In this document: positions 1-64,000 of the stretch, piece after piece
How positions within the stretch are numbered: position 1 is the stretch's first letter
Layout: each line of letters starts with the position of its first letter
IMG/VR virus record: IMGVR_UViG_3300009151_009555
Length of the DNA: 64,000 nt
From: a virus
Reading direction: 5' to 3' (one strand)
The notes under the pieces: model-generated
Told to the model about the DNA's origin: nothing
Database searches by the model: none
The model's input: the letters and a program-made list of their open reading frames with translations, nothing else
Made by a program: the position numbers and the translations under genes

Positions 1-297
1 TCATATTCCTATCTCTTTAAGTTTTTCTTCTCTTAGTATCTGTAGACATTCTGCCATTGGATACATTACGCCAATGGTATGAGACCACGACGTATTGGCT
101 TCATTGCTGTAGTCTCCATCCCATTTTCTGGGAAATCGTATCTCTATTCTAGATCCGACACCGTGAGGACCTTCCGCTATCTTATGAACGGTTCCTTCCA
201 CACCGATGAATTGTAACATTCCCTCCTCCCATCCAACCCGTGCTGAGTTGTCTTTGTCGAACTGGAACCCTTTTAATTTTTGACCTTTCTTTATCAT
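1..297 (-). CDS. hypothetical small protein with the C-terminal ...EEKLKEIGI tag; stop codon may lie beyond the window edge
   Basis: ORF 1..330 on the minus strand. The internal ATG at 297 overlaps the stop of the upstream gene (AAATATGA). The C-terminus carries the family motif KLKEIGI. Confidence 0.45.
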   Translation of the reverse strand: MIKKGQKLKGFQFDKDNSARVGWEEGMLQFIGVEGTVHKIAEGPHGVGSRIEIRFPRKWDGDYSNEANTSWSHTIGVMYPMAECLQILREEKLKEIGI

Positions 298-557
298 ATT
301 TCTTTGAGTTCTTCTTCTCTGGCATACCACTGGTCGCCTTCTTCGTCTGTGAAGTAGTAGATGTAACAGCTACCCTTCATTCCGCATTTGTCAATGGTTA
401 TGACCTTACCATCCATTTCTGCCTTATCTCCTTTATAGAATAGCGGCATGCTTATCCAATCAGGGAAAAGGTCAAGTACTTGTTGTGCCTTTGCTTTGTC
501 TCCGATTATCTCTTTTAATTTTCTCTCGAATCCTGATAAGTTGTCTAGTTCTTTCAT
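294..557 (-). CDS. hypothetical protein, 87 aa
   Basis: ORF track. It ends ...EEELKEI with ATATGA coupling to the next gene. Confidence 0.45.
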   Translation of the reverse strand: MKELDNLSGFERKLKEIIGDKAKAQQVLDLFPDWISMPLFYKGDKAEMDGKVITIDKCGMKGSCYIYYFTDEEGDQWYAREEELKEI

Positions 558-618
558 AGCTGCAATATACGGATAATATTCGATTATATTCCTATTTTAT
601 CTCCTACTTTAATATCTT

Positions 619-831
619 TCATATTCCTATTTCATTAAGTTGTCGTTCTCTCCATTCTTCGAGAGTTATGAATCTAGATTCTTTATATGTGTGTTGTTTA
701 CCAAAGTCGTTTATAATTTTTATACCACCAAATTCCCGATTGACTACATCATAACTGATACCATATCTTATTCCTTCCTGTGGTCTTCCTTTCCCCATCC
801 AATAAAAAGGTTCTATACAAACTACTTTCAT
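619..831 (-). CDS. hypothetical protein with C-terminal RERQLNEIGI tag
   Basis: ORF 619..870. The start was moved to the ATG at 831, which sits 4 nt after the stop of 836..1285. Confidence 0.45.
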   Translation of the reverse strand: MKVVCIEPFYWMGKGRPQEGIRYGISYDVVNREFGGIKIINDFGKQHTYKESRFITLEEWRERQLNEIGI

Positions 832-835
832 AGTC

Positions 836-1285
836 TTATTTCTTTGTAAGTTCTGTTGAATCGAAGCCAACGTTCTCAGCCACGCCTACTTTGTTTAATA
901 CCGTGATGTAAGTGTATTTTCCTTTTTGACTTCTTACATCGTAAGTCCCTGGGTACTTCTTCGCAAACGTACCTGATTTGAATACGACCTTATCTCCTGC
1001 AACGAATACCTCTGCGATAACTGGCTTATCCCAGCCTGGTACTAACTGATCTAATAACACTGGGTTTAATAAGTCATTCATCGCCTCACCAAAACTTTTA
1101 GTCTTACCAGCTGTTTGAACGTATCTGTCTAAGGCAGTGAAGGCACCAGGCATCTTAGCTAACTGACCACTGGCTTTGGCACCACTATATGAAGTTGTGA
1201 AGTTTCCAGTAGGTAGTTTCAAAGTAATGTAGTTGTGTTGAACATTAAGTTTCGGTGCTGCTATTTTCTTTGTCTTAGTTGCCAT
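836..1285 (-). CDS. hypothetical protein, 149 aa
   Basis: ORF track. No motif recognised. Confidence 0.5.
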   Translation of the reverse strand: MATKTKKIAAPKLNVQHNYITLKLPTGNFTTSYSGAKASGQLAKMPGAFTALDRYVQTAGKTKSFGEAMNDLLNPVLLDQLVPGWDKPVIAEVFVAGDKVVFKSGTFAKKYPGTYDVRSQKGKYTYITVLNKVGVAENVGFDSTELTKK

Positions 1286-1458
1286 ATGTTATATCGTTTG
1301 TGTTTAACAAAGATACTCAACTTTGTTGAGACTTCCAAAGGAAGTAGTGAACTTCGTGAACTCAGTAGTCATTTTATATGACTTAACAAGTGAGTAAGTA
1401 TCATATTCAATAAAACAAATAATAAAAATTCTTATATAACCTAAAAAATATATTTATT

Positions 1459-1629
1459 ATGGAAGAAGCAATGAGTGAAAGACCATCTTACGCATGGGAG
1501 AACAAACAATACTTATTAGAAGTATTTATGAACAAATTAGGAATCACTACAGAGGATCTTGAAAATGATCCAAGCTGGATGAAAGCTAAGATTAGAGAGT
1601 TCAATATCGATACGATATTAGAAAACTAA
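1459..1629 (+). CDS. possible small protein of 56 aa (MEEAMSERPSYAWENKQYLLEVFMNKLGITTEDLENDPSWMKAKIREFNIDTILEN)
   Basis: Read by eye; below the 60-aa cutoff of the ORF track. A hairpin plus T-run follows at about 1636..1668. Confidence 0.3.
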   Translation: MEEAMSERPSYAWENKQYLLEVFMNKLGITTEDLENDPSWMKAKIREFNIDTILEN

Positions 1630-1682
1630 TAAAGAAAGCCTTTGATTATTTCAGAGGCTTTTCTATTAATAATATATAATAA

Positions 1683-2414
1683 ATGAATTATATAACCACT
1701 ACATATTCGGAGTTTATGTTAAATGAGACATTAAAAACTCATGATATAAATTTAACATACAATAATGTAAATAGGGAGTTATCTCTTCTTCGCATAAATT
1801 TCACAATAAATATTAATATCAATAAAATTGAAATAACGTTATTAGATTTCCGATTTTTAAGGGATATTAAAAGTTATTTAGATGTTATAAATAACTTATT
1901 GATAGATAGACATGGGTGGTTTCCAAGTGAAATGGAAATAACAAATACATCAACATCAAAAACATTATTACCATATGATGAATCAATGTTATTGAGTGAT
2001 AATAACACATATTACCAAGATGTTAAAATAGTATATGAGGCAAAATATGATACATTAGTAAAGACACCAAATAAGTTATATCACTTATCTATACAAGAAT
2101 ATGAAAAAAATACTATTAAAAATGGATTAGTCGCAAAATCTAAATCTAAATTATCAAAACATTTAGATAGAATATACCTTTGTTCTGATGTGAAAGATTG
2201 TTATAATCTAATACCAAAGATGAATTTTATATATGGTATGCATAAGTATACTGATAAAAAAAATAAAATAAATACAAAATGGATTATCTATGAAATAGCG
2301 AGTAAAAAATTAGACTTGAAACTTTATATAGATCCAAATTATCCAAATAGCACTGCAGTTTATACAATAGATAATATATCCAGTAACAATTTAACTCCTT
2401 ATGATAAAGAGTAA
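1683..2414 (+). CDS. hypothetical Asn/Ile-rich protein, 243 aa
   Basis: Long ORF in very AT-rich DNA. No recognisable motif. Confidence 0.4.
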   Translation: MNYITTTYSEFMLNETLKTHDINLTYNNVNRELSLLRINFTINININKIEITLLDFRFLRDIKSYLDVINNLLIDRHGWFPSEMEITNTSTSKTLLPYDESMLLSDNNTYYQDVKIVYEAKYDTLVKTPNKLYHLSIQEYEKNTIKNGLVAKSKSKLSKHLDRIYLCSDVKDCYNLIPKMNFIYGMHKYTDKKNKINTKWIIYEIASKKLDLKLYIDPNYPNSTAVYTIDNISSNNLTPYDKE

Positions 2415-2419
2415 CCAGT

Positions 2420-3007
2420 TTATAATTCCAATAAAGGAACCTTTGTTCCATCAACTGCAGCTTTCTTGCAAAACCCATCATATAAAACAACTTCACCATC
2501 TTGAAAAGCATAATTACCATTATGGGTTCCTCTCCAGTTTGGACTGATATCATACATAGAGTTTGCTGCTCTTTCAACCTCTACATCATATTTAGAGAAA
2601 TCACTATACTCTAATACATCAACAGGACTTCTTAGTATAAGATAAGCTTCTGTATCTCCAAACGGTATTTTCCAAACACCATCTACTTTAACAAACCCCC
2701 GTGTTTTATTTAACATACAGTATTCATATAAGAATGGTGCCTCATGATAATCAAAGGTTATTTTAAAGACCTTACCATTATCTAATGAGAATACTGCACC
2801 AAAGACGCCGGCACCTAAGAACTCTTCAATCTTTCCAAACCTACTTTCAAATCTTTCTATATCTAAAGAATCGATAAACTTATCCATATTTTTTTCAACT
2901 TGTTCACTAACGATGTGTGATCTCATTATTAAGGATCTAAATCCTTTTCTTAATATGTCTTTTGTATTACTGGATACCATTTCATTAAATTTTCTAAGAT
3001 GTTTCAT
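2420..3007 (-). CDS. MK-N-terminal family member (MKHLRKFNE); possible protein-kinase-like ATP-binding fold
   Basis: N-terminus MKHLRKFNE. Contains a glycine loop LGAGVFGAV followed by VFKI (a VAIK-like lysine) and a DGF triplet. The upstream minus-strand sequence reads TATATAGTATATATG. Confidence 0.45.
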   Translation of the reverse strand: MKHLRKFNEMVSSNTKDILRKGFRSLIMRSHIVSEQVEKNMDKFIDSLDIERFESRFGKIEEFLGAGVFGAVFSLDNGKVFKITFDYHEAPFLYEYCMLNKTRGFVKVDGVWKIPFGDTEAYLILRSPVDVLEYSDFSKYDVEVERAANSMYDISPNWRGTHNGNYAFQDGEVVLYDGFCKKAAVDGTKVPLLEL

Positions 3008-3070
3008 ATATACTATATATATTTTTTGATTTTAAAAATAAATATATACTCTAATAAAATAAATACTATT

Positions 3071-3532
3071 ATGAAATACATTAAGTTATTCGAAAACTTC
3101 TCTGAAGAACCAAACACAATTACTGTTAAATTTTATGGTGATGATTTTATGAAACATTATTGGGAAGGAAGTCAAGGTATTAAAGTTTATCAAGAACATG
3201 GATTCGCTTCTAACTTTAAAAATCTTCAGGGTAAAGGTCATACAACTTATGGAGATGGCGGACTTGAAATGGAAAAAGATTATTATTATCCGCTATTTAA
3301 AGTAGTTGATAAAGAAAATATAAAAAATTCCTTCTGGTATTATATTGTATATGGTGGTGATGAAATAAATATAGTTCAGTCTTCAGAACATTCAGATCAA
3401 GGTATTGATATACCAAATAATTTCAATTCTTTAAAAACCATTACTCATAATTGGTATTGTAAATTTGACAATGGTGTTATTCCAGGTGAAAAAGACCACA
3501 GAGGATACTTTGAGATCGTATCTGTTAAATAA
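3071..3532 (+). CDS. MK-N-terminal family protein (MKYIKLFENF)
   Basis: ORF 2999..3532 trimmed to the ATG at 3071, which is preceded by AAATATATACTCTAATAAA. Confidence 0.55.
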   Translation: MKYIKLFENFSEEPNTITVKFYGDDFMKHYWEGSQGIKVYQEHGFASNFKNLQGKGHTTYGDGGLEMEKDYYYPLFKVVDKENIKNSFWYYIVYGGDEINIVQSSEHSDQGIDIPNNFNSLKTITHNWYCKFDNGVIPGEKDHRGYFEIVSVK

Positions 3533-3554
3533 TCTAAGAAAAAAAAATACTATT

Positions 3555-4031
3555 ATGAAACACATTAAAACATTCGAATCATACTCTGTAAACGAGAACT
3601 GGATCGGCGACGCATGGAACTGGATCAAAGAAAAACTTACTTCATGGATTTCTCGCTTGACTGGAGACTTCAAAGAAGGAGCTCAATATGCTATAGACTG
3701 GATCAAAGACAACTACGATATGATGAAAGAAACTGTAGAAGGATTAAGAAAAGCATCCGAAGTAGAAATAGAAAAGTTATTTAACTGGGTTAAATCTATT
3801 ACTTTGAATACAGACCAGATGATTCCTGCTATGGAGTCAGCAGAAGAATCTAAATCTATTCTAGATAAGATAGCTCGTATATCAGGAGCGTCTATTGCAA
3901 CTCTAGCTTGTTTTGGTGGTCCAGTAGCAGCACTTGCGGGATTGATTATGAGTAATGGTGTATTGTTTTTAGCAGGAGCTGTAGCTGCGGTAATCGCTTG
4001 GTCGATAGTTTCTGCAGTAGGAAATGAATAA
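3555..4031 (+). CDS. MK-N-terminal family protein (MKHIKTFESY) with C-terminal transmembrane helices
   Basis: ORF 3465..4031 trimmed to the ATG at 3555. The C-terminus is hydrophobic and Ala/Gly-rich. Confidence 0.55.
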   Translation: MKHIKTFESYSVNENWIGDAWNWIKEKLTSWISRLTGDFKEGAQYAIDWIKDNYDMMKETVEGLRKASEVEIEKLFNWVKSITLNTDQMIPAMESAEESKSILDKIARISGASIATLACFGGPVAALAGLIMSNGVLFLAGAVAAVIAWSIVSAVGNE

Positions 4032-4057
4032 GATAAAAAAATGAATAAGATAAAGAT

Positions 4058-4519
4058 ATGAAACATTTAAAAAGATTTAATGAAAGTAAAGAAGAAGAGT
4101 TTGATGTGGAATATATCAGACATTGCTTTGTAGATATAATCGACGAATTCAATCTAAAGATAGAAGATAAAAGCTTTAAAGAATATGATATGACAGATAA
4201 AGTGCACACAGAAGTTCCTTGTCTACAGATTGTAATCGACTTACCTAGGCTTAATGGAAGAATAGCTTTTGTAGGAGAAGTAAGCGAGTTTGAAAAGCAA
4301 TATGGTTTATGTAATGCTATAGAGGACTTGGTAAAAGCGAGCTCGGATCTAGCTAAGATATTAGAGACGGTGGATGTGGCGATTAAAAGATTGTCTGACG
4401 AATTTCCAGAGTATAAGTTCACTAACAACCATATCAATGATAAGTTGAAATCAAGAGTTCTATATGCGACTAAATCAGATGGTGATAAACCAAAGATGTT
4501 TATAACTATAACGAAATGA
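4058..4519 (+). CDS. MK-N-terminal family protein (MKHLKRFNES)
   Basis: ORF track. Same first 10 residues as the protein at 5012. Confidence 0.55.
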   Translation: MKHLKRFNESKEEEFDVEYIRHCFVDIIDEFNLKIEDKSFKEYDMTDKVHTEVPCLQIVIDLPRLNGRIAFVGEVSEFEKQYGLCNAIEDLVKASSDLAKILETVDVAIKRLSDEFPEYKFTNNHINDKLKSRVLYATKSDGDKPKMFITITK

Positions 4520-4974
4520 AAAGAATAAAAAGTTTTAAGTTATTCGAATCGGTCGATCCTGAAATAGTAGAGAAGGTATGTTCTTTATACGAGGATGTAA
4601 GGTCTATCGGGCATATCTTAGAAGAAGAAGGATTTGAGCCAGAGTATAAGATAACAGTGGTGTGCGTTCCTGAAGGAACTCTTCAGAAAGAGGTCAGAAC
4701 CATTCAGGTCAGAAAATCTGAAGAGATCAGAGGGTTCTTGAGAAGATACAACTTTATGAAACTGAGATGCTTCGTAGTAACTATAAGGAATGCCAATCCA
4801 AAAAATCTTGATCATAAAGAGTCTATTGATTTTTTCAAAGAAGAGGTCGATAGGTATTTCGCACTGTTGAAGGATCATCTGGATTATGTTCCAGAAGAGC
4901 ATATAAAAAAACAGATTTGGCATTCTACGGGACCGTACTATGATATATCTATATCTTCTGATTTTTTCAAATAA
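4516..4974 (+). CDS. MK-N-terminal family protein (MKRIKSFKLFES)
   Basis: ORF track. ATGA overlap with the upstream gene. Confidence 0.55.
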   Translation: MKRIKSFKLFESVDPEIVEKVCSLYEDVRSIGHILEEEGFEPEYKITVVCVPEGTLQKEVRTIQVRKSEEIRGFLRRYNFMKLRCFVVTIRNANPKNLDHKESIDFFKEEVDRYFALLKDHLDYVPEEHIKKQIWHSTGPYYDISISSDFFK

Positions 4975-4977
4975 TAT

Positions 4978-4994
4978 TTAATATATACTCTAAT
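4978..4994 (+). promoter_or_regulatory. class-A promoter-like motif TTTAATATATACTCTAAT, 18 nt upstream of the ATG
   Basis: One of at least 18 instances of the same motif immediately 5-prime of plus-strand MK-family genes. Confidence 0.5.
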
Positions 4995-5011
4995 AAAAAA
5001 ATAAACTAACT

Positions 5012-5410
5012 ATGAAACACTTAAAAAGATTTAACGAATCTGAGATACCAAATCCACATGCGTGGAGAAATAAGCCAGCTGCAGAAAAAGAAACAAACGT
5101 CTTAGATATGGTAAGAGGTGGTGATGTAAATGCTCTTGAAGACTTCTTACATGCAAATGAAGCAGACTTAAAAAGAAATGTTACTATGGCTGCAAAGTTT
5201 TCGGCACCAGGTACTCGTCATCAAAATAATGAAATATATGATTATGTAATGGATCACTATATCGATATAATCGATATGGAAGCTGTTGCTAAATGGTTGA
5301 AATATGACAGATCACATCGTGATTACGTGGCTTCAAAGTCTAATGGAAGAGACATTGATAGTGAAGGTAATGATTGGTATGGTTTCGATCATCCAGAAGA
5401 TCTTAAATAA
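5012..5410 (+). CDS. MK-N-terminal family protein (MKHLKRFNES)
   Basis: ORF track. Preceded by TTTAATATATACTCTAAT at 4978..4994 and followed by a terminator. Confidence 0.55.
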   Translation: MKHLKRFNESEIPNPHAWRNKPAAEKETNVLDMVRGGDVNALEDFLHANEADLKRNVTMAAKFSAPGTRHQNNEIYDYVMDHYIDIIDMEAVAKWLKYDRSHRDYVASKSNGRDIDSEGNDWYGFDHPEDLK

Positions 5411-5414
5411 TATT

Positions 5415-5443
5415 AAACCCATTCAAATCGAGTGGGTTTTTTT
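5415..5443. terminator. rho-independent terminator hairpin plus T-run
   Basis: AAACCCA...TGGGTTT stem followed by TTTTTTT. An A-run upstream gives it the potential to act on both strands. Confidence 0.5.
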
Positions 5444-5444
5444 A

Positions 5445-5633
5445 TCATGAGTTTTTCACATGACTTACATAAGATCCTATAGCGATTCCTGATAGTGTAG
5501 CCAGAGGTCCTACGAATTGTATAGGTATGAACTGGTCTAAAGTCAATTCAATACCGAATATAACAGTCCACAATATGGTTGGTAACAAGATGATTGATAC
5601 CAGTGCTGGAGTTTCTTTGATAAACTTTCTCAT
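5445..5633 (-). CDS. small membrane protein, 62 aa
   Basis: ORF track. Two hydrophobic helices. Confidence 0.4.
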   Translation of the reverse strand: MRKFIKETPALVSIILLPTILWTVIFGIELTLDQFIPIQFVGPLATLSGIAIGSYVSHVKNS

Positions 5634-5660
5634 TTTATTTTAATTTACTTTTATGAAATC

Positions 5661-6095
5661 TTAGTATTCAAACCTTTCGTCTAAATCAAATAGTTTGTCG
5701 AACTCTTCCTCTGGAAGATAATCAAGTTCTCCTATGACGCAGCAGACGAAGCTATGTGCTCTACCATATACTGGATAGTTATCCAGCACCTCTGATAGTA
5801 TCTTACCAATCTCTGTTATTGGTTTGACTTGTAGTCCAATCATAATCTCTTTCATGTTCATAACTTCATACGGGCCTTTGTCGTCGTAGCTGTATGTGCC
5901 GAACTTCTGTATGGCTTTATCAATCTTATTGATAAGATTGAGTGCATCGGGACTGATACTGACAGGTTGTTTCTTACTTCTAGTAATCTCGTCGATATAG
6001 TCGATTACGGACTCTGCTAATGAAGAGAACTCTTGTTGGTTCATTTTAGAGTCTGCCTCATTAAGCAGAGCGATGATTTTGTTTTCTATGTCCAT
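5661..6095 (-). CDS. hypothetical protein
   Basis: ORF 5661..6170 trimmed to the ATG at 6095 (MDIENKIIALL). The untrimmed N-terminus would read through the adjacent tRNA-like element. Confidence 0.45.
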   Translation of the reverse strand: MDIENKIIALLNEADSKMNQQEFSSLAESVIDYIDEITRSKKQPVSISPDALNLINKIDKAIQKFGTYSYDDKGPYEVMNMKEIMIGLQVKPITEIGKILSEVLDNYPVYGRAHSFVCCVIGELDYLPEEEFDKLFDLDERFEY

Positions 6096-6109
6096 AGTGT
6101 TTATTTTTG

Positions 6110-6215
6110 TTGTCAGGACAGGATTCGAACCTGTATGTTGAAAGTTCCGAATATCACACTCGCTTATCAACTATAATGCACTTCACTTTAGCGTATACCA
6201 TTCCGCCACCTGACT
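6110..6215 (-). tRNA. tRNA-like element, unusually long (about 106 nt); isotype unresolved
   Basis: The minus-strand reading has an acceptor AGTCAGG/CCTGACA (one mismatch) and a Leu/Ser-type D-arm GGCGGAATGGTATACGC. It has a T-arm ACAGG-TTCGAAT-CCTGT. About 56 nt lie between the D- and T-arms, too long for a standard class-II tRNA. Confidence 0.45.
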
Positions 6216-6235
6216 ATACAAATATAGTATTTATT

Positions 6236-6251
6236 TTTAATATATACTCAT
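6236..6251 (+). promoter_or_regulatory. class-A motif TTTAATATATACTCAT abutting the ATG at 6252
   Basis: Motif instance. Confidence 0.5.
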
Positions 6252-6881
6252 ATGAAGTACATAAAATTATTCGAAGCAAAAAAGACATATACACAGAAGT
6301 CAAAAGAACTTTATGATAAGTTTAATTCGCTTATAGACGAAGCGACCAAAATAGAAGTAGAGGATGTCATGAGATCCATTTTCGACATAACCGGATCGCC
6401 AACCAGCGAAAGTTATTATATAAGATGGAGTGTAAAGGGTACTAATAAGGCAGGCATTACATCGCCGCTTTTCCATGATGTGGATACTTATAAATTGGTC
6501 AAATACGCCTATGACAATCTTTTGCTGGGCAATCTTACTATGGATGCTTCTCTTTCCTATGATATTCAGTCGGTTAGAGATGAATTACTAGAGTTGGTAG
6601 AAGATGAAGTGGTTTATGTAAAGGAAACTTTAGAGTCTATGGGATATGAGTTTGACTACCAAAAATACGTTCCAACAACTGGTTCGCCCACCATAAGATT
6701 TCGTGTTATCAAAAAGGACGTGGATGGCTCTTCTATAATAGAAGATAGGGAATACTATTCTTCTTTGCCTAAGTCTATAATAAAGCCTTTTGGTTTATTT
6801 ATGATGCAGTACAAGGTTCCTGATGAAAAGGCCGCAGAGTTCGCCAATCTGTTGGGATCCGCTGACTGGTCCAAAGAATAA
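6252..6881 (+). CDS. MK-N-terminal family protein (MKYIKLFEA)
   Basis: ORF track. Preceded by TTTTTAATATATACTCAT directly at the ATG. Confidence 0.55.
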   Translation: MKYIKLFEAKKTYTQKSKELYDKFNSLIDEATKIEVEDVMRSIFDITGSPTSESYYIRWSVKGTNKAGITSPLFHDVDTYKLVKYAYDNLLLGNLTMDASLSYDIQSVRDELLELVEDEVVYVKETLESMGYEFDYQKYVPTTGSPTIRFRVIKKDVDGSSIIEDREYYSSLPKSIIKPFGLFMMQYKVPDEKAAEFANLLGSADWSKE

Positions 6882-6891
6882 AGTTTTTAAT

Positions 6892-7806
6892 ATGAAGTGG
6901 ATAAAGTTTTACGAGAATTTCAGACCGTCTGGTGGAATCCTTCCGGTCAGAGAGTTAAGACTAGAAGAGTTGAAAGAACTGCTTCGTAATAATTGTAATG
7001 ACTTTTTGGATATACTAAAGTCAGTAGACTATGACCTTGTCGGGGCGAAACAAAGTTTACTTTTCAGGAGGTCTCCAGACATGGGCGAAATTGTATACTC
7101 TAATCCAGGAAGTGCCGGCCACGAAAGAATAGCTCCTTATTCTCCGGTGGGTAACTACCATAACCTGATTATTTCTAATTTAGAATCATGGAAAGAGTAT
7201 CCAAAAAGAAACAAGTCTATATGTACTGGTAGATTCTCTAGGATAGAAATAGCACATGGTAAAGAAATCTATCTGGTTATACCATACGATAAAACAAGAA
7301 TAGGTATATCTCCAAGTATGGATATGTGGTTTGCTTTTAAAAAATTAACAAAGTATAAAGTACTTGCACCAACTGGAAATCAAAAATTTGATTATGAAAC
7401 ACCAGGATTGATTACAGACTGGTTCAAAAACATCATCGACGTGGTCTCTAAAAAGGCGGGATCACAAATAAGCGATGTTAGTTGGGCTGCCTTAAAACCT
7501 TATTTAGACCAAAGATACACTGATTTTGCCAAGGTTAAATACCAGTCACAGCCGGTTTCTAAAAAAGTAGAAGCACCTAAGTACTCTTATTTCCCTGAAT
7601 ACGATAGGAATCAAACACTACTCAATAATCTTGAAAGAGTATTAGATCCAAATGCACACGGGTTTAGTATTGGTTATATGAAAGACCTTCCAAGCATCTT
7701 CAGTCAAAAAAGTGCGGAATGTTGGTTTCAAGACGATTGTTTAATGGTCAAATGGAACCTTCTAAAAGATAAAGGAAAAGAAGAGATTCGTTCTATGTTC
7801 GAATAG
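6892..7806 (+). CDS. MK-N-terminal family protein (MKWIKFYENF), 304 aa
   Basis: ORF 6823..7806 trimmed to the internal ATG at 6892, which carries the family N-terminus. Confidence 0.5.
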   Translation: MKWIKFYENFRPSGGILPVRELRLEELKELLRNNCNDFLDILKSVDYDLVGAKQSLLFRRSPDMGEIVYSNPGSAGHERIAPYSPVGNYHNLIISNLESWKEYPKRNKSICTGRFSRIEIAHGKEIYLVIPYDKTRIGISPSMDMWFAFKKLTKYKVLAPTGNQKFDYETPGLITDWFKNIIDVVSKKAGSQISDVSWAALKPYLDQRYTDFAKVKYQSQPVSKKVEAPKYSYFPEYDRNQTLLNNLERVLDPNAHGFSIGYMKDLPSIFSQKSAECWFQDDCLMVKWNLLKDKGKEEIRSMFE

Positions 7807-8037
7807 AATTCTTATTTAATAAAACAAATTAGGAAGTTAAGAGAACCGTTTTTTTAAAAATCGTTGTCGTCGGCTGACGCCGAAAAGATGTGGTGCCTTG
7901 CGATTTATCTGATAAACTTTCTTCTATCTGAAATTATCTACTATTGCGTTGGCTAAGTCTGGAGACTTAGTTATATTATGTTCTGAAGAATAATATAAAT
8001 CATTTTTAATATATACTATAATAAATCAAATATAAGA

Positions 8038-8778
8038 ATGAAGTATTTAAAGAAATTCGAACTCTTCGAGAAGAAAGAAGAGAAATACACTGGCAAGAAT
8101 AGAATCATTCTATTAGGTCCACCAACTATTGGTAAATCAACTATTTCTAAGGCATTAGGTGAAAAGCTTGGATTAGAGGTTATATCACTTGATATGAACC
8201 AAATGAAGTTTGGTGGCTTCGGTGAAAAAGAAGAAGTTGAATGTGTAAAATGGACTCTTTCTAATAAAGTAAACACTCCAAGTATATTGGACTTTGGAGG
8301 TGGACATATCTACCAAGGAAATGCTAAAGATTTAATTAAAGGATATAATAACGTATTCGTTTTAATACCAAATGAAGACTATGAGTTAAGCAATGATATA
8401 CTGAGACAGAATTCAAGAACCCACGATATGAGAAAAATGATAGATCATATCTTAAATTCTCTTAAAAGTCCACGTTGTGAATTCTCAGATGATAAGAAAG
8501 AAAAAGCTATTGAGATTGCAAAGAAGATACATTCTGGTGGTACAGGTAAATTGGAAGAGAGTGATATACCTAAGGCAAGTTTAGATAAATTTGGTGAGGG
8601 TTTAAAAGGTGGATTTCATTCGGCTCCTAATTGGGATAAATACACCAACATGTATACTAAAAGACATGATAAGATAAATAGAAGTATAACAGATAATATC
8701 ATAGAAGCCTTTACTGAAAAGGGAAATAGAAGGTCTAAGTCTGCTATTGTAAATGATATTATAAAGAAATTGAAATAA
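8038..8778 (+). CDS. P-loop nucleotide/nucleoside kinase-like protein with MK-family N-terminus (MKYLKKFELFE)
   Basis: Walker A motif ILLGPPTIGKST, then a short kinase-like core (shikimate/adenylate-kinase-like arrangement). Confidence 0.5.
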   Translation: MKYLKKFELFEKKEEKYTGKNRIILLGPPTIGKSTISKALGEKLGLEVISLDMNQMKFGGFGEKEEVECVKWTLSNKVNTPSILDFGGGHIYQGNAKDLIKGYNNVFVLIPNEDYELSNDILRQNSRTHDMRKMIDHILNSLKSPRCEFSDDKKEKAIEIAKKIHSGGTGKLEESDIPKASLDKFGEGLKGGFHSAPNWDKYTNMYTKRHDKINRSITDNIIEAFTEKGNRRSKSAIVNDIIKKLK

Positions 8779-8780
8779 TA

Positions 8781-8960
8781 TTAAGATTTAAACAATCTTT
8801 TAATAAATCTCAATGTTTTACCTTTCTTTCTAGAATATCCAACATGTCCATTAGGAGTGTATACGTTCCAACTACCATTGTAATAAACTTCAACCTTATC
8901 ACCATTTTCAGTGAATAAGTCTCCTTCGACTGGATCGCTCGGTCGAACTGTATACATCAT
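8781..8960 (-). CDS. possible small protein of 59 aa (MMYTVRPSDPVEGDLFTENGDKVEVYYNGSWNVYTPNGHVGYSRKKGKTLRFIKRLFKS)
   Basis: Read by eye. Its ATG sits 1 nt after the stop of 8962..9222. Confidence 0.3.
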   Translation of the reverse strand: MMYTVRPSDPVEGDLFTENGDKVEVYYNGSWNVYTPNGHVGYSRKKGKTLRFIKRLFKS

Positions 8961-8961
8961 A

Positions 8962-9222
8962 TTACATATCAGATACTTCGATACTCAATGGAGTTCCATC
9001 GATTATCTCTGTGATCTCTTTGTCTAGAACTCCTTTAGGGACATAGTTGTTTATGTCGTTAACGCTCCATCTAAGACCTCTTAGTATAAGCATAATTTTT
9101 TTACCAACTGTTCGTTGTATATTCTCAATAGATTGTATCGCTTCATCTATTGTTCTAGGATTTTCGTCGTTGGCTACTGCCTTTTTGAAATCTCCTTTGG
9201 TGTCTACTATATTTACTATCAT
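8962..9222 (-). CDS. hypothetical protein, 86 aa
   Basis: ORF track. Confidence 0.45.
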   Translation of the reverse strand: MIVNIVDTKGDFKKAVANDENPRTIDEAIQSIENIQRTVGKKIMLILRGLRWSVNDINNYVPKGVLDKEITEIIDGTPLSIEVSDM

Positions 9223-9252
9223 ATATGTTTTATTATGATTATATCAATTTGT

Positions 9253-9504
9253 TTAGTCCAATATCTTCATCAACTGAAATTCTCTTTCTAACTGTTTAGA
9301 TGATGGTAATGTAGGTTTGTTATTGAACTGATACTTACTATCAATGTCGACTCCACGATGGTCACAGTTCCATGTCATTGACTTTCTGACCCATTCTTTT
9401 TCTTTGAAGTCGTATTCGAGTTTTTCTCTTCGGTGTATGGTATACCCGTTGACTACAACAATATGATGTGTTGTTTTTACTTCTTCTTGTTTCTTGAATA
9501 TCAT
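9253..9504 (-). CDS. hypothetical protein, 83 aa
   Basis: ORF track. Confidence 0.45.
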   Translation of the reverse strand: MIFKKQEEVKTTHHIVVVNGYTIHRREKLEYDFKEKEWVRKSMTWNCDHRGVDIDSKYQFNNKPTLPSSKQLEREFQLMKILD

Positions 9505-9583
9505 TGTATGTCGTATCGTTTCTACAAAGATAGTTTTTTATTTTTCAAAAATAATATATAAACAATAAAAAAAATATTTAAGA

Positions 9584-9931
9584 ATGAAACATATTAAAAA
9601 ATTTGAAAGTTTTTCTACTAATGAAGAGATAAGCTTTAAAGGAATCGCAGCAGGTGCGATGATGGCACTTATGACTGCTTGTCATAACGGTGAAGTAAAC
9701 GGTGAAGCATCAGATGTTTATACAGGTGATATGCTTGTTAAAAGAATCGAGATGGGTGGTGGAAAGCACAACTTTTTCTTAGTACACGGTGAAGACGAGC
9801 AAGGTAAACATGTTGAGTTTGCAACAGACAACCTTACTTTCAACGTAGGAGATTCTATACACGTCAACTTCGATAGTGAAGAAGCTTATCCTTTAGATGA
9901 TAGAAGCAATGTAGCAGAAATTGGATCGTAA
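9584..9931 (+). CDS. MK-N-terminal family protein (MKHIKKFESF) with a lipoprotein-like MALMTAC segment
   Basis: ORF track. A cysteine follows a hydrophobic stretch near the N-terminus. Confidence 0.5.
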   Translation: MKHIKKFESFSTNEEISFKGIAAGAMMALMTACHNGEVNGEASDVYTGDMLVKRIEMGGGKHNFFLVHGEDEQGKHVEFATDNLTFNVGDSIHVNFDSEEAYPLDDRSNVAEIGS

Positions 9932-9953
9932 TATACTATAATATAATAAAAAA

Positions 9954-9977
9954 GGGGACTAAATGGTCCCTTTTTTG
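9954..9977. terminator. terminator hairpin GGGAC/GTCCC plus T-run
   Basis: AAAAAGGGGACTAAATGGTCCCTTTTTT, lying between convergent genes. Confidence 0.5.
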
Positions 9978-10234
9978 TGTTTTAAAGCCAATATATGCTG
10001 TAGAAAGGGAAGAGATAGTTCGTTTATGGACACATGTTTCCCCGCTCCTGTTATGAGTCCATAGTTGGCGGTTCTTTCCATCCATTCTACGTCTCTTCGA
10101 TGAACTCTTATTCCGTCTATTATAATCTCAGACATGTTTATATCCTCTATAATAAATGTGTGGTCTATATCAGGATGTTTATACTCGCGGTGCTTATACT
10201 CCCTCATACTCTTCTGATAAAGAAAGCATATCAT
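9959..10234 (-). CDS. hypothetical protein
   Basis: ORF track. Start uncertain; overlaps the 3-prime end of 10194..10631. Confidence 0.35.
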   Translation of the reverse strand: MICFLYQKSMREYKHREYKHPDIDHTFIIEDINMSEIIIDGIRVHRRDVEWMERTANYGLITGAGKHVSINELSLPFLQHILALKHKKGTI

Positions 10235-10631
10235 CTAGATCTGCTTGGTTCCTAACCAACCAATCTTTGTAGAAGTCATGTAACATACCGTCTTCATCTT
10301 CGAAAGAACTTCTATCAATCCTCATAAAAGGATCTCCTTCGTAGTTTTCTTTGTCTTCTGCTAAGAAGTATCTAACACACTCTAATCCAGCCATAGAGTT
10401 TTGCTCGTTCCATACGTTGTATCCTTTTGTAGGTAGATAAAAGATGTTTGACTCTGGATGTCCTAACGACCCTCCTGTGTCCATAGCTACACATAACCCT
10501 TCTGCTATCATTTCGTCTAAGTGTTTAGCGATTGTTTCACCACCAGCAACTTTGACGATTCCAGACGTTCCTTGCCCTGTTCTTTTTTGCGTCTCGATGA
10601 ACGCCTTGTAAAATTCTTTCTTTGTCATCAT
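10194..10631 (-). CDS. hypothetical protein, 145 aa
   Basis: ORF track. Motif GGETIAKHLDEMIAEG; family not recognised. Confidence 0.45.
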   Translation of the reverse strand: MMTKKEFYKAFIETQKRTGQGTSGIVKVAGGETIAKHLDEMIAEGLCVAMDTGGSLGHPESNIFYLPTKGYNVWNEQNSMAGLECVRYFLAEDKENYEGDPFMRIDRSSFEDEDGMLHDFYKDWLVRNQADLDDMLSLSEEYEGV

Positions 10632-10640
10632 ATTTTGTTT

Positions 10641-10862
10641 TTATATTCCAATATCATTCAATCTAGCTTCTCTCCAATCTTGTTCATGCATGAAATGATT
10701 TGAATCGAATACGAACTTCAAACCATCTGAGTTTATAACATATTGATATCTATAATCATACTCATAAAAATAACCTTTCTTGAACAAAACATAGTCTACT
10801 GACTCGTTGAGTCCATATCGGTCGTTCTTGTTGTACTTTGTTTTTATGCAATAAACTTTCAT
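10641..10862 (-). CDS. C-terminal-tag family protein (...REARLNDIGI)
   Basis: ORF track. Confidence 0.5.
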   Translation of the reverse strand: MKVYCIKTKYNKNDRYGLNESVDYVLFKKGYFYEYDYRYQYVINSDGLKFVFDSNHFMHEQDWREARLNDIGI

Positions 10863-11116
10863 TCTATTCCTAATTGTGTAAGACTTATCTCTCTAAGCTC
10901 CGGTGCGAAATACTTTTTGAGTATGTCGTTGTCATCGAAGGAAATGAATCCGTGAGTTACTTCAACTCTATTCAGAGGATCTGGATTGCCGTCGCTATAT
11001 GTAAGGTGCCAACAGCTTTCGCCGGTAATATCTATTCGCCAGAGACCATATTTATACCGATTATTGAAGATCTCTTTGAATCCTATCTTCTCTATTTTTT
11101 CTATGAAGTCTTTCAT
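10859..11116 (-). CDS. C-terminal-tag family protein (...ISLTQLGIE)
   Basis: ORF 10859..11239 trimmed to the ATG at 11116, which overlaps the upstream stop (GGAATAGAATGA). Confidence 0.45.
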   Translation of the reverse strand: MKDFIEKIEKIGFKEIFNNRYKYGLWRIDITGESCWHLTYSDGNPDPLNRVEVTHGFISFDDNDILKKYFAPELREISLTQLGIE

Positions 11117-11403
11117 TCTATTCCAAGTGATTCTATTCTCATGTTTCTCAATACTGACTTCAGCATTGGTGTTATGTGTTTGGCATAAGTTGTATCTATA
11201 GAAGAGTATTCTTCTGATACAAAGTCCAGTACATAACATCCAGAACCATCAGTGCTTGAAAAAATTGCTACTCTGGTTCTTGCTATAACTTCTTTAGGAA
11301 TACCTATACCTCTCTCTACCTTTATCTGGTCGAGTTCGTCGTACAGCTTGGATTCTTTTAATGATCCATCCGTATTGTATGATATGTATAGGTACCCTTC
11401 CAT
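11113..11403 (-). CDS. C-terminal-tag family protein (...RIESLGIE)
   Basis: ORF track. Confidence 0.45.
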   Translation of the reverse strand: MEGYLYISYNTDGSLKESKLYDELDQIKVERGIGIPKEVIARTRVAIFSSTDGSGCYVLDFVSEEYSSIDTTYAKHITPMLKSVLRNMRIESLGIE

Positions 11404-11724
11404 TTATTTTTCCAATGCGATGTCTATCAGTTTATCTCTTATGTCGGTATGTGAGTATGTCTCTACTCCCATGTCGTAGTAGCCTTTGTACCTTACGCTG
11501 CCGTCAGACCAATAGTCTTCCCACCAACCGTGTCTCTTTCCGTATATGTAGTAGCCTTTGTTAAAGCATTTCCCATTACTCCAGTTGTATTCGAAGTAGC
11601 CGTGTTTGAGTCCGTCTACCCAAGTCTCTGTGAAGTGGAGTAGGCCATCAGAATGGTAGCAGGTGATTGAACCACTCTGCTTACCATCTATCTTAGTCCA
11701 GTTATTTCGAATACATTCTCCCAT
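11404..11724 (-). CDS. MORN-repeat protein
   Basis: Repeated Y-x-G-x-W/Y-x-x-G-x-x-H-G units (HGYFEYNWSNGK, GYYIYGKRHGWWEDYWSDG). Confidence 0.5.
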   Translation of the reverse strand: MGECIRNNWTKIDGKQSGSITCYHSDGLLHFTETWVDGLKHGYFEYNWSNGKCFNKGYYIYGKRHGWWEDYWSDGSVRYKGYYDMGVETYSHTDIRDKLIDIALEK

Positions 11725-11921
11725 TATCTAATTTCTTCTAGAAGGTCATAGACATCGTTTGATAAAGCTTCATACATGTCACCATCTTCGTCTTCTGATA
11801 AATCTACGATGTCGTTGTCAAGAAGGTAGTCTAGTGTTTGTTCTACTGCGTCGTCTAAATCTAACGATTCGTCTAATGTAGAATTGAACTCTACAATCTT
11901 TGTTTTTAGTTGCTTTTCCAT
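11724..11921 (-). CDS. small acidic protein, 65 aa
   Basis: ORF track. About 35% Asp/Glu. Confidence 0.4.
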   Translation of the reverse strand: MEKQLKTKIVEFNSTLDESLDLDDAVEQTLDYLLDNDIVDLSEDEDGDMYEALSNDVYDLLEEIR

Positions 11922-12391
11922 AATATTTAGTGTTAAGTTTATACAAATATAACAATTTTCTACGATATTCCGAGTTAATTTAGCATATATTCTCTTTTTG
12001 TTGACCTTTTTACTATGATTTTATTGTTAGGATATTTAGGATTCTTTGAGAAAAAACCGAAAGAAAAAACGAAAAAAATTTTTTTTCGCAAGCGAAACAT
12101 GCTATTTATTCGCCTCTGGCCTGCGGCACAAAGAACGAACATAAAGCATCTATCTTTCACTTAGAAGTTCTCTGAACACGACTTCGGTTGATTCACCATC
12201 TGGTCTTACGAAGATTAAATATCTTTTGTTGTTTATTATTCTTTCTTCTCTCCAACCAATCTTATTATGTTTTACGAGTTCATATACTTCATTGAGTTCT
12301 TTCATAAGTCTTTCATGTGTTTTTATAAAGATAATATATTATTTTAATATGATGTGGTTTTTTTAATCATAGTATTTAATATATATACTAT

Positions 12392-12988
12392 ATGAAATGG
12401 ATTAAATTATTCGAAGACTTTAACGGTGATGTATTAGAGGATGCTAAGGATATTCTTAGGCTTCACTTAGGTGAACTGGAAGAGATAGACTTTATCGGTG
12501 GAGTTCTTCAGGTCGAGATGTCGGATAAGTTAAAGGATCGAATAAGAGTCTATAAGTTATTAGAATCTCCTAATGTTAAGGATTTGAAAGCGTGTGAAGA
12601 ACACCTTGAACAAGAGACTGAAGGAGTTTCCTGGAACATCAACCTGGATTGGTATAGTGGACAGGTAGCCATCATCGGTATTGGTGAATCCATTGAGGAG
12701 TTTTTAGGTGAATGGTTGAGAGAAAGGTTTTCTGGATTGAAGAAGTTTGTTAGGGACCTAAAGAATGTAGGAGAAAGGAAACAGATATTCTACAGCGAAG
12801 GAAATGGTTTCGGAGTGTTTTACTACTACGAGGATGACACGCAAGACAAATCGGTTCATGTTTCCTTTCAAAAGATATGGGGCTTCTTCGGAACCGTTCT
12901 TTGCTTGGAAGATAGTCAGATAAGAACTATAGTTCATGAATGGCTACTTAAAGACTTCGGTCTTGATCTAGAACCAAAAATGTGGTAG
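12392..12988 (+). CDS. MK-N-terminal family protein (MKWIKLFEDF)
   Basis: ORF track. Preceded by TTTAATATATATACTAT at the ATG. Confidence 0.55.
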   Translation: MKWIKLFEDFNGDVLEDAKDILRLHLGELEEIDFIGGVLQVEMSDKLKDRIRVYKLLESPNVKDLKACEEHLEQETEGVSWNINLDWYSGQVAIIGIGESIEEFLGEWLRERFSGLKKFVRDLKNVGERKQIFYSEGNGFGVFYYYEDDTQDKSVHVSFQKIWGFFGTVLCLEDSQIRTIVHEWLLKDFGLDLEPKMW

Positions 12989-12990
12989 AT

Positions 12991-13392
12991 ATGAAACATA
13001 TAAAAACATACAAGATTTTCGAGTCTAGCCAGATATGGGACTTAGAAGACATTTGTCAAGAGATAAAGGACGAAGGGTTTAATGTTCTGATAAAAGGCGT
13101 AGAATGGGGAAAGACTCCATCATCTTTAGGAGAGGCGAAGGTAGATATAACTAACGGAAGCAGAAGAGGAAGTGGAATATCAGGAAGCAACTTCACGATG
13201 GTTCAGTCTATGAGAGACTTTCTTTTCAGACTTAAAGATTGGGCTAGAGAAGAAGGCTACGAGATATACGTGAGAAGTAACTATGGAATGCTACAGTTGA
13301 TTGATGACGGAAGAATCTTAGGTAGTGGATGTACGTGCTCTCCAAGGTACCCAGGCTTTACGATGCTTGAAATAAGCTTTGCTAAATTATGA
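12991..13392 (+). CDS. MK-N-terminal family protein (MKHIKTYKIFES)
   Basis: ORF 12982..13392 trimmed to the ATG at 12991. Confidence 0.55.
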   Translation: MKHIKTYKIFESSQIWDLEDICQEIKDEGFNVLIKGVEWGKTPSSLGEAKVDITNGSRRGSGISGSNFTMVQSMRDFLFRLKDWAREEGYEIYVRSNYGMLQLIDDGRILGSGCTCSPRYPGFTMLEISFAKL

Positions 13393-13982
13393 AACATATA
13401 AAGACATACAAGATTTTCGAGTCGGTTGAGTTGATAGATCGAGATGACATGGAAGAAATACTTCTTCCTCTAAAGGATATAGGAGTGGAATATGAAATCG
13501 GAGGAGAGCAGATTTTAGGAAAGGATTTTGTTTCTTTCGAGATAAGCAAATTCAAAGTAAGAGCATTGACTGTCCCTGATTTTACCAATATTACTAATAT
13601 GGTTGTCAATAGGGGTGAGATTTATATGGCTTCGTTTGATCCAAGACGAAACACTTATATGATTCTGAATCATGATGGTGGGAATGCACAAGAGTTTGTT
13701 CATGCGTCTCATTTAGAGATTATCGGATACAAATGGAAAGACTTACGTGACGAGGTTCTTCACCTTGTTTCTTTTATGCTTGATGAAGGTTACTTCTTTT
13801 TCTACAACAACAGTATAAAGATATCCGAAGTTGTAAACCCTAAGGGAAAGGGTTTGACATGGATGGAAGAAGATGTTTTAAACAAGACTGCTGGAAAGGG
13901 AATAGAGATGCTTGAGTCTTTGAGTCCTGAGGCTAGTATAGCGGAACTAAGGATTTCTTTTGCAAAGAAGCTAAATTCCTAA
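13389..13982 (+). CDS. MK-N-terminal family protein (MKHIKTYKIFES); tandem paralog of the preceding gene
   Basis: ORF track. ATGA overlap with the preceding gene and an identical 12-residue N-terminus. Confidence 0.55.
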   Translation: MKHIKTYKIFESVELIDRDDMEEILLPLKDIGVEYEIGGEQILGKDFVSFEISKFKVRALTVPDFTNITNMVVNRGEIYMASFDPRRNTYMILNHDGGNAQEFVHASHLEIIGYKWKDLRDEVLHLVSFMLDEGYFFFYNNSIKISEVVNPKGKGLTWMEEDVLNKTAGKGIEMLESLSPEASIAELRISFAKKLNS

Positions 13983-14432
13983 CTTTTTTAGTTTTCTATC
14001 TCTTATTTCTTGTATATCAGATATTTCACCAATCTCTTTGATTGCTTTCTTGTTTAACCACTTTGTTATCAAACATCCTTTGAATAATCCTATATAGTTG
14101 TTGCTTAGATATGAAATATTCAGACCGTAAGGAACTCCCTTTCTCTCACTTAAAGTCATTTCTTTCTCGTTCCATATATCCAATCCATATTCACGACCTT
14201 CTATATCTATGACATATCTATCTATACATGGCTGTTTTCCTTTATCGACTGCCTTTACTTTTACCTTACCTTTCTTTAGTAGTCTATGTAGACGCCATCT
14301 GTTCTTCCAGTATTTTGGTTCTCCCCAATATTCGTAGAATACCCACATACTTGCTGCGAATAACGGGAATAAGGTTATCATTATAACAATCGATAAAATA
14401 CTTTTTGAGTTGTCGTCGGTGAAGTGTGTCAT
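13971..14432 (-). CDS. C-terminal-tag family protein (...RKLKKLGI) with N-terminal transmembrane segment
   Basis: ORF track. Confidence 0.5.
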   Translation of the reverse strand: MTHFTDDNSKSILSIVIMITLFPLFAASMWVFYEYWGEPKYWKNRWRLHRLLKKGKVKVKAVDKGKQPCIDRYVIDIEGREYGLDIWNEKEMTLSERKGVPYGLNISYLSNNYIGLFKGCLITKWLNKKAIKEIGEISDIQEIRDRKLKKLGI

Positions 14433-14447
14433 TATGCTTGTTATGAT

Positions 14448-14813
14448 TTAATTTCCAAGAACCAGACTGAGAGCTTGTGTTCTCTTATCTTTTATTCTAC
14501 CTATTATGGTTCTATTGTGGTAGACATACATGTCACACCCACAACCACAGGAATCTCCTGAGTTTTTAGAAACGACTAAGTTTCCTTCTATGAAGGTAGT
14601 TTGTTCGGACCAGTCATACCCATCATTGAAGTAGTCTCTGGTATTTTTGCAGTGACGCACGTAGTGCTCTGCTTTCTTTATGGTGTTGAATATTATCATC
14701 AAATTTAAAAAGACCGATTCGTCTTTTAATCCATCGGAACAAATAGACTCGCTCGGTCTTATGCGAAACAAGCAGAGAGGCAAGGTCATGCTTGAGTTTT
14801 CCCTATCCTGCAT
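14448..14813 (-). CDS. hypothetical Cys-containing protein; start uncertain
   Basis: ORF track. The 5-prime part runs into a GC-rich palindromic patch. Confidence 0.35.
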   Translation of the reverse strand: MQDRENSSMTLPLCLFRIRPSESICSDGLKDESVFLNLMIIFNTIKKAEHYVRHCKNTRDYFNDGYDWSEQTTFIEGNLVVSKNSGDSCGCGCDMYVYHNRTIIGRIKDKRTQALSLVLGN

Positions 14814-14842
14814 AGGGGCCGGGAGTCCCTCCCGAATATCTT

Positions 14843-15031
14843 TTACTTTTTAAGTATGCTGTCTATTTTAGAATTTCTTTCCTCTTTTCTGTTTCTTAGA
14901 AGAATAGCGAACTCCATGAAAGCGATTGCTCGCTCGGTTCTTGTTATTTGTCCTGGTGCTGATTCCAATCCTCTATCTCTAAGTTCCAATAAGAACTCTA
15001 ATCTTTTCTTCTTTGTTTCTAATGCTTCCAT
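14843..15031 (-). CDS. small hypothetical protein, 62 aa
   Basis: ORF track. Confidence 0.3.
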   Translation of the reverse strand: MEALETKKKRLEFLLELRDRGLESAPGQITRTERAIAFMEFAILLRNRKEERNSKIDSILKK

Positions 15032-15128
15032 AATCTTTTTAAAATGTTATTGTGTGACTAATAGAACAAAGATATGTATATTTTTATAGTATACCTAAAA
15101 TATTTATATTTATTTTAATTATTTCCGA

Positions 15129-15518
15129 CTATTCTCTTATGAATTGCGTTGATTTTAATTTTACTCCTATGACTATCGATATAATCTCTGGGTTGCTCTT
15201 TGTCTTTATTTCGTATGTAGGCATCTCTCCCGATATGGAATAGTACCCAGTGAATGGCGATGGCTTTAGTGGATCCGCCACGTTCTTGATGAACTCGCCG
15301 GTGCCGACATTTCTATATGCTCTCAGTGATATAAGCGATATGTCGTTGGTTCCTTTTATGTTGCAGTCTTTAATCGTTTGTCCGTCTTCCGAGACGGTGA
15401 ATGTTATTCGCGCGTCCGTGTTCCTGTACGAATAGGTTCCCGCTGGAAGTTGCGCGAATATAAAGTTCGTCAGTGTCAATGCTAATAGTGTAAGTGCTTT
15501 TCTCATCTGGCTTTTCAT
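15129..15518 (-). CDS. secreted protein with Bacteroidetes-type signal peptide (...LTNFIFAQ)
   Basis: ORF 15129..15650 trimmed to the ATG at 15518, which begins MKSQMRKALTLLALTLTNFIFAQ. Confidence 0.5.
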   Translation of the reverse strand: MKSQMRKALTLLALTLTNFIFAQLPAGTYSYRNTDARITFTVSEDGQTIKDCNIKGTNDISLISLRAYRNVGTGEFIKNVADPLKPSPFTGYYSISGEMPTYEIKTKSNPEIISIVIGVKLKSTQFIRE

Positions 15519-15523
15519 TATCG

Positions 15524-15727
15524 TTATGCGAACTTTATATACACATGAACGTATGGTTCTGTCGGATCGAATCCGACCTGGTATGATTTGTATCCTAGTT
15601 CTACCATTTTTGAAACGGTTTCTGGTTTTGCGAAGATTGGTACTTGACACGAAGTGTTTCCTCTAGCTCGCGCGTTTTCTATTACCATAAGACAATAGTC
15701 TACTTCTTTTTGTATTTCTTTTTCCAT
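15524..15727 (-). CDS. hypothetical protein, 67 aa
   Basis: ORF track. Confidence 0.4.
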   Translation of the reverse strand: MEKEIQKEVDYCLMVIENARARGNTSCQVPIFAKPETVSKMVELGYKSYQVGFDPTEPYVHVYIKFA

Positions 15728-15734
15728 GTTTATT

Positions 15735-16313
15735 TTATTCCAAAATTTGATTTAGTTTATCCTCTCTCTTCTCGCTTCTAAGTTTGTACTTTGGAAGCAT
15801 CGTTATGTCCTTTATGCTGTAGATGCTGAAACGACTTGTTTGATATCTTTCTTTGGTGATAAGCCTCCCGAATATGGTGTAGACGTAGACGTCGTCTTCT
15901 ATCTCGCACTTTACGAAGTTTTTTGTGGCTTCGTCGAAGACCTCGTCGAAGTCCCATCTGCCTTCGTCCACGCACATCGTTACTATTGTAACTATAGTGA
16001 GTATGATGAACCCGATCCAAAGTCCCGCGTTCCCTCCGGCGTATTCCTTCCATCTGTAGATGTTCTTGTCCTTGCCCACGAGCGTTCCTCTTTTTCGCTG
16101 ACTATACGCTTCAATGCCATCGGAAGAATCGTACAGGTAGACCCATTCGCCGCCTATTTGCATTTCTTTGAGAATGACTCTTTCGTGCGTCTGGTCTGGT
16201 ATCGTTCCTGCGTAGGCGAAAAGTATACTGGTTATCACGATCATTATCGTCTTTACTATGTTGATTCTTATTAGTTCGAATAGGTATACGAACGGGAATA
16301 GTATTGCTTTCAT
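15735..16313 (-). CDS. membrane protein; paralog of 37495..38103
   Basis: Shares the N-terminal pattern MK..F..Y.F.L.R.N.VKTI and an internal TM plus acidic segment (DFDEVFDEATKNFVKCEIEDDVYVY versus FDFEKVFQATVSYYITCELEEGIYYY). Confidence 0.5.
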   Translation of the reverse strand: MKAILFPFVYLFELIRINIVKTIMIVITSILFAYAGTIPDQTHERVILKEMQIGGEWVYLYDSSDGIEAYSQRKRGTLVGKDKNIYRWKEYAGGNAGLWIGFIILTIVTIVTMCVDEGRWDFDEVFDEATKNFVKCEIEDDVYVYTIFGRLITKERYQTSRFSIYSIKDITMLPKYKLRSEKREDKLNQILE

Positions 16314-16564
16314 ATGAGTATTTTTTCTAGCTGTTTGTTTCTAAATTCTTCCAATGTGATGAATATCTTTGAGTTCTTTTTGGAGAAGGTTCCTTTATCG
16401 GTCTTTATATTGTATAGAGTCACGGGACAGCTCAGTTCGGAAGACCAGAAGCTTTCTTCTTCTTCAACATGGTATGTCTTATAGAGAGTAATGTCATCGG
16501 TGCACGTGTCGTGTCCTATCTTCGTGTTTACAAATACTACTTTCATATTAGAACTTGCTTGCAT
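16310..16564 (-). CDS. hypothetical protein (ends ...RNKQLEKILI, a degenerate C-terminal tag)
   Basis: ORF track. Confidence 0.45.
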   Translation of the reverse strand: MQASSNMKVVFVNTKIGHDTCTDDITLYKTYHVEEEESFWSSELSCPVTLYNIKTDKGTFSKKNSKIFITLEEFRNKQLEKILI

Positions 16565-16886
16565 TTTCTTTTAGGTGTTGATAGGATTTGTCAAAATCAT
16601 AATTATATTTTTCTAATGCAAAAGTACATTTAGTAGAACATAGACCTGTCTCTCTTCGAAGACGATTTACAATTTCAATCTTTTCTATTGAAACACCGCA
16701 TTCTCTACACAACATATTTTTATTTGAACAATCCTCGCAAACCAGGTCGCACGGTATGTGAGCGGTTGTTATATCGCAATTGCATTTGGTGCAGTTTCCC
16801 TGAGAGAAAGCGTGCAGCACAATTTTTCCTTTTAGGCATCTATCGCATTTCATAGGTTCGACTTGTTTGCGATTTGAACATACCAT
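16548..16886 (-). CDS. Cys-rich, zinc-ribbon-like protein
   Basis: More than 14 Cys arranged as C-x2-C pairs (CDRC, CTKCNC, CEDC, CREC). Confidence 0.45.
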   Translation of the reverse strand: MVCSNRKQVEPMKCDRCLKGKIVLHAFSQGNCTKCNCDITTAHIPCDLVCEDCSNKNMLCRECGVSIEKIEIVNRLRRETGLCSTKCTFALEKYNYDFDKSYQHLKENASKF

Positions 16887-17173
16887 CTTTTTTTGTCGGT
16901 TATGAGCCTTTCGTCGTAGTCGTAAAGTCCCATTATGGTTTTGCAGTGTACGCTGTCGATTTCAACAGAGTCTTTTTCGAAGTAAAGCAGACCGTTTCCT
17001 TTTCGATAGTTTAGTTTAATAGTGTCTTTGTCAACGACGGCGACCATTGTGAATGCCGTGTCCGAAATTGTTTTTAGTTGGTGGTTCCTGAATAGGCTTA
17101 TGACCTGTGCTTTGTAAAACACTGGCTGCTTTGCGCACGACATCAGTATCGATAAAAGTATCAAATATTTCAT
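16850..17173 (-). CDS. putative lipoprotein or secreted protein
   Basis: N-terminus MKYLILLSILMSCAKQ, with a Cys after a hydrophobic segment. Confidence 0.45.
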   Translation of the reverse strand: MKYLILLSILMSCAKQPVFYKAQVISLFRNHQLKTISDTAFTMVAVVDKDTIKLNYRKGNGLLYFEKDSVEIDSVHCKTIMGLYDYDERLITDKKRWYVQIANKSNL

Positions 17174-17427
17174 AGTCCTAGTTCGTTTAGTTTCTCTTCT
17201 CTCCTTACTGAAGTAGCAGATTCGGATAGTTCCAATTCGAGAACTTCTATTTCCTTTTTAGCTTCAGCTATCCTCAGTTGACACAGACTATCTTCTAGTC
17301 CACCACCATATGCTCTATCTATATCTTCGTAGTGCCAAAAATTTTTGACATATGACTTCAGAAAAGAAAGTTCTTTTTTCTTTTCTCTTCTTTCTTGTCC
17401 GCTTATTCTGAATGGGCTTTCGTTCAT
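17170..17427 (-). CDS. C-terminal-tag family protein (...REEKLNELGL)
   Basis: ORF track. Confidence 0.45.
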   Translation of the reverse strand: MNESPFRISGQERREKKKELSFLKSYVKNFWHYEDIDRAYGGGLEDSLCQLRIAEAKKEIEVLELELSESATSVRREEKLNELGL

Positions 17428-17449
17428 TCTACAAAGATAAAAATATTTT

Positions 17450-17644
17450 CTATATGTCGTATATCTTATCGAATTTAACTTCGAAGTCTTTTAGTTCTCT
17501 TGTATAGAGGTCACCATATTCAACATCTTCACGAGTATAGATGACTCCTGCCACCCATTCACCAATCTTCATTTTGGTTGTTGATATTACAATATAGACA
17601 TTACCAGTCTTTATATGTTTGAACCTATCGTTTTTGTTTACCAT
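17450..17644 (-). CDS. hypothetical protein, 64 aa
   Basis: ORF track. Confidence 0.4.
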   Translation of the reverse strand: MVNKNDRFKHIKTGNVYIVISTTKMKIGEWVAGVIYTREDVEYGDLYTRELKDFEVKFDKIYDI

Positions 17645-17661
17645 TTTTTTTTAGATTAACA

Positions 17662-18294
17662 CTATTTCTTTTTTATCATCCAAGATCCAAACCATTCTTT
17701 AGTGACTATGGGTTCGTAACCATTTTCGATACAAAACTCGTCGACTGCCGGGTTTACTCCAAACTCACCATGGTAGAATCCGTTACCACTATAGATATGT
17801 TTGTCTTTTCCATTTTCTTTGAAGTTTGGATCTTCGTTCCAGCTCATGTCGATATAATCATGTCCGCATAGATATCCACCTGGTTTAACCTTAGGATACC
17901 AAAGCTCTATATCTTGAACTACATAATCGTATGCATGGTTCGCGTCAATATAAACAAAGTCTAAAGATCCGTCTGTAAATATATCTGATGCTATTTCAGA
18001 ATTTGCTCTAACCATTACCGCTCGATTCTCATAACCTATCGTGTTATCTATGGCGGCTCCATAAATTTCACCTCTATCGAAGTTACCATGATTACTAGAA
18101 TCTATGTATTCGGTTGCATCTAACGGTGACCAAACATCTACCATATACAGAGTTCCATCCCATAGTTCTATTATCTCTTTAGAGAATTCTCCTTTGAAGG
18201 TTCCTACTTCGACCCCTTTACCATTAGGAAATTCAGATCCTATGGATTTCATCAACTCTTGTCTACTTATATCTTTCTTCTTTGCTAGATTCAT
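17662..18294 (-). CDS. class I SAM-dependent methyltransferase (Methyltransf_24 / O-methyltransferase-like)
   Basis: Motif I VEVGTFKGEFS. Later LDFVYIDANHAYDYVVQDIELWYPKVKPGGYLCGHDY, which is typical of that family. Confidence 0.6.
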   Translation of the reverse strand: MNLAKKKDISRQELMKSIGSEFPNGKGVEVGTFKGEFSKEIIELWDGTLYMVDVWSPLDATEYIDSSNHGNFDRGEIYGAAIDNTIGYENRAVMVRANSEIASDIFTDGSLDFVYIDANHAYDYVVQDIELWYPKVKPGGYLCGHDYIDMSWNEDPNFKENGKDKHIYSGNGFYHGEFGVNPAVDEFCIENGYEPIVTKEWFGSWMIKKK

Positions 18295-18439
18295 AAAATA
18301 AAATTATATTTTTTAATTTATACAAAGTAAAGTAGTTTTTGTTTTTAATATACTCTAGTGACTTTTCGATAAACAAGAAGTATGATTAAAACGATATTTA
18401 AAAATAATATATACATTATTATCAAAAAAAATAGAAACT

Positions 18440-19486
18440 ATGAGAAACTATAGATTAGAACAAGCATTCAAAACCTACAATAGAAGTATGGATGCGATAT
18501 ACATGGAACTTTATTCTTTGAAAGAATCTTGTTCTCCAAAGGAATGGACTCTTTTAAGAGAAACCTTCTTTGACAAAATAAAAGCGGTCATTGGAGGCAC
18601 AGCACATGCTGCTGGTAAAGCGGTAGGAAACGTTACTGGTGCGATAAGCAAATCAGTGGACTATGTTCATGATTTAGGAACTTCTGTATATGATAAAGGA
18701 GTAGAGCTTGGGAAGAAAGCGGTAGAGGTTACTAAAGACTTTTATAACAAAGCAAAAGGTGCTATTACTCAAGGTATCGAATCTATTAAAAAAGCACCAG
18801 GACAATTATGGGACTCAGTTACAAACTTATGTTCAACAGTTGCAGGTGAGATTGCAGAGACTTATAAAAAAGCAAAAGAAAAAGGTGAAGAATGGTTAAA
18901 AGCGGCTAAAGAAACAGCGGTAAACCTATATACTTCAATGGCAGAAGGGTTGACAAACTTATACGCATCTACAAAAGAATGGGCGACTAAAAATATGGAA
19001 GCATTCAAAAAGATGGTTATTGAGAAAAAAGCTGAACTTTTAGAAATTGCAACATCTGCGATGAAGTCTGCCAATGAAGCTATCAAAGATCTTGGTATAG
19101 CTGCTACAAAATATTTTGAAAAGTTTAAAGATGGTGCAATCAAAGTAGGTAAGAACATAGGACTGCTTGTAGGTGTATTAGTTGGTCTTCCTTTATATGG
19201 AGTTTATATAATGACCAAAAAGACTTATGAACTTGGTAATGATTTAGGTGCTGCAGCAGCAGCAGGTTTCAATAAACTTAAAGCAGGATTAGCAAATTCA
19301 TGGGAAGAGATAAAGGGTATTGGTGCAGAGATATCAAAACAATTCAAAGGTGGAAAAGAAGAAGCGGATGCAGCGTGGAACAATTTAGATGATGAACAAA
19401 AGGTAAAGATGGCTGGACAATTTGCAGGACTTGCAGTTGCAGAATCTTTTAGATATTTAAAAACATTTGAATCTTTCAATAGATAA
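18440..19486 (+). CDS. alpha-helical repeat protein (apolipoprotein/LEA-like), 348 aa
   Basis: Repeated K-A-x-x-x-A amphipathic units with a hydrophobic segment near the C-terminus. Possibly a structural or membrane-associated protein. Confidence 0.5.
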   Translation: MRNYRLEQAFKTYNRSMDAIYMELYSLKESCSPKEWTLLRETFFDKIKAVIGGTAHAAGKAVGNVTGAISKSVDYVHDLGTSVYDKGVELGKKAVEVTKDFYNKAKGAITQGIESIKKAPGQLWDSVTNLCSTVAGEIAETYKKAKEKGEEWLKAAKETAVNLYTSMAEGLTNLYASTKEWATKNMEAFKKMVIEKKAELLEIATSAMKSANEAIKDLGIAATKYFEKFKDGAIKVGKNIGLLVGVLVGLPLYGVYIMTKKTYELGNDLGAAAAAGFNKLKAGLANSWEEIKGIGAEISKQFKGGKEEADAAWNNLDDEQKVKMAGQFAGLAVAESFRYLKTFESFNR

Positions 19487-19495
19487 TAATAAAAA

Positions 19496-19521
19496 ATCGA
19501 CTTAACGGTCGATTTTTTTTT
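19496..19521 (+). terminator. terminator ATCGAC-TTAACG-GTCGAT plus T9, immediately followed by a class-A promoter
   Basis: Hairpin plus T-run directly after the stop of 18440..19486. Confidence 0.55.
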
Positions 19522-19533
19522 AATATATACTCT
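19518..19533 (+). promoter_or_regulatory. class-A motif TTTAATATATACTCT abutting the ATG at 19534
   Basis: Motif instance, directly after a terminator. Confidence 0.5.
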
Positions 19534-20241
19534 ATGATAAAGAAGTATAAAGATTTTTCAATTAACGAAGCGAAGGCTACCGAAGACGAAGAATATGACG
19601 TAAGACAGATATTGGCGGAACTTACACAGGATCTGGGATTCGAATTAGAACTAAGTAAAATTTATTATTCTGATAATAAAACACAATGGCATGAGAATTT
19701 CGACACACTTTGCCAAAATCCTGTTTTAAGAATACATCTTACCAAAAAGAACGAGCGTCTTGAAGAATCTACGATAGAAAAATTGCTTCCTTCAGTGCAT
19801 GAATGTGTGGATAGACTATCCGAGCTAGGAGAAGCAGAACTTATGAAGTTTTCTTTGGCAAGACCATATGTTACCAACAATACACTTGTCGATATTTTGA
19901 TAATGGTGACGATTGACGAAAAACCGGAGATTTCCGACCTGCCAGGGTTCTACGACTTTATAGATACTTTGAACAGAAGCTGGAGAAGCTTGAACAACAA
20001 AGTGACAAGATCATTCTCTATTGGAGAAAAAAACAAAGAGTCTGTTGTTCTGGAAAGGGAAGAGCATGGTGTTGCGACGTTTACAGAAGTTAAAGCATTG
20101 ATTAGAAAGATTTTCAATCCGTGGCCAAACAGAACTGGAAGAGAGTACGAATATGAGTTTCAAAAAGAAGGAGACAATGTAAGAATAAAATACAAAGGCT
20201 ACAAAAGATTGGACCGTATGGGTAGAGTAGTAGTTGATTAA
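19534..20241 (+). CDS. hypothetical protein, 235 aa (MIKKYKDF..., a weak family N-terminus)
   Basis: ORF track. TTTAATATATACTCT sits at the ATG. Confidence 0.5.
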   Translation: MIKKYKDFSINEAKATEDEEYDVRQILAELTQDLGFELELSKIYYSDNKTQWHENFDTLCQNPVLRIHLTKKNERLEESTIEKLLPSVHECVDRLSELGEAELMKFSLARPYVTNNTLVDILIMVTIDEKPEISDLPGFYDFIDTLNRSWRSLNNKVTRSFSIGEKNKESVVLEREEHGVATFTEVKALIRKIFNPWPNRTGREYEYEFQKEGDNVRIKYKGYKRLDRMGRVVVD

Positions 20242-20477
20242 ATACCAATCTCTCTGAGTTTCCTATCTCTTGAACCGACTTTGGTTTCCGAAAGTTCGAA
20301 TTCATAGAAGCTTCGTTGACCAGTGGTAGAAGCGTCGTCAAAAACACTTACTGTATAGATCCAGTCTGGTCCTATATGTCTTTTTTCAACTATGACTCCT
20401 TCTTTGCCGCTGTAGATTGATTGGTCGTGTATGGGTCTTATCTTCACGATATATCCAATTTCCAACTTCGAACTCAT
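20238..20477 (-). CDS. C-terminal-tag family protein (...RDRKLREIGI)
   Basis: ORF track. Confidence 0.5.
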   Translation of the reverse strand: MSSKLEIGYIVKIRPIHDQSIYSGKEGVIVEKRHIGPDWIYTVSVFDDASTTGQRSFYEFELSETKVGSRDRKLREIGI

Positions 20478-20716
20478 ATACCAAGCTCGCTTAGGTTGAC
20501 ACTTCTCAATATGTGTCTGGCTAATCTAACTGCCTCTTTTTTATCGATAACACCTCCTGCATACCCGTGTTGACCCCATTCTACACCAAAACCAAATCCT
20601 TCCACACCACCTGTAATCGCACTAGGTTCTTTTCCGATTTGTATCTTTCCTGCACCAGGAACGTCAAAGTATTCATAGTTTTCTTCGTTGAACTTTTTTA
20701 TTTCTTCTTCTGTCAT
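20474..20716 (-). CDS. C-terminal-tag family protein (...VNLSELGI)
   Basis: ORF 20474..20749 trimmed to the ATG at 20716, which overlaps the upstream stop. Confidence 0.45.
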   Translation of the reverse strand: MTEEEIKKFNEENYEYFDVPGAGKIQIGKEPSAITGGVEGFGFGVEWGQHGYAGGVIDKKEAVRLARHILRSVNLSELGI

Positions 20717-20925
20717 ATTCCAATCTTTTTTAGTTGTATCTCTCTCCATTCATCTATTGAAACGAATCTCAATGGCTGGTAGTATTCGCTGACTATTCCA
20801 CGTTCGTTCTTTATTACAACACAAAACGGATCTGCATAGTCAGAATCTATGCTGGTATACACTTTGTTTAGTGTAAGCTCTTCATCGTATCCTCTGTTGT
20901 CTATGCAGACCCATTGCTTGTTCAT
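20713..20925 (-). CDS. C-terminal-tag family protein (...REIQLKKIGI)
   Basis: ORF track. Confidence 0.5.
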   Translation of the reverse strand: MNKQWVCIDNRGYDEELTLNKVYTSIDSDYADPFCVVIKNERGIVSEYYQPLRFVSIDEWREIQLKKIGI

Positions 20926-20934
20926 ATATGTTTA

Positions 20935-20979
20935 ATGAAAAAATCCCAAAGAGTTGTCTTTGGGATTATTTTTTTTTAT
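20935..20979. terminator. bidirectional terminator (ATCCCAAAG-AGTTGT-CTTTGGGAT flanked by an A-run and a T-run)
   Basis: 9-bp stem with A6 upstream and T9 downstream. Confidence 0.55.
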
Positions 20980-20981
20980 TA

Positions 20982-21800
20982 TTATCTTATTGGAAGAGTA
21001 GCAGGAGCGTTACCAAAGATGATGGTTGTGTTTTTATTGTCTTTGATAATCTCTACTTTTTCTTTCTCAATCTCAAGTTGACGTAGTTGTAAATACTCTT
21101 GTGTGGTCATACCCATTTGATTTTGGTAGGCACGATCAGCAATCGCTTTGTTTATCTCTGCTTGTTTTCTAGAAAGTTCGGCATCGGCTCTTGCAGTCTG
21201 CGTAAGAATACTTTGGTTTTGAGCAGCCGTGTTTCTAGTTTCATTTAGAACTTGTTCTGGAGGTGTGATGGCACCAATGGATACTTGCATGATTGTTACA
21301 GGTAATCCAATACTTTTTGAGTATTTTACCATATTATTGTAGATTTCTTGCTCTAATTTGGCGGAAATCTCACGTTTACTTACTAAATCGAACATTTTGT
21401 ACACACAAGCTTTGTCTCTGACCATTGTTCGGAATGTAGCCATCAAAGAGTTTGTATACCAGTTTTCACCAAATTTTTCGTATAGTTTAGGTGTGTTACC
21501 ACTTTGTACTTGACATTTTAAGTTGGCACTGAATGAGATTGGTGTGTTATCCGAAGGCATCATGTTCGTGAATTCTTCTGTGATTGTGATAGGAGTTACG
21601 GTAAACTCTTTGTGGTCTGTTGTGAAAACACACCAAGTTGAACCTGTTGATACGGGAGATTCATCGACTCCTCCGTGTCCAAAGAACATAGGTTTATAAA
21701 CTAATACAGATTCTTGACCAGCATCTGGTTGAACTCTGTAACAAGATGTCAACATAGACACCGATAATACAAGCATTAAAATTTTCGTGATTGTTTTCAT
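20982..21800 (-). CDS. SPFH/band-7 (prohibitin/HflC-like) lipoprotein
   Basis: Signal peptide plus lipobox MLVLSVSMLTSC. The central region resembles an SPFH domain, with a coiled-coil tail (ARADAELSRKQAEINKAIADRAYQNQ). Confidence 0.55.
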   Translation of the reverse strand: MKTITKILMLVLSVSMLTSCYRVQPDAGQESVLVYKPMFFGHGGVDESPVSTGSTWCVFTTDHKEFTVTPITITEEFTNMMPSDNTPISFSANLKCQVQSGNTPKLYEKFGENWYTNSLMATFRTMVRDKACVYKMFDLVSKREISAKLEQEIYNNMVKYSKSIGLPVTIMQVSIGAITPPEQVLNETRNTAAQNQSILTQTARADAELSRKQAEINKAIADRAYQNQMGMTTQEYLQLRQLEIEKEKVEIIKDNKNTTIIFGNAPATLPIR

Positions 21801-21821
21801 ATTTTTATTTTTATTTATACA

Positions 21822-21836
21822 AATATAAGGATGTTT
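21822..21836 (-). promoter_or_regulatory. class-B box (minus-strand TCCTTATATTTGTAT; TAnnTTTG -7-like element) about 20 nt upstream of the ATG at 21800
   Basis: Recurs before minus-strand operon-first genes. Plus-strand ACAAATATAAGGA reads on the minus strand as TCCTTATATTTGT at 21822, 24677, 33886, 46852 and 61815; near-variants of the same box lie at 56475 and 58323. Confidence 0.45.
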
Positions 21837-21841
21837 TTTAA

Positions 21842-21856
21842 TTTAATATATACTCT
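21842..21856 (+). promoter_or_regulatory. class-A motif TTTAATATATACTCT abutting the ATG at 21857, within a divergent promoter region
   Basis: Motif instance. The same 56-nt gap also contains the minus-strand TCCTTATATTTGTATAA box. Confidence 0.5.
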
Positions 21857-22771
21857 ATGAAATATTTATTAGAATTCGACCAATATCTTAGTGATGACAT
21901 ACAAGACCTAAACAATGATGGTAAAAAAGAAAATCCAATCTCCGCATCTGCAAGTATAGGATTTAAAAATTTCGATCCTGAAAAAGTAGAAGTAATAGGA
22001 ACATATAAGGATGGTGCTTTTGTGGAGCTTTTCATAACCACTGCTGGTGTCATCAATGAAATAAACAAAGGCATCAAGGAAGAGACCAACAAATGGTATG
22101 GTACTTTTGGATACGAATACAGCTTAGACAAAGAAGCCTTTGATATAAAGATTGGAGAAGGAGTTATCAATACTGAATATCTTATGAAGATGGTGAACAA
22201 TAGGACGGTCTTCTACCATATATGTGAAAAAGAAAAAATCACGAACGGTGAAGATTTTTTGAATTTCATGAAAGACTTTTCGAATCTAGAGAAATACTAC
22301 CACTACAAAGGAATTTTTTTCAAAGCGGTTTTGGAAATACTAATTGCTGCAACACGAAAGGGAAACAAAGGTGAGAGAGCAGCGTTGAACTATTTTAGAT
22401 GGTTGATGAAGGTCAAAGGAACTCCAGTCACCATATATAAACCTACATTGAGAGAAGATGTCAGAGGTATAGACGGTAAGTTCAAATTCGAGAATAGTGA
22501 AATTGAAAAGACGATTCAGGTAAAGCCATATGAGAATTTTTCGATAGATAATAGAGTAGGTACTGCGACTTCCAACGGATCTTTATCGATGAATACTGAT
22601 ATTCTTATACTATACAAAGGAATAGGCACAAAAGTCGTAAGGAATAGCTCAGATGAAGAAGTTAGTTATCCTGACTTTAACTATATAATAGCAGACAAAA
22701 AAGATGTCAAAATAGTCGGAAATCAGTTTATTTTGACTAAATGGGAGTCAAAAGGTGAGAAAAAGAGATGA
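21857..22771 (+). CDS. MK-N-terminal family protein (MKYLLEFDQY), 304 aa
   Basis: ORF track. TTTAATATATACTCT sits directly at the ATG. Confidence 0.5.
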   Translation: MKYLLEFDQYLSDDIQDLNNDGKKENPISASASIGFKNFDPEKVEVIGTYKDGAFVELFITTAGVINEINKGIKEETNKWYGTFGYEYSLDKEAFDIKIGEGVINTEYLMKMVNNRTVFYHICEKEKITNGEDFLNFMKDFSNLEKYYHYKGIFFKAVLEILIAATRKGNKGERAALNYFRWLMKVKGTPVTIYKPTLREDVRGIDGKFKFENSEIEKTIQVKPYENFSIDNRVGTATSNGSLSMNTDILILYKGIGTKVVRNSSDEEVSYPDFNYIIADKKDVKIVGNQFILTKWESKGEKKR

Positions 22772-22887
22772 AAATAGTAAAATACTTCAAATTATTCGAA
22801 AGTAGGACTGCTGAGATTACAGACAAAGAGTTTGTGATGTTGGTTAAAGACAACTGTAAAAACTACTTAGCAAACCCTAAATACTAA
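22768..22887 (+). pseudogene. truncated 39-aa member of the MK-N-terminal family (MKIVKYFKLFES...), followed by an ORF-free remnant
   Basis: The family N-terminus is intact but a stop comes after 39 codons. Positions 22888..23055 carry no ORF in any frame. Confidence 0.35.
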
Positions 22888-23055
22888 AATCTGTAGTTTA
22901 AAATGAAATTCTTAATAGAATATAGAATGTTTGATATGTCTATTACCATTTGTTTAGCATCATTAGTTTGATTCTTATACGATTTATCTTTTTGATTCTG
23001 AATATTATTCTGAGTCCCTTTGGATATTTAACAGGTCCCATTCCATTTGTATGAC

Positions 23056-23283
23056 TCATTTTTTGTTTATTTTTTCAAGCATCCATTTCGCTCCTTCAAC
23101 AAATGAAAGTTCTTCTTCACATTCTTCTACTCTCAATGCCAAATCAATCTTTATGTCTCTTATCTCTTTTTTATTTTCTTCTTCGACAAGCTTCATGATT
23201 TTTCTGGTCAAAGATCCTGCGGTCTTTGTCCCGTCGTTTGCCCAATGCATTATTTGGGTTTCTATTTCTTGGTATAGTGTCAT
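23056..23283 (-). CDS. hypothetical protein, 75 aa
   Basis: ORF track. Confidence 0.45.
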   Translation of the reverse strand: MTLYQEIETQIMHWANDGTKTAGSLTRKIMKLVEEENKKEIRDIKIDLALRVEECEEELSFVEGAKWMLEKINKK

Positions 23284-23531
23284 AATCCTAATTTTGTCAG
23301 TTTTTCTTCTCTTAATCTTTCAAGGTCTTCGTTTCTTATATGTATGAAAAAATATCCTACTAAGCTTTCGTATTCGTTTAGTCTATATTGACTTATATCT
23401 AATCCAAACTTTTTTTCAAAAAGATCTACTATGAATACAAGACGTCTTACTTCAAGCTTCTTTACTTCTTCTACTAAAAGATCCGTAGTTGCTATGACTA
23501 CACCATTATGTTTTATTCCTATCTTATACAT
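23280..23531 (-). CDS. C-terminal-tag family protein (...REEKLTKLGL)
   Basis: ORF track. Confidence 0.45.
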   Translation of the reverse strand: MYKIGIKHNGVVIATTDLLVEEVKKLEVRRLVFIVDLFEKKFGLDISQYRLNEYESLVGYFFIHIRNEDLERLREEKLTKLGL

Positions 23532-23823
23532 GAAGTATTTTTTTCAGTTTGTTGTCTCTAATAACATCCTTGAATTCGTTTTCAAGCACTTCAAAGTCGT
23601 CTAAAGCGAAGTTTATCTGGTTTTTGCATCCGTTTTCGATATATGTACCGTTGTGATCGTTTTTTTTAAGTTCCAGACTGTATCTTTTCTCGAATCCCTT
23701 ATGCTCTTCGGGATTGTATATGGATATCGTGTATCTTTCATAAGACAGGAAGATACACTCGTCTCTTATAATAGAGAGATTGAATCCAATATCTTTCACA
23801 AAGTTTAAAAAGTCTTCTAACAT
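23524..23823 (-). CDS. hypothetical protein, 99 aa
   Basis: ORF track. Confidence 0.45.
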   Translation of the reverse strand: MLEDFLNFVKDIGFNLSIIRDECIFLSYERYTISIYNPEEHKGFEKRYSLELKKNDHNGTYIENGCKNQINFALDDFEVLENEFKDVIRDNKLKKILHV

Positions 23824-23841
23824 AGAACAAAGATAAGGAAA

Positions 23842-24168
23842 TTATTCTAATATTTTTCCAATCTTCCAATCTCTTAAAAAGGATTTGTAAGCGTCTATAA
23901 AAATATCGGTGTTTTTGATTTGCGAGATTACGTGCGATTTCTGGTCTATTCCATAAATTCGAAAGTCCATTGGGTCTTGTAACGTGCAGTTTACTTTTAG
24001 GTTGTTGTACTCGAACACTATTGTTCTTTCGTTCTGCGTTATGTGGTTCAGCAAGAAAGACATTTTTCTTGCTTGCTCGAGTTGCTCTTCGTTGAAGTGG
24101 TCGTCCCACTCACCTTTCATTATGTTGGCAAGGTTGTCTCTTAGGTATTTGTCGGTATCGTCTATCAT
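23842..24168 (-). CDS. hypothetical protein, 108 aa
   Basis: ORF track. Confidence 0.45.
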   Translation of the reverse strand: MIDDTDKYLRDNLANIMKGEWDDHFNEEQLEQARKMSFLLNHITQNERTIVFEYNNLKVNCTLQDPMDFRIYGIDQKSHVISQIKNTDIFIDAYKSFLRDWKIGKILE

Positions 24169-24674
24169 AGTATGGCTCTAAGTTTTCTGTCTCTCTTTTC
24201 TTCTATGCTCATTCCAAACCAGATTGTTTTCTCGTAGGCTACACGAAGTTCTTTCCAAGTAGGCATTTTGTCCCAGACACCGTATACGTCCATCGAATCG
24301 TGCCATAGTATCAGTCTTTGTATCTGGCTTTGCATGTCGTATGTATATGCCTTATATTCCGCACCGTCTCGCATTTTGGCGGTGTAAGTTTGTCGGTATT
24401 CCCAAGATCTTCTGACATCGAACCACTCTAGCTCGATGGTCTGGTCACAGGGAAGGTCGTTTAGAAAAACACCAAGCTTTGGATAATGCAGCAAATCATC
24501 TTCAATCTTTTCATATAGAAAGAATTGTCCGGTCCTAACACTTATATTTCCACTTAGAAAGTCTGTCTCGTTGTTGTTCAAATCAACTCCGTTTAAAAAG
24601 CGTTCTTCACCTTTTACATACTTAGGAAGCGGTAGCGTTCTTTCTTTTGACTTTAATAGTTCTTCTAGATTCAT
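24165..24674 (-). CDS. hypothetical protein, 169 aa
   Basis: ORF track. The minus-strand promoter-like box TCCTTATATTTGCC lies about 10 nt upstream of the ATG. Confidence 0.5.
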   Translation of the reverse strand: MNLEELLKSKERTLPLPKYVKGEERFLNGVDLNNNETDFLSGNISVRTGQFFLYEKIEDDLLHYPKLGVFLNDLPCDQTIELEWFDVRRSWEYRQTYTAKMRDGAEYKAYTYDMQSQIQRLILWHDSMDVYGVWDKMPTWKELRVAYEKTIWFGMSIEEKRDRKLRAIL

Positions 24675-24690
24675 ATGGCAAATATAAGGA

Positions 24691-25308
24691 TTATATTTTT
24701 CTAAATATCGTTATATCGTCTATTTCGATTTTTTCGAGATTTTCTATTGTCAATAAAACATCTCCGTGGCCGAGTCCCGAATTTGCGTTCTCTATTATCA
24801 AAGAGCCGCTTTCTATCTCACTAACTACTTTTTCATAAAAATCTTTTAGAGCTTTTGTAGTTCGATATGGTGAGTAACTATATACTATGTCATATTCTTT
24901 ATATGAATGATTCATTATATCATCTTCTATCAAATCTATTCCGTCTTTCCAAAAGTCTATAAGGTTTTCTTTCATGAAATCTATATAAGCGCTTTGTTTT
25001 TCTATTCCAAAAAATGAAAATGAATTTTTTGAATCCAATGATTGTAGATAAAAATCAAAAAGTGTAAAGCCTAATCCTATTCCACAATCAATCATTCTAT
25101 TAGAATCTTTTAGAAGGCCTCTTTCTTCTAATCGATTTATTAGAAATATATTCTGTTCTATATTACTTGTTATGTTATAGAATTCATTTCCTTCCAAAAA
25201 ACTTTCTGGTAAAGCAGTATTAAATTTTTGAGTCTCTTGAAAGTAAAGTACCAACTCTGGATTTGGTTCTACTTCTTCTGAATTTTTTGTATCTATAAAC
25301 TTTATCAT
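24691..25308 (-). CDS. class I SAM-dependent methyltransferase-like protein; paralog of 59023..59664
   Basis: Motif I IDCGIGLGFTLFD. Shared blocks IDQNIFL, GIEKQS.Y.D, DIVYSYSP, GS.LIEN.N.GLG. Confidence 0.5.
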   Translation of the reverse strand: MIKFIDTKNSEEVEPNPELVLYFQETQKFNTALPESFLEGNEFYNITSNIEQNIFLINRLEERGLLKDSNRMIDCGIGLGFTLFDFYLQSLDSKNSFSFFGIEKQSAYIDFMKENLIDFWKDGIDLIEDDIMNHSYKEYDIVYSYSPYRTTKALKDFYEKVVSEIESGSLIIENANSGLGHGDVLLTIENLEKIEIDDITIFRKI

Positions 25309-25520
25309 ATTCCTAGCTCGTTTAGTTTTTCTTCCCTAATCTCTTCTTGTGTTTTGAAGTATTTCTGACTCAGTTTTATCCAACGGAATTTGTCGTCGTA
25401 TATTATATAGGTGTTGTCTTTGAATTGTTCTGTGAATATTTCTTTATTGGCCAATTCGTACCATTTACCAACGGTTATTGACAGTCCGACATATTCGTTG
25501 TTTACACAAAGCACTTTCAT
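25305..25520 (-). CDS. C-terminal-tag family protein (...REEKLNELGI)
   Basis: ORF track. Confidence 0.5.
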   Translation of the reverse strand: MKVLCVNNEYVGLSITVGKWYELANKEIFTEQFKDNTYIIYDDKFRWIKLSQKYFKTQEEIREEKLNELGI

Positions 25521-26053
25521 ATTCCAATTTGATTTAGACTTACTTCTCTAATAAGATCCTTTACTATATCTCTCTGTGATTCTTTTATGTGTTTTTGGTA
25601 TATTTCAATAAAGTCTTTTTCTTTTATTTCACCTTCTTCGGAAATTATGGTATAGACTTCCTTCTTCATTTCATGAATATTCATGTATAGTTCGAAAGCA
25701 CCAGATCCCGAAACAGCAGGATTCACTCGTGTTCTTTCTACCATCGAGTCCAATATAGAAGATGCTTCTTTCATTTTCAGCTTGAAAAAATCATTGAACT
25801 CTATCAATCTGATAAAATCTTCCTTTTGAGATTCTGCACATCCGACACTACCGCTAGTTAAGTTCTTATTATCTGACCATATGACAATTCCGGTAAGTTT
25901 GGACGCCATCTGAGGCACAAAGTCCATCCATAATACATCCTCGCCTAGAAACCTCTTTATATGCTTGAATTCGGATTCCGATCTAATGATTACAGACAAG
26001 CCTCGATATCTAAGAGCCTCGCTTATTCTTTTGTCTCTGTTGATAGCAATCAT
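25517..26053 (-). CDS. C-terminal-tag family protein (...VSLNQIGI)
   Basis: ORF 25517..26185 trimmed to the ATG at 26053, which overlaps the upstream stop (GGAATATGA). Confidence 0.45.
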   Translation of the reverse strand: MIAINRDKRISEALRYRGLSVIIRSESEFKHIKRFLGEDVLWMDFVPQMASKLTGIVIWSDNKNLTSGSVGCAESQKEDFIRLIEFNDFFKLKMKEASSILDSMVERTRVNPAVSGSGAFELYMNIHEMKKEVYTIISEEGEIKEKDFIEIYQKHIKESQRDIVKDLIREVSLNQIGI

Positions 26054-26304
26054 ATTCCAAGTTCGTTTAGTTTGTCTTCTCTTTCCTTTTGCTTGTTTCT
26101 CGTGTTCCACAATTCTATGATGTCTTCCGGACGTGACTGGTTCCAATCCGCCCCGTCGCAAAGATAGCAGTCGTTGTTGGTGCAATGAATGTCATAATAC
26201 TGTTTTATTTTACCGGTTGTTTTCTCAAAACAATAGTCACTATTGTCTTCTATGATTTTCAATTTGGCTTCTGAGTTGCAGAATGGACACGGTTTTATAT
26301 TCAT
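26050..26304 (-). CDS. Lar-like zinc-ribbon protein (CPFC motif) with the C-terminal tag ...REDKLNELGI
   Basis: N-terminus MNIKPCPFCNSEAK plus a second Cys cluster, resembling the restriction-alleviation Lar family. Confidence 0.4.
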   Translation of the reverse strand: MNIKPCPFCNSEAKLKIIEDNSDYCFEKTTGKIKQYYDIHCTNNDCYLCDGADWNQSRPEDIIELWNTRNKQKEREDKLNELGI

Positions 26305-26495
26305 ATTTTTTTGCTTCTTCCTGGATGAAATTGTTGAAAATATTTTTCTTCTTTAGTATGTTCTTCGATTGCTTCTCTCTTGATCCGTTTTATGACGGTC
26401 TCTAAGTACGCTTCGATTAAGATTCTTTCGGGTGCTTTTTCCATTCTAAGTCCTTTAAGAATGTCATCTGTAATTTTTTCTGGTGTAAAGCTCAT
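26301..26495 (-). CDS. hypothetical protein, 64 aa
   Basis: ORF track. Confidence 0.4.
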   Translation of the reverse strand: MSFTPEKITDDILKGLRMEKAPERILIEAYLETVIKRIKREAIEEHTKEEKYFQQFHPGRSKKI

Positions 26496-26824
26496 ATTCC
26501 TAATGATTTTAGTTTTGTTTCTCTTTCTATTGATTTTCTGTTCTCTACTATTTCGTATAGTTCAAAAGAACTAATGTGTTTGTCATTGTATCTACACCAG
26601 CTTACTTCATAACACTCTGCTTGTGCCCAGTCATCGTCGTCTTCTGTAATATACGAATATCCGATTGAATATTTTTTATCGCCTATGAAAAATCGTATAT
26701 CTTCTCCTTGTTCCTCGCTATCGCAGATTTCGATAATCTTTCCATTAAGCTCACCTGATATGACTAACTTTTTTATATGAGCTCGTATTTTATCTGTATT
26801 CATATTCATATTGCAAATATACAA
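26492..26824 (-). CDS. C-terminal-tag family protein (...RETKLKSLGI)
   Basis: ORF track. Confidence 0.45.
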   Translation of the reverse strand: MYICNMNMNTDKIRAHIKKLVISGELNGKIIEICDSEEQGEDIRFFIGDKKYSIGYSYITEDDDDWAQAECYEVSWCRYNDKHISSFELYEIVENRKSIERETKLKSLGI

Positions 26825-26836
26825 AATGTTTTTAAA

Positions 26837-26869
26837 TAAAAAAAGTCAGACTTAATCTGACTTTTTTTA
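26837..26869. terminator. bidirectional terminator AGTCAGA-CTTAA-TCTGACT
   Basis: 7-bp stem with A-run and T-run on either side. Confidence 0.5.
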
Positions 26870-27145
26870 TTATTTAGGATTGTTTCTTTTCCATCCAAAG
26901 ATTCTTCTTTCTAGAAGACTGAATGTAAAGTTGAACTCTTTCATTAACCTTTCTGCGAATCTTTCGATTTCTTCTGCAGAAGCATCAATGTCATGTCCAT
27001 CTTCTCCTAATAACCTAATGATTTCCTCTCTACATCTTTCGAGAGTTATCGGTTGCATGTCTGATTGTTCGTTTAAAGATTCTGTAATCTCGCTGAACTT
27101 TTTAAAGTCTTTTTTCATAGAGTATATATAAAAAAAGTTAGTCAA
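26870..27145 (-). CDS. hypothetical protein, 91 aa
   Basis: ORF track. Confidence 0.45.
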   Translation of the reverse strand: MTNFFYIYSMKKDFKKFSEITESLNEQSDMQPITLERCREEIIRLLGEDGHDIDASAEEIERFAERLMKEFNFTFSLLERRIFGWKRNNPK

Positions 27146-27168
27146 ATTATTTGACTAACTTTTATTTT
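27130..27168. terminator. terminator AGTTAGTCAAA...TTTGACTAACT with flanking A/T runs
   Basis: 10-11-bp stem with A-run and T-run on either side; it follows the minus-strand gene 27167..27919. Confidence 0.5.
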
Positions 27169-27919
27169 AAAATGGATAAACGTTTTCAATCATTTCGAAT
27201 TTCTTCTTAGCGATTCTTTTAACTTTAGAGATAGGGAACTCCATGTCGTCGGTGTCAATCGCTTCTTCACAAGAGTAGCCCATGTTTGTCCAAGCGTCTG
27301 TGATGAACTCCCATTTGCCTTCGTTCTTCCATTGCTCGAAGGTATCTCGGATATCGTCTTCGTCTTTTTCTTCAATCTCTTCTTTTGAAAGGTAAGAGTC
27401 TTCTGTAATTTGACTCAATACCCATTCCTTAACTTCTTCAAAGTCTTCTTCTCCACTAACTGAATAAGCCGGATCACTGATTGAATCTTCTGCCAAAATT
27501 TCTTCGTCTTCTGTATAAACTCCGTCTCTTACAATAGCAGTTCCACAATTTGTTTCGTATTCGTCATACCAGTTGCAAACAACTTTGACATCGTCAAACT
27601 CTGCGGTGCAAATCTGGTATAGCTTGATTAAGAAACCATCTGGAAGATAGTTAGCAGTCTCAAGTTTGATGTTATCATCAACTCCACCTGTGATCCACTT
27701 AGTGCCAACATTATCGTAAAGCCAAGCGATAAGTACACCTTCGTCTGTTATAGGATACTCAGTCTCACCATTGTTGTATGGTCTTTTTAAATCTTCTTCT
27801 GTATAAAATGTTTTTACGATTGAAGTAGTGTCTCCGTTTGTTGTATCGAACATGTCGCAGATTTTATCCATCGCTTCTTGTGGTTCAATCTCAATTGTGT
27901 TGTAAATAATATTTGCCAT
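27167..27919 (-). CDS. highly acidic protein, 250 aa, transcribed directly after the cytosine methyltransferase
   Basis: About 28% Asp/Glu with many aromatic residues. No catalytic motif. Confidence 0.5.
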   Translation of the reverse strand: MANIIYNTIEIEPQEAMDKICDMFDTTNGDTTSIVKTFYTEEDLKRPYNNGETEYPITDEGVLIAWLYDNVGTKWITGGVDDNIKLETANYLPDGFLIKLYQICTAEFDDVKVVCNWYDEYETNCGTAIVRDGVYTEDEEILAEDSISDPAYSVSGEEDFEEVKEWVLSQITEDSYLSKEEIEEKDEDDIRDTFEQWKNEGKWEFITDAWTNMGYSCEEAIDTDDMEFPISKVKRIAKKKFEMIENVYPF

Positions 27920-27930
27920 TATATTTTATT

Positions 27931-28800
27931 TTAAAGTTTCATATATGAAAAGATGTGAGCAATGACATCAACAGTCCAACCGTTTCCAATCATCTTATAT
28001 CTCTGCGTTCTTGATGCAGATTCTGTGTAGTTGTCAGGAACGGTCTGAAGTCTTTCACATTCTACAGGAGTAAGTCTTCTACAAGGTTTACCAAGAGTTC
28101 TATAGTCAAGTACTCCAAGTCCACTAAGTTTGTAAAAACTAGCTACGATACAAGCTGCTTTACCGTCAAGTGGATTTTTGTGGTAGTCCCATCTTTTTTT
28201 TCCGTTTCTTAGACCATCCATATAAATCATTGCTTTTGGTGTCATAAGATGTTGTTTGTCAACTAAGTTATCATCTTCTAAAATATCTTTTAGAACAATA
28301 CCTTTATCTTCTGGTATATCAACACCAGTGATGTTTGTCCAATAAAGTCTCGGACGGTTCTGTCCAGAAAGAAGACTGGAATTGATGGCGATTGGCTCTA
28401 CACCAAGTTCTTTAGTGATGATATCTTGCCATTCTTTCTTCATTTTGACGTTTTCAAGCATAAAGTATTTAGGTTTCACTTCTCTTAAAACTCTTACGTA
28501 TTCCCAGAATATACCACTAGATCCTTCGAATCCCTTGCCATTTCCTGCGTTTGAGAAGCTTTGGCACGGACTTCCACCGAAAAGAAGGTCGATTTTAGGC
28601 AAATCAGAGCCTTTTACGTCTCTTACATCACCTAAATGTATGGTATTCGGGTAGTTTTTCTTTGTTATTCCAATAGCAAACTTGTCAATCTCCGACGCGT
28701 AATAGTTGTCGTATTTGATACCAAGTTTGTTTAGTGCAATCTGACCACACGACATTCCGTCGAATAGCGATAACACGTTTATGTTCTTACTTTGCTCCAT
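27931..28800 (-). CDS. dcm: DNA (cytosine-5)-methyltransferase
   Basis: Motif I LFDGMSCG, motif IV GGSPCQSFSNAG, motif VI ENVK. Confidence 0.9.
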   Translation of the reverse strand: MEQSKNINVLSLFDGMSCGQIALNKLGIKYDNYYASEIDKFAIGITKKNYPNTIHLGDVRDVKGSDLPKIDLLFGGSPCQSFSNAGNGKGFEGSSGIFWEYVRVLREVKPKYFMLENVKMKKEWQDIITKELGVEPIAINSSLLSGQNRPRLYWTNITGVDIPEDKGIVLKDILEDDNLVDKQHLMTPKAMIYMDGLRNGKKRWDYHKNPLDGKAACIVASFYKLSGLGVLDYRTLGKPCRRLTPVECERLQTVPDNYTESASRTQRYKMIGNGWTVDVIAHIFSYMKL

Positions 28801-28959
28801 TTAGTATTTTATTTATTTTAGACTCTTTTATCTCGGTCTTTGTTTAAAACATAGAATAAAAATGTTTACAGACCTAATTTTGTAATATATAATGAATGAT
28901 TTTAAAACTTATTAAGACTTACGTCAAATGGCGTATAAGAACTCGTTCTAACTGGTAGA

Positions 28960-29298
28960 TTAGTATGCGGTTGTATACTTAGCATCAAATCCACCTGTTT
29001 TTGTATATTCATCGTTGACTTCACCGCCTTCTAACCAAGAATCTTCTCCTTTCCAGGCTGAATTACTATATTCAGTCCACTCTGGTTCCCACAGCTTGTT
29101 TAGTTCGCTTAAAGTTTCTTCACTGAACTCTTCCCAGATTTCTTCAAGCTCGTATCTGTTTTCGTTAAGGTAAGATAAAAATTCTTCATCGCTTTCTCCT
29201 TCGAAAGGAAATGATATGTTTTTAAAATCTTGTGTATTTAAGTTAGCAACCTCAGTTGTATTATAAACCGTTACTCTTTCACATTTTCTAATTTGCAT
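28960..29298 (-). CDS. acidic hypothetical protein, 112 aa
   Basis: ORF track. Confidence 0.45.
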   Translation of the reverse strand: MQIRKCERVTVYNTTEVANLNTQDFKNISFPFEGESDEEFLSYLNENRYELEEIWEEFSEETLSELNKLWEPEWTEYSNSAWKGEDSWLEGGEVNDEYTKTGGFDAKYTTAY

Positions 29299-29315
29299 AA
29301 TTATTATTTTAAAAA

Positions 29316-29516
29316 TTAATATTCTTCGATTTCAAAATCTTCTATTTCTTCGTTTTTGATTTTATCCCACTCTAAATCTTGATCTGCTTGGTAGTCTAAA
29401 TCTGCCAAGAACGCGTCTGGATCTTGTTCGAATTGTTCTACCTGTTCGTCTGTAAGACTTGTTGAATACTTACATACAGTTGTGTAAGATTCAAACCATG
29501 TTAGTTTTTTTCCCAT
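29316..29516 (-). CDS. small acidic protein, 66 aa
   Basis: ORF track. Confidence 0.4.
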   Translation of the reverse strand: MGKKLTWFESYTTVCKYSTSLTDEQVEQFEQDPDAFLADLDYQADQDLEWDKIKNEEIEDFEIEEY

Positions 29517-29518
29517 GT

Positions 29519-29869
29519 TTATTTTATTATTTGATTTAACTTCATTTCTCTTATTATAGAAGGATTCAATAACAATGTTTCAGTATCAAACCACTGAAAT
29601 CTTTTTCCGCCATCATATGAATATACTGCAGATGTTTGTTCTGTTTCTTCTCGAAACACAATCTTGCTATGATCTAACTTAATAAAGCTGTAGAACGAAT
29701 AGTCGAACATTCTGTCTTCTGAATCGATGTTTTGGTAGATTATCTGAAAGGCATAAGTTCCCTTCATCGCTTCTTCAAGCATTTCTTCTATGTCGGATTT
29801 TAGAACCATCATGCGATGTTTTTGCATGTGACTTGTAATCTCATTTCGTATGTATTCTACTATCTCCAT
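29519..29869 (-). CDS. hypothetical protein, 116 aa
   Basis: ORF track. Confidence 0.45.
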   Translation of the reverse strand: MEIVEYIRNEITSHMQKHRMMVLKSDIEEMLEEAMKGTYAFQIIYQNIDSEDRMFDYSFYSFIKLDHSKIVFREETEQTSAVYSYDGGKRFQWFDTETLLLNPSIIREMKLNQIIK

Positions 29870-30002
29870 AGATTTTTTTTATCTTTTCTCTTCTTCGTCC
29901 TCTCTTACCTATTATCCAATGTATATGAAATAGATTTGTAGATGTTGGAGTCGGTAGTATACGGATCTTTCCGGTTCCACTCGGTAGCCAAATGTCTTTC
30001 AT
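29859..30002 (-). CDS. possible 47-aa ORF (MKDIWLPSGTGKIRILP...) overlapping its neighbours
   Basis: Its ATG overlaps the TGA of 29999..30451 (TATGA). It also overlaps the start of 29519..29869 in another frame. Confidence 0.25.
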
Positions 30003-30451
30003 AGCAAGTATTTGTCTATTATTCCTATAAACTCATATAACTCTGAATCTAAAAGATTTTGTTTTAGTTTGTTCAGATGTTCTTTACTTTCACATTCTGA
30101 TACTACCTTTTCGAATTCTACACTGGTTCCATTATAAAGAGCACTTATTGCATCTACTATAAAGATATTTCCAGACAAACTATCTTCGTTGATCTTTTTA
30201 ATCTTTTCGGTAAAAGTATTATGACAATCTTTGATGTATTCACGAGGAGTCATATCGCCTAATGTTTCTGCCATCAACTCTAGCATTGATTGTCTATCTA
30301 CTTCATATGTAGAATGTTTTAATAACATATCAAAAATAAACCCAACTACAAGTTCTCTATCTTCAATATGAGATAGTATAATTTCTAATTGTGATTTGTT
30401 TTGATAGGTCTTATCAAGTATACAATCATATATTTTATCTAAATCTGACAT
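29999..30451 (-). CDS. hypothetical protein, 150 aa
   Basis: ORF track. Confidence 0.45.
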   Translation of the reverse strand: MSDLDKIYDCILDKTYQNKSQLEIILSHIEDRELVVGFIFDMLLKHSTYEVDRQSMLELMAETLGDMTPREYIKDCHNTFTEKIKKINEDSLSGNIFIVDAISALYNGTSVEFEKVVSECESKEHLNKLKQNLLDSELYEFIGIIDKYLL

Positions 30452-30525
30452 AATATTATATTTTATACAAATGTAATAAAAAAACGGTAAAAAATATCTA
30501 ATATATAAAAAAAAATATTTTAAAT

Positions 30526-30735
30526 ATGGAAATTAAAGGAACTATAGTATTTACAGAAACTGGATTCATATTGACACCAAAAGATGGTGAAGTTGAAGTA
30601 TATCAAAAAAATGAAATAGTTGGAAATCAATATACGGTTTTAGATGGAATTAAATACAAATGGGTAAACCAACCTAAGAAGGTAGATACTATCATCGAGA
30701 TTTCTGACGAAGATGATTCTGACGAAGAAGAATAA
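30526..30735 (+). CDS. small protein with acidic C-terminus, 69 aa
   Basis: ORF track. Followed by the terminator AGCCGC-TTAGA-GCGGCT plus T7 at 30734..30763. Confidence 0.45.
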   Translation: MEIKGTIVFTETGFILTPKDGEVEVYQKNEIVGNQYTVLDGIKYKWVNQPKKVDTIIEISDEDDSDEEE

Positions 30736-30767
30736 AAAAAGCCGCTTAGAGCGGCTTTTTTTATTCA

Positions 30768-31322
30768 TTATTCTCCGTTTAATAACCAGTCAATCTTACT
30801 ATCTCTTATTGTATCTCTTCCAAGAACTTTGTTTATCTTGGACAAATTATCGTCTGTCATTTTCTTTAGATCATCGTTTTGCTGTGTTATGGCTTTCTCA
30901 TAGACTTCATAGAAAAATTGATAGACTTCTGAATCCAAATCACACCTATAATAATAGTTGTTGTATCCACTGGTTAGAATTATTCTTTTTATTTTGAAGT
31001 TGCTATAGGCAGAGAACTCTATTTTCAGTGTCACTGAATCTTTTTTGAACTCCATTTCATTGTAGCTAAAATTACATGACCAAGCATCTACTTTTATCGC
31101 ATGGAATAGCTGTTCGAAAGTATCCTGAATATAAGAATCGGTGTTGAACATATCTATGGATTTGAATCCATCTACATCAGTATCCAACTTTATTTTCTTA
31201 GGCCTTTCTTTGTTTATTTCTTTCTTTTGATCAACTTTTGGCTTTACTCCAAAGAAAGCGTAAAAAGGATCAAGTATCCAACTAATCATTCCCATATTGT
31301 TTAATTTTATAAATATACTCAA
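30768..31322 (-). CDS. hypothetical protein, 184 aa
   Basis: ORF track. Confidence 0.45.
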   Translation of the reverse strand: MSIFIKLNNMGMISWILDPFYAFFGVKPKVDQKKEINKERPKKIKLDTDVDGFKSIDMFNTDSYIQDTFEQLFHAIKVDAWSCNFSYNEMEFKKDSVTLKIEFSAYSNFKIKRIILTSGYNNYYYRCDLDSEVYQFFYEVYEKAITQQNDDLKKMTDDNLSKINKVLGRDTIRDSKIDWLLNGE

Positions 31323-31328
31323 AATTGA

Positions 31329-31574
31329 CTATATACCGATGCTTTTGAGCTTCTTTTCTCTCAATTTGCTTAGATATTCGTCTTTAGTTATAAACATGTC
31401 AGTCAAATGCGGACTGGTTCCTTTACTTTCTACCAAGAAACTTGCGACTATATTTCCGTGTTGGTCCGGTTGTACGTCCCTTAGGTTCACACGGATCGGA
31501 TTACACAAAGTACCATTGTTGTTGTTGTATCGGAAATCGCAGATAGATTCTATCAAGTCGTAGTCAAGTTTCAT
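31329..31574 (-). CDS. C-terminal-tag family protein (...REKKLKSIGI)
   Basis: ORF track. Confidence 0.5.
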   Translation of the reverse strand: MKLDYDLIESICDFRYNNNNGTLCNPIRVNLRDVQPDQHGNIVASFLVESKGTSPHLTDMFITKDEYLSKLREKKLKSIGI

Positions 31575-32203
31575 TTCTTTTTCTCCAGTTTTTTGACAAG
31601 TGCTCTTTCTGTTTTAAGATTTGATTTGGCAGTAAGATAGTTGGCAACCTGATCTTCAGTTACTGGCGTTATTACCTTCAACTGTTTTGTATATTCCCTT
31701 TTTATACTATCCCATCTGTAGTCAATCTCGGCATGATCCGTTATTGTGGCATAGCTGTATATACTCAACAAAGTATAATACCATTCTACACTGTCTGTGA
31801 CTTGTAACAGGAATTGGTTTCTATATTTGGCAAAAAACTTCTTTACTTCACCATCATCTGTCTTAGGCAAGAACTCCCATTCTTTTAGAGTAGATTTTTT
31901 AGTGGTTTTATCAAGTTTAGACTTTGAGAATATCTCTATGAATTTGGAGTAAAGCACGGACTTTTCATCCGCGACTTCAAGCAACGATCCAAGTTGAACT
32001 TCTCTTTTTAGAGAGTCTAAATATCCATCGATACTCACTTTCTCAAGTGTTTCAAATACTTCAATCGTTCCATCGGTATCGGTAAGCTTTTTAAGATTCT
32101 TAAGCATTTCCTTTTCCGTGTAGTAGAATTTTGTATCAGAATACGAATATTGGTTTTGAGGACCATAGACGTGCTTGAATGTTACTTTCCAAATCTTAGC
32201 CAT
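31571..32203 (-). CDS. hypothetical protein, 210 aa
   Basis: ORF track. Confidence 0.45.
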   Translation of the reverse strand: MAKIWKVTFKHVYGPQNQYSYSDTKFYYTEKEMLKNLKKLTDTDGTIEVFETLEKVSIDGYLDSLKREVQLGSLLEVADEKSVLYSKFIEIFSKSKLDKTTKKSTLKEWEFLPKTDDGEVKKFFAKYRNQFLLQVTDSVEWYYTLLSIYSYATITDHAEIDYRWDSIKREYTKQLKVITPVTEDQVANYLTAKSNLKTERALVKKLEKKK

Positions 32204-32209
32204 AGTTTA

Positions 32210-32557
32210 TTATTTTTCAGTTTCGTTTTCTCCTAAGACCTCATTGATCTTTTGGTCTCTGATGTAGTCTAATGTAGCAGCTTTGTAACGAGTCTCTTTA
32301 AACTCATAAGGCATTGCAAAAGAAACAGAGTCCCAGTATGGTGAATCCCAAGAAGAGTAAGTTCCTTCTAATTGAACAAAAAAGTTGTATTTCAAAAAAC
32401 TCATACAGATTGTGTACTCATTTCCATCTCCATAGTTTGCCTCATATACTACGCTGATTTCGTCTTTTTTACTATATGATTCGTTGTAAAGTTCGTAGAA
32501 CCAATCATAGTCTTGTGCATTTACTTTACTGATAATTTCGTCTCTTGTAATTTCCAT
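32210..32557 (-). CDS. hypothetical protein, 115 aa
   Basis: ORF track. Confidence 0.45.
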   Translation of the reverse strand: MEITRDEIISKVNAQDYDWFYELYNESYSKKDEISVVYEANYGDGNEYTICMSFLKYNFFVQLEGTYSSWDSPYWDSVSFAMPYEFKETRYKAATLDYIRDQKINEVLGENETEK

Positions 32558-32560
32558 TTT

Positions 32561-33280
32561 TTATTTGTTTTTAATAGTTGCATATTTTTTATAAAAGCTG
32601 GACTTTGTTGGTATCCAGTATTTTTCGTTCCAGTTCTGAATGACATAGTCTGCCAGCCAAACTGGGTGTAGTCTTGTAACCAAAGCTTGTTGTGCAAATT
32701 GGTAAGCGACTCTATCTGGACTATTCGGGAATCTTTCAATCGCTATAACGAAAGCTTCTTCAAACATAAGTTCAGTTTTGTCAATTTCTGACAAAGATAA
32801 GAATTTTTCCGGTAATGGCATAACTTCTTCTCCGTTTATTATTTTTTTATAAGTAGGATTTGGATTTAGCAACTGGTGCATTTCATCGTGTCCTACTTTT
32901 CTTCTTACTTTATCTTCAAAGAACTTTCCAGGTTTTACCTCAAACTCTGTTCTCTTTTGATCACCGTGTATAGTTACCCAATACTCTCTAAGCATTTTCA
33001 GAAACTCTGGAATAACTTTACATCCTTTTATCTGAAGGAATCTGATATCTGACATTGTCTTCTTCCAATGTATATCATAGATAGCATGAGAAACTTTCAA
33101 CGTATAGATTTCATTTACAGTCATTTCTCTATCTGGTGAGAAAGGCATGTAGTAGTACTCTTCCTTACCTACTATTGACTTCTTCATTTGTGACTCGTCA
33201 TTGGTAATCCAATCGATATCATTTGGCGTTCTAAAGTCGTCAAAGTATTTCTTTATCAAATGTGATCCAAATAGATGCAT
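32561..33280 (-). CDS. nucleotidyltransferase-fold (Pol-beta superfamily) protein
   Basis: The N-terminal segment LFGSHLIKKYFDDFRTPNDIDWI matches the hG[GS]-x(9-13)-DhD pattern. Confidence 0.4.
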   Translation of the reverse strand: MHLFGSHLIKKYFDDFRTPNDIDWITNDESQMKKSIVGKEEYYYMPFSPDREMTVNEIYTLKVSHAIYDIHWKKTMSDIRFLQIKGCKVIPEFLKMLREYWVTIHGDQKRTEFEVKPGKFFEDKVRRKVGHDEMHQLLNPNPTYKKIINGEEVMPLPEKFLSLSEIDKTELMFEEAFVIAIERFPNSPDRVAYQFAQQALVTRLHPVWLADYVIQNWNEKYWIPTKSSFYKKYATIKNK

Positions 33281-33864
33281 TATAAGAATATTTGTTTTAG
33301 TTGTAGTAATACTGATTTAAGTTGTTTAGGATTTTCAAAAGGATACATATATGTTCCTGGAGGTGTAGCAGTTTCAATAAACATAACTCGTGTGAAGTAT
33401 TCTTCTACAAAGAAACGAGATTCTGTTTTTTCTAAAATATTTGGACATTTTGGTTCTGATGTAAGAAGACCACATACCCAAGATCCTGCTTTCTTTTCTA
33501 AAAGGACATAAGGGTGTCTGAAAATTGGGTGCATAAGAACATCTCCTTTTTTGAATCTTGTAGGAACTTTCTTTTTCTTTGGACCACCAATAATAAGTTC
33601 TTCTGTTGGTTGAGAAGCAACGGTTGTTTTAACAGCAGGTGCGGGTGCTCCTGGAGCTACTGCGGTAAGAGGTGAGTCTGACAATGCGTTTACAAAAGAT
33701 TCAACTTCAGCCTTGTCTAATTTTAGCTTCATCTTTTTTACGAAAGACATTTTTGTGGTATTTGATACCATCTTATTTGGTAGTGCAGTAAGCCAACCTT
33801 GAAGTTTTTGAATATCGTATTGTCCTTTTATTTTTTCTTGAAGAATCTCCTTTGTCATGCTCAT
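33280..33864 (-). CDS. hypothetical protein, 194 aa
   Basis: ORF track. Pro/Ala-rich linker in the middle. Confidence 0.45.
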   Translation of the reverse strand: MSMTKEILQEKIKGQYDIQKLQGWLTALPNKMVSNTTKMSFVKKMKLKLDKAEVESFVNALSDSPLTAVAPGAPAPAVKTTVASQPTEELIIGGPKKKKVPTRFKKGDVLMHPIFRHPYVLLEKKAGSWVCGLLTSEPKCPNILEKTESRFFVEEYFTRVMFIETATPPGTYMYPFENPKQLKSVLLQLKQIFL

Positions 33865-34175
33865 AGTCTGTCTTGTTTGTTTTACAAATATAAGGAAATA
33901 TTTACAATCTACAAACCTAACTGAGAAAGTTTGTAATCACGAATGAATGTTTTTATGCTGACTTTTTTAAAATAACTGGCATGGAAGTATCTTCCATCGT
34001 CTATGTGAAAGTAGGTTTGATCCAGTCTTGCACCTTTTTTTCGTTTTCGTTTTTCTTGTCCTACTATAAGTACAAGCTCTTCTCCTAAGAAAAGGTAGGT
34101 ATTCCATGCTTCTGCAATGTTTCCCAGTACTGGCCGTGTGGCTTTTCTATTGTTGTTTCTGCGATATTTTGTTTT

Positions 34176-34577
34176 TTATATTCCTAAATCATTTAACTTT
34201 TTTCCTCTTATAAGAGCAGGGTTATGTATTGCGTATACTGAGTTCTTTGTTATTATTATACAATCTTCTATTATTCGATCAACTACCGATGTTCTCCAGT
34301 GTCCTACTGCCAACGAGTTTCCTATTTGAGGCGGACCGTCAAGAACTCCTTTTATAGAATGTCCTGCGTAGATGTTTGATCTCATTGACATTTTTGGTGT
34401 TCCTATGATTGCCTTATCTGTCTTCATGAATGAATATTCTTCTGAACAATGTTCTCTTAATATCTTTACATAAGAATCACACGGCTCGCCTGCGTTGTAG
34501 ACGACCATCATCATTTGTTTTTTGTCCTTTATAGGAGAAAGTATGGTTCCTATCTTGTATAGTTCTACTTCGTTCAT
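34176..34577 (-). CDS. C-terminal-tag family protein (...KKLNDLGI)
   Basis: ORF track. No coupled ATG follows the stop; about 310 nt of ORF-free DNA lie downstream. Confidence 0.45.
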   Translation of the reverse strand: MNEVELYKIGTILSPIKDKKQMMMVVYNAGEPCDSYVKILREHCSEEYSFMKTDKAIIGTPKMSMRSNIYAGHSIKGVLDGPPQIGNSLAVGHWRTSVVDRIIEDCIIITKNSVYAIHNPALIRGKKLNDLGI

Positions 34578-34792
34578 AGTCCAAGTTCTTTTAGCTTGTC
34601 GTCTCTTAGTTTAGAAATGAGTTCGTATTTATCGGATATGAATCTGGTTTCACTGATACGATTACCATTATCATCTTCTAAATCATAACCTCTCATAGAA
34701 TCTTCACCAACTATTTTAAACTGATGTCCTTTCTTGTATATCTTATTGTTAAACTCAAAGTCTTCTAAGAAGACAACTCTTTCACCTTTCAT
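34574..34792 (-). CDS. C-terminal-tag family protein (...RDDKLKELGL)
   Basis: ORF track. Confidence 0.45.
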   Translation of the reverse strand: MKGERVVFLEDFEFNNKIYKKGHQFKIVGEDSMRGYDLEDDNGNRISETRFISDKYELISKLRDDKLKELGL

Positions 34793-34804
34793 ATTTTTAC
34801 ATTT

Positions 34805-35164
34805 TTATATTCCTAAATCCGAAATCTTTTTTTCTCTGATTTCTACTTTCTTTATTTCGTACCAGTCGTTTAGTAGGTCTCTGGATTCGATTCCACTATT
34901 ACTATAAACTACTTCTTTTATGAACGACACCATACCAGCCTTACTTATTTCAAATGGTATTATCACGTTTTTAGAAAAAGATTTTTTTGTCTTCCAGTTT
35001 CTGATTAAGATTCTAAGAACATCTTTTTCTTGCCAAACAAATATTACATAAAGATGTGTGTCGCTATAGTGTCTTTCGTTATCCACAAACAATGAGGAAG
35101 ATTCCATCATCATTTCTTTAACGAAGTGTTCGTCGAGTACTTTAAATACTTTATCTTTCAGCAT
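34805..35164 (-). CDS. C-terminal-tag family protein (...REKKISDLGI)
   Basis: ORF track. Confidence 0.45.
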   Translation of the reverse strand: MLKDKVFKVLDEHFVKEMMMESSSLFVDNERHYSDTHLYVIFVWQEKDVLRILIRNWKTKKSFSKNVIIPFEISKAGMVSFIKEVVYSNSGIESRDLLNDWYEIKKVEIREKKISDLGI

Positions 35165-35375
35165 CGAATATTATCTTTAGTTTGTTATTTCTTATATCTA
35201 CTTTTGATAAAGGTTTTCGTCTTCCCTGATCGGCACACCAATAGCATCTTGCACCCTCATGTTGATAGTGTAGTGTAAATGTGTATGAGCAATCTTCGCA
35301 ATAATATTTATCGCAGGTATCGCAAATAAAATCTTCGTCTACATTTGTGGAATAACATATATGACAATGTATCAT
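35151..35375 (-). CDS. Cys-rich zinc-finger-like protein, 74 aa
   Basis: CHIC...CDTC...CEDC...CYWC pattern. Confidence 0.45.
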   Translation of the reverse strand: MIHCHICYSTNVDEDFICDTCDKYYCEDCSYTFTLHYQHEGARCYWCADQGRRKPLSKVDIRNNKLKIIFDAER

Positions 35376-35710
35376 ATTCCGAGATTGTTTAGTTTTCTTT
35401 CTCTTTCGATTGAGATTTTGTCGACCATTTCACATATTCTTTTATGTCCTTCTTCAGCTTCGTCGTATGTATGGTATCGTTCTTGGTAGTCGTCATGTTC
35501 GCCACCAAATACCATTGTCTCAAAAAGAACTGGAGTGCCGTCGCCTATTAGTCCGGACAATCCATGATCCATGGAAAGGAATACGGTAGATATTTTAGAT
35601 TGTCCAATTTCGGTACTGAATAAACGAGTGGTGATTGGTAAACTCGCGTCTATCATTTCCTGTATACCTCCAACAAGCTCTGTTTCTCTTCCGTTCAATC
35701 TATAATACAT
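35372..35710 (-). CDS. C-terminal-tag family protein (...RERKLNNLGI)
   Basis: ORF track. Confidence 0.45.
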   Translation of the reverse strand: MYYRLNGRETELVGGIQEMIDASLPITTRLFSTEIGQSKISTVFLSMDHGLSGLIGDGTPVLFETMVFGGEHDDYQERYHTYDEAEEGHKRICEMVDKISIERERKLNNLGI

Positions 35711-35730
35711 AACACAAATATAAGAATAAT

Positions 35731-35746
35731 TTTTAATATATACTTT
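35731..35746 (+). promoter_or_regulatory. class-A motif TTTTAATATATACTTT abutting the ATG at 35747
   Basis: Motif instance. Confidence 0.5.
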
Positions 35747-37273
35747 ATGAATAGTAAATTGTTTAGATACTCTGACTTTTTAAACGAGAGTAAGATAGAG
35801 ATGTTGCTTGAAGCAAACATAACGTACGGGGTTCTTTTTAGTAAGATGTTGGACCAAATAGATTCGCCGGTCGCAACGGCACTTTCAAACCTTTCTGGAA
35901 CGGAAGTAGACGTGAACACAAACTTTGTAGATGTCAACAGAGATAAAGACGATGTTGTTTTTTTCAAACCTGACGATAAGGTTTCTAAGGCGGCGATGAC
36001 TCCGCATCCAGGTGCTGCATATGACATGTTGAGTAAAAATGTATTGGGAGACGAATATAGGATTCCAGCAACGAATCAGATTGGTGAGATTGTAAAGGAA
36101 TACACAAAGGAAGAGGTTATGGCTATTTCAAGTGGTAATTTTGATTTTATGTACGACAACGGTGGAAAGCTGGTACTTTTTATGTGGAGAGATTCCAATG
36201 GTGTCGGTAAATGTTTTTATGATGTTAGATCGATTACTTTTGGACCTGAAGCAGTAAAGCAATCAGAGGTTAGTGTTGGAAGATTTGTAAGAGCCATTCT
36301 TAAAAAAGCAAATGTTGATTTCAAAGATTCTGAGATAGAAGACTTTGTTTACAAATACAGAGCAGAGGTTGCTAAACTTGGTGATGTTTTTTCTAGGTTT
36401 AAATTGCCTGAAGGTGAGGATATAAGAAAATACTATCATCACGATAAGTATGAAAATGATAAAGGAACTTTAGGAAGTTCTTGTATGAGATATAATAGGT
36501 GTCAGGAATATCTGGACATCTACGTGAAGAATCCAGATCAGTGCAAACTGGTGGTTCTTATGTCGGACGAAAAGGACGACGCGATATGCGGAAGGGCGAT
36601 TCTTTGGACCGACCACGAAGGTAGAAGATTGATGGACAGGATCTATACCAACAGGACACAGGACGAGCAGCTTTTCAAGGACTTTGCTAAAAAGAACGGA
36701 TTCTATCACAAAAGAAATCAGAACATGAGCGAATATGAACCTTTCATAACTCCTGATGGTGAAGAAGAGACTATAGGAACTAAAATAGTTCTTTCTCAAA
36801 TTTTGTACAGGTATTTTCCTTATATGGATAGTTTCAAATACTTCTTTGAAGGACATGGAGACAGACCATCATATCTTACAAACTCAAGCAGGTTTGACTA
36901 TGACTTCGAGCTTACCGATACGGATGGTGGAAATAGTAGTTCAAACGGTGGATGCGATTGTTGTGGTGGTGATGAAACCGTAGAATGCTACGAATGTAAT
37001 GGTAGAGGAAGCTTTAGATGTCAGAACTGCGATGATGGAGTTATCGAATGTGATACTTGTGGTGGTGCACACGAAATGGAATGTACTGACTGTGATGGAT
37101 CTGGAAAAAATGAAGATGATAGTGAATGTTCGGGATGCTCAGGAACTGGAACACATACTTGTGAAAATTGTGGTGGTGAGGATATAGTGTGTGACGAATG
37201 TAGCGGTGAAGGAAGAATCGAATGTGATGATTGTGTAGGAAACGGTAGTGTTCCTTGTCCAGATTGTCAATAA
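35747..37273 (+). CDS. large protein; N-terminal domain paralogous to 52546..54405 (GSSCMRY.RC core) plus C-terminal DnaJ-type CxxCxGxG zinc-finger repeats
   Basis: Shared block LGSSCMRYNRCQEYLDIYVKNPDQCKLVVLMSDE...GRAILW. The C-terminal 100 aa hold at least 8 CxxC units, many as CxxCxGxG. TTTTAATATATACTTT sits directly at the ATG. Confidence 0.6.
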   Translation: MNSKLFRYSDFLNESKIEMLLEANITYGVLFSKMLDQIDSPVATALSNLSGTEVDVNTNFVDVNRDKDDVVFFKPDDKVSKAAMTPHPGAAYDMLSKNVLGDEYRIPATNQIGEIVKEYTKEEVMAISSGNFDFMYDNGGKLVLFMWRDSNGVGKCFYDVRSITFGPEAVKQSEVSVGRFVRAILKKANVDFKDSEIEDFVYKYRAEVAKLGDVFSRFKLPEGEDIRKYYHHDKYENDKGTLGSSCMRYNRCQEYLDIYVKNPDQCKLVVLMSDEKDDAICGRAILWTDHEGRRLMDRIYTNRTQDEQLFKDFAKKNGFYHKRNQNMSEYEPFITPDGEEETIGTKIVLSQILYRYFPYMDSFKYFFEGHGDRPSYLTNSSRFDYDFELTDTDGGNSSSNGGCDCCGGDETVECYECNGRGSFRCQNCDDGVIECDTCGGAHEMECTDCDGSGKNEDDSECSGCSGTGTHTCENCGGEDIVCDECSGEGRIECDDCVGNGSVPCPDCQ

Positions 37274-37498
37274 CTAATCTATACCTAAATATTTAAGAAT
37301 AGAATCTCGCCTCTCATTAAGAGGAGCGAGGTCTTTTTCATATACCCATGTTAGGTGACGGTCTTCTTCTCGATCGCATATGGTTGATATAAAATATTTT
37401 TCGTGGTTTCTCATTTTCTCCAACACGATACATTTTCCAGGAAACCATTCTTTCATATTGTGTCCTTCACAGAACTCTACTATCTGACCGATTCTCAT
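37274..37498 (-). CDS. hypothetical protein, 74 aa
   Basis: ORF track. Confidence 0.4.
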   Translation of the reverse strand: MRIGQIVEFCEGHNMKEWFPGKCIVLEKMRNHEKYFISTICDREEDRHLTWVYEKDLAPLNERRDSILKYLGID

Positions 37499-38103
37499 AC
37501 ACCAATCTCTTCAAGCTTACTTACTCTGTTTTGAGTTTTTGTTTTCCATACAGGACAACTTTTGATGTTTGTCATGTTGTATATTCTGAAGGCTTTGGCA
37601 ACATAGTTGTATTCATTACCTAAAGGTCTGTCTGACTTACCAAGAAATCTTTCTCCATAGAAGTAGTAGTATATGCCTTCTTCGAGCTCGCACGTTATGT
37701 AGTATGATACGGTTGCTTGAAATACTTTTTCAAAATCGAAGCTCAAATCATTATCAGCTGCGAATATTCCAACGATTGGAAATATACAAAGTACGACAAA
37801 CACTACCCATATAAGTATATTTAGATCGTTATATGAATATGATATTATCTTTCCGTTTTTTATCTGAGGTACTTTATCAAATGTCTGTACCTCATATGTA
37901 AACTGACTATTGGATATATCCTGTGTTACATAGAAGTATTGTCCATCTTTCTGATATTGATAGTCAATCTTGTCTTCGTTTCTGATATCTTTTAGACTGT
38001 TCAAAAATGGTGCTACGACTGCAATCAATATACAAGCAATAGTCTTTATGAGGTTTGTTCTTAAAAGATTGAATGTGTAAAGAAGTGCGAATGGCATTTT
38101 CAT
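37495..38103 (-). CDS. membrane protein; paralog of 15735..16313 (ends ...VSKLEEIGV)
   Basis: See the paralog description at 15735..16313. Confidence 0.5.
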   Translation of the reverse strand: MKMPFALLYTFNLLRTNLIKTIACILIAVVAPFLNSLKDIRNEDKIDYQYQKDGQYFYVTQDISNSQFTYEVQTFDKVPQIKNGKIISYSYNDLNILIWVVFVVLCIFPIVGIFAADNDLSFDFEKVFQATVSYYITCELEEGIYYYFYGERFLGKSDRPLGNEYNYVAKAFRIYNMTNIKSCPVWKTKTQNRVSKLEEIGV

Positions 38104-38122
38104 ATTATTTAACTTTAGAATC

Positions 38123-38665
38123 TTACCAAGTAAGACGGTTGTGTTTAAAAAAATCTTTATGAATGGTTCCGTTGTCGACTAATGTGAATAACATGTTTCC
38201 CAATGCTTTAGCTTTCATGTCGAACTCTTCAAAAGTTCCGTTATTGGTTATAACCATATCGGCGGCACTCATAGTTATTTTGTTAGTGTTTTCTTCTGTC
38301 CCTAAACGCTTAGACGCGTCTACCCATATGATTACATCGAATAAGTCTTTTGATGCCTTAAACTCTTCCAAATCACGCATACCAACATAGCAGTCGTATC
38401 CTTTCAGGATGTCTTTTGCCAAACGAGCACGGTCGTTTTTGTTGTAGCCACAAATCATTTTATACCATAGTGTTCTATGATTCACTCTGTCTTCAAAACA
38501 TTGTTCCATAGTCGAATAACCAAACTCTTCTGCAATCTCGTCGAAGATGAATATCTCCATGGCCATTTCGGACGAAGATTTGAACGTCATTCCAAAATGT
38601 TCGTTAAGACGCTCTGCCAATGTATCTTTCCCATTGCGAGCCGTTCCCAGAATTAAAATCTTCAT
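38123..38665 (-). CDS. deoxynucleoside monophosphate kinase (T4 gp1-like)
   Basis: P-loop ILGTARNGKDT and C-terminal MVITNNGTFEEF. These resemble my recollection of T4 dNMP kinase (FLSGVKRSGKDT ... LVITNDGSLEELF). Confidence 0.55.
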   Translation of the reverse strand: MKILILGTARNGKDTLAERLNEHFGMTFKSSSEMAMEIFIFDEIAEEFGYSTMEQCFEDRVNHRTLWYKMICGYNKNDRARLAKDILKGYDCYVGMRDLEEFKASKDLFDVIIWVDASKRLGTEENTNKITMSAADMVITNNGTFEEFDMKAKALGNMLFTLVDNGTIHKDFFKHNRLTW

Positions 38666-39028
38666 TTAGTCTTTATTAAAGTATTTGTCTACTTGAACTG
38701 CGGCAATTGCAAGTAAAATTGAGAATCCTAATGCACCTAATATCCAAATAGGACTATCGGTTAGTGCTGCCATAATACCTGGTACAATGATTGTTGTGAG
38801 CCAAGCGGCAATAAGAATAGGAGTAGTTGCTTTCTTTTTAGCAATTTTATTCTTTCTTTCGGACCAAACTAATCTTTCAAGTGCGTCTTCCATGTCTTTT
38901 CCGTATGCTGGAACAACATGAGTAGTACCATCCAATTCTTGGATAGTTACACTATATTTAAAATAACCTGGGTGGTCTTTACTTTCTCTGATTAATGTAC
39001 AATCAATCGCTTTTCTTCTTGTTTTCAT
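38666..39028 (-). CDS. membrane protein with two C-terminal TM helices, 120 aa
   Basis: ORF track. Hydrophobic C-terminus. Confidence 0.45.
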   Translation of the reverse strand: MKTRRKAIDCTLIRESKDHPGYFKYSVTIQELDGTTHVVPAYGKDMEDALERLVWSERKNKIAKKKATTPILIAAWLTTIIVPGIMAALTDSPIWILGALGFSILLAIAAVQVDKYFNKD

Positions 39029-39092
39029 ATCTTATTATTATACTGCAAATATATGAATAGTTTTTGAATAATATAAAAATAATATATAACAT

Positions 39093-39731
39093 ATGAAAAT
39101 ATTAAAATCATTCAAAGTTTTTGAAAGTGGTCTTCTAAGTGAGGTTCCTACTCATTTTATCCCACTCAATAGTGTTGGATACTATATAGATCCAAATGAT
39201 GGTATGACTTATGCTATGTTGAAAAATGGTGGATATGAAGACGAACCATATCCGTCAGATGAAGTTTTTGAAGAGGATGGTGAACCATGGGAAGTACTTT
39301 CCGACGAAGATAAAGCTACAGTAAACTCTGTATGGAGAAGTTGTGAGGAAGTGGTAAAGCCTTTGATAGATTGGAATCTTATAGAAGATATCAAAGATGT
39401 TGCTTTAGCAAACGAGATATTCGACAAGGGATATACTTTAAAAGTAGAGGTCAAAGAACAAGACGTTGCAGAAAACATCTATGTTGAATGGATCGCTCAT
39501 GATAAAGACGACAAACACTATTATAAATTCTTCAAACAAATTTTTAGTCAGATAGAAAACACCAATGGTGATTTTTCTTATAAGATATCGGTATATAGAA
39601 AAGGACCTGCTGGAGGATATTTACCAATACCCAAAGGATCAAAAGATGAGATAGATGTTTTAGAAATGATTGCACAGGTAAAAGGAATGAATCCTGATAA
39701 AGAGTTAAGAATATTCTATTCGAAATGGTAA
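39093..39731 (+). CDS. MK-N-terminal family protein (MKILKSFKVFESGLL)
   Basis: ORF track. Its N-terminus closely matches the minus-strand gene 45784..46326 (MRIIKSFKMFESGLP). Confidence 0.5.
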   Translation: MKILKSFKVFESGLLSEVPTHFIPLNSVGYYIDPNDGMTYAMLKNGGYEDEPYPSDEVFEEDGEPWEVLSDEDKATVNSVWRSCEEVVKPLIDWNLIEDIKDVALANEIFDKGYTLKVEVKEQDVAENIYVEWIAHDKDDKHYYKFFKQIFSQIENTNGDFSYKISVYRKGPAGGYLPIPKGSKDEIDVLEMIAQVKGMNPDKELRIFYSKW

Positions 39732-39934
39732 AGAGATTGGATCTTCATGGAATAAAGCACGTCGATGTAGAAGTGTTAGTAGAGGACTTCGTTCTCTCTG
39801 CCAAGCCTACGTGTTATATAGTCACTGGAAACTCCACCACAATGAAGAAGAAATCGATAGAGATTTTAGAAAGACACGGATTCAAATGGATGATAATGTC
39901 TCACAACCTTGGGGAAATCATAATAACAGGATGA
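39725..39934 (+). CDS. Smr-domain protein, 69 aa
   Basis: LDLHGIKHVDVEVLVEDFV...YIVTGNSTT...ILERHG matches the Smr (small MutS-related) pattern. Confidence 0.55.
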   Translation: MVKRLDLHGIKHVDVEVLVEDFVLSAKPTCYIVTGNSTTMKKKSIEILERHGFKWMIMSHNLGEIIITG

Positions 39935-40626
39935 AGACAATTTTATTTTTAATACTATTACCATTTAGTATTTTTTCACAACAGGATACAATAAGAGATA
40001 CGGTTAAGGTTTCTTTGGACAACAATATAAACGGTGCTTATACAAAGTACAACAATAGTAATATTGTAAACATTGGATTTGTTGGAGACAACTCTTTATC
40101 TTATAAGAAATTTAAATTGACCACTACTAGCAACTATGCACTTTCTTTTAAAAACATAATAACTGCCAATGAGTTTGTTGAGAAGACTAATGTTGGATAT
40201 GGAAACGCATTTCTTTCACACATCTACACAAATTCTTTTGTTAGATCAATAAAGAACGACAACTCATTTGGTATTGGATACGGACATAAGTTTAAAATAT
40301 CAAAAGTTGATTTAGGATTATCCTACGCAATTCTTTATCAAAGAACATCATATCTAAATAATACTTATATTGAGGTTGAAAGAAGTTCTTTTAGAGGAAA
40401 GATAAAGTATAATGGTAATCTTGTTGGATTTTCTACTGAGATGTACTATCAACCAAGTTTTAAGTCGATGAAAAACTATATCATTTATGGAAACGTGAAG
40501 TTAGTTTTTCTACCAAAGAAAAAGCTAAACTTTATTTTACAAGATGCAATCAACTATATAAGTACAAGCAAGGTTAAAATGCTTCATAACCTCGCGTTTG
40601 GAGTTGGATATACTTTTAAGAATTGA
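39931..40626 (+). CDS. secreted outer-membrane beta-barrel-like protein
   Basis: ORF 39811..40626 trimmed to the ATG at 39931. Signal peptide MKTILFLILLPFSIFSQQD, then alternating hydrophobic and polar strands with many G/Y/N, ending GVGYTFKN. Confidence 0.4.
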   Translation: MKTILFLILLPFSIFSQQDTIRDTVKVSLDNNINGAYTKYNNSNIVNIGFVGDNSLSYKKFKLTTTSNYALSFKNIITANEFVEKTNVGYGNAFLSHIYTNSFVRSIKNDNSFGIGYGHKFKISKVDLGLSYAILYQRTSYLNNTYIEVERSSFRGKIKYNGNLVGFSTEMYYQPSFKSMKNYIIYGNVKLVFLPKKKLNFILQDAINYISTSKVKMLHNLAFGVGYTFKN

Positions 40627-41256
40627 TTAGTGATTACTCTTTTCTTTACTATCTAAAGAAAAGAATTCGTCGTTTACTATAGGGCTTTCTTTTGTAGTCT
40701 CTGTAGTTTTCTTTGGAGTTTCTTTCCCTTTTTTCTTAACAAGCTTTAGATATATGCAGCTAATTTCTTCAAAAGAAAGGTTAGATTTCTTACCATTTAT
40801 GTCTATAGTACATGCGACTACATTTCCTTCGATATATCCTTTTTCTGAATCGATTCTATCAAAACTTCTTGCGTTTGGACCATCTTCTGTAAAAATTTTG
40901 TTTGTATAGTAACATGTTTTATATTCTAACATTCTTCTAACATACTCAAAGCTTAAGTTGAATTGAAGTTTTCTATCTTGGGCAGATTGGTATATGTTTA
41001 TGAGTTTTTTTGCAACTTCTACATCACTTATACAAGATTGTCTTATTTGTTGAGTTATTTGTGGTTTTTGCTCTATTGTTTGTACTTGTATTGGGTTTTC
41101 TACACTTTTTTCTGTTATTTGTACTTGTATTGGGTTTTCTACCTTTTTTTCTGTTATTTGTACAGGTGTTTGTTCTTTAGATATAGGAGTTTTTGTTTCT
41201 TTTCGAACTGTTCTAGCTTTTCTTTTAGGCTTTAGTTCTTGTTCTTTTTCTTCCAT
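40627..41256 (-). CDS. protein with N-terminal tandem repeat (PIQVQITEKSVEN x2) and a C-terminal basic region
   Basis: A nucleotide tandem repeat of about 39 nt x2 lies at 41070..41170. The C-terminal segment FDRIDSEKGYIEGNVVACTIDINGKKS has a weak HNH/His-Me-like flavour. Confidence 0.4.
   Translation of the reverse strand: MEEKEQELKPKRKARTVRKETKTPISKEQTPVQITEKKVENPIQVQITEKSVENPIQVQTIEQKPQITQQIRQSCISDVEVAKKLINIYQSAQDRKLQFNLSFEYVRRMLEYKTCYYTNKIFTEDGPNARSFDRIDSEKGYIEGNVVACTIDINGKKSNLSFEEISCIYLKLVKKKGKETPKKTTETTKESPIVNDEFFSLDSKEKSNH
41070..41170. repeat. tandem direct repeat of about 39 nt x2 inside gene 40627..41256
   Basis: TTTTCTGTTATTTGTACTTGTATTGGGTTTTCTAC occurs twice in tandem, encoding PIQVQITEKSVEN repeats. 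Confidence 0.6.
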
Positions 41257-41303
41257 TTATGTGTGTTATGTTTGGAAGTTATATGGTAAATATTTCAAAT
41301 AGT

Positions 41304-41549
41304 TTAAACTAATGATATGAAGTTCAAAGCTTGACTTTCTAAAACAAAATGAGGTATATTTTCTTTATACCAAAAGTTACATACATAAACTTTTCCACCA
41401 TTGGTGTCGTTTGTTATCTCAACTACATCAAAAGTACTAGAGTCTGAATTAAATCCAAATCTTATTCTTTTAGGTTTTGTAGTTACGGTTCCTATTTTTT
41501 GCATAATGGTTACATCACTACCACTATATTGTATGTTTAGATTTGACAT
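41304..41549 (-). CDS. hypothetical protein, 81 aa
   Basis: ORF track. Confidence 0.4.
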   Translation of the reverse strand: MSNLNIQYSGSDVTIMQKIGTVTTKPKRIRFGFNSDSSTFDVVEITNDTNGGKVYVCNFWYKENIPHFVLESQALNFISLV

Positions 41550-41550
41550 T

Positions 41551-41751
41551 TCATGTATTTTTTATTTTATCTGCAATACTTTTGGTGTACAGTTCTTCTA
41601 GATCTGCTTCCAATTCTTTATCGGAAATTTTTCTATTTCGAACAGCATCATGCCATTCATTTGATTCAAATCTTTTATATACAGAATATTTACCATTATC
41701 TTCTACATAGATAATAGTGTATTTCATTTCTATAGATTTTACTATATTCAT
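41551..41751 (-). CDS. hypothetical protein, 66 aa
   Basis: ORF track. Confidence 0.4.
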   Translation of the reverse strand: MNIVKSIEMKYTIIYVEDNGKYSVYKRFESNEWHDAVRNRKISDKELEADLEELYTKSIADKIKNT

Positions 41752-42068
41752 CAGTTCATTATTATTTCTTCTAATCTAAATGCAGCATTGCAGATTATCT
41801 CTTTATTTGGATGCATATCATTTGGACATTTTAGAAGAAATTCAAACTCTTTGTTTTCTTCTAATTTTACATTCAAAAGAATCTTTGTATTCAGTGGCCA
41901 TTTTTCTTCATCTGTAGAAGATTCAATCTTCAAATCGACCAAGAAGGGATGGCGGTGTAAACTCCATTCTATTTCATCCACTACTACAACTACATATTCA
42001 TGTACTTTGCTTTTGGACAATCTAAATTTTATTTTTGTTCCTACTTTAAATTCTGAAAAGTCTACCAT
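41751..42068 (-). CDS. hypothetical protein, 105 aa
   Basis: ORF track. Confidence 0.45.
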   Translation of the reverse strand: MVDFSEFKVGTKIKFRLSKSKVHEYVVVVVDEIEWSLHRHPFLVDLKIESSTDEEKWPLNTKILLNVKLEENKEFEFLLKCPNDMHPNKEIICNAAFRLEEIIMN

Positions 42069-42425
42069 AATATTTATTTTTTAAATATAATAACAATCTA
42101 TATATTAAAATATGAATTTTGTTTATTTTTTAAAAAGTTTTATTTTTCAATATAAATTCAAAAAAAGTTATTATATTTGTAAAAATATTCAAAAGGGAGA
42201 AAACTTTTTTAATATATAAGAATATAAATAAAGTCAAAAAGATTTGGTGGAATGAAAAACTCTACATATCTTTGTAAAAGAATTAAAAACAACAATTAAA
42301 AAACTAAATAAAATGAGAACAATTATCAACATAGAAGCGATAGGATATGCATATGAGGCGGGGAGCCTTGTAAGTAGACTGTCTTTGTCTGTTGAGTAGT
42401 TTTCAAGATTACGAAATTCGATAAA

Positions 42426-42453
42426 CCCAGTCTCAAAAAGACTGGGTTTTTTT
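42426..42453 (+). terminator. terminator CCCAGTCT-CAAAA-AGACTGGG plus T7, just upstream of the tRNA array
   Basis: 8-bp perfect stem plus T-run. No protein gene ends here, so it may terminate a small RNA. Confidence 0.45.
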
Positions 42454-42463
42454 GTTTATATAT

Positions 42464-42537
42464 GGTCCGTTAGTGAAGTGGTTTAACACGTCTCACTTTC
42501 TATGAGAAGATCATGGGTTCGAATCCCATACGGACTA
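42464..42537 (+). tRNA. tRNA with anticodon TTC (Glu-like), atypical U at position 37
   Basis: Acceptor GGTCCGT/ACGGACT (G1-U72), anticodon stem TCTCA/TGAGA, loop CTTTCTA, T-arm ATGGG-TTCGAAT-CCCAT. No CCA encoded. Confidence 0.65.
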
Positions 42538-42545
42538 CAAAATAT

Positions 42546-42628
42546 TGGAAGGTGGCCGAGTGGTTAAAGGCGGCAGACTGTAAATCTGCTCTCGCAAGAG
42601 TACGGGGGTTCGAATCCCTCCCTTCCAA
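42546..42628 (+). tRNA. tRNA-Tyr (GTA), class II with long variable arm (bacterial type)
   Basis: TGGAAGG acceptor, GGCCGAGTGGTTAAAGGC D-arm, GCAGA-CTGTAAA-TCTGC anticodon arm, 13-nt variable arm, T-arm GGGGG-TTCGAAT-CCCTC. Confidence 0.85.
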
Positions 42629-42675
42629 CAACCAGGTTCTGGTAATCTATTAAGTTAGTTTAACAGAATCAAAAT

Positions 42676-42747
42676 GGTCCATTCGTCTAGTGGTAAGGAC
42701 GTTAGGTTTTCAACCTAGAGACAGGGGTTCAATTCCCCTATGGACTG
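42676..42747 (+). tRNA. tRNA-Glu (TTC)
   Basis: GGTCCAT acceptor, D-arm GTCTAGTGGTAAGGAC, loop TTTTCAA, T-arm AGGGG-TTCAATT-CCCCT. 72 nt. Confidence 0.85.
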
Positions 42748-42753
42748 CAATAT

Positions 42754-42820
42754 GCCGGTGAACGGGTGGAAGCCAGGTCTGTAAAACCTTTGCTCGTGGG
42801 TTCGATACCCACCAACGGCA
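42754..42820 (+). tRNA. degenerate, short tRNA-like sequence (67 nt; GTA anticodon loop, Tyr-like); possible tRNA pseudogene
   Basis: Good T-arm GTGGG-TTCGATA-CCCAC. The acceptor GCCGGTG/CAACGGC has a G-A mismatch, the D-arm cannot be folded canonically, and the anticodon stem has 4 bp. Confidence 0.35.
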
Positions 42821-42825
42821 CATAT

Positions 42826-42899
42826 TGGTAAGTAGCTTAGACGGTAGAAGCATGTGTCTTATACACACAAGATAGTGGGTTCGATACCCACCTTACCAA
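42826..42899 (+). tRNA. tRNA-Ile (TAT)
   Basis: Acceptor TGGTAAG/CTTACCA, D-stem GCTT/AAGC, anticodon arm TGTGT-CTTATAC-ACACA (anticodon UAU, reads AUA), T-arm GTGGG-TTCGATA-CCCAC. Confidence 0.75.
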
Positions 42900-42910
42900 C
42901 AACAAAATAT

Positions 42911-42998
42911 GCAGGTGTCGCCTAGTTGGTCGATGGCTCCGGATTTCCAATCCGGTCAGATAAGGTTCACATCGTGGGTTCGAATCCCACTACCTGCT
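42911..42998 (+). tRNA. tRNA with anticodon TCC (Gly) but a class-II-like 18-nt variable region; discriminator U
   Basis: Acceptor GCAGGTG/TACCTGC, D-arm GCCTAGTTGGTCGATGGC, anticodon arm CCGGA-TTTCCAA-TCCGG, variable region TCAGATAAGGTTCACATC, T-arm GTGGG-TTCGAAT-CCCAC. Confidence 0.65.
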
Positions 42999-43038
42999 CA
43001 AACCGAATAGAGACAAGTGCTCATTTAATATATATTAA

Positions 43039-43785
43039 ATGAAACCTTGGGATGAAAATGAATTAAGTTTGGCAATATCTATGATAGAGTCAAAAAAAAC
43101 TTATAAAGAGATAAGTGAAAAATTAAATAGAAGCGAAAGAAGTATTAGAGAAAAACTGAGAAGAAATGGATATAAATATTTTGATTTTATAGATATTTAT
43201 GAAGATTTAAAATGTATAGAGTGTGATAAAATATTTACAGATAAAAAAATAAATAATAGAAAATTCTGCACAAGATCTTGCTCGGTTAAATTTAATAATA
43301 AATTTAAAATAAAAAATGGAAATTATGCAGTTAAAAATTCAATTGAAAAGGATTGTAAATTCTGTAATAAAAAATTAGTAAATAAAGAAAGAGTTAAAAC
43401 GTTTTGTAATAAAAAGTGTCAAAAAAATTATGAAAGGAAAATAATTTATGAAAAAATAGAAAAAGGAACATATGAATATAAAAATTCTAGAAAATATAAA
43501 GATTATTTAATTGATAAATATGGTAATAAATGTATGAAATGTGAATGGTGTGAGATTAATGAAGTAACAGGTAAAGTTCCAATTCAATTAGAACATAAAG
43601 ATGGTAATTCAAATAATAACAATCTTAATAATTTAGAGTTACTTTGTCCTAATTGTCATTCTTTAACTAGCACATATGGTTACCTAAACAAGGGTAATGG
43701 TAGGGATGAACGAAAAAAATATAGAGATTATATAAAAAATCTAACATTAGATGAATTGATTGAAATGAAAATAAAAATTGGATAG
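43039..43785 (+). mobile_element. HNH homing-endonuclease gene (N-terminal HTH-like region plus C-terminal HNH motif) inserted within the tRNA cluster
   Basis: The protein has IQLEHKDGNSNNNNLNNLELLCPNCHS (HNH motif) and several C-x2-C pairs. It is extremely AT-rich even for this genome and is flanked by tRNAs on both sides. Confidence 0.75.
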
Positions 43786-43847
43786 AATATAAAAAGACTT
43801 GAGTTTCAAAGTACACGAAACAACGAAGGTTAGTCTTCCTTCAATTT

Positions 43848-43921
43848 GGGGCTATGGTGACAACTGGCTAACACACCGCACTTGCAATGCGGAGATGGGG
43901 TATCGTACACCCCTAGCTCCA
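43848..43921 (+). tRNA. probable tRNA-Ala (TGC) with G3-U70 and an atypical T-loop (ATCGTAC)
   Basis: Acceptor GGGGCTA/TAGCTCC with a G3-T70 wobble, anticodon arm CCGCA-CTTGCAA-TGCGG, T-stem GGGGT/ACCCC. The T-loop has A54/T58 instead of T54/A58. Confidence 0.55.
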
Positions 43922-43947
43922 CAAAATTAAAAAAAATAAAAAGCAAT

Positions 43948-44241
43948 ATGAAAAAAGAATTTGATGAGAGTAAAGAAATTTTACTTAAAACATTAAATAA
44001 ATTACCAAAAGTAGATGGATATTTAGGTTATCTAGTTAATAAACATAATAATAATGTTGTATCTTTGTTTGAAGATAAAGAAGATACTATTATGTATCAT
44101 CAGTTAATGTTGTTGGTTATTGAAAAATATGAGTTTGATTGTGGTAATTATACAACTAATGGGATGACATATAAATTAAATAAAGATTGGGATGAAATAG
44201 TGATAGAATATGGTGGTTCATTATTACTACCATTTTTATAA
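43948..44241 (+). CDS. hypothetical protein, 97 aa (MKKEFDESKEILLK...)
   Basis: ORF 43882..44241 trimmed so it does not run through the tRNA. Its start lies inside a 29-nt cassette AAAAAAAATAAAAAGCAATATGAAAAAA that is repeated at 44243. Confidence 0.4.
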   Translation: MKKEFDESKEILLKTLNKLPKVDGYLGYLVNKHNNNVVSLFEDKEDTIMYHQLMLLVIEKYEFDCGNYTTNGMTYKLNKDWDEIVIEYGGSLLLPFL

Positions 44242-44262
44242 ATAAAAAAAATAAAAAGCAAT

Positions 44263-44406
44263 ATGAAAAAAAGTAAAGAAGTATTAACAGGAAGTTTTGA
44301 ATCATCAAAAGAAAAAATGAGAAGAGATACAAATGATCATGTATTTAAGTTTATAACAAAGATGATAAAACGAAAAGGGAAAAAAAAATTAAAAACTAAT
44401 GTATAA
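44263..44406 (+). CDS. possible small basic protein, 47 aa
   Basis: Starts in the second copy of the 29-nt cassette. Below the ORF-track cutoff. Confidence 0.25.
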   Translation: MKKSKEVLTGSFESSKEKMRRDTNDHVFKFITKMIKRKGKKKLKTNV

Positions 44407-44674
44407 ATTAACTAATGGTATGTGGATTCAAATTGTATTTTGTAAACCACCTAAAGAAACAGAAGAAGAAAAAATTGTTTTAGAATACACCGAAATGTTA
44501 AACTTATCAAAAGGTTGGTCAGTTATTACAGCTTATAAAGTAGAAAGTGAAAATTTCCCAACTGATAAGTGGGGTGTTGTTTTATTACGTGATGATAAAG
44601 AAATGGCTGAACATCATTTAAAACTTGCTGAGAAATCTAAACAATGTTTTGAGTTGATGAAATTGCGAGAATAG
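44399..44674 (+). CDS. hypothetical protein, 91 aa
   Basis: ORF track. Its stop overlaps the first 10 nt of tRNA-Gly. Confidence 0.4.
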   Translation: MYKLTNGMWIQIVFCKPPKETEEEKIVLEYTEMLNLSKGWSVITAYKVESENFPTDKWGVVLLRDDKEMAEHHLKLAEKSKQCFELMKLRE

Positions 44675-44736
44675 CTCAGTGGTAGAGCATCTGGTTGCCA
44701 ATCAGAAGGTCGCGGGTTCAAGCCCCGTTTCTCGCT
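44665..44736 (+). tRNA. tRNA-Gly (GCC)
   Basis: GCGAGAA/TTCTCGC acceptor, D-arm GCTCAGTGGTAGAGC, loop TTGCCAA, T-arm GCGGG-TTCAAGC-CCCGT, discriminator U. Confidence 0.9.
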
Positions 44737-44740
44737 CAAA

Positions 44741-44814
44741 GGGGAATTAGCTCAGTTGGCTAGAGCGCTTGCCTGGCAGGCAAGAGGTGACCGGTTCAAT
44801 CCCGGTATTCTCCA
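44741..44814 (+). tRNA. tRNA-Ala (GGC) with G3-U70
   Basis: GGGGAAT/ATTCTCC acceptor with a G3-T70 wobble, D-arm GCTCAGTTGGCTAGAGC, anticodon arm CTTGC-CTGGCAG-GCAAG, T-arm ACCGG-TTCAATC-CCGGT. Confidence 0.9.
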
Positions 44815-44891
44815 CAAAATATTAGGTGGCTTAGAAAACCTTCCTTATATTTGTATAAGTAATAACAACTATCATTTTTCTTTGTCAAAAG

Positions 44892-45413
44892 GTGGAGAAA
44901 AAATTTCAAAGAAATTTGAAAAAAAAAGAAAAATGTAGTATGAAAACAAACAAAGACCAATTTGGTGACCGTATGAAAATGTTCGCTCTGAAAGGAATCA
45001 AAAAAGAAACTAAAAAAATAATTATGAAATTAAATGAAATTTTATCCTCAAGTGAGGAATTGACAAGAGTTTACTCAACAAATAATTACGATCTATTTGG
45101 ATTTATTGATGGTAATAGAAATGTAAATAACTCAAATCTTAAAAAGATTAAAGAGTCTATGAGTAAAAAACATTTTATATCTAAGACTATGAAATTTGAT
45201 AATGAATTAATTAAGGATTTTATTATTGAGAAAGATCCTACCGTAAAAAGAAAAAATATCATTTTTGAAAATGTTTATATTTCAGGAGAATTAATAATGG
45301 CTCCTTACAGAGAACTTATTTGGTCTAATAAATTTAGTGTTAAGTTAGAAGACTACGAACTTAGACTAAAAGAAAAGTCGAGAGATAATAAACTTAATGA
45401 ATTGGGAATATAG
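44892..45413 (+). CDS. plus-strand member of the C-terminal-tag family (...RDNKLNELGI); start uncertain (alternative ATG at 44940)
   Basis: ORF track. Followed by the terminator GAGGTTT-T-AAACCTC plus T8 at 45414..45442. Confidence 0.45.
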   Translation: MEKKFQRNLKKKEKCSMKTNKDQFGDRMKMFALKGIKKETKKIIMKLNEILSSSEELTRVYSTNNYDLFGFIDGNRNVNNSNLKKIKESMSKKHFISKTMKFDNELIKDFIIEKDPTVKRKNIIFENVYISGELIMAPYRELIWSNKFSVKLEDYELRLKEKSRDNKLNELGI

Positions 45414-45473
45414 AAAAAAGAGGTTTTAAACCTCTTTTTTTGTTTTTGGGAAGTTTTTTCTCACAGAGAACTT

Positions 45474-45773
45474 ATGAACAAAAACGGATCTGACAAGCAA
45501 GAGATGCTTTTCCAAAAAGGAATCAACTGGAATGATTATCCGGCGTTCTTCAAAAGAGGAACCTACGTTCAGAGAAAAAGAGTTCTGACTCCATTCACAT
45601 CAGAAGAGATTGAAAAACTTCCAGTAAAACACAATGCTAGAAAAGATCCTAACTATGTGATTGAAAGATGGATTGTTGATAGAGTTGATCTACCACCTCT
45701 TTCAAAGATTGAAAACAAATCAGATGTTATTATCTGGGGTAAAGATGTAGAACTAAAAAGTCCAGCTGAATAG
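45474..45773 (+). CDS. hypothetical protein, 99 aa
   Basis: ORF track. Followed by a bidirectional hairpin CCAGCT-GAAT-AGCTGG plus T7 at 45761..45787. Confidence 0.45.
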   Translation: MNKNGSDKQEMLFQKGINWNDYPAFFKRGTYVQRKRVLTPFTSEEIEKLPVKHNARKDPNYVIERWIVDRVDLPPLSKIENKSDVIIWGKDVELKSPAE

Positions 45774-45783
45774 CTGGACTTTT

Positions 45784-46326
45784 TTATTTTATGTTAAAAG
45801 TAAATTTTATGGTTCCGTCTTTCAAATCATCTGGTTCCTGTTCTAGTTCATCGAGTGCTTGGTTGAATTTGTCGGTTACATCTTCTATAGTCTTTGTATG
45901 TCCATTCTTTTGACCTTTTGCAGACTTTCCAAAGAATTCGAATCCTACAAAATCAATATTTCCATTTAGTAGTTCAGAAATAGCGTCTTTCAATTCGTCT
46001 GTTATAATAGCTTGTTTGAATTCTGTATTAAGTTCAGAGTATTTTAGATTGGTTCCTCCTGTAACAACTTCTTCACCCCATTCGTTTTCGTGTTCATCCC
46101 AATAGTCAGCAAAACGTAATACAACTTCTATCATAGTTCCAAATTTGCTTTCGTTAGGTGTTATGAATACCAAATATTGTTTTTTCAATTTCTTTCCGTC
46201 TTTTTCGTAAGTTGCATTTGGATAGTAGTGTCCATCTAATATTTCTTTTATTCTTAATTTTATTGGCTCATAGTCTTTGTATGGAAGTCCAGATTCGAAC
46301 ATTTTGAAACTTTTTATTATTCTCAT
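45784..46326 (-). CDS. MK-N-terminal family protein on the minus strand (MRIIKSFKMFESGLP)
   Basis: ORF track. The first 15 residues closely match 39093..39731. Confidence 0.5.
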   Translation of the reverse strand: MRIIKSFKMFESGLPYKDYEPIKLRIKEILDGHYYPNATYEKDGKKLKKQYLVFITPNESKFGTMIEVVLRFADYWDEHENEWGEEVVTGGTNLKYSELNTEFKQAIITDELKDAISELLNGNIDFVGFEFFGKSAKGQKNGHTKTIEDVTDKFNQALDELEQEPDDLKDGTIKFTFNIK

Positions 46327-46352
46327 TTTTTAAAATTGTACTTTATGTATAT

Positions 46353-46393
46353 ATAAAAAAAGCGTGTCAAAAAATTGACACGCTTTATAAAAT
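46353..46393 (-). terminator. terminator GCGTGTCAA-AAAA-TTGACACGC with T7 on the minus strand
   Basis: 9-bp stem, downstream of the minus-strand gene 46409..46837. Confidence 0.55.
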
Positions 46394-46408
46394 TTTGTAT
46401 GAGATATT

Positions 46409-46837
46409 TTATCCGATTACTTCTTTGATAACTTCAGATACGACTTTTCTATCTACTGGTAATCCTGCAAACTCTTTCATGATTTGACCGATGTTTGTTA
46501 TACCTGCAACTTTTAAATCTGTTATCTTATTAAAGATTTCTTCTTTTGATAATTGCTTTGGAAGATAAGCTTCAATAATTGCTAATTCTACTACGGCTTG
46601 TACTATATCTTCACCTTTGCCATCAACTGGTGATAATGACTTTATTGTCTCGTTTAAAGACTTTACCGTTTTGTTCAAGATCTTTATAATTTCATCATCT
46701 GATAAAGTTTCAACTCCTGTATTCTTTTCAATAGTTTGAATTTCACCTTTAATTACAGATAGCAAGTTCTTTGCTACGGTGTTCTTCGCTCTGAATGCAG
46801 TCATGTAGTCTGCACTGATTCTTTCTTTTAGTGTCAT
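46409..46837 (-). CDS. GatB/YqeY-domain protein
   Basis: ORF 46409..46879 trimmed to the ATG at 46837 (MTLKERISADY...). The internal block AIIEAYLPKQLSKEEIFNKI matches the YqeY pattern AIIEEYLPKQLSEEEI. The minus-strand box TCCTTATATTTACAA lies about 20 nt upstream. Confidence 0.6.
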   Translation of the reverse strand: MTLKERISADYMTAFRAKNTVAKNLLSVIKGEIQTIEKNTGVETLSDDEIIKILNKTVKSLNETIKSLSPVDGKGEDIVQAVVELAIIEAYLPKQLSKEEIFNKITDLKVAGITNIGQIMKEFAGLPVDRKVVSEVIKEVIG

Positions 46838-47229
46838 GTCTTTTTGTTTTAGGTTGTAAATATAAGGAGGATTTTTCAATCCACCAAATATGAAGAGTTG
46901 GAACGCCTGTCGATTATGGTTGGAACCCTAGAACCTTGTGTATCGACTTTTAGTGACCTCATCACTTAGGATTACCTTTTAATATGCTTTCGCCTCGGTT
47001 GAGCAGTGTTACCATTCTGCTCGTTTAATTTCTTCATAGATTGGAATTTATCATATAAAAAAGTGTTTATACCAATCAATTTACACTTTTACACCTTTCG
47101 ATTCTTTATATATCTATAATACGGGGCAGTTCATCATTTTTTATGAAAGGTGTAAACTTATTCACTGACTACTTACTGCAATTTTAAAAATCGATCAAAT
47201 CATTCTGAAAGATTTTATATATAACTTAT

Positions 47230-47448
47230 ATGAGTGAGTTGCTTAAAAAGTTGGGAATAGAGAAGGAAAAAGTTTTCAATAAAGACTTTGACTACTTCTA
47301 TGACCTTTATAAACAGAAAGCTTTGGACTATGGAAGAAAAGGTGAACTTAGGTTTTTAAAAGAACGTGGTAAAGTCATCATCTATGTTGTTATGGATGAC
47401 ATTGGTTGTCCTGATTCAGACGAAGATGATCAAATTTATCTAGACTGA
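47230..47448 (+). CDS. hypothetical protein, 72 aa
   Basis: ORF track. Preceded by TTTATATATAACTTAT at the ATG. Confidence 0.45.
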   Translation: MSELLKKLGIEKEKVFNKDFDYFYDLYKQKALDYGRKGELRFLKERGKVIIYVVMDDIGCPDSDEDDQIYLD

Positions 47449-48027
47449 TTTTTTGTAGAGAATAGATTCGACTATCTCACAGAAGATGTTTCCTATAAGA
47501 AGATGAGACTCGTTTATTCTAGGTCGATTGTTTGATGGTACTGATATGATTTCACCACAACATTCTGACATAAGTCCTGGGTCTTCACCGGTAAGTCCTA
47601 TTGTCTTCATTCCTAATCTATTTGCCATATTTAGTGCGTTGATTACACTTTTAGAATTTCCTGATGAAGAAACTGCTATAAGCATGTCACCTGGATTTCC
47701 TTGTGCTAATATCATTCTAGCATAGACTTCATCAAAAGAGTATTGATTCGAAATAGATGTTATGTATGATGAGTTTGTATGTAGAGCCTCTACATTAAGA
47801 GGTGGTCTATCATAATAGAATATTCCAGTTAGTTGAGATGCAATCTGTTGTGTTATTGTTGCCGACCCACCATTACCACATAGCAGTATCTTTCCACCAT
47901 TCTTCAATGTCGCTGCGATTTCTTTAGATACTACATCTATTGTAAATACCAATACATCATCTTCTATGATAGAGTTTTTAATTATCATAGATTCTCTAAA
48001 TCTATCTTTTATATATTGGTTATCCAT
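47440..48027 (-). CDS. gmhA: phosphoheptose isomerase (sedoheptulose-7-phosphate isomerase, SIS domain)
   Basis: KILLCGNGGSA...QIASQLTG and LIAVSSSGNSKSVINA match the GmhA signature blocks (E. coli [23 protein letters not shown] / LLGISTSGNSANVIKA, as recalled). Confidence 0.85.
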   Translation of the reverse strand: MDNQYIKDRFRESMIIKNSIIEDDVLVFTIDVVSKEIAATLKNGGKILLCGNGGSATITQQIASQLTGIFYYDRPPLNVEALHTNSSYITSISNQYSFDEVYARMILAQGNPGDMLIAVSSSGNSKSVINALNMANRLGMKTIGLTGEDPGLMSECCGEIISVPSNNRPRINESHLLIGNIFCEIVESILYKKSV

Positions 48028-48118
48028 AATAATTATATTTTTAATAATTAAAATGTTTTATTTATCTATTAAGACATCGATAGTTAAATATATACTTTAA
48101 TTAAAAAAAGTAGTTAAA

Positions 48119-51100
48119 ATGATACTTATTCAACAGATTTCAAATCTAGATTTAGAATATATTGATGATATAAAAGAATGCCTAAGACATAATGTTTTAA
48201 ACCCTATAATAGACACAATTGTAATTTTTTCAAATTGTAAGAATTTTGAAAGTAGTATAAAAATAGATTCCAGAAAAATAAAGTATTTTGAAGTTGAAAT
48301 TGACCTTTTCGAGATGATGAAATATGGTAAGAAAAACTCTAAAAATTTCATAATATATAGCTCACCATTTTTAAAGTTTGGTATTGATTTAAAGAAGGTG
48401 ATGACTTTCGACATGGAAAATGTTTTAAAAGAGGAAAATTGTTACTACATCTTCGATAAACGATTGGATATTAAAAATAAAAGAAATATAGAGGATATTT
48501 TAGATGGTCAAAAGCTACCAAATAGTTTGAATCTACAAAAGATGGGCTATTACACAAAAGGATTTCAATATAATTCTTACGATTGGAAAGTTTCAAGAAC
48601 ATATAAAGAGAAGAAGGTTGAATTAATATCTGAGAAGTTTGAATTACCTAAAATACCTAATAAAGTTGAACAAAAAATAATTGATATAATACCATCAAAA
48701 AGAGTTGGTATTAAAAAATTAGATGTGGTTATTGTATCTGTGAACTATAATGATTTTTTGATAGTTTCTTTAGAGAACAATATAGATATTTTTGAAAATA
48801 TAACAGTTGTTACTTCATCTAGTGACTTTCTATGTCAAAAGATATGTGAGAAGTTTGGGGTAAAATGTATTGTTACTGATGTGATGTATGAGAATAATGC
48901 AGTTTTCAATAAAGGTAAAGCTATAAATGAGGGAATAAGGTCTATTATGGATCCAGACTACATTCTTTTACTAGATGCGGATATTGTTGTTATGAATAAA
49001 ATAGATTTAGATACTTTAGAAGATAACTTTTTATATACATCCGAAAGATATATTGTTCCAAACTATGATTCGTATAAAAGATATATTTATGGTGATAATG
49101 AAAAATTCCGAGTTGATCCAGATAATGGTTTAGGATTTTTTCAATTGTTTAATTATTCCAAAGGAATAAAATATTCAGAACTTTTTGATAATGCTGCAGT
49201 TTCTGATATTAAATTTAGAGACAAATTCAAAGAAAAAAGAAATATTGGTAAAAGGGTATTACACTTAGGTACTGATTCTAATTGGGATGGTAGAAAATCA
49301 AAAATATTTTTGAATTATAATGAATTTATATTTCTTTTAGAAAAAAAACCATTTGATATAAATTCATATTTTGATAAAATCTATTGTCTTAATTTAGATA
49401 GAAGAGTTGATAGGTGGGAGATAGTGGATCACATGTTCAAAAAAAACAACATAAATGTAGAACGATTTTCTGCCATAGATGGAGAAAAGATATCGGATCT
49501 GGAATTTTCGGACACTGGCTTAGACGAGGATCAATGTAGTAATAAAGGTCTGATAGAAAACAAAAATTCGCTGGCTTGTCTTTTAAGCCATCTTGAGATA
49601 ATAAAAGAAGCTAAACTAAACAATTATAAAAGAATATTGATATTTGAAGATGATGTTGTATTTTCCAAATCATTTAAGAAAGATATATCGAAAATAGAAT
49701 CATATAATTGGAAGCTTTTGTATTTAGGGGCAAGTCAGTTTGACTGGGAAAATATTGAAATAAGCAACAATCATTATAAATGCAGAAAGACATTGGGAAC
49801 ATTCGCGTATGCGATTGATTCCAGTATCTATGACGATATAATTGGTGTGCTTTCGAAAAGAGAGAAATCGATTGACAACATACTTTCGGATATACAAAAA
49901 AAATACAAAAGGAGTTCGTTTGTTGCTTACCCAAACATAGTAATTTCTGATGTTTCCGATTCTGATATAAGAAAATCAAAAGACAAAATCGATTATGCAA
50001 AAATAGTAAGGTGGGACATGAGTAATTTTGAATTTACGAAGATTTTAAAAAAGGTCAGTATTGTCATACCATGCTACAATCAGTCGGAATTTTTAATCGA
50101 ATGTATAGATAGTTGCTTGTCACAAACCGTTTTACCAGATTCTATATTGGTTCTGTTGATGGATAAGAAATCAATCTCGATGAAGCAACTTTTGAAATCC
50201 AAATCCAAAAAAATAAAATGTTTTATATCGAATAGAAGATATTTGTCGAATGCCAGGAACTATCTAATAGACAAAGTAGATACCGAATACTTCATACCAC
50301 TTGATGCCGATGATAAGATACCATCGAACTTTATCGAGGAAATATCATTGATAGATGCTGATGTCGTCTATGTAGGATCCAAATATTTTGGAGGTGTTTC
50401 TGGATGCTGGCCAAATCCAATAACAGAAGAAATCAATTGGTCAAAGCTAACGACTTTTAGAAGAAATTCATTGGTCTGCACTGCTTTGATAAAAAAAGAT
50501 TCGTTTATGAAATCTGGAAGGTACAGTGATAATCTCTGGGCGTTCGAAGACATGGATCTCTGGATAAAGATGTACAAGAACGGCATGGATTTCAAGAAAT
50601 GTAATGGGACTTTCTTAAGCTATAGAAAGTATTTGTCTCAAAATTCTCTACTATCTAAGACAAACTCGGATTCGAAAAACACAGAAATTCTTAAAAAGGA
50701 AATAATGAAGGATAGTTTCTATTCAAAGACCCCTAAGATAATACACTGGGTTTGGCTTGGGAAACGGCCGGTTCCTCAGGAAGTAATCGATACATGGTAT
50801 AGAAATCTTCCAGATTCTGAATGGCGTTATATGATGTGGAATGAAGAAAACTTCGATATGGAATCATGTGATTTTTTGAAGAAGGCCTATTCACTGAAAA
50901 AATATGGAATATGTGTCGACTATATCAGAGCAAAGGTGTTACATGATTTTGGTGGAATATGGCTAGATGCAGATTGTGTCATAAACTGTGATATATCACC
51001 ATTTTTGCAATGGGACTTTTTCGCCAGCTGGGAAAATGAGAGCTACCTAAACATAGGATTGATAGGGTGTAGCCCAAATCTTGTCGCGATGAAGAATATA

Positions 51101-51433
51101 CTTGACTATTATACAGATATAAAAGTTTCGGAAAATGTATTGGTTTCAAACCATTCTTTTGTTAAAGAGATAGGGACCGGGCCTATGGTTCTGACTAGAG
51201 AGATTTTGAAGATAGAAGATATCATGAATGGTGGATTTTCGAATAGCTTCGAGAAGGATGGTAAGAGATACCTTATCGAGACACCGGACGTATTTGTTTT
51301 AGATGATTCGGAAAATGGTCATATCAATTACGCGGTGCATCTGTTTGATGGATCTTGGACGGATAAGAAAGAAGAATGGTCGGTCGTTGTGAGAAATTCC
51401 TACGATTCGTGGAAAATAAAGAACAGAATATGA
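48119..51433 (+). CDS. 1104-aa multi-domain glycosyltransferase (GT-A/DxD domain, GT25-like, GT2, GT32-like)
   Basis: Domain 1: VVIVSVNYND...LLLDADIVV. Domain 2: YCLNLDRRVDRWEIV...FSAIDG...LIFEDD (GT25/Lic2B-like). Domain 3: VSIVIPCYNQSEFLIECIDSCLSQT...LDADDKI (GT2). Domain 4: IIHWVWLGKRPVP...DYIRAKVLHDFGGIWLDADCV (GT32/Och1-like). Confidence 0.85.
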   Translation: MILIQQISNLDLEYIDDIKECLRHNVLNPIIDTIVIFSNCKNFESSIKIDSRKIKYFEVEIDLFEMMKYGKKNSKNFIIYSSPFLKFGIDLKKVMTFDMENVLKEENCYYIFDKRLDIKNKRNIEDILDGQKLPNSLNLQKMGYYTKGFQYNSYDWKVSRTYKEKKVELISEKFELPKIPNKVEQKIIDIIPSKRVGIKKLDVVIVSVNYNDFLIVSLENNIDIFENITVVTSSSDFLCQKICEKFGVKCIVTDVMYENNAVFNKGKAINEGIRSIMDPDYILLLDADIVVMNKIDLDTLEDNFLYTSERYIVPNYDSYKRYIYGDNEKFRVDPDNGLGFFQLFNYSKGIKYSELFDNAAVSDIKFRDKFKEKRNIGKRVLHLGTDSNWDGRKSKIFLNYNEFIFLLEKKPFDINSYFDKIYCLNLDRRVDRWEIVDHMFKKNNINVERFSAIDGEKISDLEFSDTGLDEDQCSNKGLIENKNSLACLLSHLEIIKEAKLNNYKRILIFEDDVVFSKSFKKDISKIESYNWKLLYLGASQFDWENIEISNNHYKCRKTLGTFAYAIDSSIYDDIIGVLSKREKSIDNILSDIQKKYKRSSFVAYPNIVISDVSDSDIRKSKDKIDYAKIVRWDMSNFEFTKILKKVSIVIPCYNQSEFLIECIDSCLSQTVLPDSILVLLMDKKSISMKQLLKSKSKKIKCFISNRRYLSNARNYLIDKVDTEYFIPLDADDKIPSNFIEEISLIDADVVYVGSKYFGGVSGCWPNPITEEINWSKLTTFRRNSLVCTALIKKDSFMKSGRYSDNLWAFEDMDLWIKMYKNGMDFKKCNGTFLSYRKYLSQNSLLSKTNSDSKNTEILKKEIMKDSFYSKTPKIIHWVWLGKRPVPQEVIDTWYRNLPDSEWRYMMWNEENFDMESCDFLKKAYSLKKYGICVDYIRAKVLHDFGGIWLDADCVINCDISPFLQWDFFASWENESYLNIGLIGCSPNLVAMKNILDYYTDIKVSENVLVSNHSFVKEIGTGPMVLTREILKIEDIMNGGFSNSFEKDGKRYLIETPDVFVLDDSENGHINYAVHLFDGSWTDKKEEWSVVVRNSYDSWKIKNRI

Positions 51434-52563
51434 GAGTAGCAGTATTCAACAACTATAAAGAGCATCTTTTTGTAGATCCTAAACCTACAGGTATAAGAAA
51501 TGTGATAGATTATGACAATATAGGAAATATTGTATTCTTAGAATCCATTTCAAGAGAACTGGATGCGGATTCTATAAGCATTTATGATTTTATACTAAAC
51601 TATAAATTGTATGAAGAAAGATATGATATGCTCATACTTTCATTAGCAAATATGGTTTCTCCTGGATATAGCATTTCTGAAGATTTTATGACGGCGTTGG
51701 AGAAGACCAAGATACCAATCTGTATATTCTCAATAGGAGTTCAGGCACAGACAGAAGATGAGCTTTATAAAAATACATTGAGTTCAAATGTTAGAAGAAT
51801 ATTAGAACTATCTAATAAAAGTGGAACAACTATTGGATTGAGAGGTGAGACGACAAAGGCTTATTTAGATAGAGAAGGAGTCAAGAACACGCATGTAATT
51901 GGATGTCCGTCACTGTTCTATAAGAAAAGCATACCTATCAAAAATGGAACTGGACCGAAAGATATATTACTTAGTGGTGGGTTTGAAGGATATTGGAGAG
52001 ATCCTCTATCGAAGATGTTCAATTTTGGATATAAATATTGCAGGTCCTATCTGGTCCAAAGTGAGTCCAGGATTCTATTTGACAAATATAAAATATCGGA
52101 GATAGAGTTGAATACATGGAATGTTTCCAAAGAAAAGAAATCATATCTGATGTGCAGAGGTTATGACTATCTTTATTATTGTCATCCGAATCTAGACAAA
52201 TTAGATTTGGAAAATTGGTTTATAGATAATTCGATTTTCCTAAACGATTTTGATAATTGGATGGAGTCGATGAACACGTATGATATGCATATAGGTGCTA
52301 GGTTTCATGGATCTGTTATGAGCACACTAGCTGGAGTACCTACGTTGATATTGGTAGGAGATTTAAGAGTTAAGGAGTTTGTGGAATTCCACGGTTTACC
52401 AAACATGAACATCTTCGACTTCGATGAAGATGTTAAGCCAAAAGATTTATATGATATGATTGATTATCAAAAATATGAAAGTAGATATGATAATCTTAAA
52501 TCTAACTACATCGGATATTTGAATAGAAATGGCTTGGAGTTTAAGTTAAATCCAACCCTCTAA
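51430..52563 (+). CDS. polysaccharide pyruvyl transferase-like protein (CsaB/WcaK family), tentative
   Basis: ORF 51376..52563 trimmed to the ATG at 51430, which overlaps the GT stop (ATATGA). The C-terminal block MHIGARFHGSVMSTLAGVPTLIL resembles the conserved C-terminal region of pyruvyl transferases. Confidence 0.4.
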   Translation: MRVAVFNNYKEHLFVDPKPTGIRNVIDYDNIGNIVFLESISRELDADSISIYDFILNYKLYEERYDMLILSLANMVSPGYSISEDFMTALEKTKIPICIFSIGVQAQTEDELYKNTLSSNVRRILELSNKSGTTIGLRGETTKAYLDREGVKNTHVIGCPSLFYKKSIPIKNGTGPKDILLSGGFEGYWRDPLSKMFNFGYKYCRSYLVQSESRILFDKYKISEIELNTWNVSKEKKSYLMCRGYDYLYYCHPNLDKLDLENWFIDNSIFLNDFDNWMESMNTYDMHIGARFHGSVMSTLAGVPTLILVGDLRVKEFVEFHGLPNMNIFDFDEDVKPKDLYDMIDYQKYESRYDNLKSNYIGYLNRNGLEFKLNPTL

Positions 52564-54405
52564 GTTATTAAGTCTTCTTTTCAAAGATTGAAGTAAATAA
52601 CGGTTTGCTTTGATATAGTCTTCGTCGTTCAAGAAATCTTTGTTGTCTGGCTCATTAAAGACTAATCTTTTTTGTCTTCCAGAACCTAATACTCCTTCCA
52701 TGTTTTCTATCTGGTTTATCTTCTCTTTTAAATCTTTAAGTATTGTTTGCTTAGTCATTGCATCCATTTTGTAGTTGTACGCAAACCTGTCAGTCCAATA
52801 GAAGCTCTTCTCATTTGTTTTAAGTCCAAGTGCTTGACAATCTTCTGATATAAAGTTTCCTTTCTCAGTTTTGAAGACTTTTACACCATGGTCGTTGAAG
52901 TAGTATTTTCCGTTTTCTCCTTTGCTGAGTACGTCACCTGCAATATAGTCGCTGTCGTGTTCAAACTTTTTAAGATATTCTCCACACTCCATACTATCAA
53001 GACTCACCATGTTTTTGTCTTGGTCTGAAAGTGTTTCGGTTCCTGTTCTACATTCTTGTAGGTCCGAATCTTCTTCTATCCAGTTTATACACTGCATTTG
53101 GTCATCCTCCAAAAAGTTATCGTCGTACCATTCAGAATAAACGGAATCGTTTTCGTGTATCCAGTTTCCGGTTACACAGTCTCTTATTATAGAACTATAC
53201 TCATCTGGATACCATCCTCTATTTGATCCGTACTCGACGTGCATTGCGTCCTCTCTGTATATCCAGTCTCCCAAAGGATCTGAATAGATTGCCTCGCTTT
53301 CTGGTATTCTACAGTCGAAATAGTCAGACCATTTTCCTGAAGTGTCGTCATATGAACCATCAGTATGTGTCATTATGTAACAACCTTCGTAGTCTTCGTC
53401 ATCGTCGTTTATTAAAAGGTTTTTGGATCTCAAAAGCCTTTTGAATGTGTCCATATAAGGATACATATCGAAGTCGTGGCTTTTTAACTCTACGGTTGCT
53501 CTTAAGCCGAAGTATTCTTCATCACCTAGCTTGAAGTCTTTGCTTGCTCCGTATTGTGATGTAAGTCTTTTAAGCCATCCTTGCTTGTCTGCGTATTGTT
53601 GAAACATCAATTTTGTTGCATCATCTATGGCATAGATTCTATCCATGTAGTATTCAACATTATCTATGTTAATCTCTTTTATTTTCCAGATTAGAACTCT
53701 TCCTCTAATCTCTTCACCATCTTCACTTTTTAGTATCAATAGTCTACAAACTTCTGGGTTTTCAGAGTAGATGTTTAAGTATTGACCACATCTTGGATAT
53801 CTCATACAAGAGCTTCCAAGCTCTCCTGTTTCGAACTCGTATTGCTTTTCGTTATACCAATGTTTTATTTCATTGCCTTCTACCAATACGAATTCTGCAT
53901 CAGTGTCTCCAATCTTTTTGAAAAGGTTTGTAAACTCTTCTACTTCTTTGTTATTGTATTTATCAGGAAAAATTTGATTTACAAGTTTGGCAATCTTAGC
54001 ATCACTTCTTGCTTTGTCTTTAAGACTCCAGGGTTCGCTGTTGTATATGTAGTTCACGTCGCTTTGTGATATCGTTCCGTCTTCTATTTTTGTATGGATT
54101 CTACTGAGTGCATCTAGTCCGACACCATGTATTTTTGTAAACTCTTCAATTGATTTCTTTAAAGAATTGACTGCTTTTTTTATTTGTGTAAATGAAAAGT
54201 ATCCTTCTTTATCAGACATACCAATAAAAGTCATATCTGGTTTTACGTCTGTATATTCGACATCTATTAAGTCTTTTGCAATCTTATTTTTTAAACTAAG
54301 TTTGTATAAAGAATCTTTGAACTCTTTTGTATAATAAATCATTGATTCATTTACTACGTTCTCAAACAATCTTTCACCTAAAAATGTGTTATATCTTGAT
54401 ATCAT
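52546..54405 (-). CDS. large acidic protein, 619 aa; paralog of the N-terminal domain of 35747..37273
   Basis: Shared block HWYNEKQYEFETGELGSSCMRYPRCGQYLNIYSENPEVCRLLILKSEDGEEIRGRVLIW. The C-terminal half is Asp/Glu/Trp/Tyr-rich. Confidence 0.6.
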   Translation of the reverse strand: MISRYNTFLGERLFENVVNESMIYYTKEFKDSLYKLSLKNKIAKDLIDVEYTDVKPDMTFIGMSDKEGYFSFTQIKKAVNSLKKSIEEFTKIHGVGLDALSRIHTKIEDGTISQSDVNYIYNSEPWSLKDKARSDAKIAKLVNQIFPDKYNNKEVEEFTNLFKKIGDTDAEFVLVEGNEIKHWYNEKQYEFETGELGSSCMRYPRCGQYLNIYSENPEVCRLLILKSEDGEEIRGRVLIWKIKEINIDNVEYYMDRIYAIDDATKLMFQQYADKQGWLKRLTSQYGASKDFKLGDEEYFGLRATVELKSHDFDMYPYMDTFKRLLRSKNLLINDDDEDYEGCYIMTHTDGSYDDTSGKWSDYFDCRIPESEAIYSDPLGDWIYREDAMHVEYGSNRGWYPDEYSSIIRDCVTGNWIHENDSVYSEWYDDNFLEDDQMQCINWIEEDSDLQECRTGTETLSDQDKNMVSLDSMECGEYLKKFEHDSDYIAGDVLSKGENGKYYFNDHGVKVFKTEKGNFISEDCQALGLKTNEKSFYWTDRFAYNYKMDAMTKQTILKDLKEKINQIENMEGVLGSGRQKRLVFNEPDNKDFLNDEDYIKANRYLLQSLKRRLNNLEGWI

Positions 54406-54470
54406 AACATATATATAAAAAAATCTATATTAAAAAATAATATATAGAGTATAAAAAAAATATTTAAATT

Positions 54471-54722
54471 ATGGAAAATCCTAAGTACTTAGTGAATATA
54501 CACTATTCTAATCCTTATAGAAGTGGATCAATAGGAACAATGTCTGCTAGTGGACTATGGGAAACATTACCAGTTACTTCAGGTGGATGGTTCGTAGCAA
54601 CTATGCCAGAAATAAGAATTTCTGCAACAGGTTCAACTTATGCGGATGCATTAAATGCTCTTTTAGTAATTGCTACAGCATCGACTACATACGACGCTGC
54701 TCAAGGTCCAGTGAAAAACTAA
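54471..54722 (+). CDS. hypothetical protein, 83 aa
   Basis: ORF track. AATAATATATAGAGTAT lies upstream. Confidence 0.45.
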   Translation: MENPKYLVNIHYSNPYRSGSIGTMSASGLWETLPVTSGGWFVATMPEIRISATGSTYADALNALLVIATASTTYDAAQGPVKN

Positions 54723-54746
54723 TAGTATATTTTCTATATAATTTTT

Positions 54747-54977
54747 ATGGGTAAATATATTGTTGGGTTTGGTAGTGAAATGACCGATATGCCTTTGTCT
54801 TTTTTTGAAGGACTTAGTATATTAAGGGAAGAACTTGTCGGAGATACTTATTTCATAAAGTTTGAAAACGGTGATTCTGATATGACTTTCTGTATACATC
54901 AAAATGAATACAAGCGTGTAAAGATTGATTTGAGAGATAAGAAGATACAAAATATTATAAACAAAAAAGAGAGCTAA
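54747..54977 (+). CDS. hypothetical protein, 76 aa
   Basis: ORF track. Followed by the terminator AGAGAGC-TAAT-GCTCTCT plus T8 at 54963..54993. Confidence 0.45.
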   Translation: MGKYIVGFGSEMTDMPLSFFEGLSILREELVGDTYFIKFENGDSDMTFCIHQNEYKRVKIDLRDKKIQNIINKKES

Positions 54978-54990
54978 TGCTCTCTTTTTT

Positions 54991-55152
54991 TTATTTCTCT
55001 TTAGTTGCAATCCAAATTAGTATATAGATCCAAAATGCTGATGGTATAAATATAAATCCTATTCTCCAAACAATTGCTGAAATGTTCGTTGAGTCTTCCA
55101 ATCCTCCACAGACTCCTGCTATGTAGGAATTTTTTCGTCTTTTAAATTCCAT
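54991..55152 (-). CDS. PspC-domain small membrane protein, 53 aa
   Basis: Read by eye: MEFKRRKNSYIAGVCGGLEDSTNISAIVWRIGFIFIPSAFWIYILIWIATKEK. The IAGVCGGL motif plus a following TM helix is the PspC signature. Confidence 0.5.
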   Translation of the reverse strand: MEFKRRKNSYIAGVCGGLEDSTNISAIVWRIGFIFIPSAFWIYILIWIATKEK

Positions 55153-55154
55153 TT

Positions 55155-55586
55155 TTATTTAAGTGTTTCGTTTATTCGTTGTTCTCTGAATGATTGCATG
55201 TCCATATTTGTTTCTTTAAACTCAAAAAATGTTAAATTGACCATCTTATCATATTGTTGAGCTTCTTCTTTACTCGCCTTAGGATGTAAGACATTTTCAT
55301 AGGATGACCAGATATCTTTCTTCTCAATCATACCATATTTCTCAACAAGTTTTTTGTTGAAGTCTTCATATGTATCGATATCAACTGTCAAAATTTCTTC
55401 CATATCGTATGAGTAGTTTGCGATGTTTTCGGTCTTGAACTCTTCTATGTTCAGATCCTCGACTTTTTTTATGGCATCTTCTTTCGAGAAGACTATGGTA
55501 TCCGGTGTTCCACCGCCACCATCAAACTCCGAATATATGTTGTCGTCGTATTCGAATCCTTTTCTTAAAATAACATATGCTTTCAT
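55155..55586 (-). CDS. hypothetical acidic protein, 143 aa
   Basis: ORF track. Confidence 0.45.
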   Translation of the reverse strand: MKAYVILRKGFEYDDNIYSEFDGGGGTPDTIVFSKEDAIKKVEDLNIEEFKTENIANYSYDMEEILTVDIDTYEDFNKKLVEKYGMIEKKDIWSSYENVLHPKASKEEAQQYDKMVNLTFFEFKETNMDMQSFREQRINETLK

Positions 55587-56041
55587 ATTCCTAATTGATT
55601 TAATTTTATACTTCTTTTTTTCTTTTCGTCCATAAGTATCTCTACTTCATGTCTTTTAAGCCAAGACCCGGTCATGAAGTTTAGTATGGCTTGTTTGTTT
55701 GCTGGATCTTTGGCGTAGCTGTCGTGTGATCTATAGTCGATTGCTTTTACCTTTACACTATCCACGGATACTTCCAAAATCTCTACTTCGTATGTAACAG
55801 TGAACGGAATAGGTTTTTCATCGTCGCTGCCTTTAGTTGATAGTCCGTATCCTGGAACAATCGCGTTGTCTCCTGGTTCTATCTCAACAAGTTCTTGTGC
55901 GTCTTCTTTGGTTTTGTTTAGATCCAATTTTGCTTTGTCTAACTCTTTGTTCAGTTCTATCACTTTGGTAAATAAAATCATAGCAAATACGATAGATATT
56001 AAAGTAAGAGATGCTAAAACAAGCATTATTATATTAGTCAT
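55583..56041 (-). CDS. membrane-anchored C-terminal-tag family protein (...KRSIKLNQLGI)
   Basis: ORF track. N-terminal TM helix. Confidence 0.5.
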   Translation of the reverse strand: MTNIIMLVLASLTLISIVFAMILFTKVIELNKELDKAKLDLNKTKEDAQELVEIEPGDNAIVPGYGLSTKGSDDEKPIPFTVTYEVEILEVSVDSVKVKAIDYRSHDSYAKDPANKQAILNFMTGSWLKRHEVEILMDEKKKRSIKLNQLGI

Positions 56042-56453
56042 TTCCTAAAAGTTTTGTAAGGTTTGCGTTTCTGTTTATAATATTGTCTCCACCAACAAGC
56101 TTTTTGATATGATCGACTGAATATTTGTATGATGTTCCGTTTGGTGCTTGTGCAATGACCGGGTATTTTCTATTCTTTGTTTTGATGTCTGTGATGATCA
56201 TCTCTCCCATGTTTGCATTAAACGACAAGCCGATTACGTTTTGAGTAAATCCTAATCTACGGCATATACCTTCATAGATAGAATCTACTTTCTCGCTTTT
56301 TTCGGTAGTCGAAACTTTCATTGTCGCTGAATAGTATGCACTGTTGTATTTTATGGATCCAAAAGATATGGATACACCTTCTTCTTTTTCGATTTGAGCA
56401 ATTGCTGCTTGTATCTTCGCTTGTACTTTGTTTATCTTAGTATCTGTTATCAT
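56034..56453 (-). CDS. hypothetical protein
   Basis: ORF 56034..56480 trimmed to the ATG at 56453 (MITDTKINKV). Confidence 0.4.
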   Translation of the reverse strand: MITDTKINKVQAKIQAAIAQIEKEEGVSISFGSIKYNSAYYSATMKVSTTEKSEKVDSIYEGICRRLGFTQNVIGLSFNANMGEMIITDIKTKNRKYPVIAQAPNGTSYKYSVDHIKKLVGGDNIINRNANLTKLLGND

Positions 56454-56528
56454 ATCTTTTCCCTTTCTACAAATATACAAAAAATGCCGATATAAAATAT
56501 ATCGGCATTAAAAAAATACTAAAAAAGA

Positions 56529-56849
56529 TTATTTCTTCTCACCAGTAATAATCTTGACATTGGTTGTAACTGCGTCCATCATGTCTTTCATTGCTTCGTG
56601 ATAAGCGATAAAAGCTTTGTGGTACTTCATGTTGTTTTCCAATATCTCTTTCGAGTTTTTAAGAGTAGATTCAGTTCCTTTGGTGAAAGTATTGAATACT
56701 TCAAATGGATTTGTGAACATGTTCTTAACAAGCTCGTTTGTATCCAAATTGGATTTGGATTTCTCAGACATGTCTTTATAGACAGTTGTCAATGTTTCTT
56801 TTTGAATTTCGGCCATCTTTTGCCAGTTTTCCATTATTTTTTCTATCAT
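56529..56849 (-). CDS. hypothetical protein, 106 aa
   Basis: ORF track. Confidence 0.45.
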   Translation of the reverse strand: MIEKIMENWQKMAEIQKETLTTVYKDMSEKSKSNLDTNELVKNMFTNPFEVFNTFTKGTESTLKNSKEILENNMKYHKAFIAYHEAMKDMMDAVTTNVKIITGEKK

Positions 56850-56869
56850 ATCTATTTTATTTAATTTTT

Positions 56870-57301
56870 TTAAAAAGTTGGAGGTTCTATCAATTTTTCT
56901 GAAGATTCTTCTTCATTTTTAAGATTCTCTGCAACATATTCCAAATAATCAATATTTTGCTTAGTACTTTCTGTGACATTATCGGAATATTCCAAAATAG
57001 AATCTATTTTAGTATCTCTTTCTAATATTTTGAATTTCTGTTTCAGAAAATCTTCAATCTCATTGCTGAAGCTTACATTGTTCTTCTTCAGCTCGTCGTA
57101 GTATGGTTTTCCCAATACATTGAGTGTTGATATCATCATTGCTGTAGTTCCGTCTATATAACCAGATACTTCTACATCTTCTCCCAATATGTGGTACTTT
57201 GTTTTAGCTATAGTAGTAGTATTGAAAATAGTTCCTTGTAATCCACTACTACTAATCGTGGTAGAGTTGCTATTGTAATATGGATTTAAATGTATTGCCA
57301 T
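56870..57301 (-). CDS. hypothetical protein, 143 aa
   Basis: ORF track. Confidence 0.45.
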   Translation of the reverse strand: MAIHLNPYYNSNSTTISSSGLQGTIFNTTTIAKTKYHILGEDVEVSGYIDGTTAMMISTLNVLGKPYYDELKKNNVSFSNEIEDFLKQKFKILERDTKIDSILEYSDNVTESTKQNIDYLEYVAENLKNEEESSEKLIEPPTF

Positions 57302-57386
57302 ATTTTTTATATTAAATATTTTGAAAAAGTTGAAAAACGGGTTTTAAAAGTAAATATATACAATATAAAAAAATAAAAATTATAAT

Positions 57387-58028
57387 ATGAAACATATTAA
57401 AACATTTGAAAGTTTTTCTCCAGTAAATGAAGAATTCTTAGGATTGGACAGACTTTGGGATAAAGCTAAAGATGCTGTTTCTGCTTGGGCTGACAGAAGA
57501 AAAAAAGCTGCGGCTGAAGGATTACTACAAGTTATTGATTCAAAAGGAGAAGATCCAGAAATGCAAAAAGCATTAGCTGATATGAAAGCGGCTGCTACAA
57601 GATTATCTCCAGAAGATAAAGAAATTATTGCTTCTTTTGCAGAAGGAAATATTCCTGAAGTTCCAGAAGGACCTGAAGATGTTGAGATTAAAGAAATTGC
57701 GGAATCTTTGAGAAGTAAAAAACTTATCAGAGAATCTATTCAGATTATTTTAGAAGAAGAAGGTTTGGCCGCAAAAATCGCTAAATACTTAGGTTTAAGT
57801 GTTGCTTCTATTTCTTTTGTTACTTGCATTATAAGTGTTATCAAAATGGCTATTATAGGTCATGGATATACTGTGATATTTGCAGGATTAACATTAGGAA
57901 CTATTGTAGGAATCTTAATGGGTGCTACTTTCTTAGCAGCTATTATTGGTGGTATAGGTTATGCTAATGATATGGAAGATCCAAAACCGAGAATTCCATC
58001 TGGCCGTCCACAACCACGAAGAAGATAA
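57387..58028 (+). CDS. MK-N-terminal family protein (MKHIKTFESF) with C-terminal TM helices and a Pro/Arg tail
   Basis: ORF track. TAAATATATACAATAT lies 17 nt upstream. A terminator follows at 58044..58077. Confidence 0.55.
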   Translation: MKHIKTFESFSPVNEEFLGLDRLWDKAKDAVSAWADRRKKAAAEGLLQVIDSKGEDPEMQKALADMKAAATRLSPEDKEIIASFAEGNIPEVPEGPEDVEIKEIAESLRSKKLIRESIQIILEEEGLAAKIAKYLGLSVASISFVTCIISVIKMAIIGHGYTVIFAGLTLGTIVGILMGATFLAAIIGGIGYANDMEDPKPRIPSGRPQPRRR

Positions 58029-58055
58029 TAAAAATATTGAAAATAAAAAAGAGAG

Positions 58056-58292
58056 TTATTTGCTCTCTTTTTTGTTTTCAATATCTTTTAACTGTTTTTC
58101 AACTTCTGCGTCTATACCAGATTCTTTAAGACAAAACTTAACGATAAAGTAGTTAATAAACAAAATCATAATCGCAAATGGAATACTTGTGAAGATTTCT
58201 TTCAATCCTACCAAAGATAATATAAAGATAAACATTACCAACGTGAAGATGTGGTGTATCGTTTTATAGTTTTTTAAATAAAAGTTTTTCAT
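58056..58292 (-). CDS. small membrane protein, 78 aa
   Basis: ORF track. Two hydrophobic helices. Confidence 0.4.
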   Translation of the reverse strand: MKNFYLKNYKTIHHIFTLVMFIFILSLVGLKEIFTSIPFAIMILFINYFIVKFCLKESGIDAEVEKQLKDIENKKESK

Positions 58293-58339
58293 AGTTTCTC
58301 TGTTTTGATTTGTTTGTTTTACAAATATACGAATCTTTT

Positions 58340-58774
58340 TTAGATACCCAAATTTTTTAGAGATTTTTCTCTTTTAAATGATTTAATTTTTGCTTGGTCC
58401 ATTGTTTCTTCTTGTCTTCTACAAACTTCCACTATGTCGTTTTTTAATATTCTTCCCAGCCAGTCTATATGTACAAAGGTATAGATTCTCTTTTCATCTA
58501 TCTCACTATCGAGATGTTGAATCATAGTATATCCTTTATTGTGTTTATATTTTCTGATTGATCCAAAGTCGTATATCTTTGTCTTGTTGATCCAACCAAC
58601 CGGTATCGTCTTCCTGAACCGCGGAAGGTATATCAGATATATTATGATACTATGTAGAAAAGAGATACCCTTCCATTTTATGGAAATAGCCTCTAATATA
58701 ATGTATAGAATAAATAGACATCCGGCTATTCCTAGCGAGATTATTATAGTTCCGTCTTTGAGTATTTCTATCAT
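58340..58774 (-). CDS. membrane C-terminal-tag family protein (...EKSLKNLGI)
   Basis: ORF track. Confidence 0.5.
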   Translation of the reverse strand: MIEILKDGTIIISLGIAGCLFILYIILEAISIKWKGISFLHSIIIYLIYLPRFRKTIPVGWINKTKIYDFGSIRKYKHNKGYTMIQHLDSEIDEKRIYTFVHIDWLGRILKNDIVEVCRRQEETMDQAKIKSFKREKSLKNLGI

Positions 58775-58813
58775 ATTTTCACCAAAGATAGTTCTTTTTT
58801 ATATATATATTCT

Positions 58814-59026
58814 ATGAATAAAATTATTTTTGGCTTATTACTTCTTTTCTCATGTGCGGCCAAAGGACCTAACTATAGCAACAATAGAAATGGAGAACAA
58901 AGGATGAACACCGTTTTGAAAGAGGGTAAGAGAATGAGAAAACAGATGTCTAATGCCAGAAAAAAAGGTGCACGTGAGAAAATAGGAATCACGCTAAGCC
59001 CTAAAAAAAGAAGAAAATACGTATGA
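58814..59026 (+). CDS. small basic putative lipoprotein, 70 aa
   Basis: N-terminus MNKIIFGLLLLFSCAAK with a Cys after a hydrophobic stretch. TTTTTATATATATATTCT lies at the ATG. Confidence 0.45.
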   Translation: MNKIIFGLLLLFSCAAKGPNYSNNRNGEQRMNTVLKEGKRMRKQMSNARKKGAREKIGITLSPKKRRKYV

Positions 59027-59664
59027 GTGAAAGAAAAACACTTGGATTATCACCACTTATCATAGTTGAACCAAATTCGACTCTTGTGGAATATTACCAA
59101 AAAGCAAAGGAATTTGAAATGAGAGAGATGTTAGTTAGTAAGGTAGATGGTGATGAATGGCTTTATATACAAAGTAACATAGACCAAAACATATTCTTAC
59201 TAAAGAAATTAGAAAATCTTGGATTGATTCCAGATTCTGGAAAGATATGTGATTGTGGAATTGGACTGGGAACAGCGATATTTGACATCTATTTACAGTC
59301 TAAAGATCTTGGAAAAAAATACTCCTTCGTAGGAATAGAAAAACAATCAAAATACGTAGACTATCTTATTAAAGAACTTTTGTCATTTTGGAATGATGAT
59401 TTGGAAATAATATTAGGGGATTTAATGTGTCAAAGATATGACAATTTTGATATTGTCTATAGTTATACTCCCTTTAAGGATGTTGAAAAGCTAAGACAGT
59501 TCTATCTTAAAGTAATATCTGAAATGTCTGAAGGATCTATTCTGATTGAAAATAAAAATTGGGGATTAGGAGAAGGTGAAATTCTTTCTTCTATATCAGA
59601 TGATATAACGCCAATCGATTTGGATGGATTGACAGTATTTCAAAAAAAAAGCGTATCTAAATGA
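59023..59664 (+). CDS. class I SAM-dependent methyltransferase-like protein; paralog of 24691..25308
   Basis: Motif I ICDCGIGLGTAIFD and the same shared blocks as its paralog. A terminator follows at 59643..59677. Confidence 0.5.
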   Translation: MSERKTLGLSPLIIVEPNSTLVEYYQKAKEFEMREMLVSKVDGDEWLYIQSNIDQNIFLLKKLENLGLIPDSGKICDCGIGLGTAIFDIYLQSKDLGKKYSFVGIEKQSKYVDYLIKELLSFWNDDLEIILGDLMCQRYDNFDIVYSYTPFKDVEKLRQFYLKVISEMSEGSILIENKNWGLGEGEILSSISDDITPIDLDGLTVFQKKSVSK

Positions 59665-59676
59665 TACGCTTTTTTA

Positions 59677-61785
59677 TTAGTTGATTCCTAAGGAAGTTAT
59701 TTTTTTGTCTCGTAAGAAACTTTTTAGCTTGTTTATATCGTGATCTTCATCAATCTCGATTATTTTCGTTCCCTCTGGGAAGTCAAGGAAAGGTTCACCT
59801 CCACCCTGTATGTAAACAAGATCATCATTTGGATCGAAGTCTGTTGCGAATCCGCCTTTTTCAAGTTTTACTCCAACTCTGATTGTACCTTGAAAGTTTG
59901 GAATCAATAGTGCCGATGTTCCACCAAGCTCGTCTGTACCGTTTTTATTGATGAATTTCTCATACTCTTTGAAAGTAGTCGCAGAAGCGAATCCTGCAGT
60001 TTCGAAGTAGATGTCGTCTTTTCTCTGACCACCGACTCTGATATCTAAACCATAGAAGTCGTCTGTTAAAGTTACATCAGCATCACTATAGTGTGCAGTA
60101 TCTGGAGCACTCCATAAAATTACATCTGTTGGTTCGTCATAAGTCAAAAGCTCTTGAGTTTGGTATCCGTTATCAACCTCGATAGTTTCTTTGGATGATT
60201 CTAAGCCTTTGAAATCTTCATCAGTAACCTCGTCAGTAACTTCTTCTTTCTCATAAGAGTTTGACCCTGCTGCTTTGTCGAAATCAGGATCTTGCTCGAA
60301 TCCTTTTTTAATCATCTTAGCAACAAGTTGGTGCCAGTTTAAAGTTCCACTATATGTAATGTCTCCATCATCGTTTAAGTTAAACTTACCATCAATATCG
60401 ATTGATTTGATAGATTTCTGTATTGTGTTTAACTCAATAAAGTCTTTTTTGATTTGGTCAAGTTCGTCTTCGGTAAGTTCTTCGGTACTCTTATTCAAAT
60501 AATCTTTAGAGTAGTCAGATCCTTTCTTAGCAATCTTAATCAAATTATATCCTTCAGTAAGCATATTAAAAAGAACATCTTTTTTAAGCTTCATGATATC
60601 AGCGATTTTGTCCGCGATGTGTCGAGACGATTCGTCTAACCCAGTGTCGTGTTTCTTTTCTTCTGATACAAAGAATACATAACCATTTGGTTCTTCGTTA
60701 GGTTGCATCGTATCAAGTCTAGTCTCAAGAATACCAAGTTTTTCTTTATTCTCAGTAATCTTAGATTCTGCTTGTTTGACATCCATCTTAAACTTGTTGA
60801 TTTCTTTCTGATGGTCTTCGATACGAGATTTAAGTTCGTTGACTTTGTCTTCGTTCATCTTACGGAAAGACTCTTCCATAAAAGAAAGTGCAACTGATTT
60901 TGTTTCTTCAACTGGTTCTTCAACTACTACGATTTCTTCTTCAACAACTTCATCTGTTGTTTCTGTATCGTCTGAATCACCAAACAACATATCTAATACT
61001 GACAATCCTTTGTCAGATAATTCTTTGATTTCTTCCATCTTTTTATCTTCTTCTTCAAATATTGATCTTAGTTTATCAATCGGTTTTTCGTTTTCTACTT
61101 CTAAGTAACATCTTTTTCCATCGATGTCTGCAAACTCTAAGTTTGCCACTACGAACTTTTGTGCATAACCAGTAACATCTGTTTCATCAATCTCGTCAAT
61201 CAATCGTTGAATCATAGCAGCATCAGAAAAGTTTGTTCCTTCTTGCTCTTCGAACTTAATAGTTCCTTCGTCACAGATTGTAATCTTAAAGATAGCACCT
61301 TCTAACATACCAGATAATTTCTCACCTTTCACAAAAGCGATGTCTCTGATATATCGAATCTTAGCACCGTTTACAGCAGATACGAAGCTTAAGAATTTTC
61401 TTTTCGGCTTGAACTCACCAATGATAATTTCTTTAACTTCTTCAACTTCTTCAGTTGATTCTTCTTTACTAACCGGTAAGAATTCCTTTTTCAATTCATG
61501 ATCATAAACTTCTTGTCCTAAGTTCTTATCGTTTATGAAGTCTTGGATAAATTTGGTAAAATTAAAATCTTCAAAATATTCTTGCATATGTTTATCATTT
61601 GGATAAATAACCAATTCGTCATTTACTACTTCTAAGAAACAAGTACAATCTTCCCAAGCATCGCCAGGTCCTTCATCGCCAACATAAACTAATATTTTAG
61701 TTTTTTTCTCACCATCTTTAGATTCAAAATGAGTAATGTTTGTTTTCTTTCTTACTATTAATGTAGCCGTTTTTTCCGTTAACAT
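59677..61785 (-). CDS. 702-aa acidic coiled-coil protein ending with a tag variant (...RDKKITSLGIN)
   Basis: ORF track. Long Glu/Asp-rich and coiled-coil central region. The minus-strand box GTTCCTTATATTTGTTGAA lies upstream. Confidence 0.55.
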   Translation of the reverse strand: MLTEKTATLIVRKKTNITHFESKDGEKKTKILVYVGDEGPGDAWEDCTCFLEVVNDELVIYPNDKHMQEYFEDFNFTKFIQDFINDKNLGQEVYDHELKKEFLPVSKEESTEEVEEVKEIIIGEFKPKRKFLSFVSAVNGAKIRYIRDIAFVKGEKLSGMLEGAIFKITICDEGTIKFEEQEGTNFSDAAMIQRLIDEIDETDVTGYAQKFVVANLEFADIDGKRCYLEVENEKPIDKLRSIFEEEDKKMEEIKELSDKGLSVLDMLFGDSDDTETTDEVVEEEIVVVEEPVEETKSVALSFMEESFRKMNEDKVNELKSRIEDHQKEINKFKMDVKQAESKITENKEKLGILETRLDTMQPNEEPNGYVFFVSEEKKHDTGLDESSRHIADKIADIMKLKKDVLFNMLTEGYNLIKIAKKGSDYSKDYLNKSTEELTEDELDQIKKDFIELNTIQKSIKSIDIDGKFNLNDDGDITYSGTLNWHQLVAKMIKKGFEQDPDFDKAAGSNSYEKEEVTDEVTDEDFKGLESSKETIEVDNGYQTQELLTYDEPTDVILWSAPDTAHYSDADVTLTDDFYGLDIRVGGQRKDDIYFETAGFASATTFKEYEKFINKNGTDELGGTSALLIPNFQGTIRVGVKLEKGGFATDFDPNDDLVYIQGGGEPFLDFPEGTKIIEIDEDHDINKLKSFLRDKKITSLGIN

Positions 61786-61814
61786 ATTTTAAATTTTAGA
61801 TTTATTCAACAAAT

Positions 61815-61831
61815 ATAAGGAACTTATTTTA
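61815..61831 (-). promoter_or_regulatory. class-B box GTTCCTTATATTTGTTG upstream of the 702-aa gene
   Basis: Motif instance. Confidence 0.45.
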
Positions 61832-61888
61832 ATAAAAAAGAAAATACACTAAAAAAGCGGATTTAATTTCATGTAACATCATGATATA

Positions 61889-63124
61889 CTATATACTTAT
61901 ATTTACTTTGTCGTAAATTTTTACTCTGGCCATAAGTTCTGTTCCTAACTTTTCAACAATACCAACTACTAATGCATTACCCATAAAAAACGCTCTTTTT
62001 GTCGGTGTGACACCTTCTATGTAAGTATGATTGTCAGGAAACATATTTAATCTTTCAAGTTCTAAAGGTGTTAGTCTTCTATGTGTGTCTCCTACTTTAA
62101 TAACATGTTTGAATCTCGACGCGGATTTCCCACCCTCACCAGTTATGATTGTTCTTGAAGGTTTGTCGATTGGATCTGGAAAAGTCATTCCACCTTCTGA
62201 ATAAAAATATTCAAATCCATCTGCAGTAGTTCTTTTCTCTTTTTTCGCACCTTTCAGGTATTCCCATTTTGTTAAATCATCTACAAAGAATTCTTTTTCG
62301 ATTTTTCCAGATTCTAAAATATCTCCTAATACTGTTCTTGGTCCACTATAATCAGCAGCTACTTTCTTAGTCATTACCATACCATCTATCATCACTCCAG
62401 AGTTTTCAAAAGGAGATGTTTTCTTTCCTTTGTTGAAGTCAGAAGATACAGAAAGAATATCTCCTTTTATGTTGAAATGAAGAAACCTTTCTTCGTTTTT
62501 GATTGTAGGAAAAGATCTTGTTGATATTCCATTATCAATAAGCCAAGCCGCTTGATTTTCTTTTATTGTTTCGTAGATGTCAGTTCCTTTTAAGAATCCC
62601 ATTATGAAAACTCTTTTCCTTCTTTGAGGCATTCCATAGTCCGCAGCATTGATTACTCTCCACTCTACAGCATAACCAAGTTCTTCTAAGCTTTTTAGAA
62701 TGACCGCAAAGTCTCTGCCCCTTTGTGCTGTTGGTGATTTCAATATTCTATCTACGTTCTCTAAAAGAATGTATTTAGGTTTTACTTCTTTATCTCTAAG
62801 AATTTTGTGTATTGACCACCAAAGAACTCCTTTCTTTCCAATAAGTCCTTTTGAGTTTTGTGATGTACTTGCTACAGAATAATCTTGACATGGAAATCCA
62901 CCAACTAATAAATCAAAGTCTGGCATCTTACTTACATCAACATCATTCACATCTATGTTTGTGTGTCCATCAGATCCAAATCTTGCTTCATAAACTTCAG
63001 AAGCCCATTGTTTTTTTGTACTTGGTTCCCATTGATTACTGAATACCACTTCATATCCACCAGCTCTTTCAAGTCCTACTCTGAATCCACCAACACCTGC
63101 AAAAAGTTCTGCTACTCTTATCAT
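61889..63124 (-). CDS. dcm: DNA (cytosine-5)-methyltransferase, second copy
   Basis: Motif I LFAGVGGFRVG, motif IV GGFPCQDYS, motif VI LLENVDRIL. Confidence 0.9.
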   Translation of the reverse strand: MIRVAELFAGVGGFRVGLERAGGYEVVFSNQWEPSTKKQWASEVYEARFGSDGHTNIDVNDVDVSKMPDFDLLVGGFPCQDYSVASTSQNSKGLIGKKGVLWWSIHKILRDKEVKPKYILLENVDRILKSPTAQRGRDFAVILKSLEELGYAVEWRVINAADYGMPQRRKRVFIMGFLKGTDIYETIKENQAAWLIDNGISTRSFPTIKNEERFLHFNIKGDILSVSSDFNKGKKTSPFENSGVMIDGMVMTKKVAADYSGPRTVLGDILESGKIEKEFFVDDLTKWEYLKGAKKEKRTTADGFEYFYSEGGMTFPDPIDKPSRTIITGEGGKSASRFKHVIKVGDTHRRLTPLELERLNMFPDNHTYIEGVTPTKRAFFMGNALVVGIVEKLGTELMARVKIYDKVNISI

Positions 63125-63453
63125 ATTCCTAATTTCTCTAGTTTTTTATCTCTTCTCCATTGTTCATCTGGTCGAACTGTTCCTGGATGAAGAGTTGTCG
63201 TATAGTTTTTGTTGTCTGTTATGTTTAACCTCCACCCATACGCATACTTTATATATCCAGACACTACGTAGTTGCCGTAGTATTCTGTTGCACCTTTACT
63301 TGTTTTCTCACATGTCATTCCTATAGGATACCATCTTTTGAGTATCTCTTCCTGTATGTTGTGTGTTGTATGATTGAATCTATAAAGTTCTTCTTGTGTA
63401 TTCTTACCTTCATATTCCCAATACGTCATTGCTTTCTTTCCGTATGTACTCAT
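63121..63453 (-). CDS. C-terminal-tag family protein (...RDKKLEKLGI)
   Basis: ORF track. Confidence 0.5.
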   Translation of the reverse strand: MSTYGKKAMTYWEYEGKNTQEELYRFNHTTHNIQEEILKRWYPIGMTCEKTSKGATEYYGNYVVSGYIKYAYGWRLNITDNKNYTTTLHPGTVRPDEQWRRDKKLEKLGI

Positions 63454-63869
63454 ATAGATTCTTCTAATAGGTTATCAAGCTTTGAATCTCTGTTCTCCGC
63501 CAATGTTTTTATTTCTTGAACAAATATTCGATATATCTTTTTCTCGTTTATTATGTTGAGTGATATGTTTGCGGTCGGTCCTGCATATCCGTTCGATGTA
63601 GAAGATATTATTGGATTGTCTATTATAATCGTCTTTAGAAATTCGTATCCAATAGGAAGTATGGTTTCAAACTCCATTTCTTTTTTTATCTGAAAGAAGA
63701 AAGATTTATTTTCAGGTCCATATTCATGCATCGTTTCTATCTCGACTATTGCCAAAAAAGTTCCATCTAGTATATTTACATCCACAACTTTAGAAAAAGG
63801 AGGAACTTCAATACGTACATTGTCTGTATAGTCGTTCATCAACTGGTTGTATGTCTTAAATTTCTTCAT
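63450..63869 (-). CDS. hypothetical protein, 139 aa
   Basis: ORF track. Confidence 0.45.
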   Translation of the reverse strand: MKKFKTYNQLMNDYTDNVRIEVPPFSKVVDVNILDGTFLAIVEIETMHEYGPENKSFFFQIKKEMEFETILPIGYEFLKTIIIDNPIISSTSNGYAGPTANISLNIINEKKIYRIFVQEIKTLAENRDSKLDNLLEESI

Positions 63870-63903
63870 ACTATTTATATGATTATATAAAAAATGGTTT
63901 AAC

Positions 63904-63935
63904 TAAAAAAGAGGAATACCCGAAGATATTCCTCT
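63904..63935 (-). terminator. minus-strand terminator GAGGAATA-loop-TATTCCTC plus T6
   Basis: 8-bp stem. The T-run is on the minus strand, downstream of the partial tRNA. Confidence 0.45.
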
Positions 63936-63968
63936 CATAAAGAACTATGATGTTCTTTTACACAAACG

Positions 63969-64000
63969 TGGTCCAGGAGGGACTCGAACCCCCGACTTCA
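63969..64000 (-). tRNA. 3-prime part of a minus-strand tRNA truncated by the window edge
   Basis: The minus-strand reading ...GGGGG-TTCGAGT-CCCTC-CTGGACC-A is a T-arm plus acceptor 3-prime half. Confidence 0.4.

Follow-up and report, generated by a model that had tools for sequence, protein, structure and literature searches.

The window, that is, the whole stretch of 64,000 nt analyzed here (IMG/VR record IMGVR_UViG_3300009151_009555), is, judging from its proteins, part of an uncultured huge phage and a protein-level relative of LR745206.1 and LR756502.1 (Mahaphage clade, Bacteroidetes hosts). The relatives used for comparison share ca. 27 to 75% protein identity with the window genes, and the LR745206 genome is complete. 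A box of the type TTTAATATATAC recurs in the window in a strand-specific manner, each copy lying just 5' of a start codon. With up to two mismatches, TTTTAATATATACTNTA has nine matches against 0.46 expected, a number reached by none of 100 shuffles, while ATATATACT is found 11 times exactly (1.44 expected), with 10 of these copies on the plus strand. All 10 exact copies of AATATATAC have a same-strand ATG no more than 45 nt downstream, although such zones make up only 4.6% of positions. A looser core, [AT][AT]TATATA-N, provides 24 promoter-like copies, 19 on the plus strand and 5 on the minus strand; some copies are counted on both strands, and weak ones are hard to separate from the background because, in a genome of 29 to 34% GC, the core is a palindrome made up of A and T only. 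These putative late-type (class II) promoters are listed below with the hairpins and host-type (class I) promoters found beside them. Distances run from the ninth motif base to the A of the ATG, and genes were called as greedy longest ORFs with ATG starts only.

1634 to 1663, plus: hairpin then TTTTCTATT, -17.3 kcal/mol for the folded 54-nt segment, directly upstream of the promoter at 1671 to 1679
1671 to 1679, plus: core AATATATAA, class II; ATG of gene 1683-2414 at 4 nt, leaderless type
3013 to 3021, minus: core TATATATAG; ATG of 2420-3007(-) (MKHLRKFNEM...) at 6 nt; being palindromic, the core gives a plus-strand match at 3001-3017 too
3041 to 3049, plus: core AATATATAC then TCT-A; 22 nt to ATG 3071; four-gene plus-strand unit 3071-3532, 3555-4031, 4058-4519, 4516-4974
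4980 to 4988, plus: core AATATATAC then TCT-A; 24 nt to ATG 5012, gene 5012-5410
5415 to 5439, plus: terminator-like hairpin at the end of the single-gene class II unit 5012-5410
6239 to 6247, plus: core AATATATAC; ATG 6252 at 5 nt; genes 6252-6881 and 6892-7806
8008 to 8016, plus: core AATATATAC then TAT-A; 22 nt to ATG 8038, P-loop NTPase-like protein
9525 to 9532, minus: host-type promoter TATCTTTG, back to back with the next
9553 to 9561, plus: core AATATATAA then ACA-A; 23 nt to ATG 9584
9949 to 9976, plus: bidirectional terminator-like hairpin at the end of the class II unit 9584-9931
12380 to 12388, plus: core TATATATAC; ATG 12392 at 4 nt; three genes, 12392-12988, 12991-13392, 13389-13982
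18406 to 18414, plus: core AATATATAC then ATT-A; 26 nt to ATG 18440, gene 18440-19486
19491 to 19521, plus: intrinsic-terminator-like hairpin and T-run ending gene 18440-19486, the T-run merging into the next promoter
19522 to 19530, plus: core AATATATAC; ATG 19534 at 4 nt; single-gene unit 19534-20241
21820 to 21827, minus: host-type promoter, back to back with the next
21845 to 21853, plus: core AATATATAC; ATG 21857 at 4 nt; LR745206 ortholog keeps class II
27122 to 27130, minus: core TATATATAC; ATG of 26870-27118(-) at 4 nt
27131 to 27163, minus: terminator-like hairpin and T-run adjoining the promoter at 27122-27130(-)
30500 to 30508, plus: core AATATATAA; 18 nt to ATG 30526
35715 to 35722, minus: host-type promoter, back to back with the next
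35735 to 35743, plus: core AATATATAC; ATG 35747 at 4 nt, 508-aa protein; LR745206 ortholog keeps class II
39081 to 39089, plus: core AATATATAA; ATG 39093 at 4 nt
42098 to 42106, minus: weak candidate AATATATAG; 30 nt to ATG of 41751-42068(-); no A at the predicted +1
43027 to 43035, plus: core AATATATAT; ATG 43039 at 4 nt; HNH endonuclease inside a tRNA cluster
46347 to 46355, minus: core TATATATAC then ATA-A; 21 nt to ATG of 45784-46326(-)
46356 to 46386, minus: terminator-like hairpin and T-run adjoining the promoter at 46347-46355(-)
47216 to 47224, plus: core TATATATAA; ATG 47230 at 6 nt
48087 to 48095, plus: core AATATATAC then TTT-A; 24 nt to ATG 48119; unit encoding a triple glycosyltransferase of 1104 aa and a pyruvyl transferase (listed ORF 51376-52563)
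54409 to 54417, minus: core TATATATAT; ATG of 52546-54405(-) at 4 nt; LR745206 ortholog keeps class II
54439 to 54447, plus: core AATATATAG then AGT-A; 24 nt to ATG 54471; LR745206 ortholog keeps class II
57353 to 57361, plus: core AATATATAC then AAT-A; 26 nt to ATG 57387
58802 to 58810, plus: core TATATATAT; ATG 58814 at 4 nt; two-gene unit 58814-59026, 59023-59664

The initial annotation had reported a motif abutting start codons at 3050, 4978, 6236, 8005, 12375, 18400, 19518, 21842, 35731, 48095, 54430, and 57351, and the motif is real, with a copy at all 12 sites (the one near 54430 being the variant AATATATAG at 54439-54447). The range of 0 to 20 nt given for its distance from the ATG has to be replaced by a bimodal distribution, with 4 to 6 nt in 13 of the 24 window copies, 18 to 30 nt in the other 11, and none at 7 to 17 nt. 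An A is present 4 nt after the ninth base in 22 of the 24. The motif lies outside coding sequence and is not part of a coding N-terminus. A longer ORF through the motif (2999-3532) was rejected, as the conserved N-terminus MKYIKLFENF marks 3071 as the true start. The true start of the pyruvyl transferase is probably later than 51376, since the listed ORF shares 58 nt with the first gene. Terminators had been said to sit often directly before the motif, which is overstated, because a hairpin with a T-run adjoins only 4 of the 24 copies (before 1671, 19522, 27130 on the minus strand, and 46355 on the minus strand). Single-gene units do occur, as in 19534-20241, but several units hold two to four genes.

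The same box is prominent in LR745206. In an unbiased 8-mer screen of all LR745206 upstream regions, AATATATA ranks first (172 sense versus 44 antisense), AATATATA[AC] occurs 124 times in sense-upstream zones versus 18 in antisense-upstream zones, and 45 of the 66 exact copies of AATATATAC have a same-strand ATG no more than 45 nt downstream. The distance from the ninth base to the ATG is 4 nt in 32 genes, 5 nt in 12, and 6 nt in 5, with only 5 genes at 7 to 16 nt and about 60 at 17 to 29 nt. Among 64 leadered copies, an A follows the core at 4 nt in 56, the three bases between being unconstrained. No conserved upstream element (-35/-33) was found to accompany class II. The LR745206 genes behind the box include those for the tail sheath, terminase, portal, head maturation protease, head closure protein, and a baseplate wedge subunit, and the major capsid gene has the variant TTATATATAG upstream. 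In orthologous upstream regions of the portal, protease, head-closure, and other genes (35 to 74 loci per gene, from 80 related IMG/VR loci retrieved), the ATATATA block shows little or no variation between flanks that have diverged, and orthologs switch between spacings of 4 to 5 nt and ca. 24 nt, never with intermediate values.

An oriented motif that is locked to start codons, forms a conserved island, and precedes virion genes in LR745206 supports the promoter reading originally proposed. It could also be an AU-rich translation enhancer, an RNA-processing site, or part of a duplicated gene-family cassette made up of the motif and the conserved MKHIKxFE N-terminus. Bacteroidota have no Shine-Dalgarno sequences and use A/U-rich upstream regions instead (PMC6847099), and 10 of the 14 proteins with the N-terminal tag are directly behind the motif. 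We nevertheless regard this as highly improbable. The bimodal rather than fixed spacing does not suit a ribosome-binding element, the tagged genes inside operons (4058, 4516, 12991, and 13389) lack the motif, untagged genes such as those for the portal and sheath have it, and the proteins behind it show no detectable paralogy beyond the tag. In addition, the motif often comes after terminators, and the A that leadered units conserve at +4 is consistent with an initiating nucleotide.

In the same phage, the blocks of small genes on the opposite strand begin with host-type TAnnTTTG promoters, which have the same box-to-ATG geometry. Their G-to-ATG distance peaks at 5, which would make the transcripts exactly leaderless, because this box maps to -12 to -5 in Flavobacterium psychrophilum (PMC9723704). 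Compared with the Bacteroidota sigma-A type (-7 TAnnTTTG, -33 TTTG), which this phage thus uses for its opposite-strand blocks and also frequently leaderless, the class II motif has a similar position, the box ending at -5 or -4. It could be a variant -7 box of host sigma-A, with no phage factor and with early or constitutive genes behind it, as its first five bases resemble those of the host-type boxes (TATATTTG versus TATATAC) and the peaks of the distance to the ATG are nearly equal (4 versus 5). This is very unlikely. Class I is most strongly conserved in its TTTG, above all in the final G, whereas class II has no TTTG and also lacks the weak ttg that class I shows near -33. The gene class and strand differ too: the motif precedes virion genes in LR745206, and class I is on the minus strand in 16 of 16 cases while class II is on the plus strand in 19 of 24. 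Nor do window genes ever differ in promoter class from their orthologs in LR745206 (II-II 4, I-I 4, I-II 0).

A phage-specific transcription factor, sigma, or RNA polymerase had been suggested in the initial annotation, with a search for a phage-encoded RNA polymerase or sigma as a check. The search for a sigma was successful in LR745206, where the product of 189151-189516 matches phrog_234 "late sigma transcription factor" (1.9e-7), can be aligned with T4 gp55 starting at the N-terminus (111 aa, 26% identity, pairwise E = 2e-4), matches Sigma70_r2 weakly, below the gathering score, and matches proteins annotated as late sigmas in Xanthomonas phages Xoo-sp13 and XacN1. This gp55-like protein has matches in each of the six huge-phage records that are relatives of the window and in each of the 15 Lak records, and 272 IMG/VR stretches encode a relative of it, the best 80 of the 272 being 88 to 100% identical. 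It is the only sigma detected in LR745206, where no RpoD-like homolog was found. The window itself contains no gp55 homolog, but its genome presumably carries the gene, to judge from these relatives. The clade also encodes T4-type gp17, 18, 19, 20, 23, 32, 44, 46, and 47, although neither phmmer nor PHROG scans found the T4 cofactors gp33 and gp45.

The polymerase half of the suggestion fared worse. The motif as the promoter of a phage RNA polymerase, single-subunit (T7/N4-like) or multisubunit (phiKZ/AR9-like), appears extremely improbable, even if a short AT-rich promoter with a start near the motif and no -35 element would fit and is reminiscent of phiKZ early promoters. Some huge phages do encode RNA polymerases (PMC7162821). 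However, phmmer queries with T7 RNA polymerase and Escherichia coli RpoB and RpoC gave no match at E<=1 in LR745206, a search that very divergent phiKZ-type subunits could escape, the clade combines a T4-type core with a gp55-type sigma, and Iyer et al. (2021) describe the jumbo phages of this group as being without an RNA polymerase. The factor that reads the motif is thus most likely a sigma and not a phage RNA polymerase.

We consider it likely that the TTTAATATATAC box is a late-gene promoter of a huge T4-like Bacteroidota phage, read by a phage gp55-type sigma and constituting a local variant of T4 TATAAATA. From what is directly observed (the statistics, geometry, and conservation of the motif, and, in relatives, its place before virion genes and the gp55-type sigma), we infer in turn that it is a promoter at all, that its timing is late, and where transcription starts. 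A middle-class promoter, or that of another regulator, is distinctly unlikely. It would be favored by the genes behind the motif in the window, most of which are not recognizable as virion genes, a point that counts against late timing, and by the undetected gp33 and gp45. Against it, the motif precedes the sheath, terminase, portal, protease, and head-closure genes, the sole sigma detected is gp55-like, and a single-block, -10-only architecture is a gp55 hallmark. T4's own late promoters also serve nonstructural genes scattered among early regions.

As a gp55-type late promoter, the box would consist of a short T-rich run, the core (T/A)AATATATA(C/A) at about -12 to -5, three free bases, and an A as the transcription start, with no need for a -35/-33 element, and would be read by host core RNA polymerase carrying a minimal sigma that belongs to the T4 gp55 family and is encoded by the phage. 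A start fixed four bases after the core would therefore produce two kinds of unit. An ATG 4 to 6 nt after the core would give leaderless mRNAs or leaders of 1 to 2 nt (roughly half of the window units, ca. 40% of those in LR745206), and the remaining units would have A-rich, Shine-Dalgarno-free leaders of roughly 14 to 26 nt. The earlier proposal of leaderless or nearly leaderless transcripts would thus apply to only about half of the units. Since the opposite-strand small-gene blocks would be served by host-type sigma-A promoters (TAnnTTTG), early and late genes would be on opposite strands, as in T4.

The T4 late promoter, TATAAATA at -13 to -6, is read by the gp55 sigma with gp33 and the gp45 clamp, both of which were undetected here. 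Common to both systems are a single AT-only block of 8 to 9 bp near -10 without a -35 element, upstream of virion genes, a gp55-family sigma in the phage clade, and late units opposite to early ones. About 40 to 50% of the clade units would be leaderless, while T4 late mRNAs carry Shine-Dalgarno leaders. The core is apparently one base closer to the start, as strict T4 spacing would put the start of distance-4 units inside the ATG. The motif had been said not to match the T4 late promoter exactly, which is correct, yet AATATATA equals TATAAATA at six of eight positions within the same architecture; one of the two mismatches is at a position reported as poorly conserved among T4-like phages (PMC1524935). 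The clade consensus has T and not A at the fifth position, with a favored C/A and a T-run on the flanks. Late promoters of T4-like phages vary as well, with CTAAATA in Aeh1 and A or T at -13 in RB49, KVP40, and S-PM2 (PMC1524935). The lineage-specific drift of one short consensus is similar, but theirs keep the AAATA half where this clade has an alternating TATATA core. Lak-C1 and Tenacibaculum phage pT24 have the same sigma family and are enriched in AATAAATA instead, which also retains the AAATA half and is nearer to T4 TATAAATA, a consensus that is our own k-mer inference from 40-kb samples and not a published one. The late-promoter consensus therefore appears to covary with lineage alongside a conserved gp55-type sigma.

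In the leaderless promoters of Actinobacteria, Deinococcus, and archaea (a -10 or TATA box), the box similarly keeps a constant short spacing to the ATG, which places the transcription start at the A of the AUG (PMC6028130 and PMC3160421). The difference is that here the phage infects a low-leaderless phylum (only 3.7 to 5.5% of host mRNAs are leaderless or short-leadered), with a putative phage sigma as the driver. The T4-type late promoter is an already known kind, and what appears new from these sequence comparisons is the variant and the unusually heavy use of leaderless mRNAs. Two clade-specific peptide tags were also noticed and may be more novel.

The motif that lies upstream of start codons in the window is very probably a gp55-dependent late promoter of a clade of huge phages, novel in its sequence, known in its kind and unusual in its leaderless bias. 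We found no earlier description of this promoter in the literature. Every site at which the initial annotation had reported a motif abutting the ATG does carry a copy; the motif is a real and probably functional feature. In the window, TTTTAATATATACTNTA has nine matches at up to two mismatches (0.46 expected, with no shuffle attaining nine), the exact core ATATATACT occurs 11 times (1.44 expected), 10 of them on the plus strand, and each of the 10 exact copies of AATATATAC is followed by a same-strand ATG no more than 45 nt away (such upstream zones make up 4.6% of positions). Read one by one, the window copies consist of a T-rich run, AATATATAC and then mostly TnTA, followed either directly by the ATG or by an A-rich stretch of about 20 nt ahead of it. 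The looser core [AT][AT]TATATA-N identifies 24 copies ahead of genes (plus strand, 19; minus strand, 5). Because the core is AT-only and palindromic, weak matches and double-strand counts are inflated, and genes were called heuristically, by greedy choice of the longest ORF with ATG as the only start codon. An iteratively refined weight matrix was dropped, as it drifted to generic AT-rich sequence (64 hits of at least 9 bits versus about 14 in Markov simulations), so fixed core patterns were used. Paralogy could also have given these genes a common upstream sequence, an explanation that we rejected because an all-against-all BLAST of the motif genes shows no family.

The window has a GC content of 0.337 overall (30 to 37% in 4-kb windows) and codes for small, densely packed genes on both strands, among them eight tRNA genes, two C5 DNA methylases and a 1104-aa triple glycosyltransferase. 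The eight tRNA genes form a cluster (42464-44815) that is split by small ORFs and by an HNH endonuclease gene (43039-43785) with its own late-type promoter. No nucleotide match to 48100-55900 exists among 50,697 phage records; relatives are visible only at the protein level. The 702-aa protein of the window matches only LR745206.1 (634,780 bp) and LR756502.1 (642,428 bp); Al-Shayeb et al. (2020, PMC7162821) report that their own five genomes of >634 kb all belong to the Mahaphage clade, with predicted Bacteroidetes hosts. LR745206, a complete genome of this clade, contains homologs of 31 window proteins at about 27 to 75% identity. The homologs of adjacent window genes are dispersed across this 635-kb genome, from 2.7 kb to 603 kb, and the accessory region of the window is essentially without synteny to it. 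Pfam and PHROG scans of the motif-driven window proteins came back nearly all empty, with matches to glycosyltransferases, a pyruvyl transferase, a P-loop protein, the HNH endonuclease and, weakly, a coiled-coil tape-measure protein, so timing cannot be inferred from function within the window, where no recognisable virion genes were found.

A second class of promoters (class I) is of the host type. Blocks of small genes on the minus strand of the window begin with (c)cTTATATTTG, which corresponds to the Bacteroidota sigma-A "-7" box TAnnTTTG, and the 16 boxes of this kind that lie at most 40 nt from a start codon in the window are all on the minus strand, with the extended consensus cCTTATATTTG.

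Host-type (class I) boxes in the window (examples; 11 more were found)
17432-17439, minus strand, TAnnTTTG box
23828-23835, minus strand, TAnnTTTG box
24679-24686, minus strand, TAnnTTTG box
26814-26821, minus strand, TAnnTTTG box
35715-35722, minus strand, TAnnTTTG box

Several of them are paired back to back with a late-type promoter, the shared intergenic regions being 36 to 86 nt long. These boxes are an internal ruler for the late-type motif (class II). In Flavobacterium psychrophilum, the TAnnTTTG box maps to -12 to -5 (PMC9723704), and in both the window and LR745206 the A of the ATG most often stands at a distance of 5 nt from the G of the box, which implies that many host-type units are exactly leaderless; five boxes in the window have the ATG 5 nt past the G. 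Class I boxes show a weak ttg near -33, whereas class II copies lack any conserved element farther upstream. The late-type motif does not contain the TTTG of the sigma-A signature (TAnnTTTG at -12 to -5, with an optional TTTG near -33), and sigma-70 sites (TTGACA and TATAAT with a 16- to 18-nt spacer) are not enriched in positions 1-20000 of the window (75 versus 79.3 expected). A Lar-type restriction-alleviation protein is encoded in one of the class I blocks, which fits early expression.

In LR745206, phmmer with T4 proteins found the terminase gp17, sheath gp18, tube gp19 (weakly), portal gp20 and capsid gp23, together with gp32, gp44 (clamp loader), gp46 and gp47, while PHROG scans added a head maturation protease, a head-closure protein and a baseplate wedge subunit. 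In LR745206 and its IMG/VR relatives, the motif lies ahead of the sheath, terminase, portal, head protease, head closure and baseplate wedge genes; the LR745206 capsid gene has the variant box TTATATATAG. Among 8-mers counted in sense versus antisense upstream regions of LR745206, AATATATA ranks first (172 versus 44), and it is also near the top in the related record LR756504 and enriched in the 735-kb LR756501. An anchored alignment of 120 LR745206 copies confines the information to ttTAATATATA(A/C) plus an A four bases on, with no conserved upstream partner element of the -35 type.

Conservation was followed in orthologs of six LR745206 genes from 80 IMG/VR loci, which gave 23 to 35 distinct upstream sequences per gene from 35 to 74 loci; MAFFT alignments replaced right-anchored ungapped footprints, which indels had blurred. 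Across orthologs, the ATATATA block shows little or no variation, while the adjacent intergenic bases have diverged. One ortholog set toggles between spacings of 4 to 5 nt and about 24 nt without intermediates, and another retains the terminator-promoter-ATG order found at 19496-19533 in the window. Promoter class is also retained between window genes and their LR745206 orthologs, with four pairs in which both are class II, four in which both are class I and none mixed. The 42-nt divergent intergenic region between the LR745206 head-closure gene and the next gene (191972-192013) holds a single near-palindromic TTTTATATATAAAA, invariant in 33 to 35 distinct sequences from LR745206 and orthologous IMG/VR loci, which could be a late promoter serving both directions.

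The initial annotation had suggested a phage-specific transcription factor, sigma or RNA polymerase, and a candidate sigma was found. The LR745206 ORF 189151-189516, first spotted by eye through its N-terminal NNKDLY, starts with MYLNNKDLYVEI, closely resembling T4 gp55, and was later confirmed by its match to PHROG 234 (phrog_234), "late sigma transcription factor" (1.9e-7), and by pairwise alignment with T4 gp55, with which it is collinear from the N-terminus (26% identity over 111 residues, E = 2e-4). Its match to Sigma70_r2 is below threshold, phmmer with T4 gp55 against LR745206 gave nothing usable, and a PDB sequence search with the protein gave no meaningful match. By tblastn, it has homologs in every related huge-phage record, in 15 of 15 Lak Prevotella megaphage records, in Tenacibaculum and Chryseobacterium jumbo phages and in Xanthomonas phages, whose copy is annotated as late sigma. 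A gene for it is present in 272 IMG/VR stretches, and the clade appears to be widespread there. The best 80 of the 272 are 88 to 100% identical, so that this sigma is far more conserved than the other proteins of the clade (about 30 to 75% identical); the contigs of these 80 (L029-L108) reach 483 kb. The 64-kb window itself contains no gp55 homolog, its contig being otherwise represented in the searched collections by a 6.3-kb fragment alone (JGI 3300027749), and the sigma is known from its relatives. As for a phage polymerase, LR745206 has no homolog of RpoB, RpoC or T7 RNA polymerase at E<=1, a search that very divergent phiKZ-type subunits could escape, and no detectable RpoD homolog. The T4 co-activator gp33 and sliding clamp gp45 were not found in LR745206 by phmmer with T4 queries at E<=0.01, relaxed gp45 matches being noise, and neither was present among 20 neighbouring ORFs scanned against PHROGs. 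The presence of the sigma without a detected polymerase agrees with Iyer et al. (2021), who reported that these jumbo phages lack an RNA polymerase and have gp33 orthologs.

The T4 late promoter is TATAAATA, located at -13 to -6, with a first T that is poorly conserved among T4-like phages (CTAAATA in Aeh1) (PMC1524935). The clade shares with it a single short AT-rich element near -10 without a -35, a position upstream of virion and packaging genes (in LR745206 and IMG/VR relatives) and, in the relatives, a phage-encoded sigma of the gp55 family. As initially annotated, the motif is not an exact T4 late match: AATATATA equals TATAAATA at six of eight positions, and one of the two departures falls on the poorly conserved first position. 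Lak-C1 and the Tenacibaculum phage pT24 have the same sigma family, yet AATAAATA is enriched upstream of their genes, which gives the series TATAAATA, AATAAATA, AATATATA, along which the T4 late consensus drifts, the sigma remaining identifiable throughout; these are naturally occurring specificity variants for a minimal sigma. In pT24 (L023) the late-type motif is absent, and besides AATAAATA there is a separate AATTGTTATATTA box upstream of three genes, at 10259 (minus), 19959 (plus) and 31365 (plus), including the gp55-like gene; it may be a distinct, possibly middle, promoter class.

Over the whole of LR745206, the ninth motif base precedes the A of the ATG by 4 nt in 32 genes, by 5 nt in 12 and by 6 nt in 5; only five genes have 7 to 16 nt, and about 60 have 17 to 29 nt. 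In the window, 13 copies are at 4 to 6 nt, 11 at 18 to 30 nt and none between. In 56 of 64 leadered LR745206 copies, and in 22 of 24 window copies, an A stands four bases past the core, with the three intervening bases free in the former. This purine at a fixed distance, which in the short-spacing class is the A of the ATG, is what would be expected of a transcription start. The predicted core position is then -12 to -5, and the core seems to be one base closer to the start than in T4, since the T4 spacing would start the commonest arrangement inside the ATG. The ATG lies 4 to 6 nt past the core, as predicted for leaderless or nearly leaderless transcripts, in about 40% of motif-proximal genes in LR745206 and for 13 of 24 copies in the window. 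Leaderless mRNAs are few in hosts of this phylum; in B. thetaiotaomicron 3.7% of mRNAs have leaders of <10 nt and the modal leader is 23 nt, and in F. psychrophilum 5.5% are leaderless (PMC9723704). The nearly empty interval of 7 to 16 nt suggests that selection favours messages with the AUG at the 5' end or, alternatively, with leaders of sufficient length for the ribosome. The either/or spacing (4 to 6 or at least 17 nt) offers clean natural material for comparing leaderless with leadered initiation in a phylum without Shine-Dalgarno sequences. A bolder scheme, which we regard as rather improbable, is that the clade rewired T4-type late expression so that the late sigma sets the start on the A of the AUG in about 40% of late units, with leaderless translation as a class-specific control and proteins with an N-terminal tag in the late regulon. 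If so, a phylum in which leaderless mRNAs are rare would host a control device based on them, and this control might act with the translation factors and ribosomal proteins encoded by huge phages.

A terminator was initially described as often preceding the motif. A strong hairpin with a T-run adjoins 4 of the 24 window copies.

Hairpins with a T-run adjoining the promoter (window)
1634-1663, plus strand, hairpin and T-run
19491-19521, plus strand, hairpin and T-run
27131-27163, minus strand, hairpin and T-run
46356-46386, minus strand, hairpin and T-run

Units whose ends are at 5410, 9931 and 19486 are likewise closed by terminator-like hairpins. The description of insulated monocistronic units is partly right, since many window units are a single gene between opposite-strand blocks and others, such as the units that start at 3071, 6252, 12392, 48119 and 58814, comprise two to four. 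The two promoter classes would sort genes by sequence alone into host-dependent early and gp55-dependent late. For the largest known phages, which exceed 600 kb, are uncultured and have no annotation in GenBank, this is the first promoter model that can be used, and it would aid the annotation of hundreds of genes of unassigned function and the correction of start codons. As a short, strong and orthogonal element, the promoter could be tried together with its sigma as an expression pair for Bacteroidota.

Two clade-specific peptide tags were also observed. The first, M-[KR]-x-[ILV]-[KR]-x-[FY] (consensus MK[YH][LI]KxF[EN]E), is an N-terminal tag common to otherwise unrelated proteins, starting 14 of 123 window proteins and 66 of 935 LR745206 proteins, with 2 and 14 internal matches, respectively.

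N-terminal-tag genes in the window (examples)
3071, plus strand, tagged gene
5012, plus strand, tagged gene
6252, plus strand, tagged gene
8038, plus strand, tagged gene
9584, plus strand, tagged gene
12392, plus strand, tagged gene
12991, plus strand, tagged gene
13389, plus strand, tagged gene
39093, plus strand, tagged gene
57387, plus strand, tagged gene
2420-3007, minus strand, tagged gene
45784-46326, minus strand, tagged gene

All tagged window genes are behind a late-type motif or within such operons, and none is behind a host-type promoter. In the bolder scheme above, the late regulon would include these proteins, at least 66 per genome. The tag is also found in LR756502, LR756504, LR756501 and one of two sampled IMG/VR relatives, and was not seen in 40-kb samples of Lak and pT24. 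It recalls the T4 capsid targeting sequence, MKTYQEFIAE, and in that scheme, by analogy with that signal of T4 internal proteins, it could be a capsid-targeting or processing signal. The 348-aa protein of 18440-19486 ends with ...ESFRYLKTFESFNR, a copy of this tag at its C-terminus, ahead of the terminator at 19491-19521, which may be the remnant of a fused or deleted downstream gene.

The second is a C-terminal tail, R-[DE]-x-K-L-x-x-[LI]-G-I-stop, which ends 24 of 123 window proteins and 24 of 935 LR745206 proteins and is rare internally (3 and 17 matches).

C-terminal-tail genes in the window (examples)
25305-25520, minus strand, tailed gene
26050-26304, minus strand, tailed gene
34574-34792, minus strand, tailed gene
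63121-63453, minus strand, tailed gene
59677-61785, minus strand, tailed gene
44940-45413, plus strand, sole tailed gene on this strand

The other 23 of the 24 carriers are on the minus strand, the one with all host-type boxes; one carrier is the Lar-type protein, and the tail and the N-terminal tag never occur on the same protein. Synonymous variation in the tail suggests conservation at the protein level. It could be a degron, a targeting tail or, in part, a signal for translational coupling; in 14 of the 24 genes the stop codon overlaps the following ATG (GGAATATGA).

Follow-up and report, generated by a model that had tools for sequence, protein, structure and literature searches.

A tRNA-shaped element of a virus belongs to a family of phage RNAs with one Leu-type body and exchangeable inserts

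The minus strand of the window, a stretch of 64,000 nt of viral DNA, carries a tRNA-shaped element of 106 nt (6215..6110, tRNA positions 1–73) that belongs to what is apparently a large and undescribed family of phage RNAs, in which one class II, Leu-type body is kept almost unchanged while the module at positions 26–48 is wholly different between copies. We hypothesize that the element encodes a stable RNA that takes no part in decoding and whose tRNA-shaped body serves as the chassis for an exchangeable, working RNA module, a reading whose chances we judge to be about even. Full-text literature searches, including searches with the scaffold sequence itself, returned no published description of the family.

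Read position by position along the minus strand, the element begins with the 5' strand of the acceptor stem, AGUCAGG (A1–G7; 6209..6215), which pairs with CCUGACA at 6117..6111; the stem has seven positions, six of them Watson-Crick pairs and the first an A1·A72 mismatch, where relatives have A1-U72 (A72 instead of U is also seen in the family copies L119 and L059). U8 and G9 (6208..6207) are followed by the D-arm, GCGGAAUGGUAUACGC (6206..6191), which is of the class II, Leu type, GCG-GAAUGGUAUA-CGC, with a 3-bp stem, A14, A15 and G18G19 (6191..6208 when U8 and G9 are included). This D-arm equals that of a tRNA-Leu annotated in cultured phages, and its U at 6195 occupies a position at which relatives show G, A or U. 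The T-arm, ACAGG-UUCGAAU-CCUGU (6118..6134), is perfectly paired, and the 3' acceptor strand is followed by the discriminator A73 (6110) and by C74 (6109), CCA not being encoded in this copy. Between the D- and T-arms, standing in for the anticodon and variable arms, lies a 56-nt insert or "cargo", UAAAGUGAAGUGCAUUAUAGUUGAUAAGCGAGUGUGAUAUUCGGAACUUUCAACAU (6135..6190; positions 26–48), whose last base is the conserved U48. An unconstrained minimum-energy fold of the 106 nt recovers the acceptor, D and T helices. This reading, together with the relatives described below, bears out the original prediction of a minus-strand tRNA-like element with a tRNA-Leu-type D-arm and about 56 nt between D- and T-arms (6190..6135); of the "perfect T-arm and acceptor stem" that it also claimed, the T-arm stands and the acceptor stem, given its mismatch, falls just short.

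Standard searches miss the element. Default ARAGORN called nothing there, and it fell short of the Rfam gathering threshold: the tRNA model (RF00005) gave the window copy 15.3 bits (E = 2.8) against a threshold of 29 bits, a score that taken alone is below significance, and its alignment has a 39-nt local end in place of the anticodon loop. A chance match is ruled out by the relatives, since 50 of the 52 body positions in the window copy carry the base that most of 100 distinct relatives have there, a sibling with the identical insert (L183) scores 41.5 bits (E = 7e-6), reached only by treating the loop as a local end, and the fold contains all three helices. Measured against a canonical tRNA, the element has the acceptor, the discriminator, the D-arm with G18G19 and a UUCRANY T-loop, and lacks a 5-bp anticodon stem with a 7-nt loop, U33 and an anticodon; 39 nt separate AAAGU from ACUUU. 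The earlier remark that a clean anticodon stem-loop is lacking was correct, and the window element likewise shows no 7-nt loop with a Leu anticodon (NAG or YAA). Other Rfam matches at the element with E up to 10 were at chance level only (PreQ1, HAV_CRE), with no match to the YrlA family (RF02553) at 6110..6215; neither ARAGORN -m nor Rfam detected a tmRNA there, and a permissive Rfam scan of the whole window found no second copy.

The family body reads AGUCAGG-UG-GCGGAAUGGUAGACGC…ACAGGUUCGAAUCCUGU-CCUGACU-A, and is shared by at least 189 distinct copies, which come from some 200 contigs of uncultured viruses and metagenomes. A D-arm…T-loop pattern gave more than 120 matches with 45–70 nt between the two arms and a further 80 with 15–44 nt, while a fuzzy search of 180 sources with matches gave 217 copies in all, a single locus having as many as 4. 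Because the search patterns fixed the D-arm and T-loop, conservation of these two is partly by construction; the acceptor stem, pairs 49-51:63-65 and positions 26, 48, 73, 74 and −1 were left free. At least six of the seven acceptor pairs form in 179 of the 189 distinct copies. The heptamer AGUCAGG is present in 128 of these 179, and in the rest all seven acceptor pairs covary, as do the T-arm pairs 49:65, 50:64 and 51:63 across the family. Among 100 distinct bodies, 98.5% of cells are paired, and 156 cells have changed on both sides, vs 23 ± 4 in shuffles and 20–38 in slid controls. A73 occurs in 154/179 copies (86%; G73 in about 12%), C74 in 174/179 and U48 in 114 of 124 representative inserts (92%). 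With the body AGUCAGG-UG-GCGGAAU(U)GGUAGACGC…U48-ACAGGUUCGAAUCCUGU-CCUGACU-A73-C74 and a non-tRNA insert at 26–48 as the marks of membership, the window element falls within the family.

Family copies often lie inside phage tRNA arrays, whose genuine tRNA-Leu genes have different acceptor, D and T sequences, and many copies pass the Rfam tRNA gathering score. CCA is encoded at 74–76 in 8 of 179 copies, in some of which a conserved structured spacer follows. The 5' half of the sequence occurs in only 8 MAG contigs among 185,579 species genomes, while the two-halved unit is absent from GenBank phages and also from plasmids; an origin from a host tRNA was therefore rejected. Promoters and MAG labels point to Bacteroidota as the hosts. 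The idea that a recurrent spacer upstream of some copies is a published theta ribozyme found no support, as it has no Rfam match and its motif is absent from the supplements of that paper.

In contrast to the body, the inserts range from 13 to 98 nt and fall into more than 100 types that are unrelated in sequence. Anticodon calls across the family are inconsistent or missing (Glu, Leu, Ser, Tyr, Asn, Ile, Pro, four-base), and closing helices like an anticodon stem occur no more often than shuffling of the inserts would produce. Most frequent is an architecture in which a linker is followed by a hairpin that stops 2 nt short of position 49. Several insert types have conserved loop motifs and 5' segments with covarying stems, and compensatory stem changes are found between L007 and L076, among L005, L113 and L036, between L028 and L080, and between L025 and L058. 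Modules are exchanged between phages exactly at the boundaries of body and module, and orthologous loci hold different inserts: three copies (L017, L047 and L145) have flanks that are about 90% or more identical, as judged by eye in the alignment, and unrelated cargos of 44, 61 and 37 nt, and a fourth sequence (L123) is the empty site at the same locus. Single genomes may hold several copies with different inserts.

The window module is one discrete type that is sequence-invariant in five contexts. Its 56 nt are 100% identical in L182, L183 (the same as L185 and L186), L184 and L187, where the flanks are unrelated and the bodies differ at six or more positions. By our own simple binomial estimate, zero cargo changes vs the body changes across the five contexts has a probability of about 0.01, and the pattern suggests that the cargo evolves under constraint. 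A search for variants of this type gave only identical copies, and in IMG/VR the cargo core is present only inside the body. In the minimum-energy fold (−28.4 kcal/mol) the cargo is predicted to form a long hairpin, GUUGA…UCAAC around CGAGUG-UGA-UAUUCG (6137..6171, minus strand), which would stop 2 nt short of the T stem, where a class II tRNA has its variable arm. ARAGORN and Rfam instead pair AAAGU (6189..6185) with ACUUU (6145..6141), enclosing 39 nt (6141..6189, minus strand); this fold is 2.2 kcal/mol costlier, and the two are mutually exclusive. The 35-nt hairpin, GUUGAUAAG…UUUCAAC, may resemble the ends of some CRISPR repeats; GUUG…CAAC termini of this kind occur in only 3 of 134 cargo types, and another terminal pair is more frequent. 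No target of the cargo was found in the rest of the 64 kb, the longest exact match being 10 nt, below the shuffle average.

Directly upstream of the element, a TATATTTG box (6219..6226, minus strand) matches the Bacteroidota-type −7 promoter box TAnnTTTG and ends 3 nt before position 1. The box ends 3–24 nt ahead of the ATG in 12 of 80 window ORFs, where about 1.5 are expected, and the TATATTTG box is also found 4 nt upstream of the family copies L017, L045, L047 and L145; by the known Bacteroides consensus we take it as a putative promoter. That both flanking ORF predictions run into the element, as had been claimed, holds for two mechanically called ORFs (5661..6170, which starts with TTG, and 6107..6316) and not for the plausible genes (6095..5661, minus, and 6252..6881, plus), between which the element lies alone in a divergent intergenic gap of 156 nt. 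The downstream gene (5661..6095, minus strand; 144 aa, no known family) has its ATG only 14 nt past A73 on the same strand and is therefore probably co-transcribed with the element from the same promoter. No Pfam or PHROG family was found for the flanking proteins, nor any relative of the downstream protein in IMG/VR by which an orthologous locus could be located.

Taken together, we propose that transcription would start from the TATATTTG box, with the element at the head of the mRNA of the 144-aa ORF, and that host tRNA maturation would recognize the body (RNase P if there is a 5' leader, cleavage of the RNase Z type behind A73, and the addition of CCA), thereby releasing and stabilizing the RNA as a species of about 109 nt. 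The module would then be the working part, displayed by the tRNA-shaped chassis to a partner on which it acts in trans. Among the options offered by the original prediction, a tRNA-derived regulatory RNA comes closest to this reading of a tRNA-shaped, non-decoding RNA, its regulatory role being putative. The conserved part appears to fit the needs of tRNA maturation and, judged by E. coli, those of LeuRS, whose identity set in that organism comprises A73, A15-U48, G18G19 and U8:A14, the anticodon and variable arms being dispensable for charging (PMC9976931). By its sequence the window copy has the whole of this set, and the parts replaced in the element would be those that E. coli LeuRS can do without. 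Since required elements are kept and dispensable ones replaced, the RNA may be leucylated, a prediction drawn from the E. coli identity set for what would be a Bacteroidota enzyme, and one that the copies with G73 tell against. The window copy itself, with A1·A72, U21 and its 15.3 bits, could be a weakened one. On a larger scale, and only tentatively, freshwater Bacteroidota phages (and probably others) might possess an RNA "display" system, in which more than 100 structured modules on a Leu-type chassis that host tRNA enzymes mature, and perhaps aminoacylate, are swapped by recombination in the conserved halves and act in trans as effectors in conflicts of phages with hosts or with other phages; such modules could be decoys for RNA-guided or tRNA-targeting defences, an example being the window hairpin with its possible likeness to CRISPR repeats.

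Alternative to a working module, the body itself might be the working part, which we consider possible but rather unlikely. The RNA would then be an anticodon-less, leucine-accepting or CCA-ended tRNA mimic that acts as a decoy or sponge for host factors reading the acceptor or the elbow, or that donates Leu to a non-ribosomal transferase. Candidate factors are defence nucleases that target the tRNA tail or acceptor, nucleotidyltransferase toxins, LeuRS and EF-Tu, and all that would be asked of the insert is to be "not an anticodon arm" and to keep a hairpin at the variable-arm position. In agreement with this, conservation is highest in the acceptor sequence, A73, C74 and U48, none of which the searches had fixed, the conserved set coincides with the E. 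coli LeuRS identity set, the length and sequence of the insert are free, and a linker with a variable-arm-like hairpin is the prevalent architecture; immunity by cleavage of tRNA tails also exists (PMC12851939). The extreme conservation of the acceptor sequence goes beyond a pure chassis role and hints at a sequence-specific factor that reads the body. However, the window insert is more conserved than the body across its five contexts, conserved loop motifs and 5' segments next to covarying stems would be unexpected in a mere spacer, and the presence of several copies with different inserts in one genome is hard to explain in this way.

It is quite improbable, in our judgment, that the family is a selfish or passive dispersed repeat, that is, a tRNA-derived mobile or recombination cassette that spreads into phage intergenic regions and persists through recombination of its conserved halves of 26–28 nt, and whose RNA has no function. 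Filled and empty sites, cargo swapping at one orthologous locus and an identical element in five unrelated contexts would all be expected of such a cassette. So would inverted repeats of 8 nt at the two termini, UAGUCAGG…CCUGACUA, which 78% of copies accompany with a T at −1, and the lack of any associated protein: downstream genes are unrelated, and no ORF family is common to more than 19 of 181 loci, the commonest being structural or terminase-like. On the other hand, compensatory covariation keeps the tRNA helices, bases of tertiary interactions, U48 among them, are preserved, tRNA arrays contain copies, some of which encode CCA, and signs of mobility such as a transposase or a target-site duplication did not turn up. 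An RNA may, however, both spread selfishly and have a function.

There is a slim chance that the element acts in cis, as a 5' leader or processing signal ("tRNA punctuation") at which RNase P or RNase Z cuts and so sets the 5' end, the stability or the translation of the downstream mRNA. Its place between the promoter box and an ATG 14 nt past A73 fits this role. Furthermore, 46 of 161 family copies have the start of an ORF of 50 aa or longer no more than 30 nt downstream, the proteins being mutually unrelated, and a short leader is the site of insertion in L017 and its relatives. Yet for about half of the copies no ORF begins in the next 200 nt, many copies are in tRNA arrays, and a pure processing signal leaves sequence-invariant or covarying inserts unexplained. 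Antisense pairing fares no better, since the insert pairs with the downstream start region in cis with the same energies as with mismatched partners in trans (p = 0.31).

A tRNA with a short intron or insertion, as had also been suggested, is very improbable. In intron mode, ARAGORN gives as its best fit a tRNA-Arg(UCG) interrupted at 31/32 by an intron of 32 nt, whose splicing would leave a tRNA of 75 nt able to decode; an AAAGU/ACUUU helix with an AUUCGGA loop and U33 can be drawn, and "enigmatic introns" have been reported in the oversized pseudo-tRNAs of Lak megaphages (10.1101/356790). However, this intron-aware call has no support from the relatives, among about 200 of which the intron-less "exon" tRNA was not found, while the same body elsewhere gives many different "anticodons" with closing helices at chance level. 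The site is non-canonical (the usual one is 37/38), the D-arm is of the Leu and not the Arg type, the competing hairpin fold is more stable, and a group I intron would have to be far longer than the insert, which matches no Rfam intron family with E up to 10; no BHB intron motif was recognized by eye. A tRNA splicing endonuclease is not known from bacteria.

A decayed tRNA pseudogene, the remaining suggestion, is close to refuted: the A1·A72 mismatch, the absent anticodon arm and the sub-threshold Rfam score could be read as decay, but the insert is identical in four other contexts, whose different flanks argue against assembly duplicates of one contig, the body keeps 50 of 52 consensus positions, the element has its own promoter box, and covariation is strong across the family.

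If the element is indeed a chassis with an exchangeable module, many phage tRNA calls that are labelled "undetermined", "pseudo" or "intron-containing" would represent a distinct class of non-coding RNA rather than decoding capacity. An invariant body with hypervariable, horizontally exchanged inserts would be typical of molecules in an arms race, and the family might thus point to unexplored ways in which phages use RNA to counter defences or to take over the host. With the LeuRS identity set as the conserved part, it would also become testable whether cells or viruses employ aminoacylated, non-decoding tRNA mimics beyond tmRNA, a question of long standing. Finally, nature would hold a counterpart of the scaffold used by RNA engineers, together with a library of more than 100 small, stable modules tolerated in vivo.

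Viruses are known to make other use of tRNA-like units. The gammaherpesvirus MHV68 has tRNA-miRNA genes, multi-copy tRNA-like units that serve to express and process other small RNAs, although there the hairpins lie downstream of the tRNA-like unit and not inside it, and the "species 1 and 2" of phage T4 are stable RNAs of its tRNA cluster that are made along with the tRNAs. We know of no sequence relationship between the element and either of these. A close cellular model is bacterial class II tRNA-Leu, with which the element shares the 7-position acceptor, A73, U8, A15-U48, G18G19, the UUCGAAU T-loop, a 3-bp D-stem with a sequence, GGCGGAAU(U)GGUAGACGC, identical to the tRNA-Leu D-arm, and a hairpin in the position of the variable arm. 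Unlike tRNA-Leu, it has no 5-bp/7-nt anticodon arm or Leu anticodon, its insert is 56 nt long (13–98 nt across the family), and the family has A1-U72 (A1·A72 in the window) where tRNA-Leu usually has G1-C72. The tRNA-like domain of tmRNA likewise joins an acceptor and T-arm without an anticodon and can be aminoacylated, whereas tmRNA as a whole is about 360 nt long, with a reading frame for the tag, pseudoknots and Ala identity (G3·U70).

Among phage genes, a close parallel is found in Lak megaphages and other huge phages, whose oversized pseudo-tRNAs have been read as Phe, Gly, Thr and Tyr tRNAs with introns (Devoto et al., bioRxiv 10.1101/356790). These are also tRNA-like genes too long for bacterial tRNA finders, with an insert perfectly conserved across cohorts and with presence or absence between related genomes; as compared by description rather than by sequence, they differ from the present family, in which one Leu-type body carries unrelated inserts of more than 100 kinds and from which no anticodon can be recovered. 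Bacterial Y RNAs of the YrlA type (RF02553), which also occur in phages, are non-decoding as well and have a module with a tRNA-like D-arm, T-arm and acceptor; in M. smegmatis, RNase P cleaves YrlA, to which CCA is then added, and the tRNA-like module was proposed to protect the RNA (PMC4201824), a precedent for such a shielding part on an RNA that does not code. The topology is different, however, in that the "acceptor" of YrlA is closed and the RNA ends in the Ro-binding helix, whereas the ends of the element lie in the acceptor stem, and the GNCGAA Ro-binding motif was not seen in the cargo when read by eye. The arrangement that we propose shares its design with the engineered "tRNA scaffold" (the approach of Ponchon and Dardel), in which the anticodon arm is swapped for an RNA of interest (PMC3753655) and the tRNA body provides processing and nuclease resistance. 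The scaffold is a laboratory construct, whereas the family would be its natural, evolving equivalent, with a body that, as we infer, serves the same purpose.

The element lies at 6215..6110 on the minus strand (106 nt) and reads AGUCAGG-UG-GCGGAAUGGUAUACGC-[56 nt]-ACAGGUUCGAAUCCUGU-CCUGACA-A. U8 stands between the acceptor stem and a D-arm with a 3-bp stem and A14, A15 and G18G19 in its loop, and the discriminator A73 is followed by C74. The original prediction described both T-arm and acceptor stem as perfect, which is true of the T-arm (loop UUCGAAU) and not of the acceptor stem, which has six pairs and A1·A72. It was right, by contrast, that the D-arm to T-arm distance exceeds that of any normal tRNA (56 nt vs. 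22–40 nt) and that no clean anticodon stem-loop is present: the Rfam tRNA model at permissive thresholds aligned positions 9–63 (15.3 bits, E = 2.8), taking 39 nt as a "local end" where the anticodon loop belongs. Neither default ARAGORN nor Rfam at gathering thresholds gave a call at the element. Folded without constraints, the 106 nt adopt a minimum-energy structure (−28.4 kcal/mol) that contains the acceptor, D and T helices and turns the insert, i.e., the segment between tRNA positions 26 and 48, into a 4-bp mini-hairpin and a long hairpin (GUUGA…UCAAC) that stops 2 nt short of the T stem, while forcing an anticodon-stem-like helix (AAAGU/ACUUU) carries a penalty of 2.2 kcal/mol.

The element belongs to a family of phage RNAs sharing this tRNA-Leu-type body. 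Patterns comprising the D-arm and T-loop matched at least 120 viral contigs with 45–70 nt between the two, and 80 additional matches were obtained with 15–44 nt. Conservation of the D-arm and T-loop is fixed by these patterns; however, the AGUCAGG/CCUGACU acceptor, U8, U48, A73 and C74 lie outside them and are near-invariant in all matches, whose inserts range from 13 to 98 nt with no relation between copies. The fetched DNA held 217 copies from 180 sources, of which 189 were distinct and 179 had at least six of seven acceptor pairs; AGUCAGG is present in 128 of these 179, and the rest have other heptamers with compensating 3′ strands. Family copies have A73 in 86%, C74 in 97% and T at −1 in 78%, and U48 is found in 92% of representative inserts. 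In an alignment of 100 distinct bodies, the cloverleaf helices are 98.5% paired, a value inflated because only copies with at least six of seven acceptor pairs were retained. This filter has no effect on the count of both-side changes, which is 156 cells compared with 23 ± 4 in column shuffles and 20–38 when partners were slid by one to three columns.

The window's 56-nt insert is 100% identical in IMG/VR contigs L182 and L183 and metagenome contigs L184, L185, L186 and L187, spanning five unrelated flanking contexts, window counted. The surrounding bodies differ at six sites or more (extra U in the D-loop, G13A, G21U, A1G, U72A, A73G) and the cargo at none; if changes were evenly spread, we infer a chance of about 0.01 that all six would fall in the body. 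Since the L183 copy, which combines the same insert with a consensus body, reaches 41.5 bits against the Rfam tRNA model, the low score of the window copy is owed to its two body changes, not to its insert. L017, L047 and L145 represent one orthologous locus: judged by eye from the alignment, their flanks are about 90% identical or more, the inserts are unrelated (44, 61 and 37 nt, respectively), and similarity drops out and returns exactly at positions 26/27 and 48/49; a relative, L123, has the same promoter box and leader hairpin without the element between them. Other insert types keep their loop and linker motifs, with compensatory stem changes (L007 vs. L076; L005, L113 and L036; L028 vs. 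L080; L025 vs. L058). Closing helices resembling an anticodon stem occur no more often in the family than in shuffled inserts. The commonest layout has a linker of 10–18 nt and then a hairpin that stops 2 nt short of the T stem, in the place of the class II variable arm; the window's minimum-energy fold fits this layout.

Several individual copies are of separate interest. The cargo type beginning UAGAAGUGAAUAGAUAAG (L028, L044, L080, L208, L209, L019, L204, L215) agrees with the window's cargo over the initial ~10 nt and in a GAUAAG motif, and can form an H-type pseudoknot of AAGUGA/UCACUU interleaved with GAUAAGU/ACUUAUC, the second stem being supported by one compensatory change in L080. 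A 144-nt copy with the same body (L183 886..1029, minus) holds a second T-arm-like hairpin, AAGGUUCAAUUCCUU, in its insert and recalls the "tRNA within an intron" reported from Lak phages. Copies at L135 721..808 and in L103 and L111 are near real tRNA-Leu, with giant variable arms and an anticodon-like loop of C33-UAG instead of U33-UAG, and may represent the ancestral state of the family.

Many copies reside within large phage tRNA arrays among ordinary tRNAs, up to four per locus with inserts all different, and other oversized Rfam "tRNA" calls there are the same body with D-loop variants; genuine tRNA-Leu genes in these arrays differ from the body in acceptor, D and T sequences. Other copies, including the window's, are solitary in intergenic gaps. 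An ORF of at least 50 aa begins within 30 nt downstream in 46 of 161 copies, 70 downstream ORFs form 44 unrelated clusters, and no protein family occurs at more than 19 of 181 loci. Among cellular genomes (185,579 species searched), the body is found on only eight small MAG contigs, Sediminibacterium and Chitinophagaceae bins among them; it is absent from plasmids and, as a two-halved unit, from GenBank phages. In L036, a phage-encoded tmRNA (485..847, plus; 97.7 bits) lies ~80 nt downstream of a family copy.

CCA is encoded at positions 74–76 in 8 of the 179 copies, some followed by a conserved structured spacer, which fits tRNA-style maturation. A recurrent ~50-nt spacer between CCA-encoding copies (L135 463..517; also in the flanks of L057, L046, L125, L119, L169, L180, L033 and L010) has a long-range helix, GUUAACCAC…GUGGUGAC, together with a hairpin that covaries strongly and carries a GAAAGA loop; its last nucleotides, directly before the next body, are AACA. 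Its position suggests a candidate self-cleaving (theta/HDV-like) tRNA-processing ribozyme; it has no match in Rfam, and the motif is absent from the supplements of the theta-ribozyme paper.

In the window, the flanking ORFs said to run into the element are mechanical artefacts. Plausible genes are a 144-aa ORF on the same (minus) strand, whose ATG at 6095 lies 14 nt downstream of A73, and, in the divergent direction, an ORF at 6252. The motif TAnnTTTG, the Bacteroides-type −7 box, ends 3–24 nt before the ATG in 12 of 80 window ORFs (~1.5 expected). A box of this type, TATATTTG (6226..6219, minus), ends 3 nt before element position 1, and therefore the element appears to have inserted into the 144-aa gene's short leader, with transcription probably starting at, or adjoining, its tRNA-like 5′ end. 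Small paralogous ORFs follow in series at 4058, 4516, 5012, 6252 and about 6890 (plus), with the common N-terminus MK[HRYW][LI]K.F; the sole GenBank phage match to this region is a 37-nt stretch of LR756502.1, an uncultured phage of 642 kb, and covers the beginning of the 6252 ORF rather than the element. A tRNA-Gly(UCC) (42911..42999, plus; 89 nt) in the tRNA array of the window has a 6-bp anticodon stem and a ~17-nt variable region, unusual in a class I tRNA; the Lak megaphage preprint (10.1101/356790) also mentions an insert in tRNA-Gly(TCC). Between two tRNAs, a 67-nt tRNA-like sequence (42754..42820, plus) has a score of 29.4 bits, right at the cut-off of Rfam, with no ARAGORN call and a D-arm that appears reduced.

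Taken together, the family has a conserved body, a variable but locally constrained insert, insert exchange and insertion, and placement among tRNAs. The body would be recognised by RNase P, RNase Z and the CCA-adding enzyme, so that the RNA would be excised and stabilised like a tRNA. The conserved body positions are the E. coli LeuRS identity set (A73, A15-U48, G18G19, U8:A14), and the replaced parts are exactly the anticodon and long variable arms that E. coli LeuRS can dispense with (PMC9976931), which by analogy makes leucylation plausible. In our judgement the insert does the work, and the body is presumably its chassis, because the window-type insert is more conserved than the body and because one genome carries several different inserts. 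The main rival holds that the body is itself the effector, either as a decoy that accepts Leu or ends in CCA or as a donor of aminoacyl groups. It is favoured by the striking constancy of one particular acceptor sequence; we nevertheless consider it unlikely.

Other readings fare worse. An intron, proposed in the original prediction, was indeed called by ARAGORN in intron mode (tRNA-Arg(UCG), 32-nt intron at 31/32), but the site is non-canonical, an Arg call does not match the Leu-type D-arm, the "anticodons" that the same body gives elsewhere are for Glu, Leu, Ser, Tyr, Asn, Ile or Pro or have four bases, none of the relatives has an intron-less form, and permissive Rfam searches matched no intron family at the element; the insert also falls far short of the size of a group I intron. 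A decayed tRNA, also proposed, is excluded by the constancy of the insert across five contexts, insert exchange and compensatory insert stems. Identity with tmRNA or YrlA has no ARAGORN or Rfam support at the element, and cis-antisense action toward the downstream start region is rejected. Nor does the 64-kb window contain a complementary target.

Searches of full-text literature, scaffold sequence included, returned no description of the family, although coverage is incomplete and absence is not proof. The published observation that comes nearest concerns "enigmatic introns" in pseudo-tRNAs of excessive length from huge phages, Lak among them (10.1101/356790). We rate the family as a novel variant among tRNA-like non-coding RNAs; should the modules turn out to be effectors that can be exchanged, the system would merit "new in kind". 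As a putative chassis, the body resembles the engineered tRNA scaffold, and its proposed role is akin to the chassis-type role proposed for the tRNA-like module of YrlA (PMC4201824).
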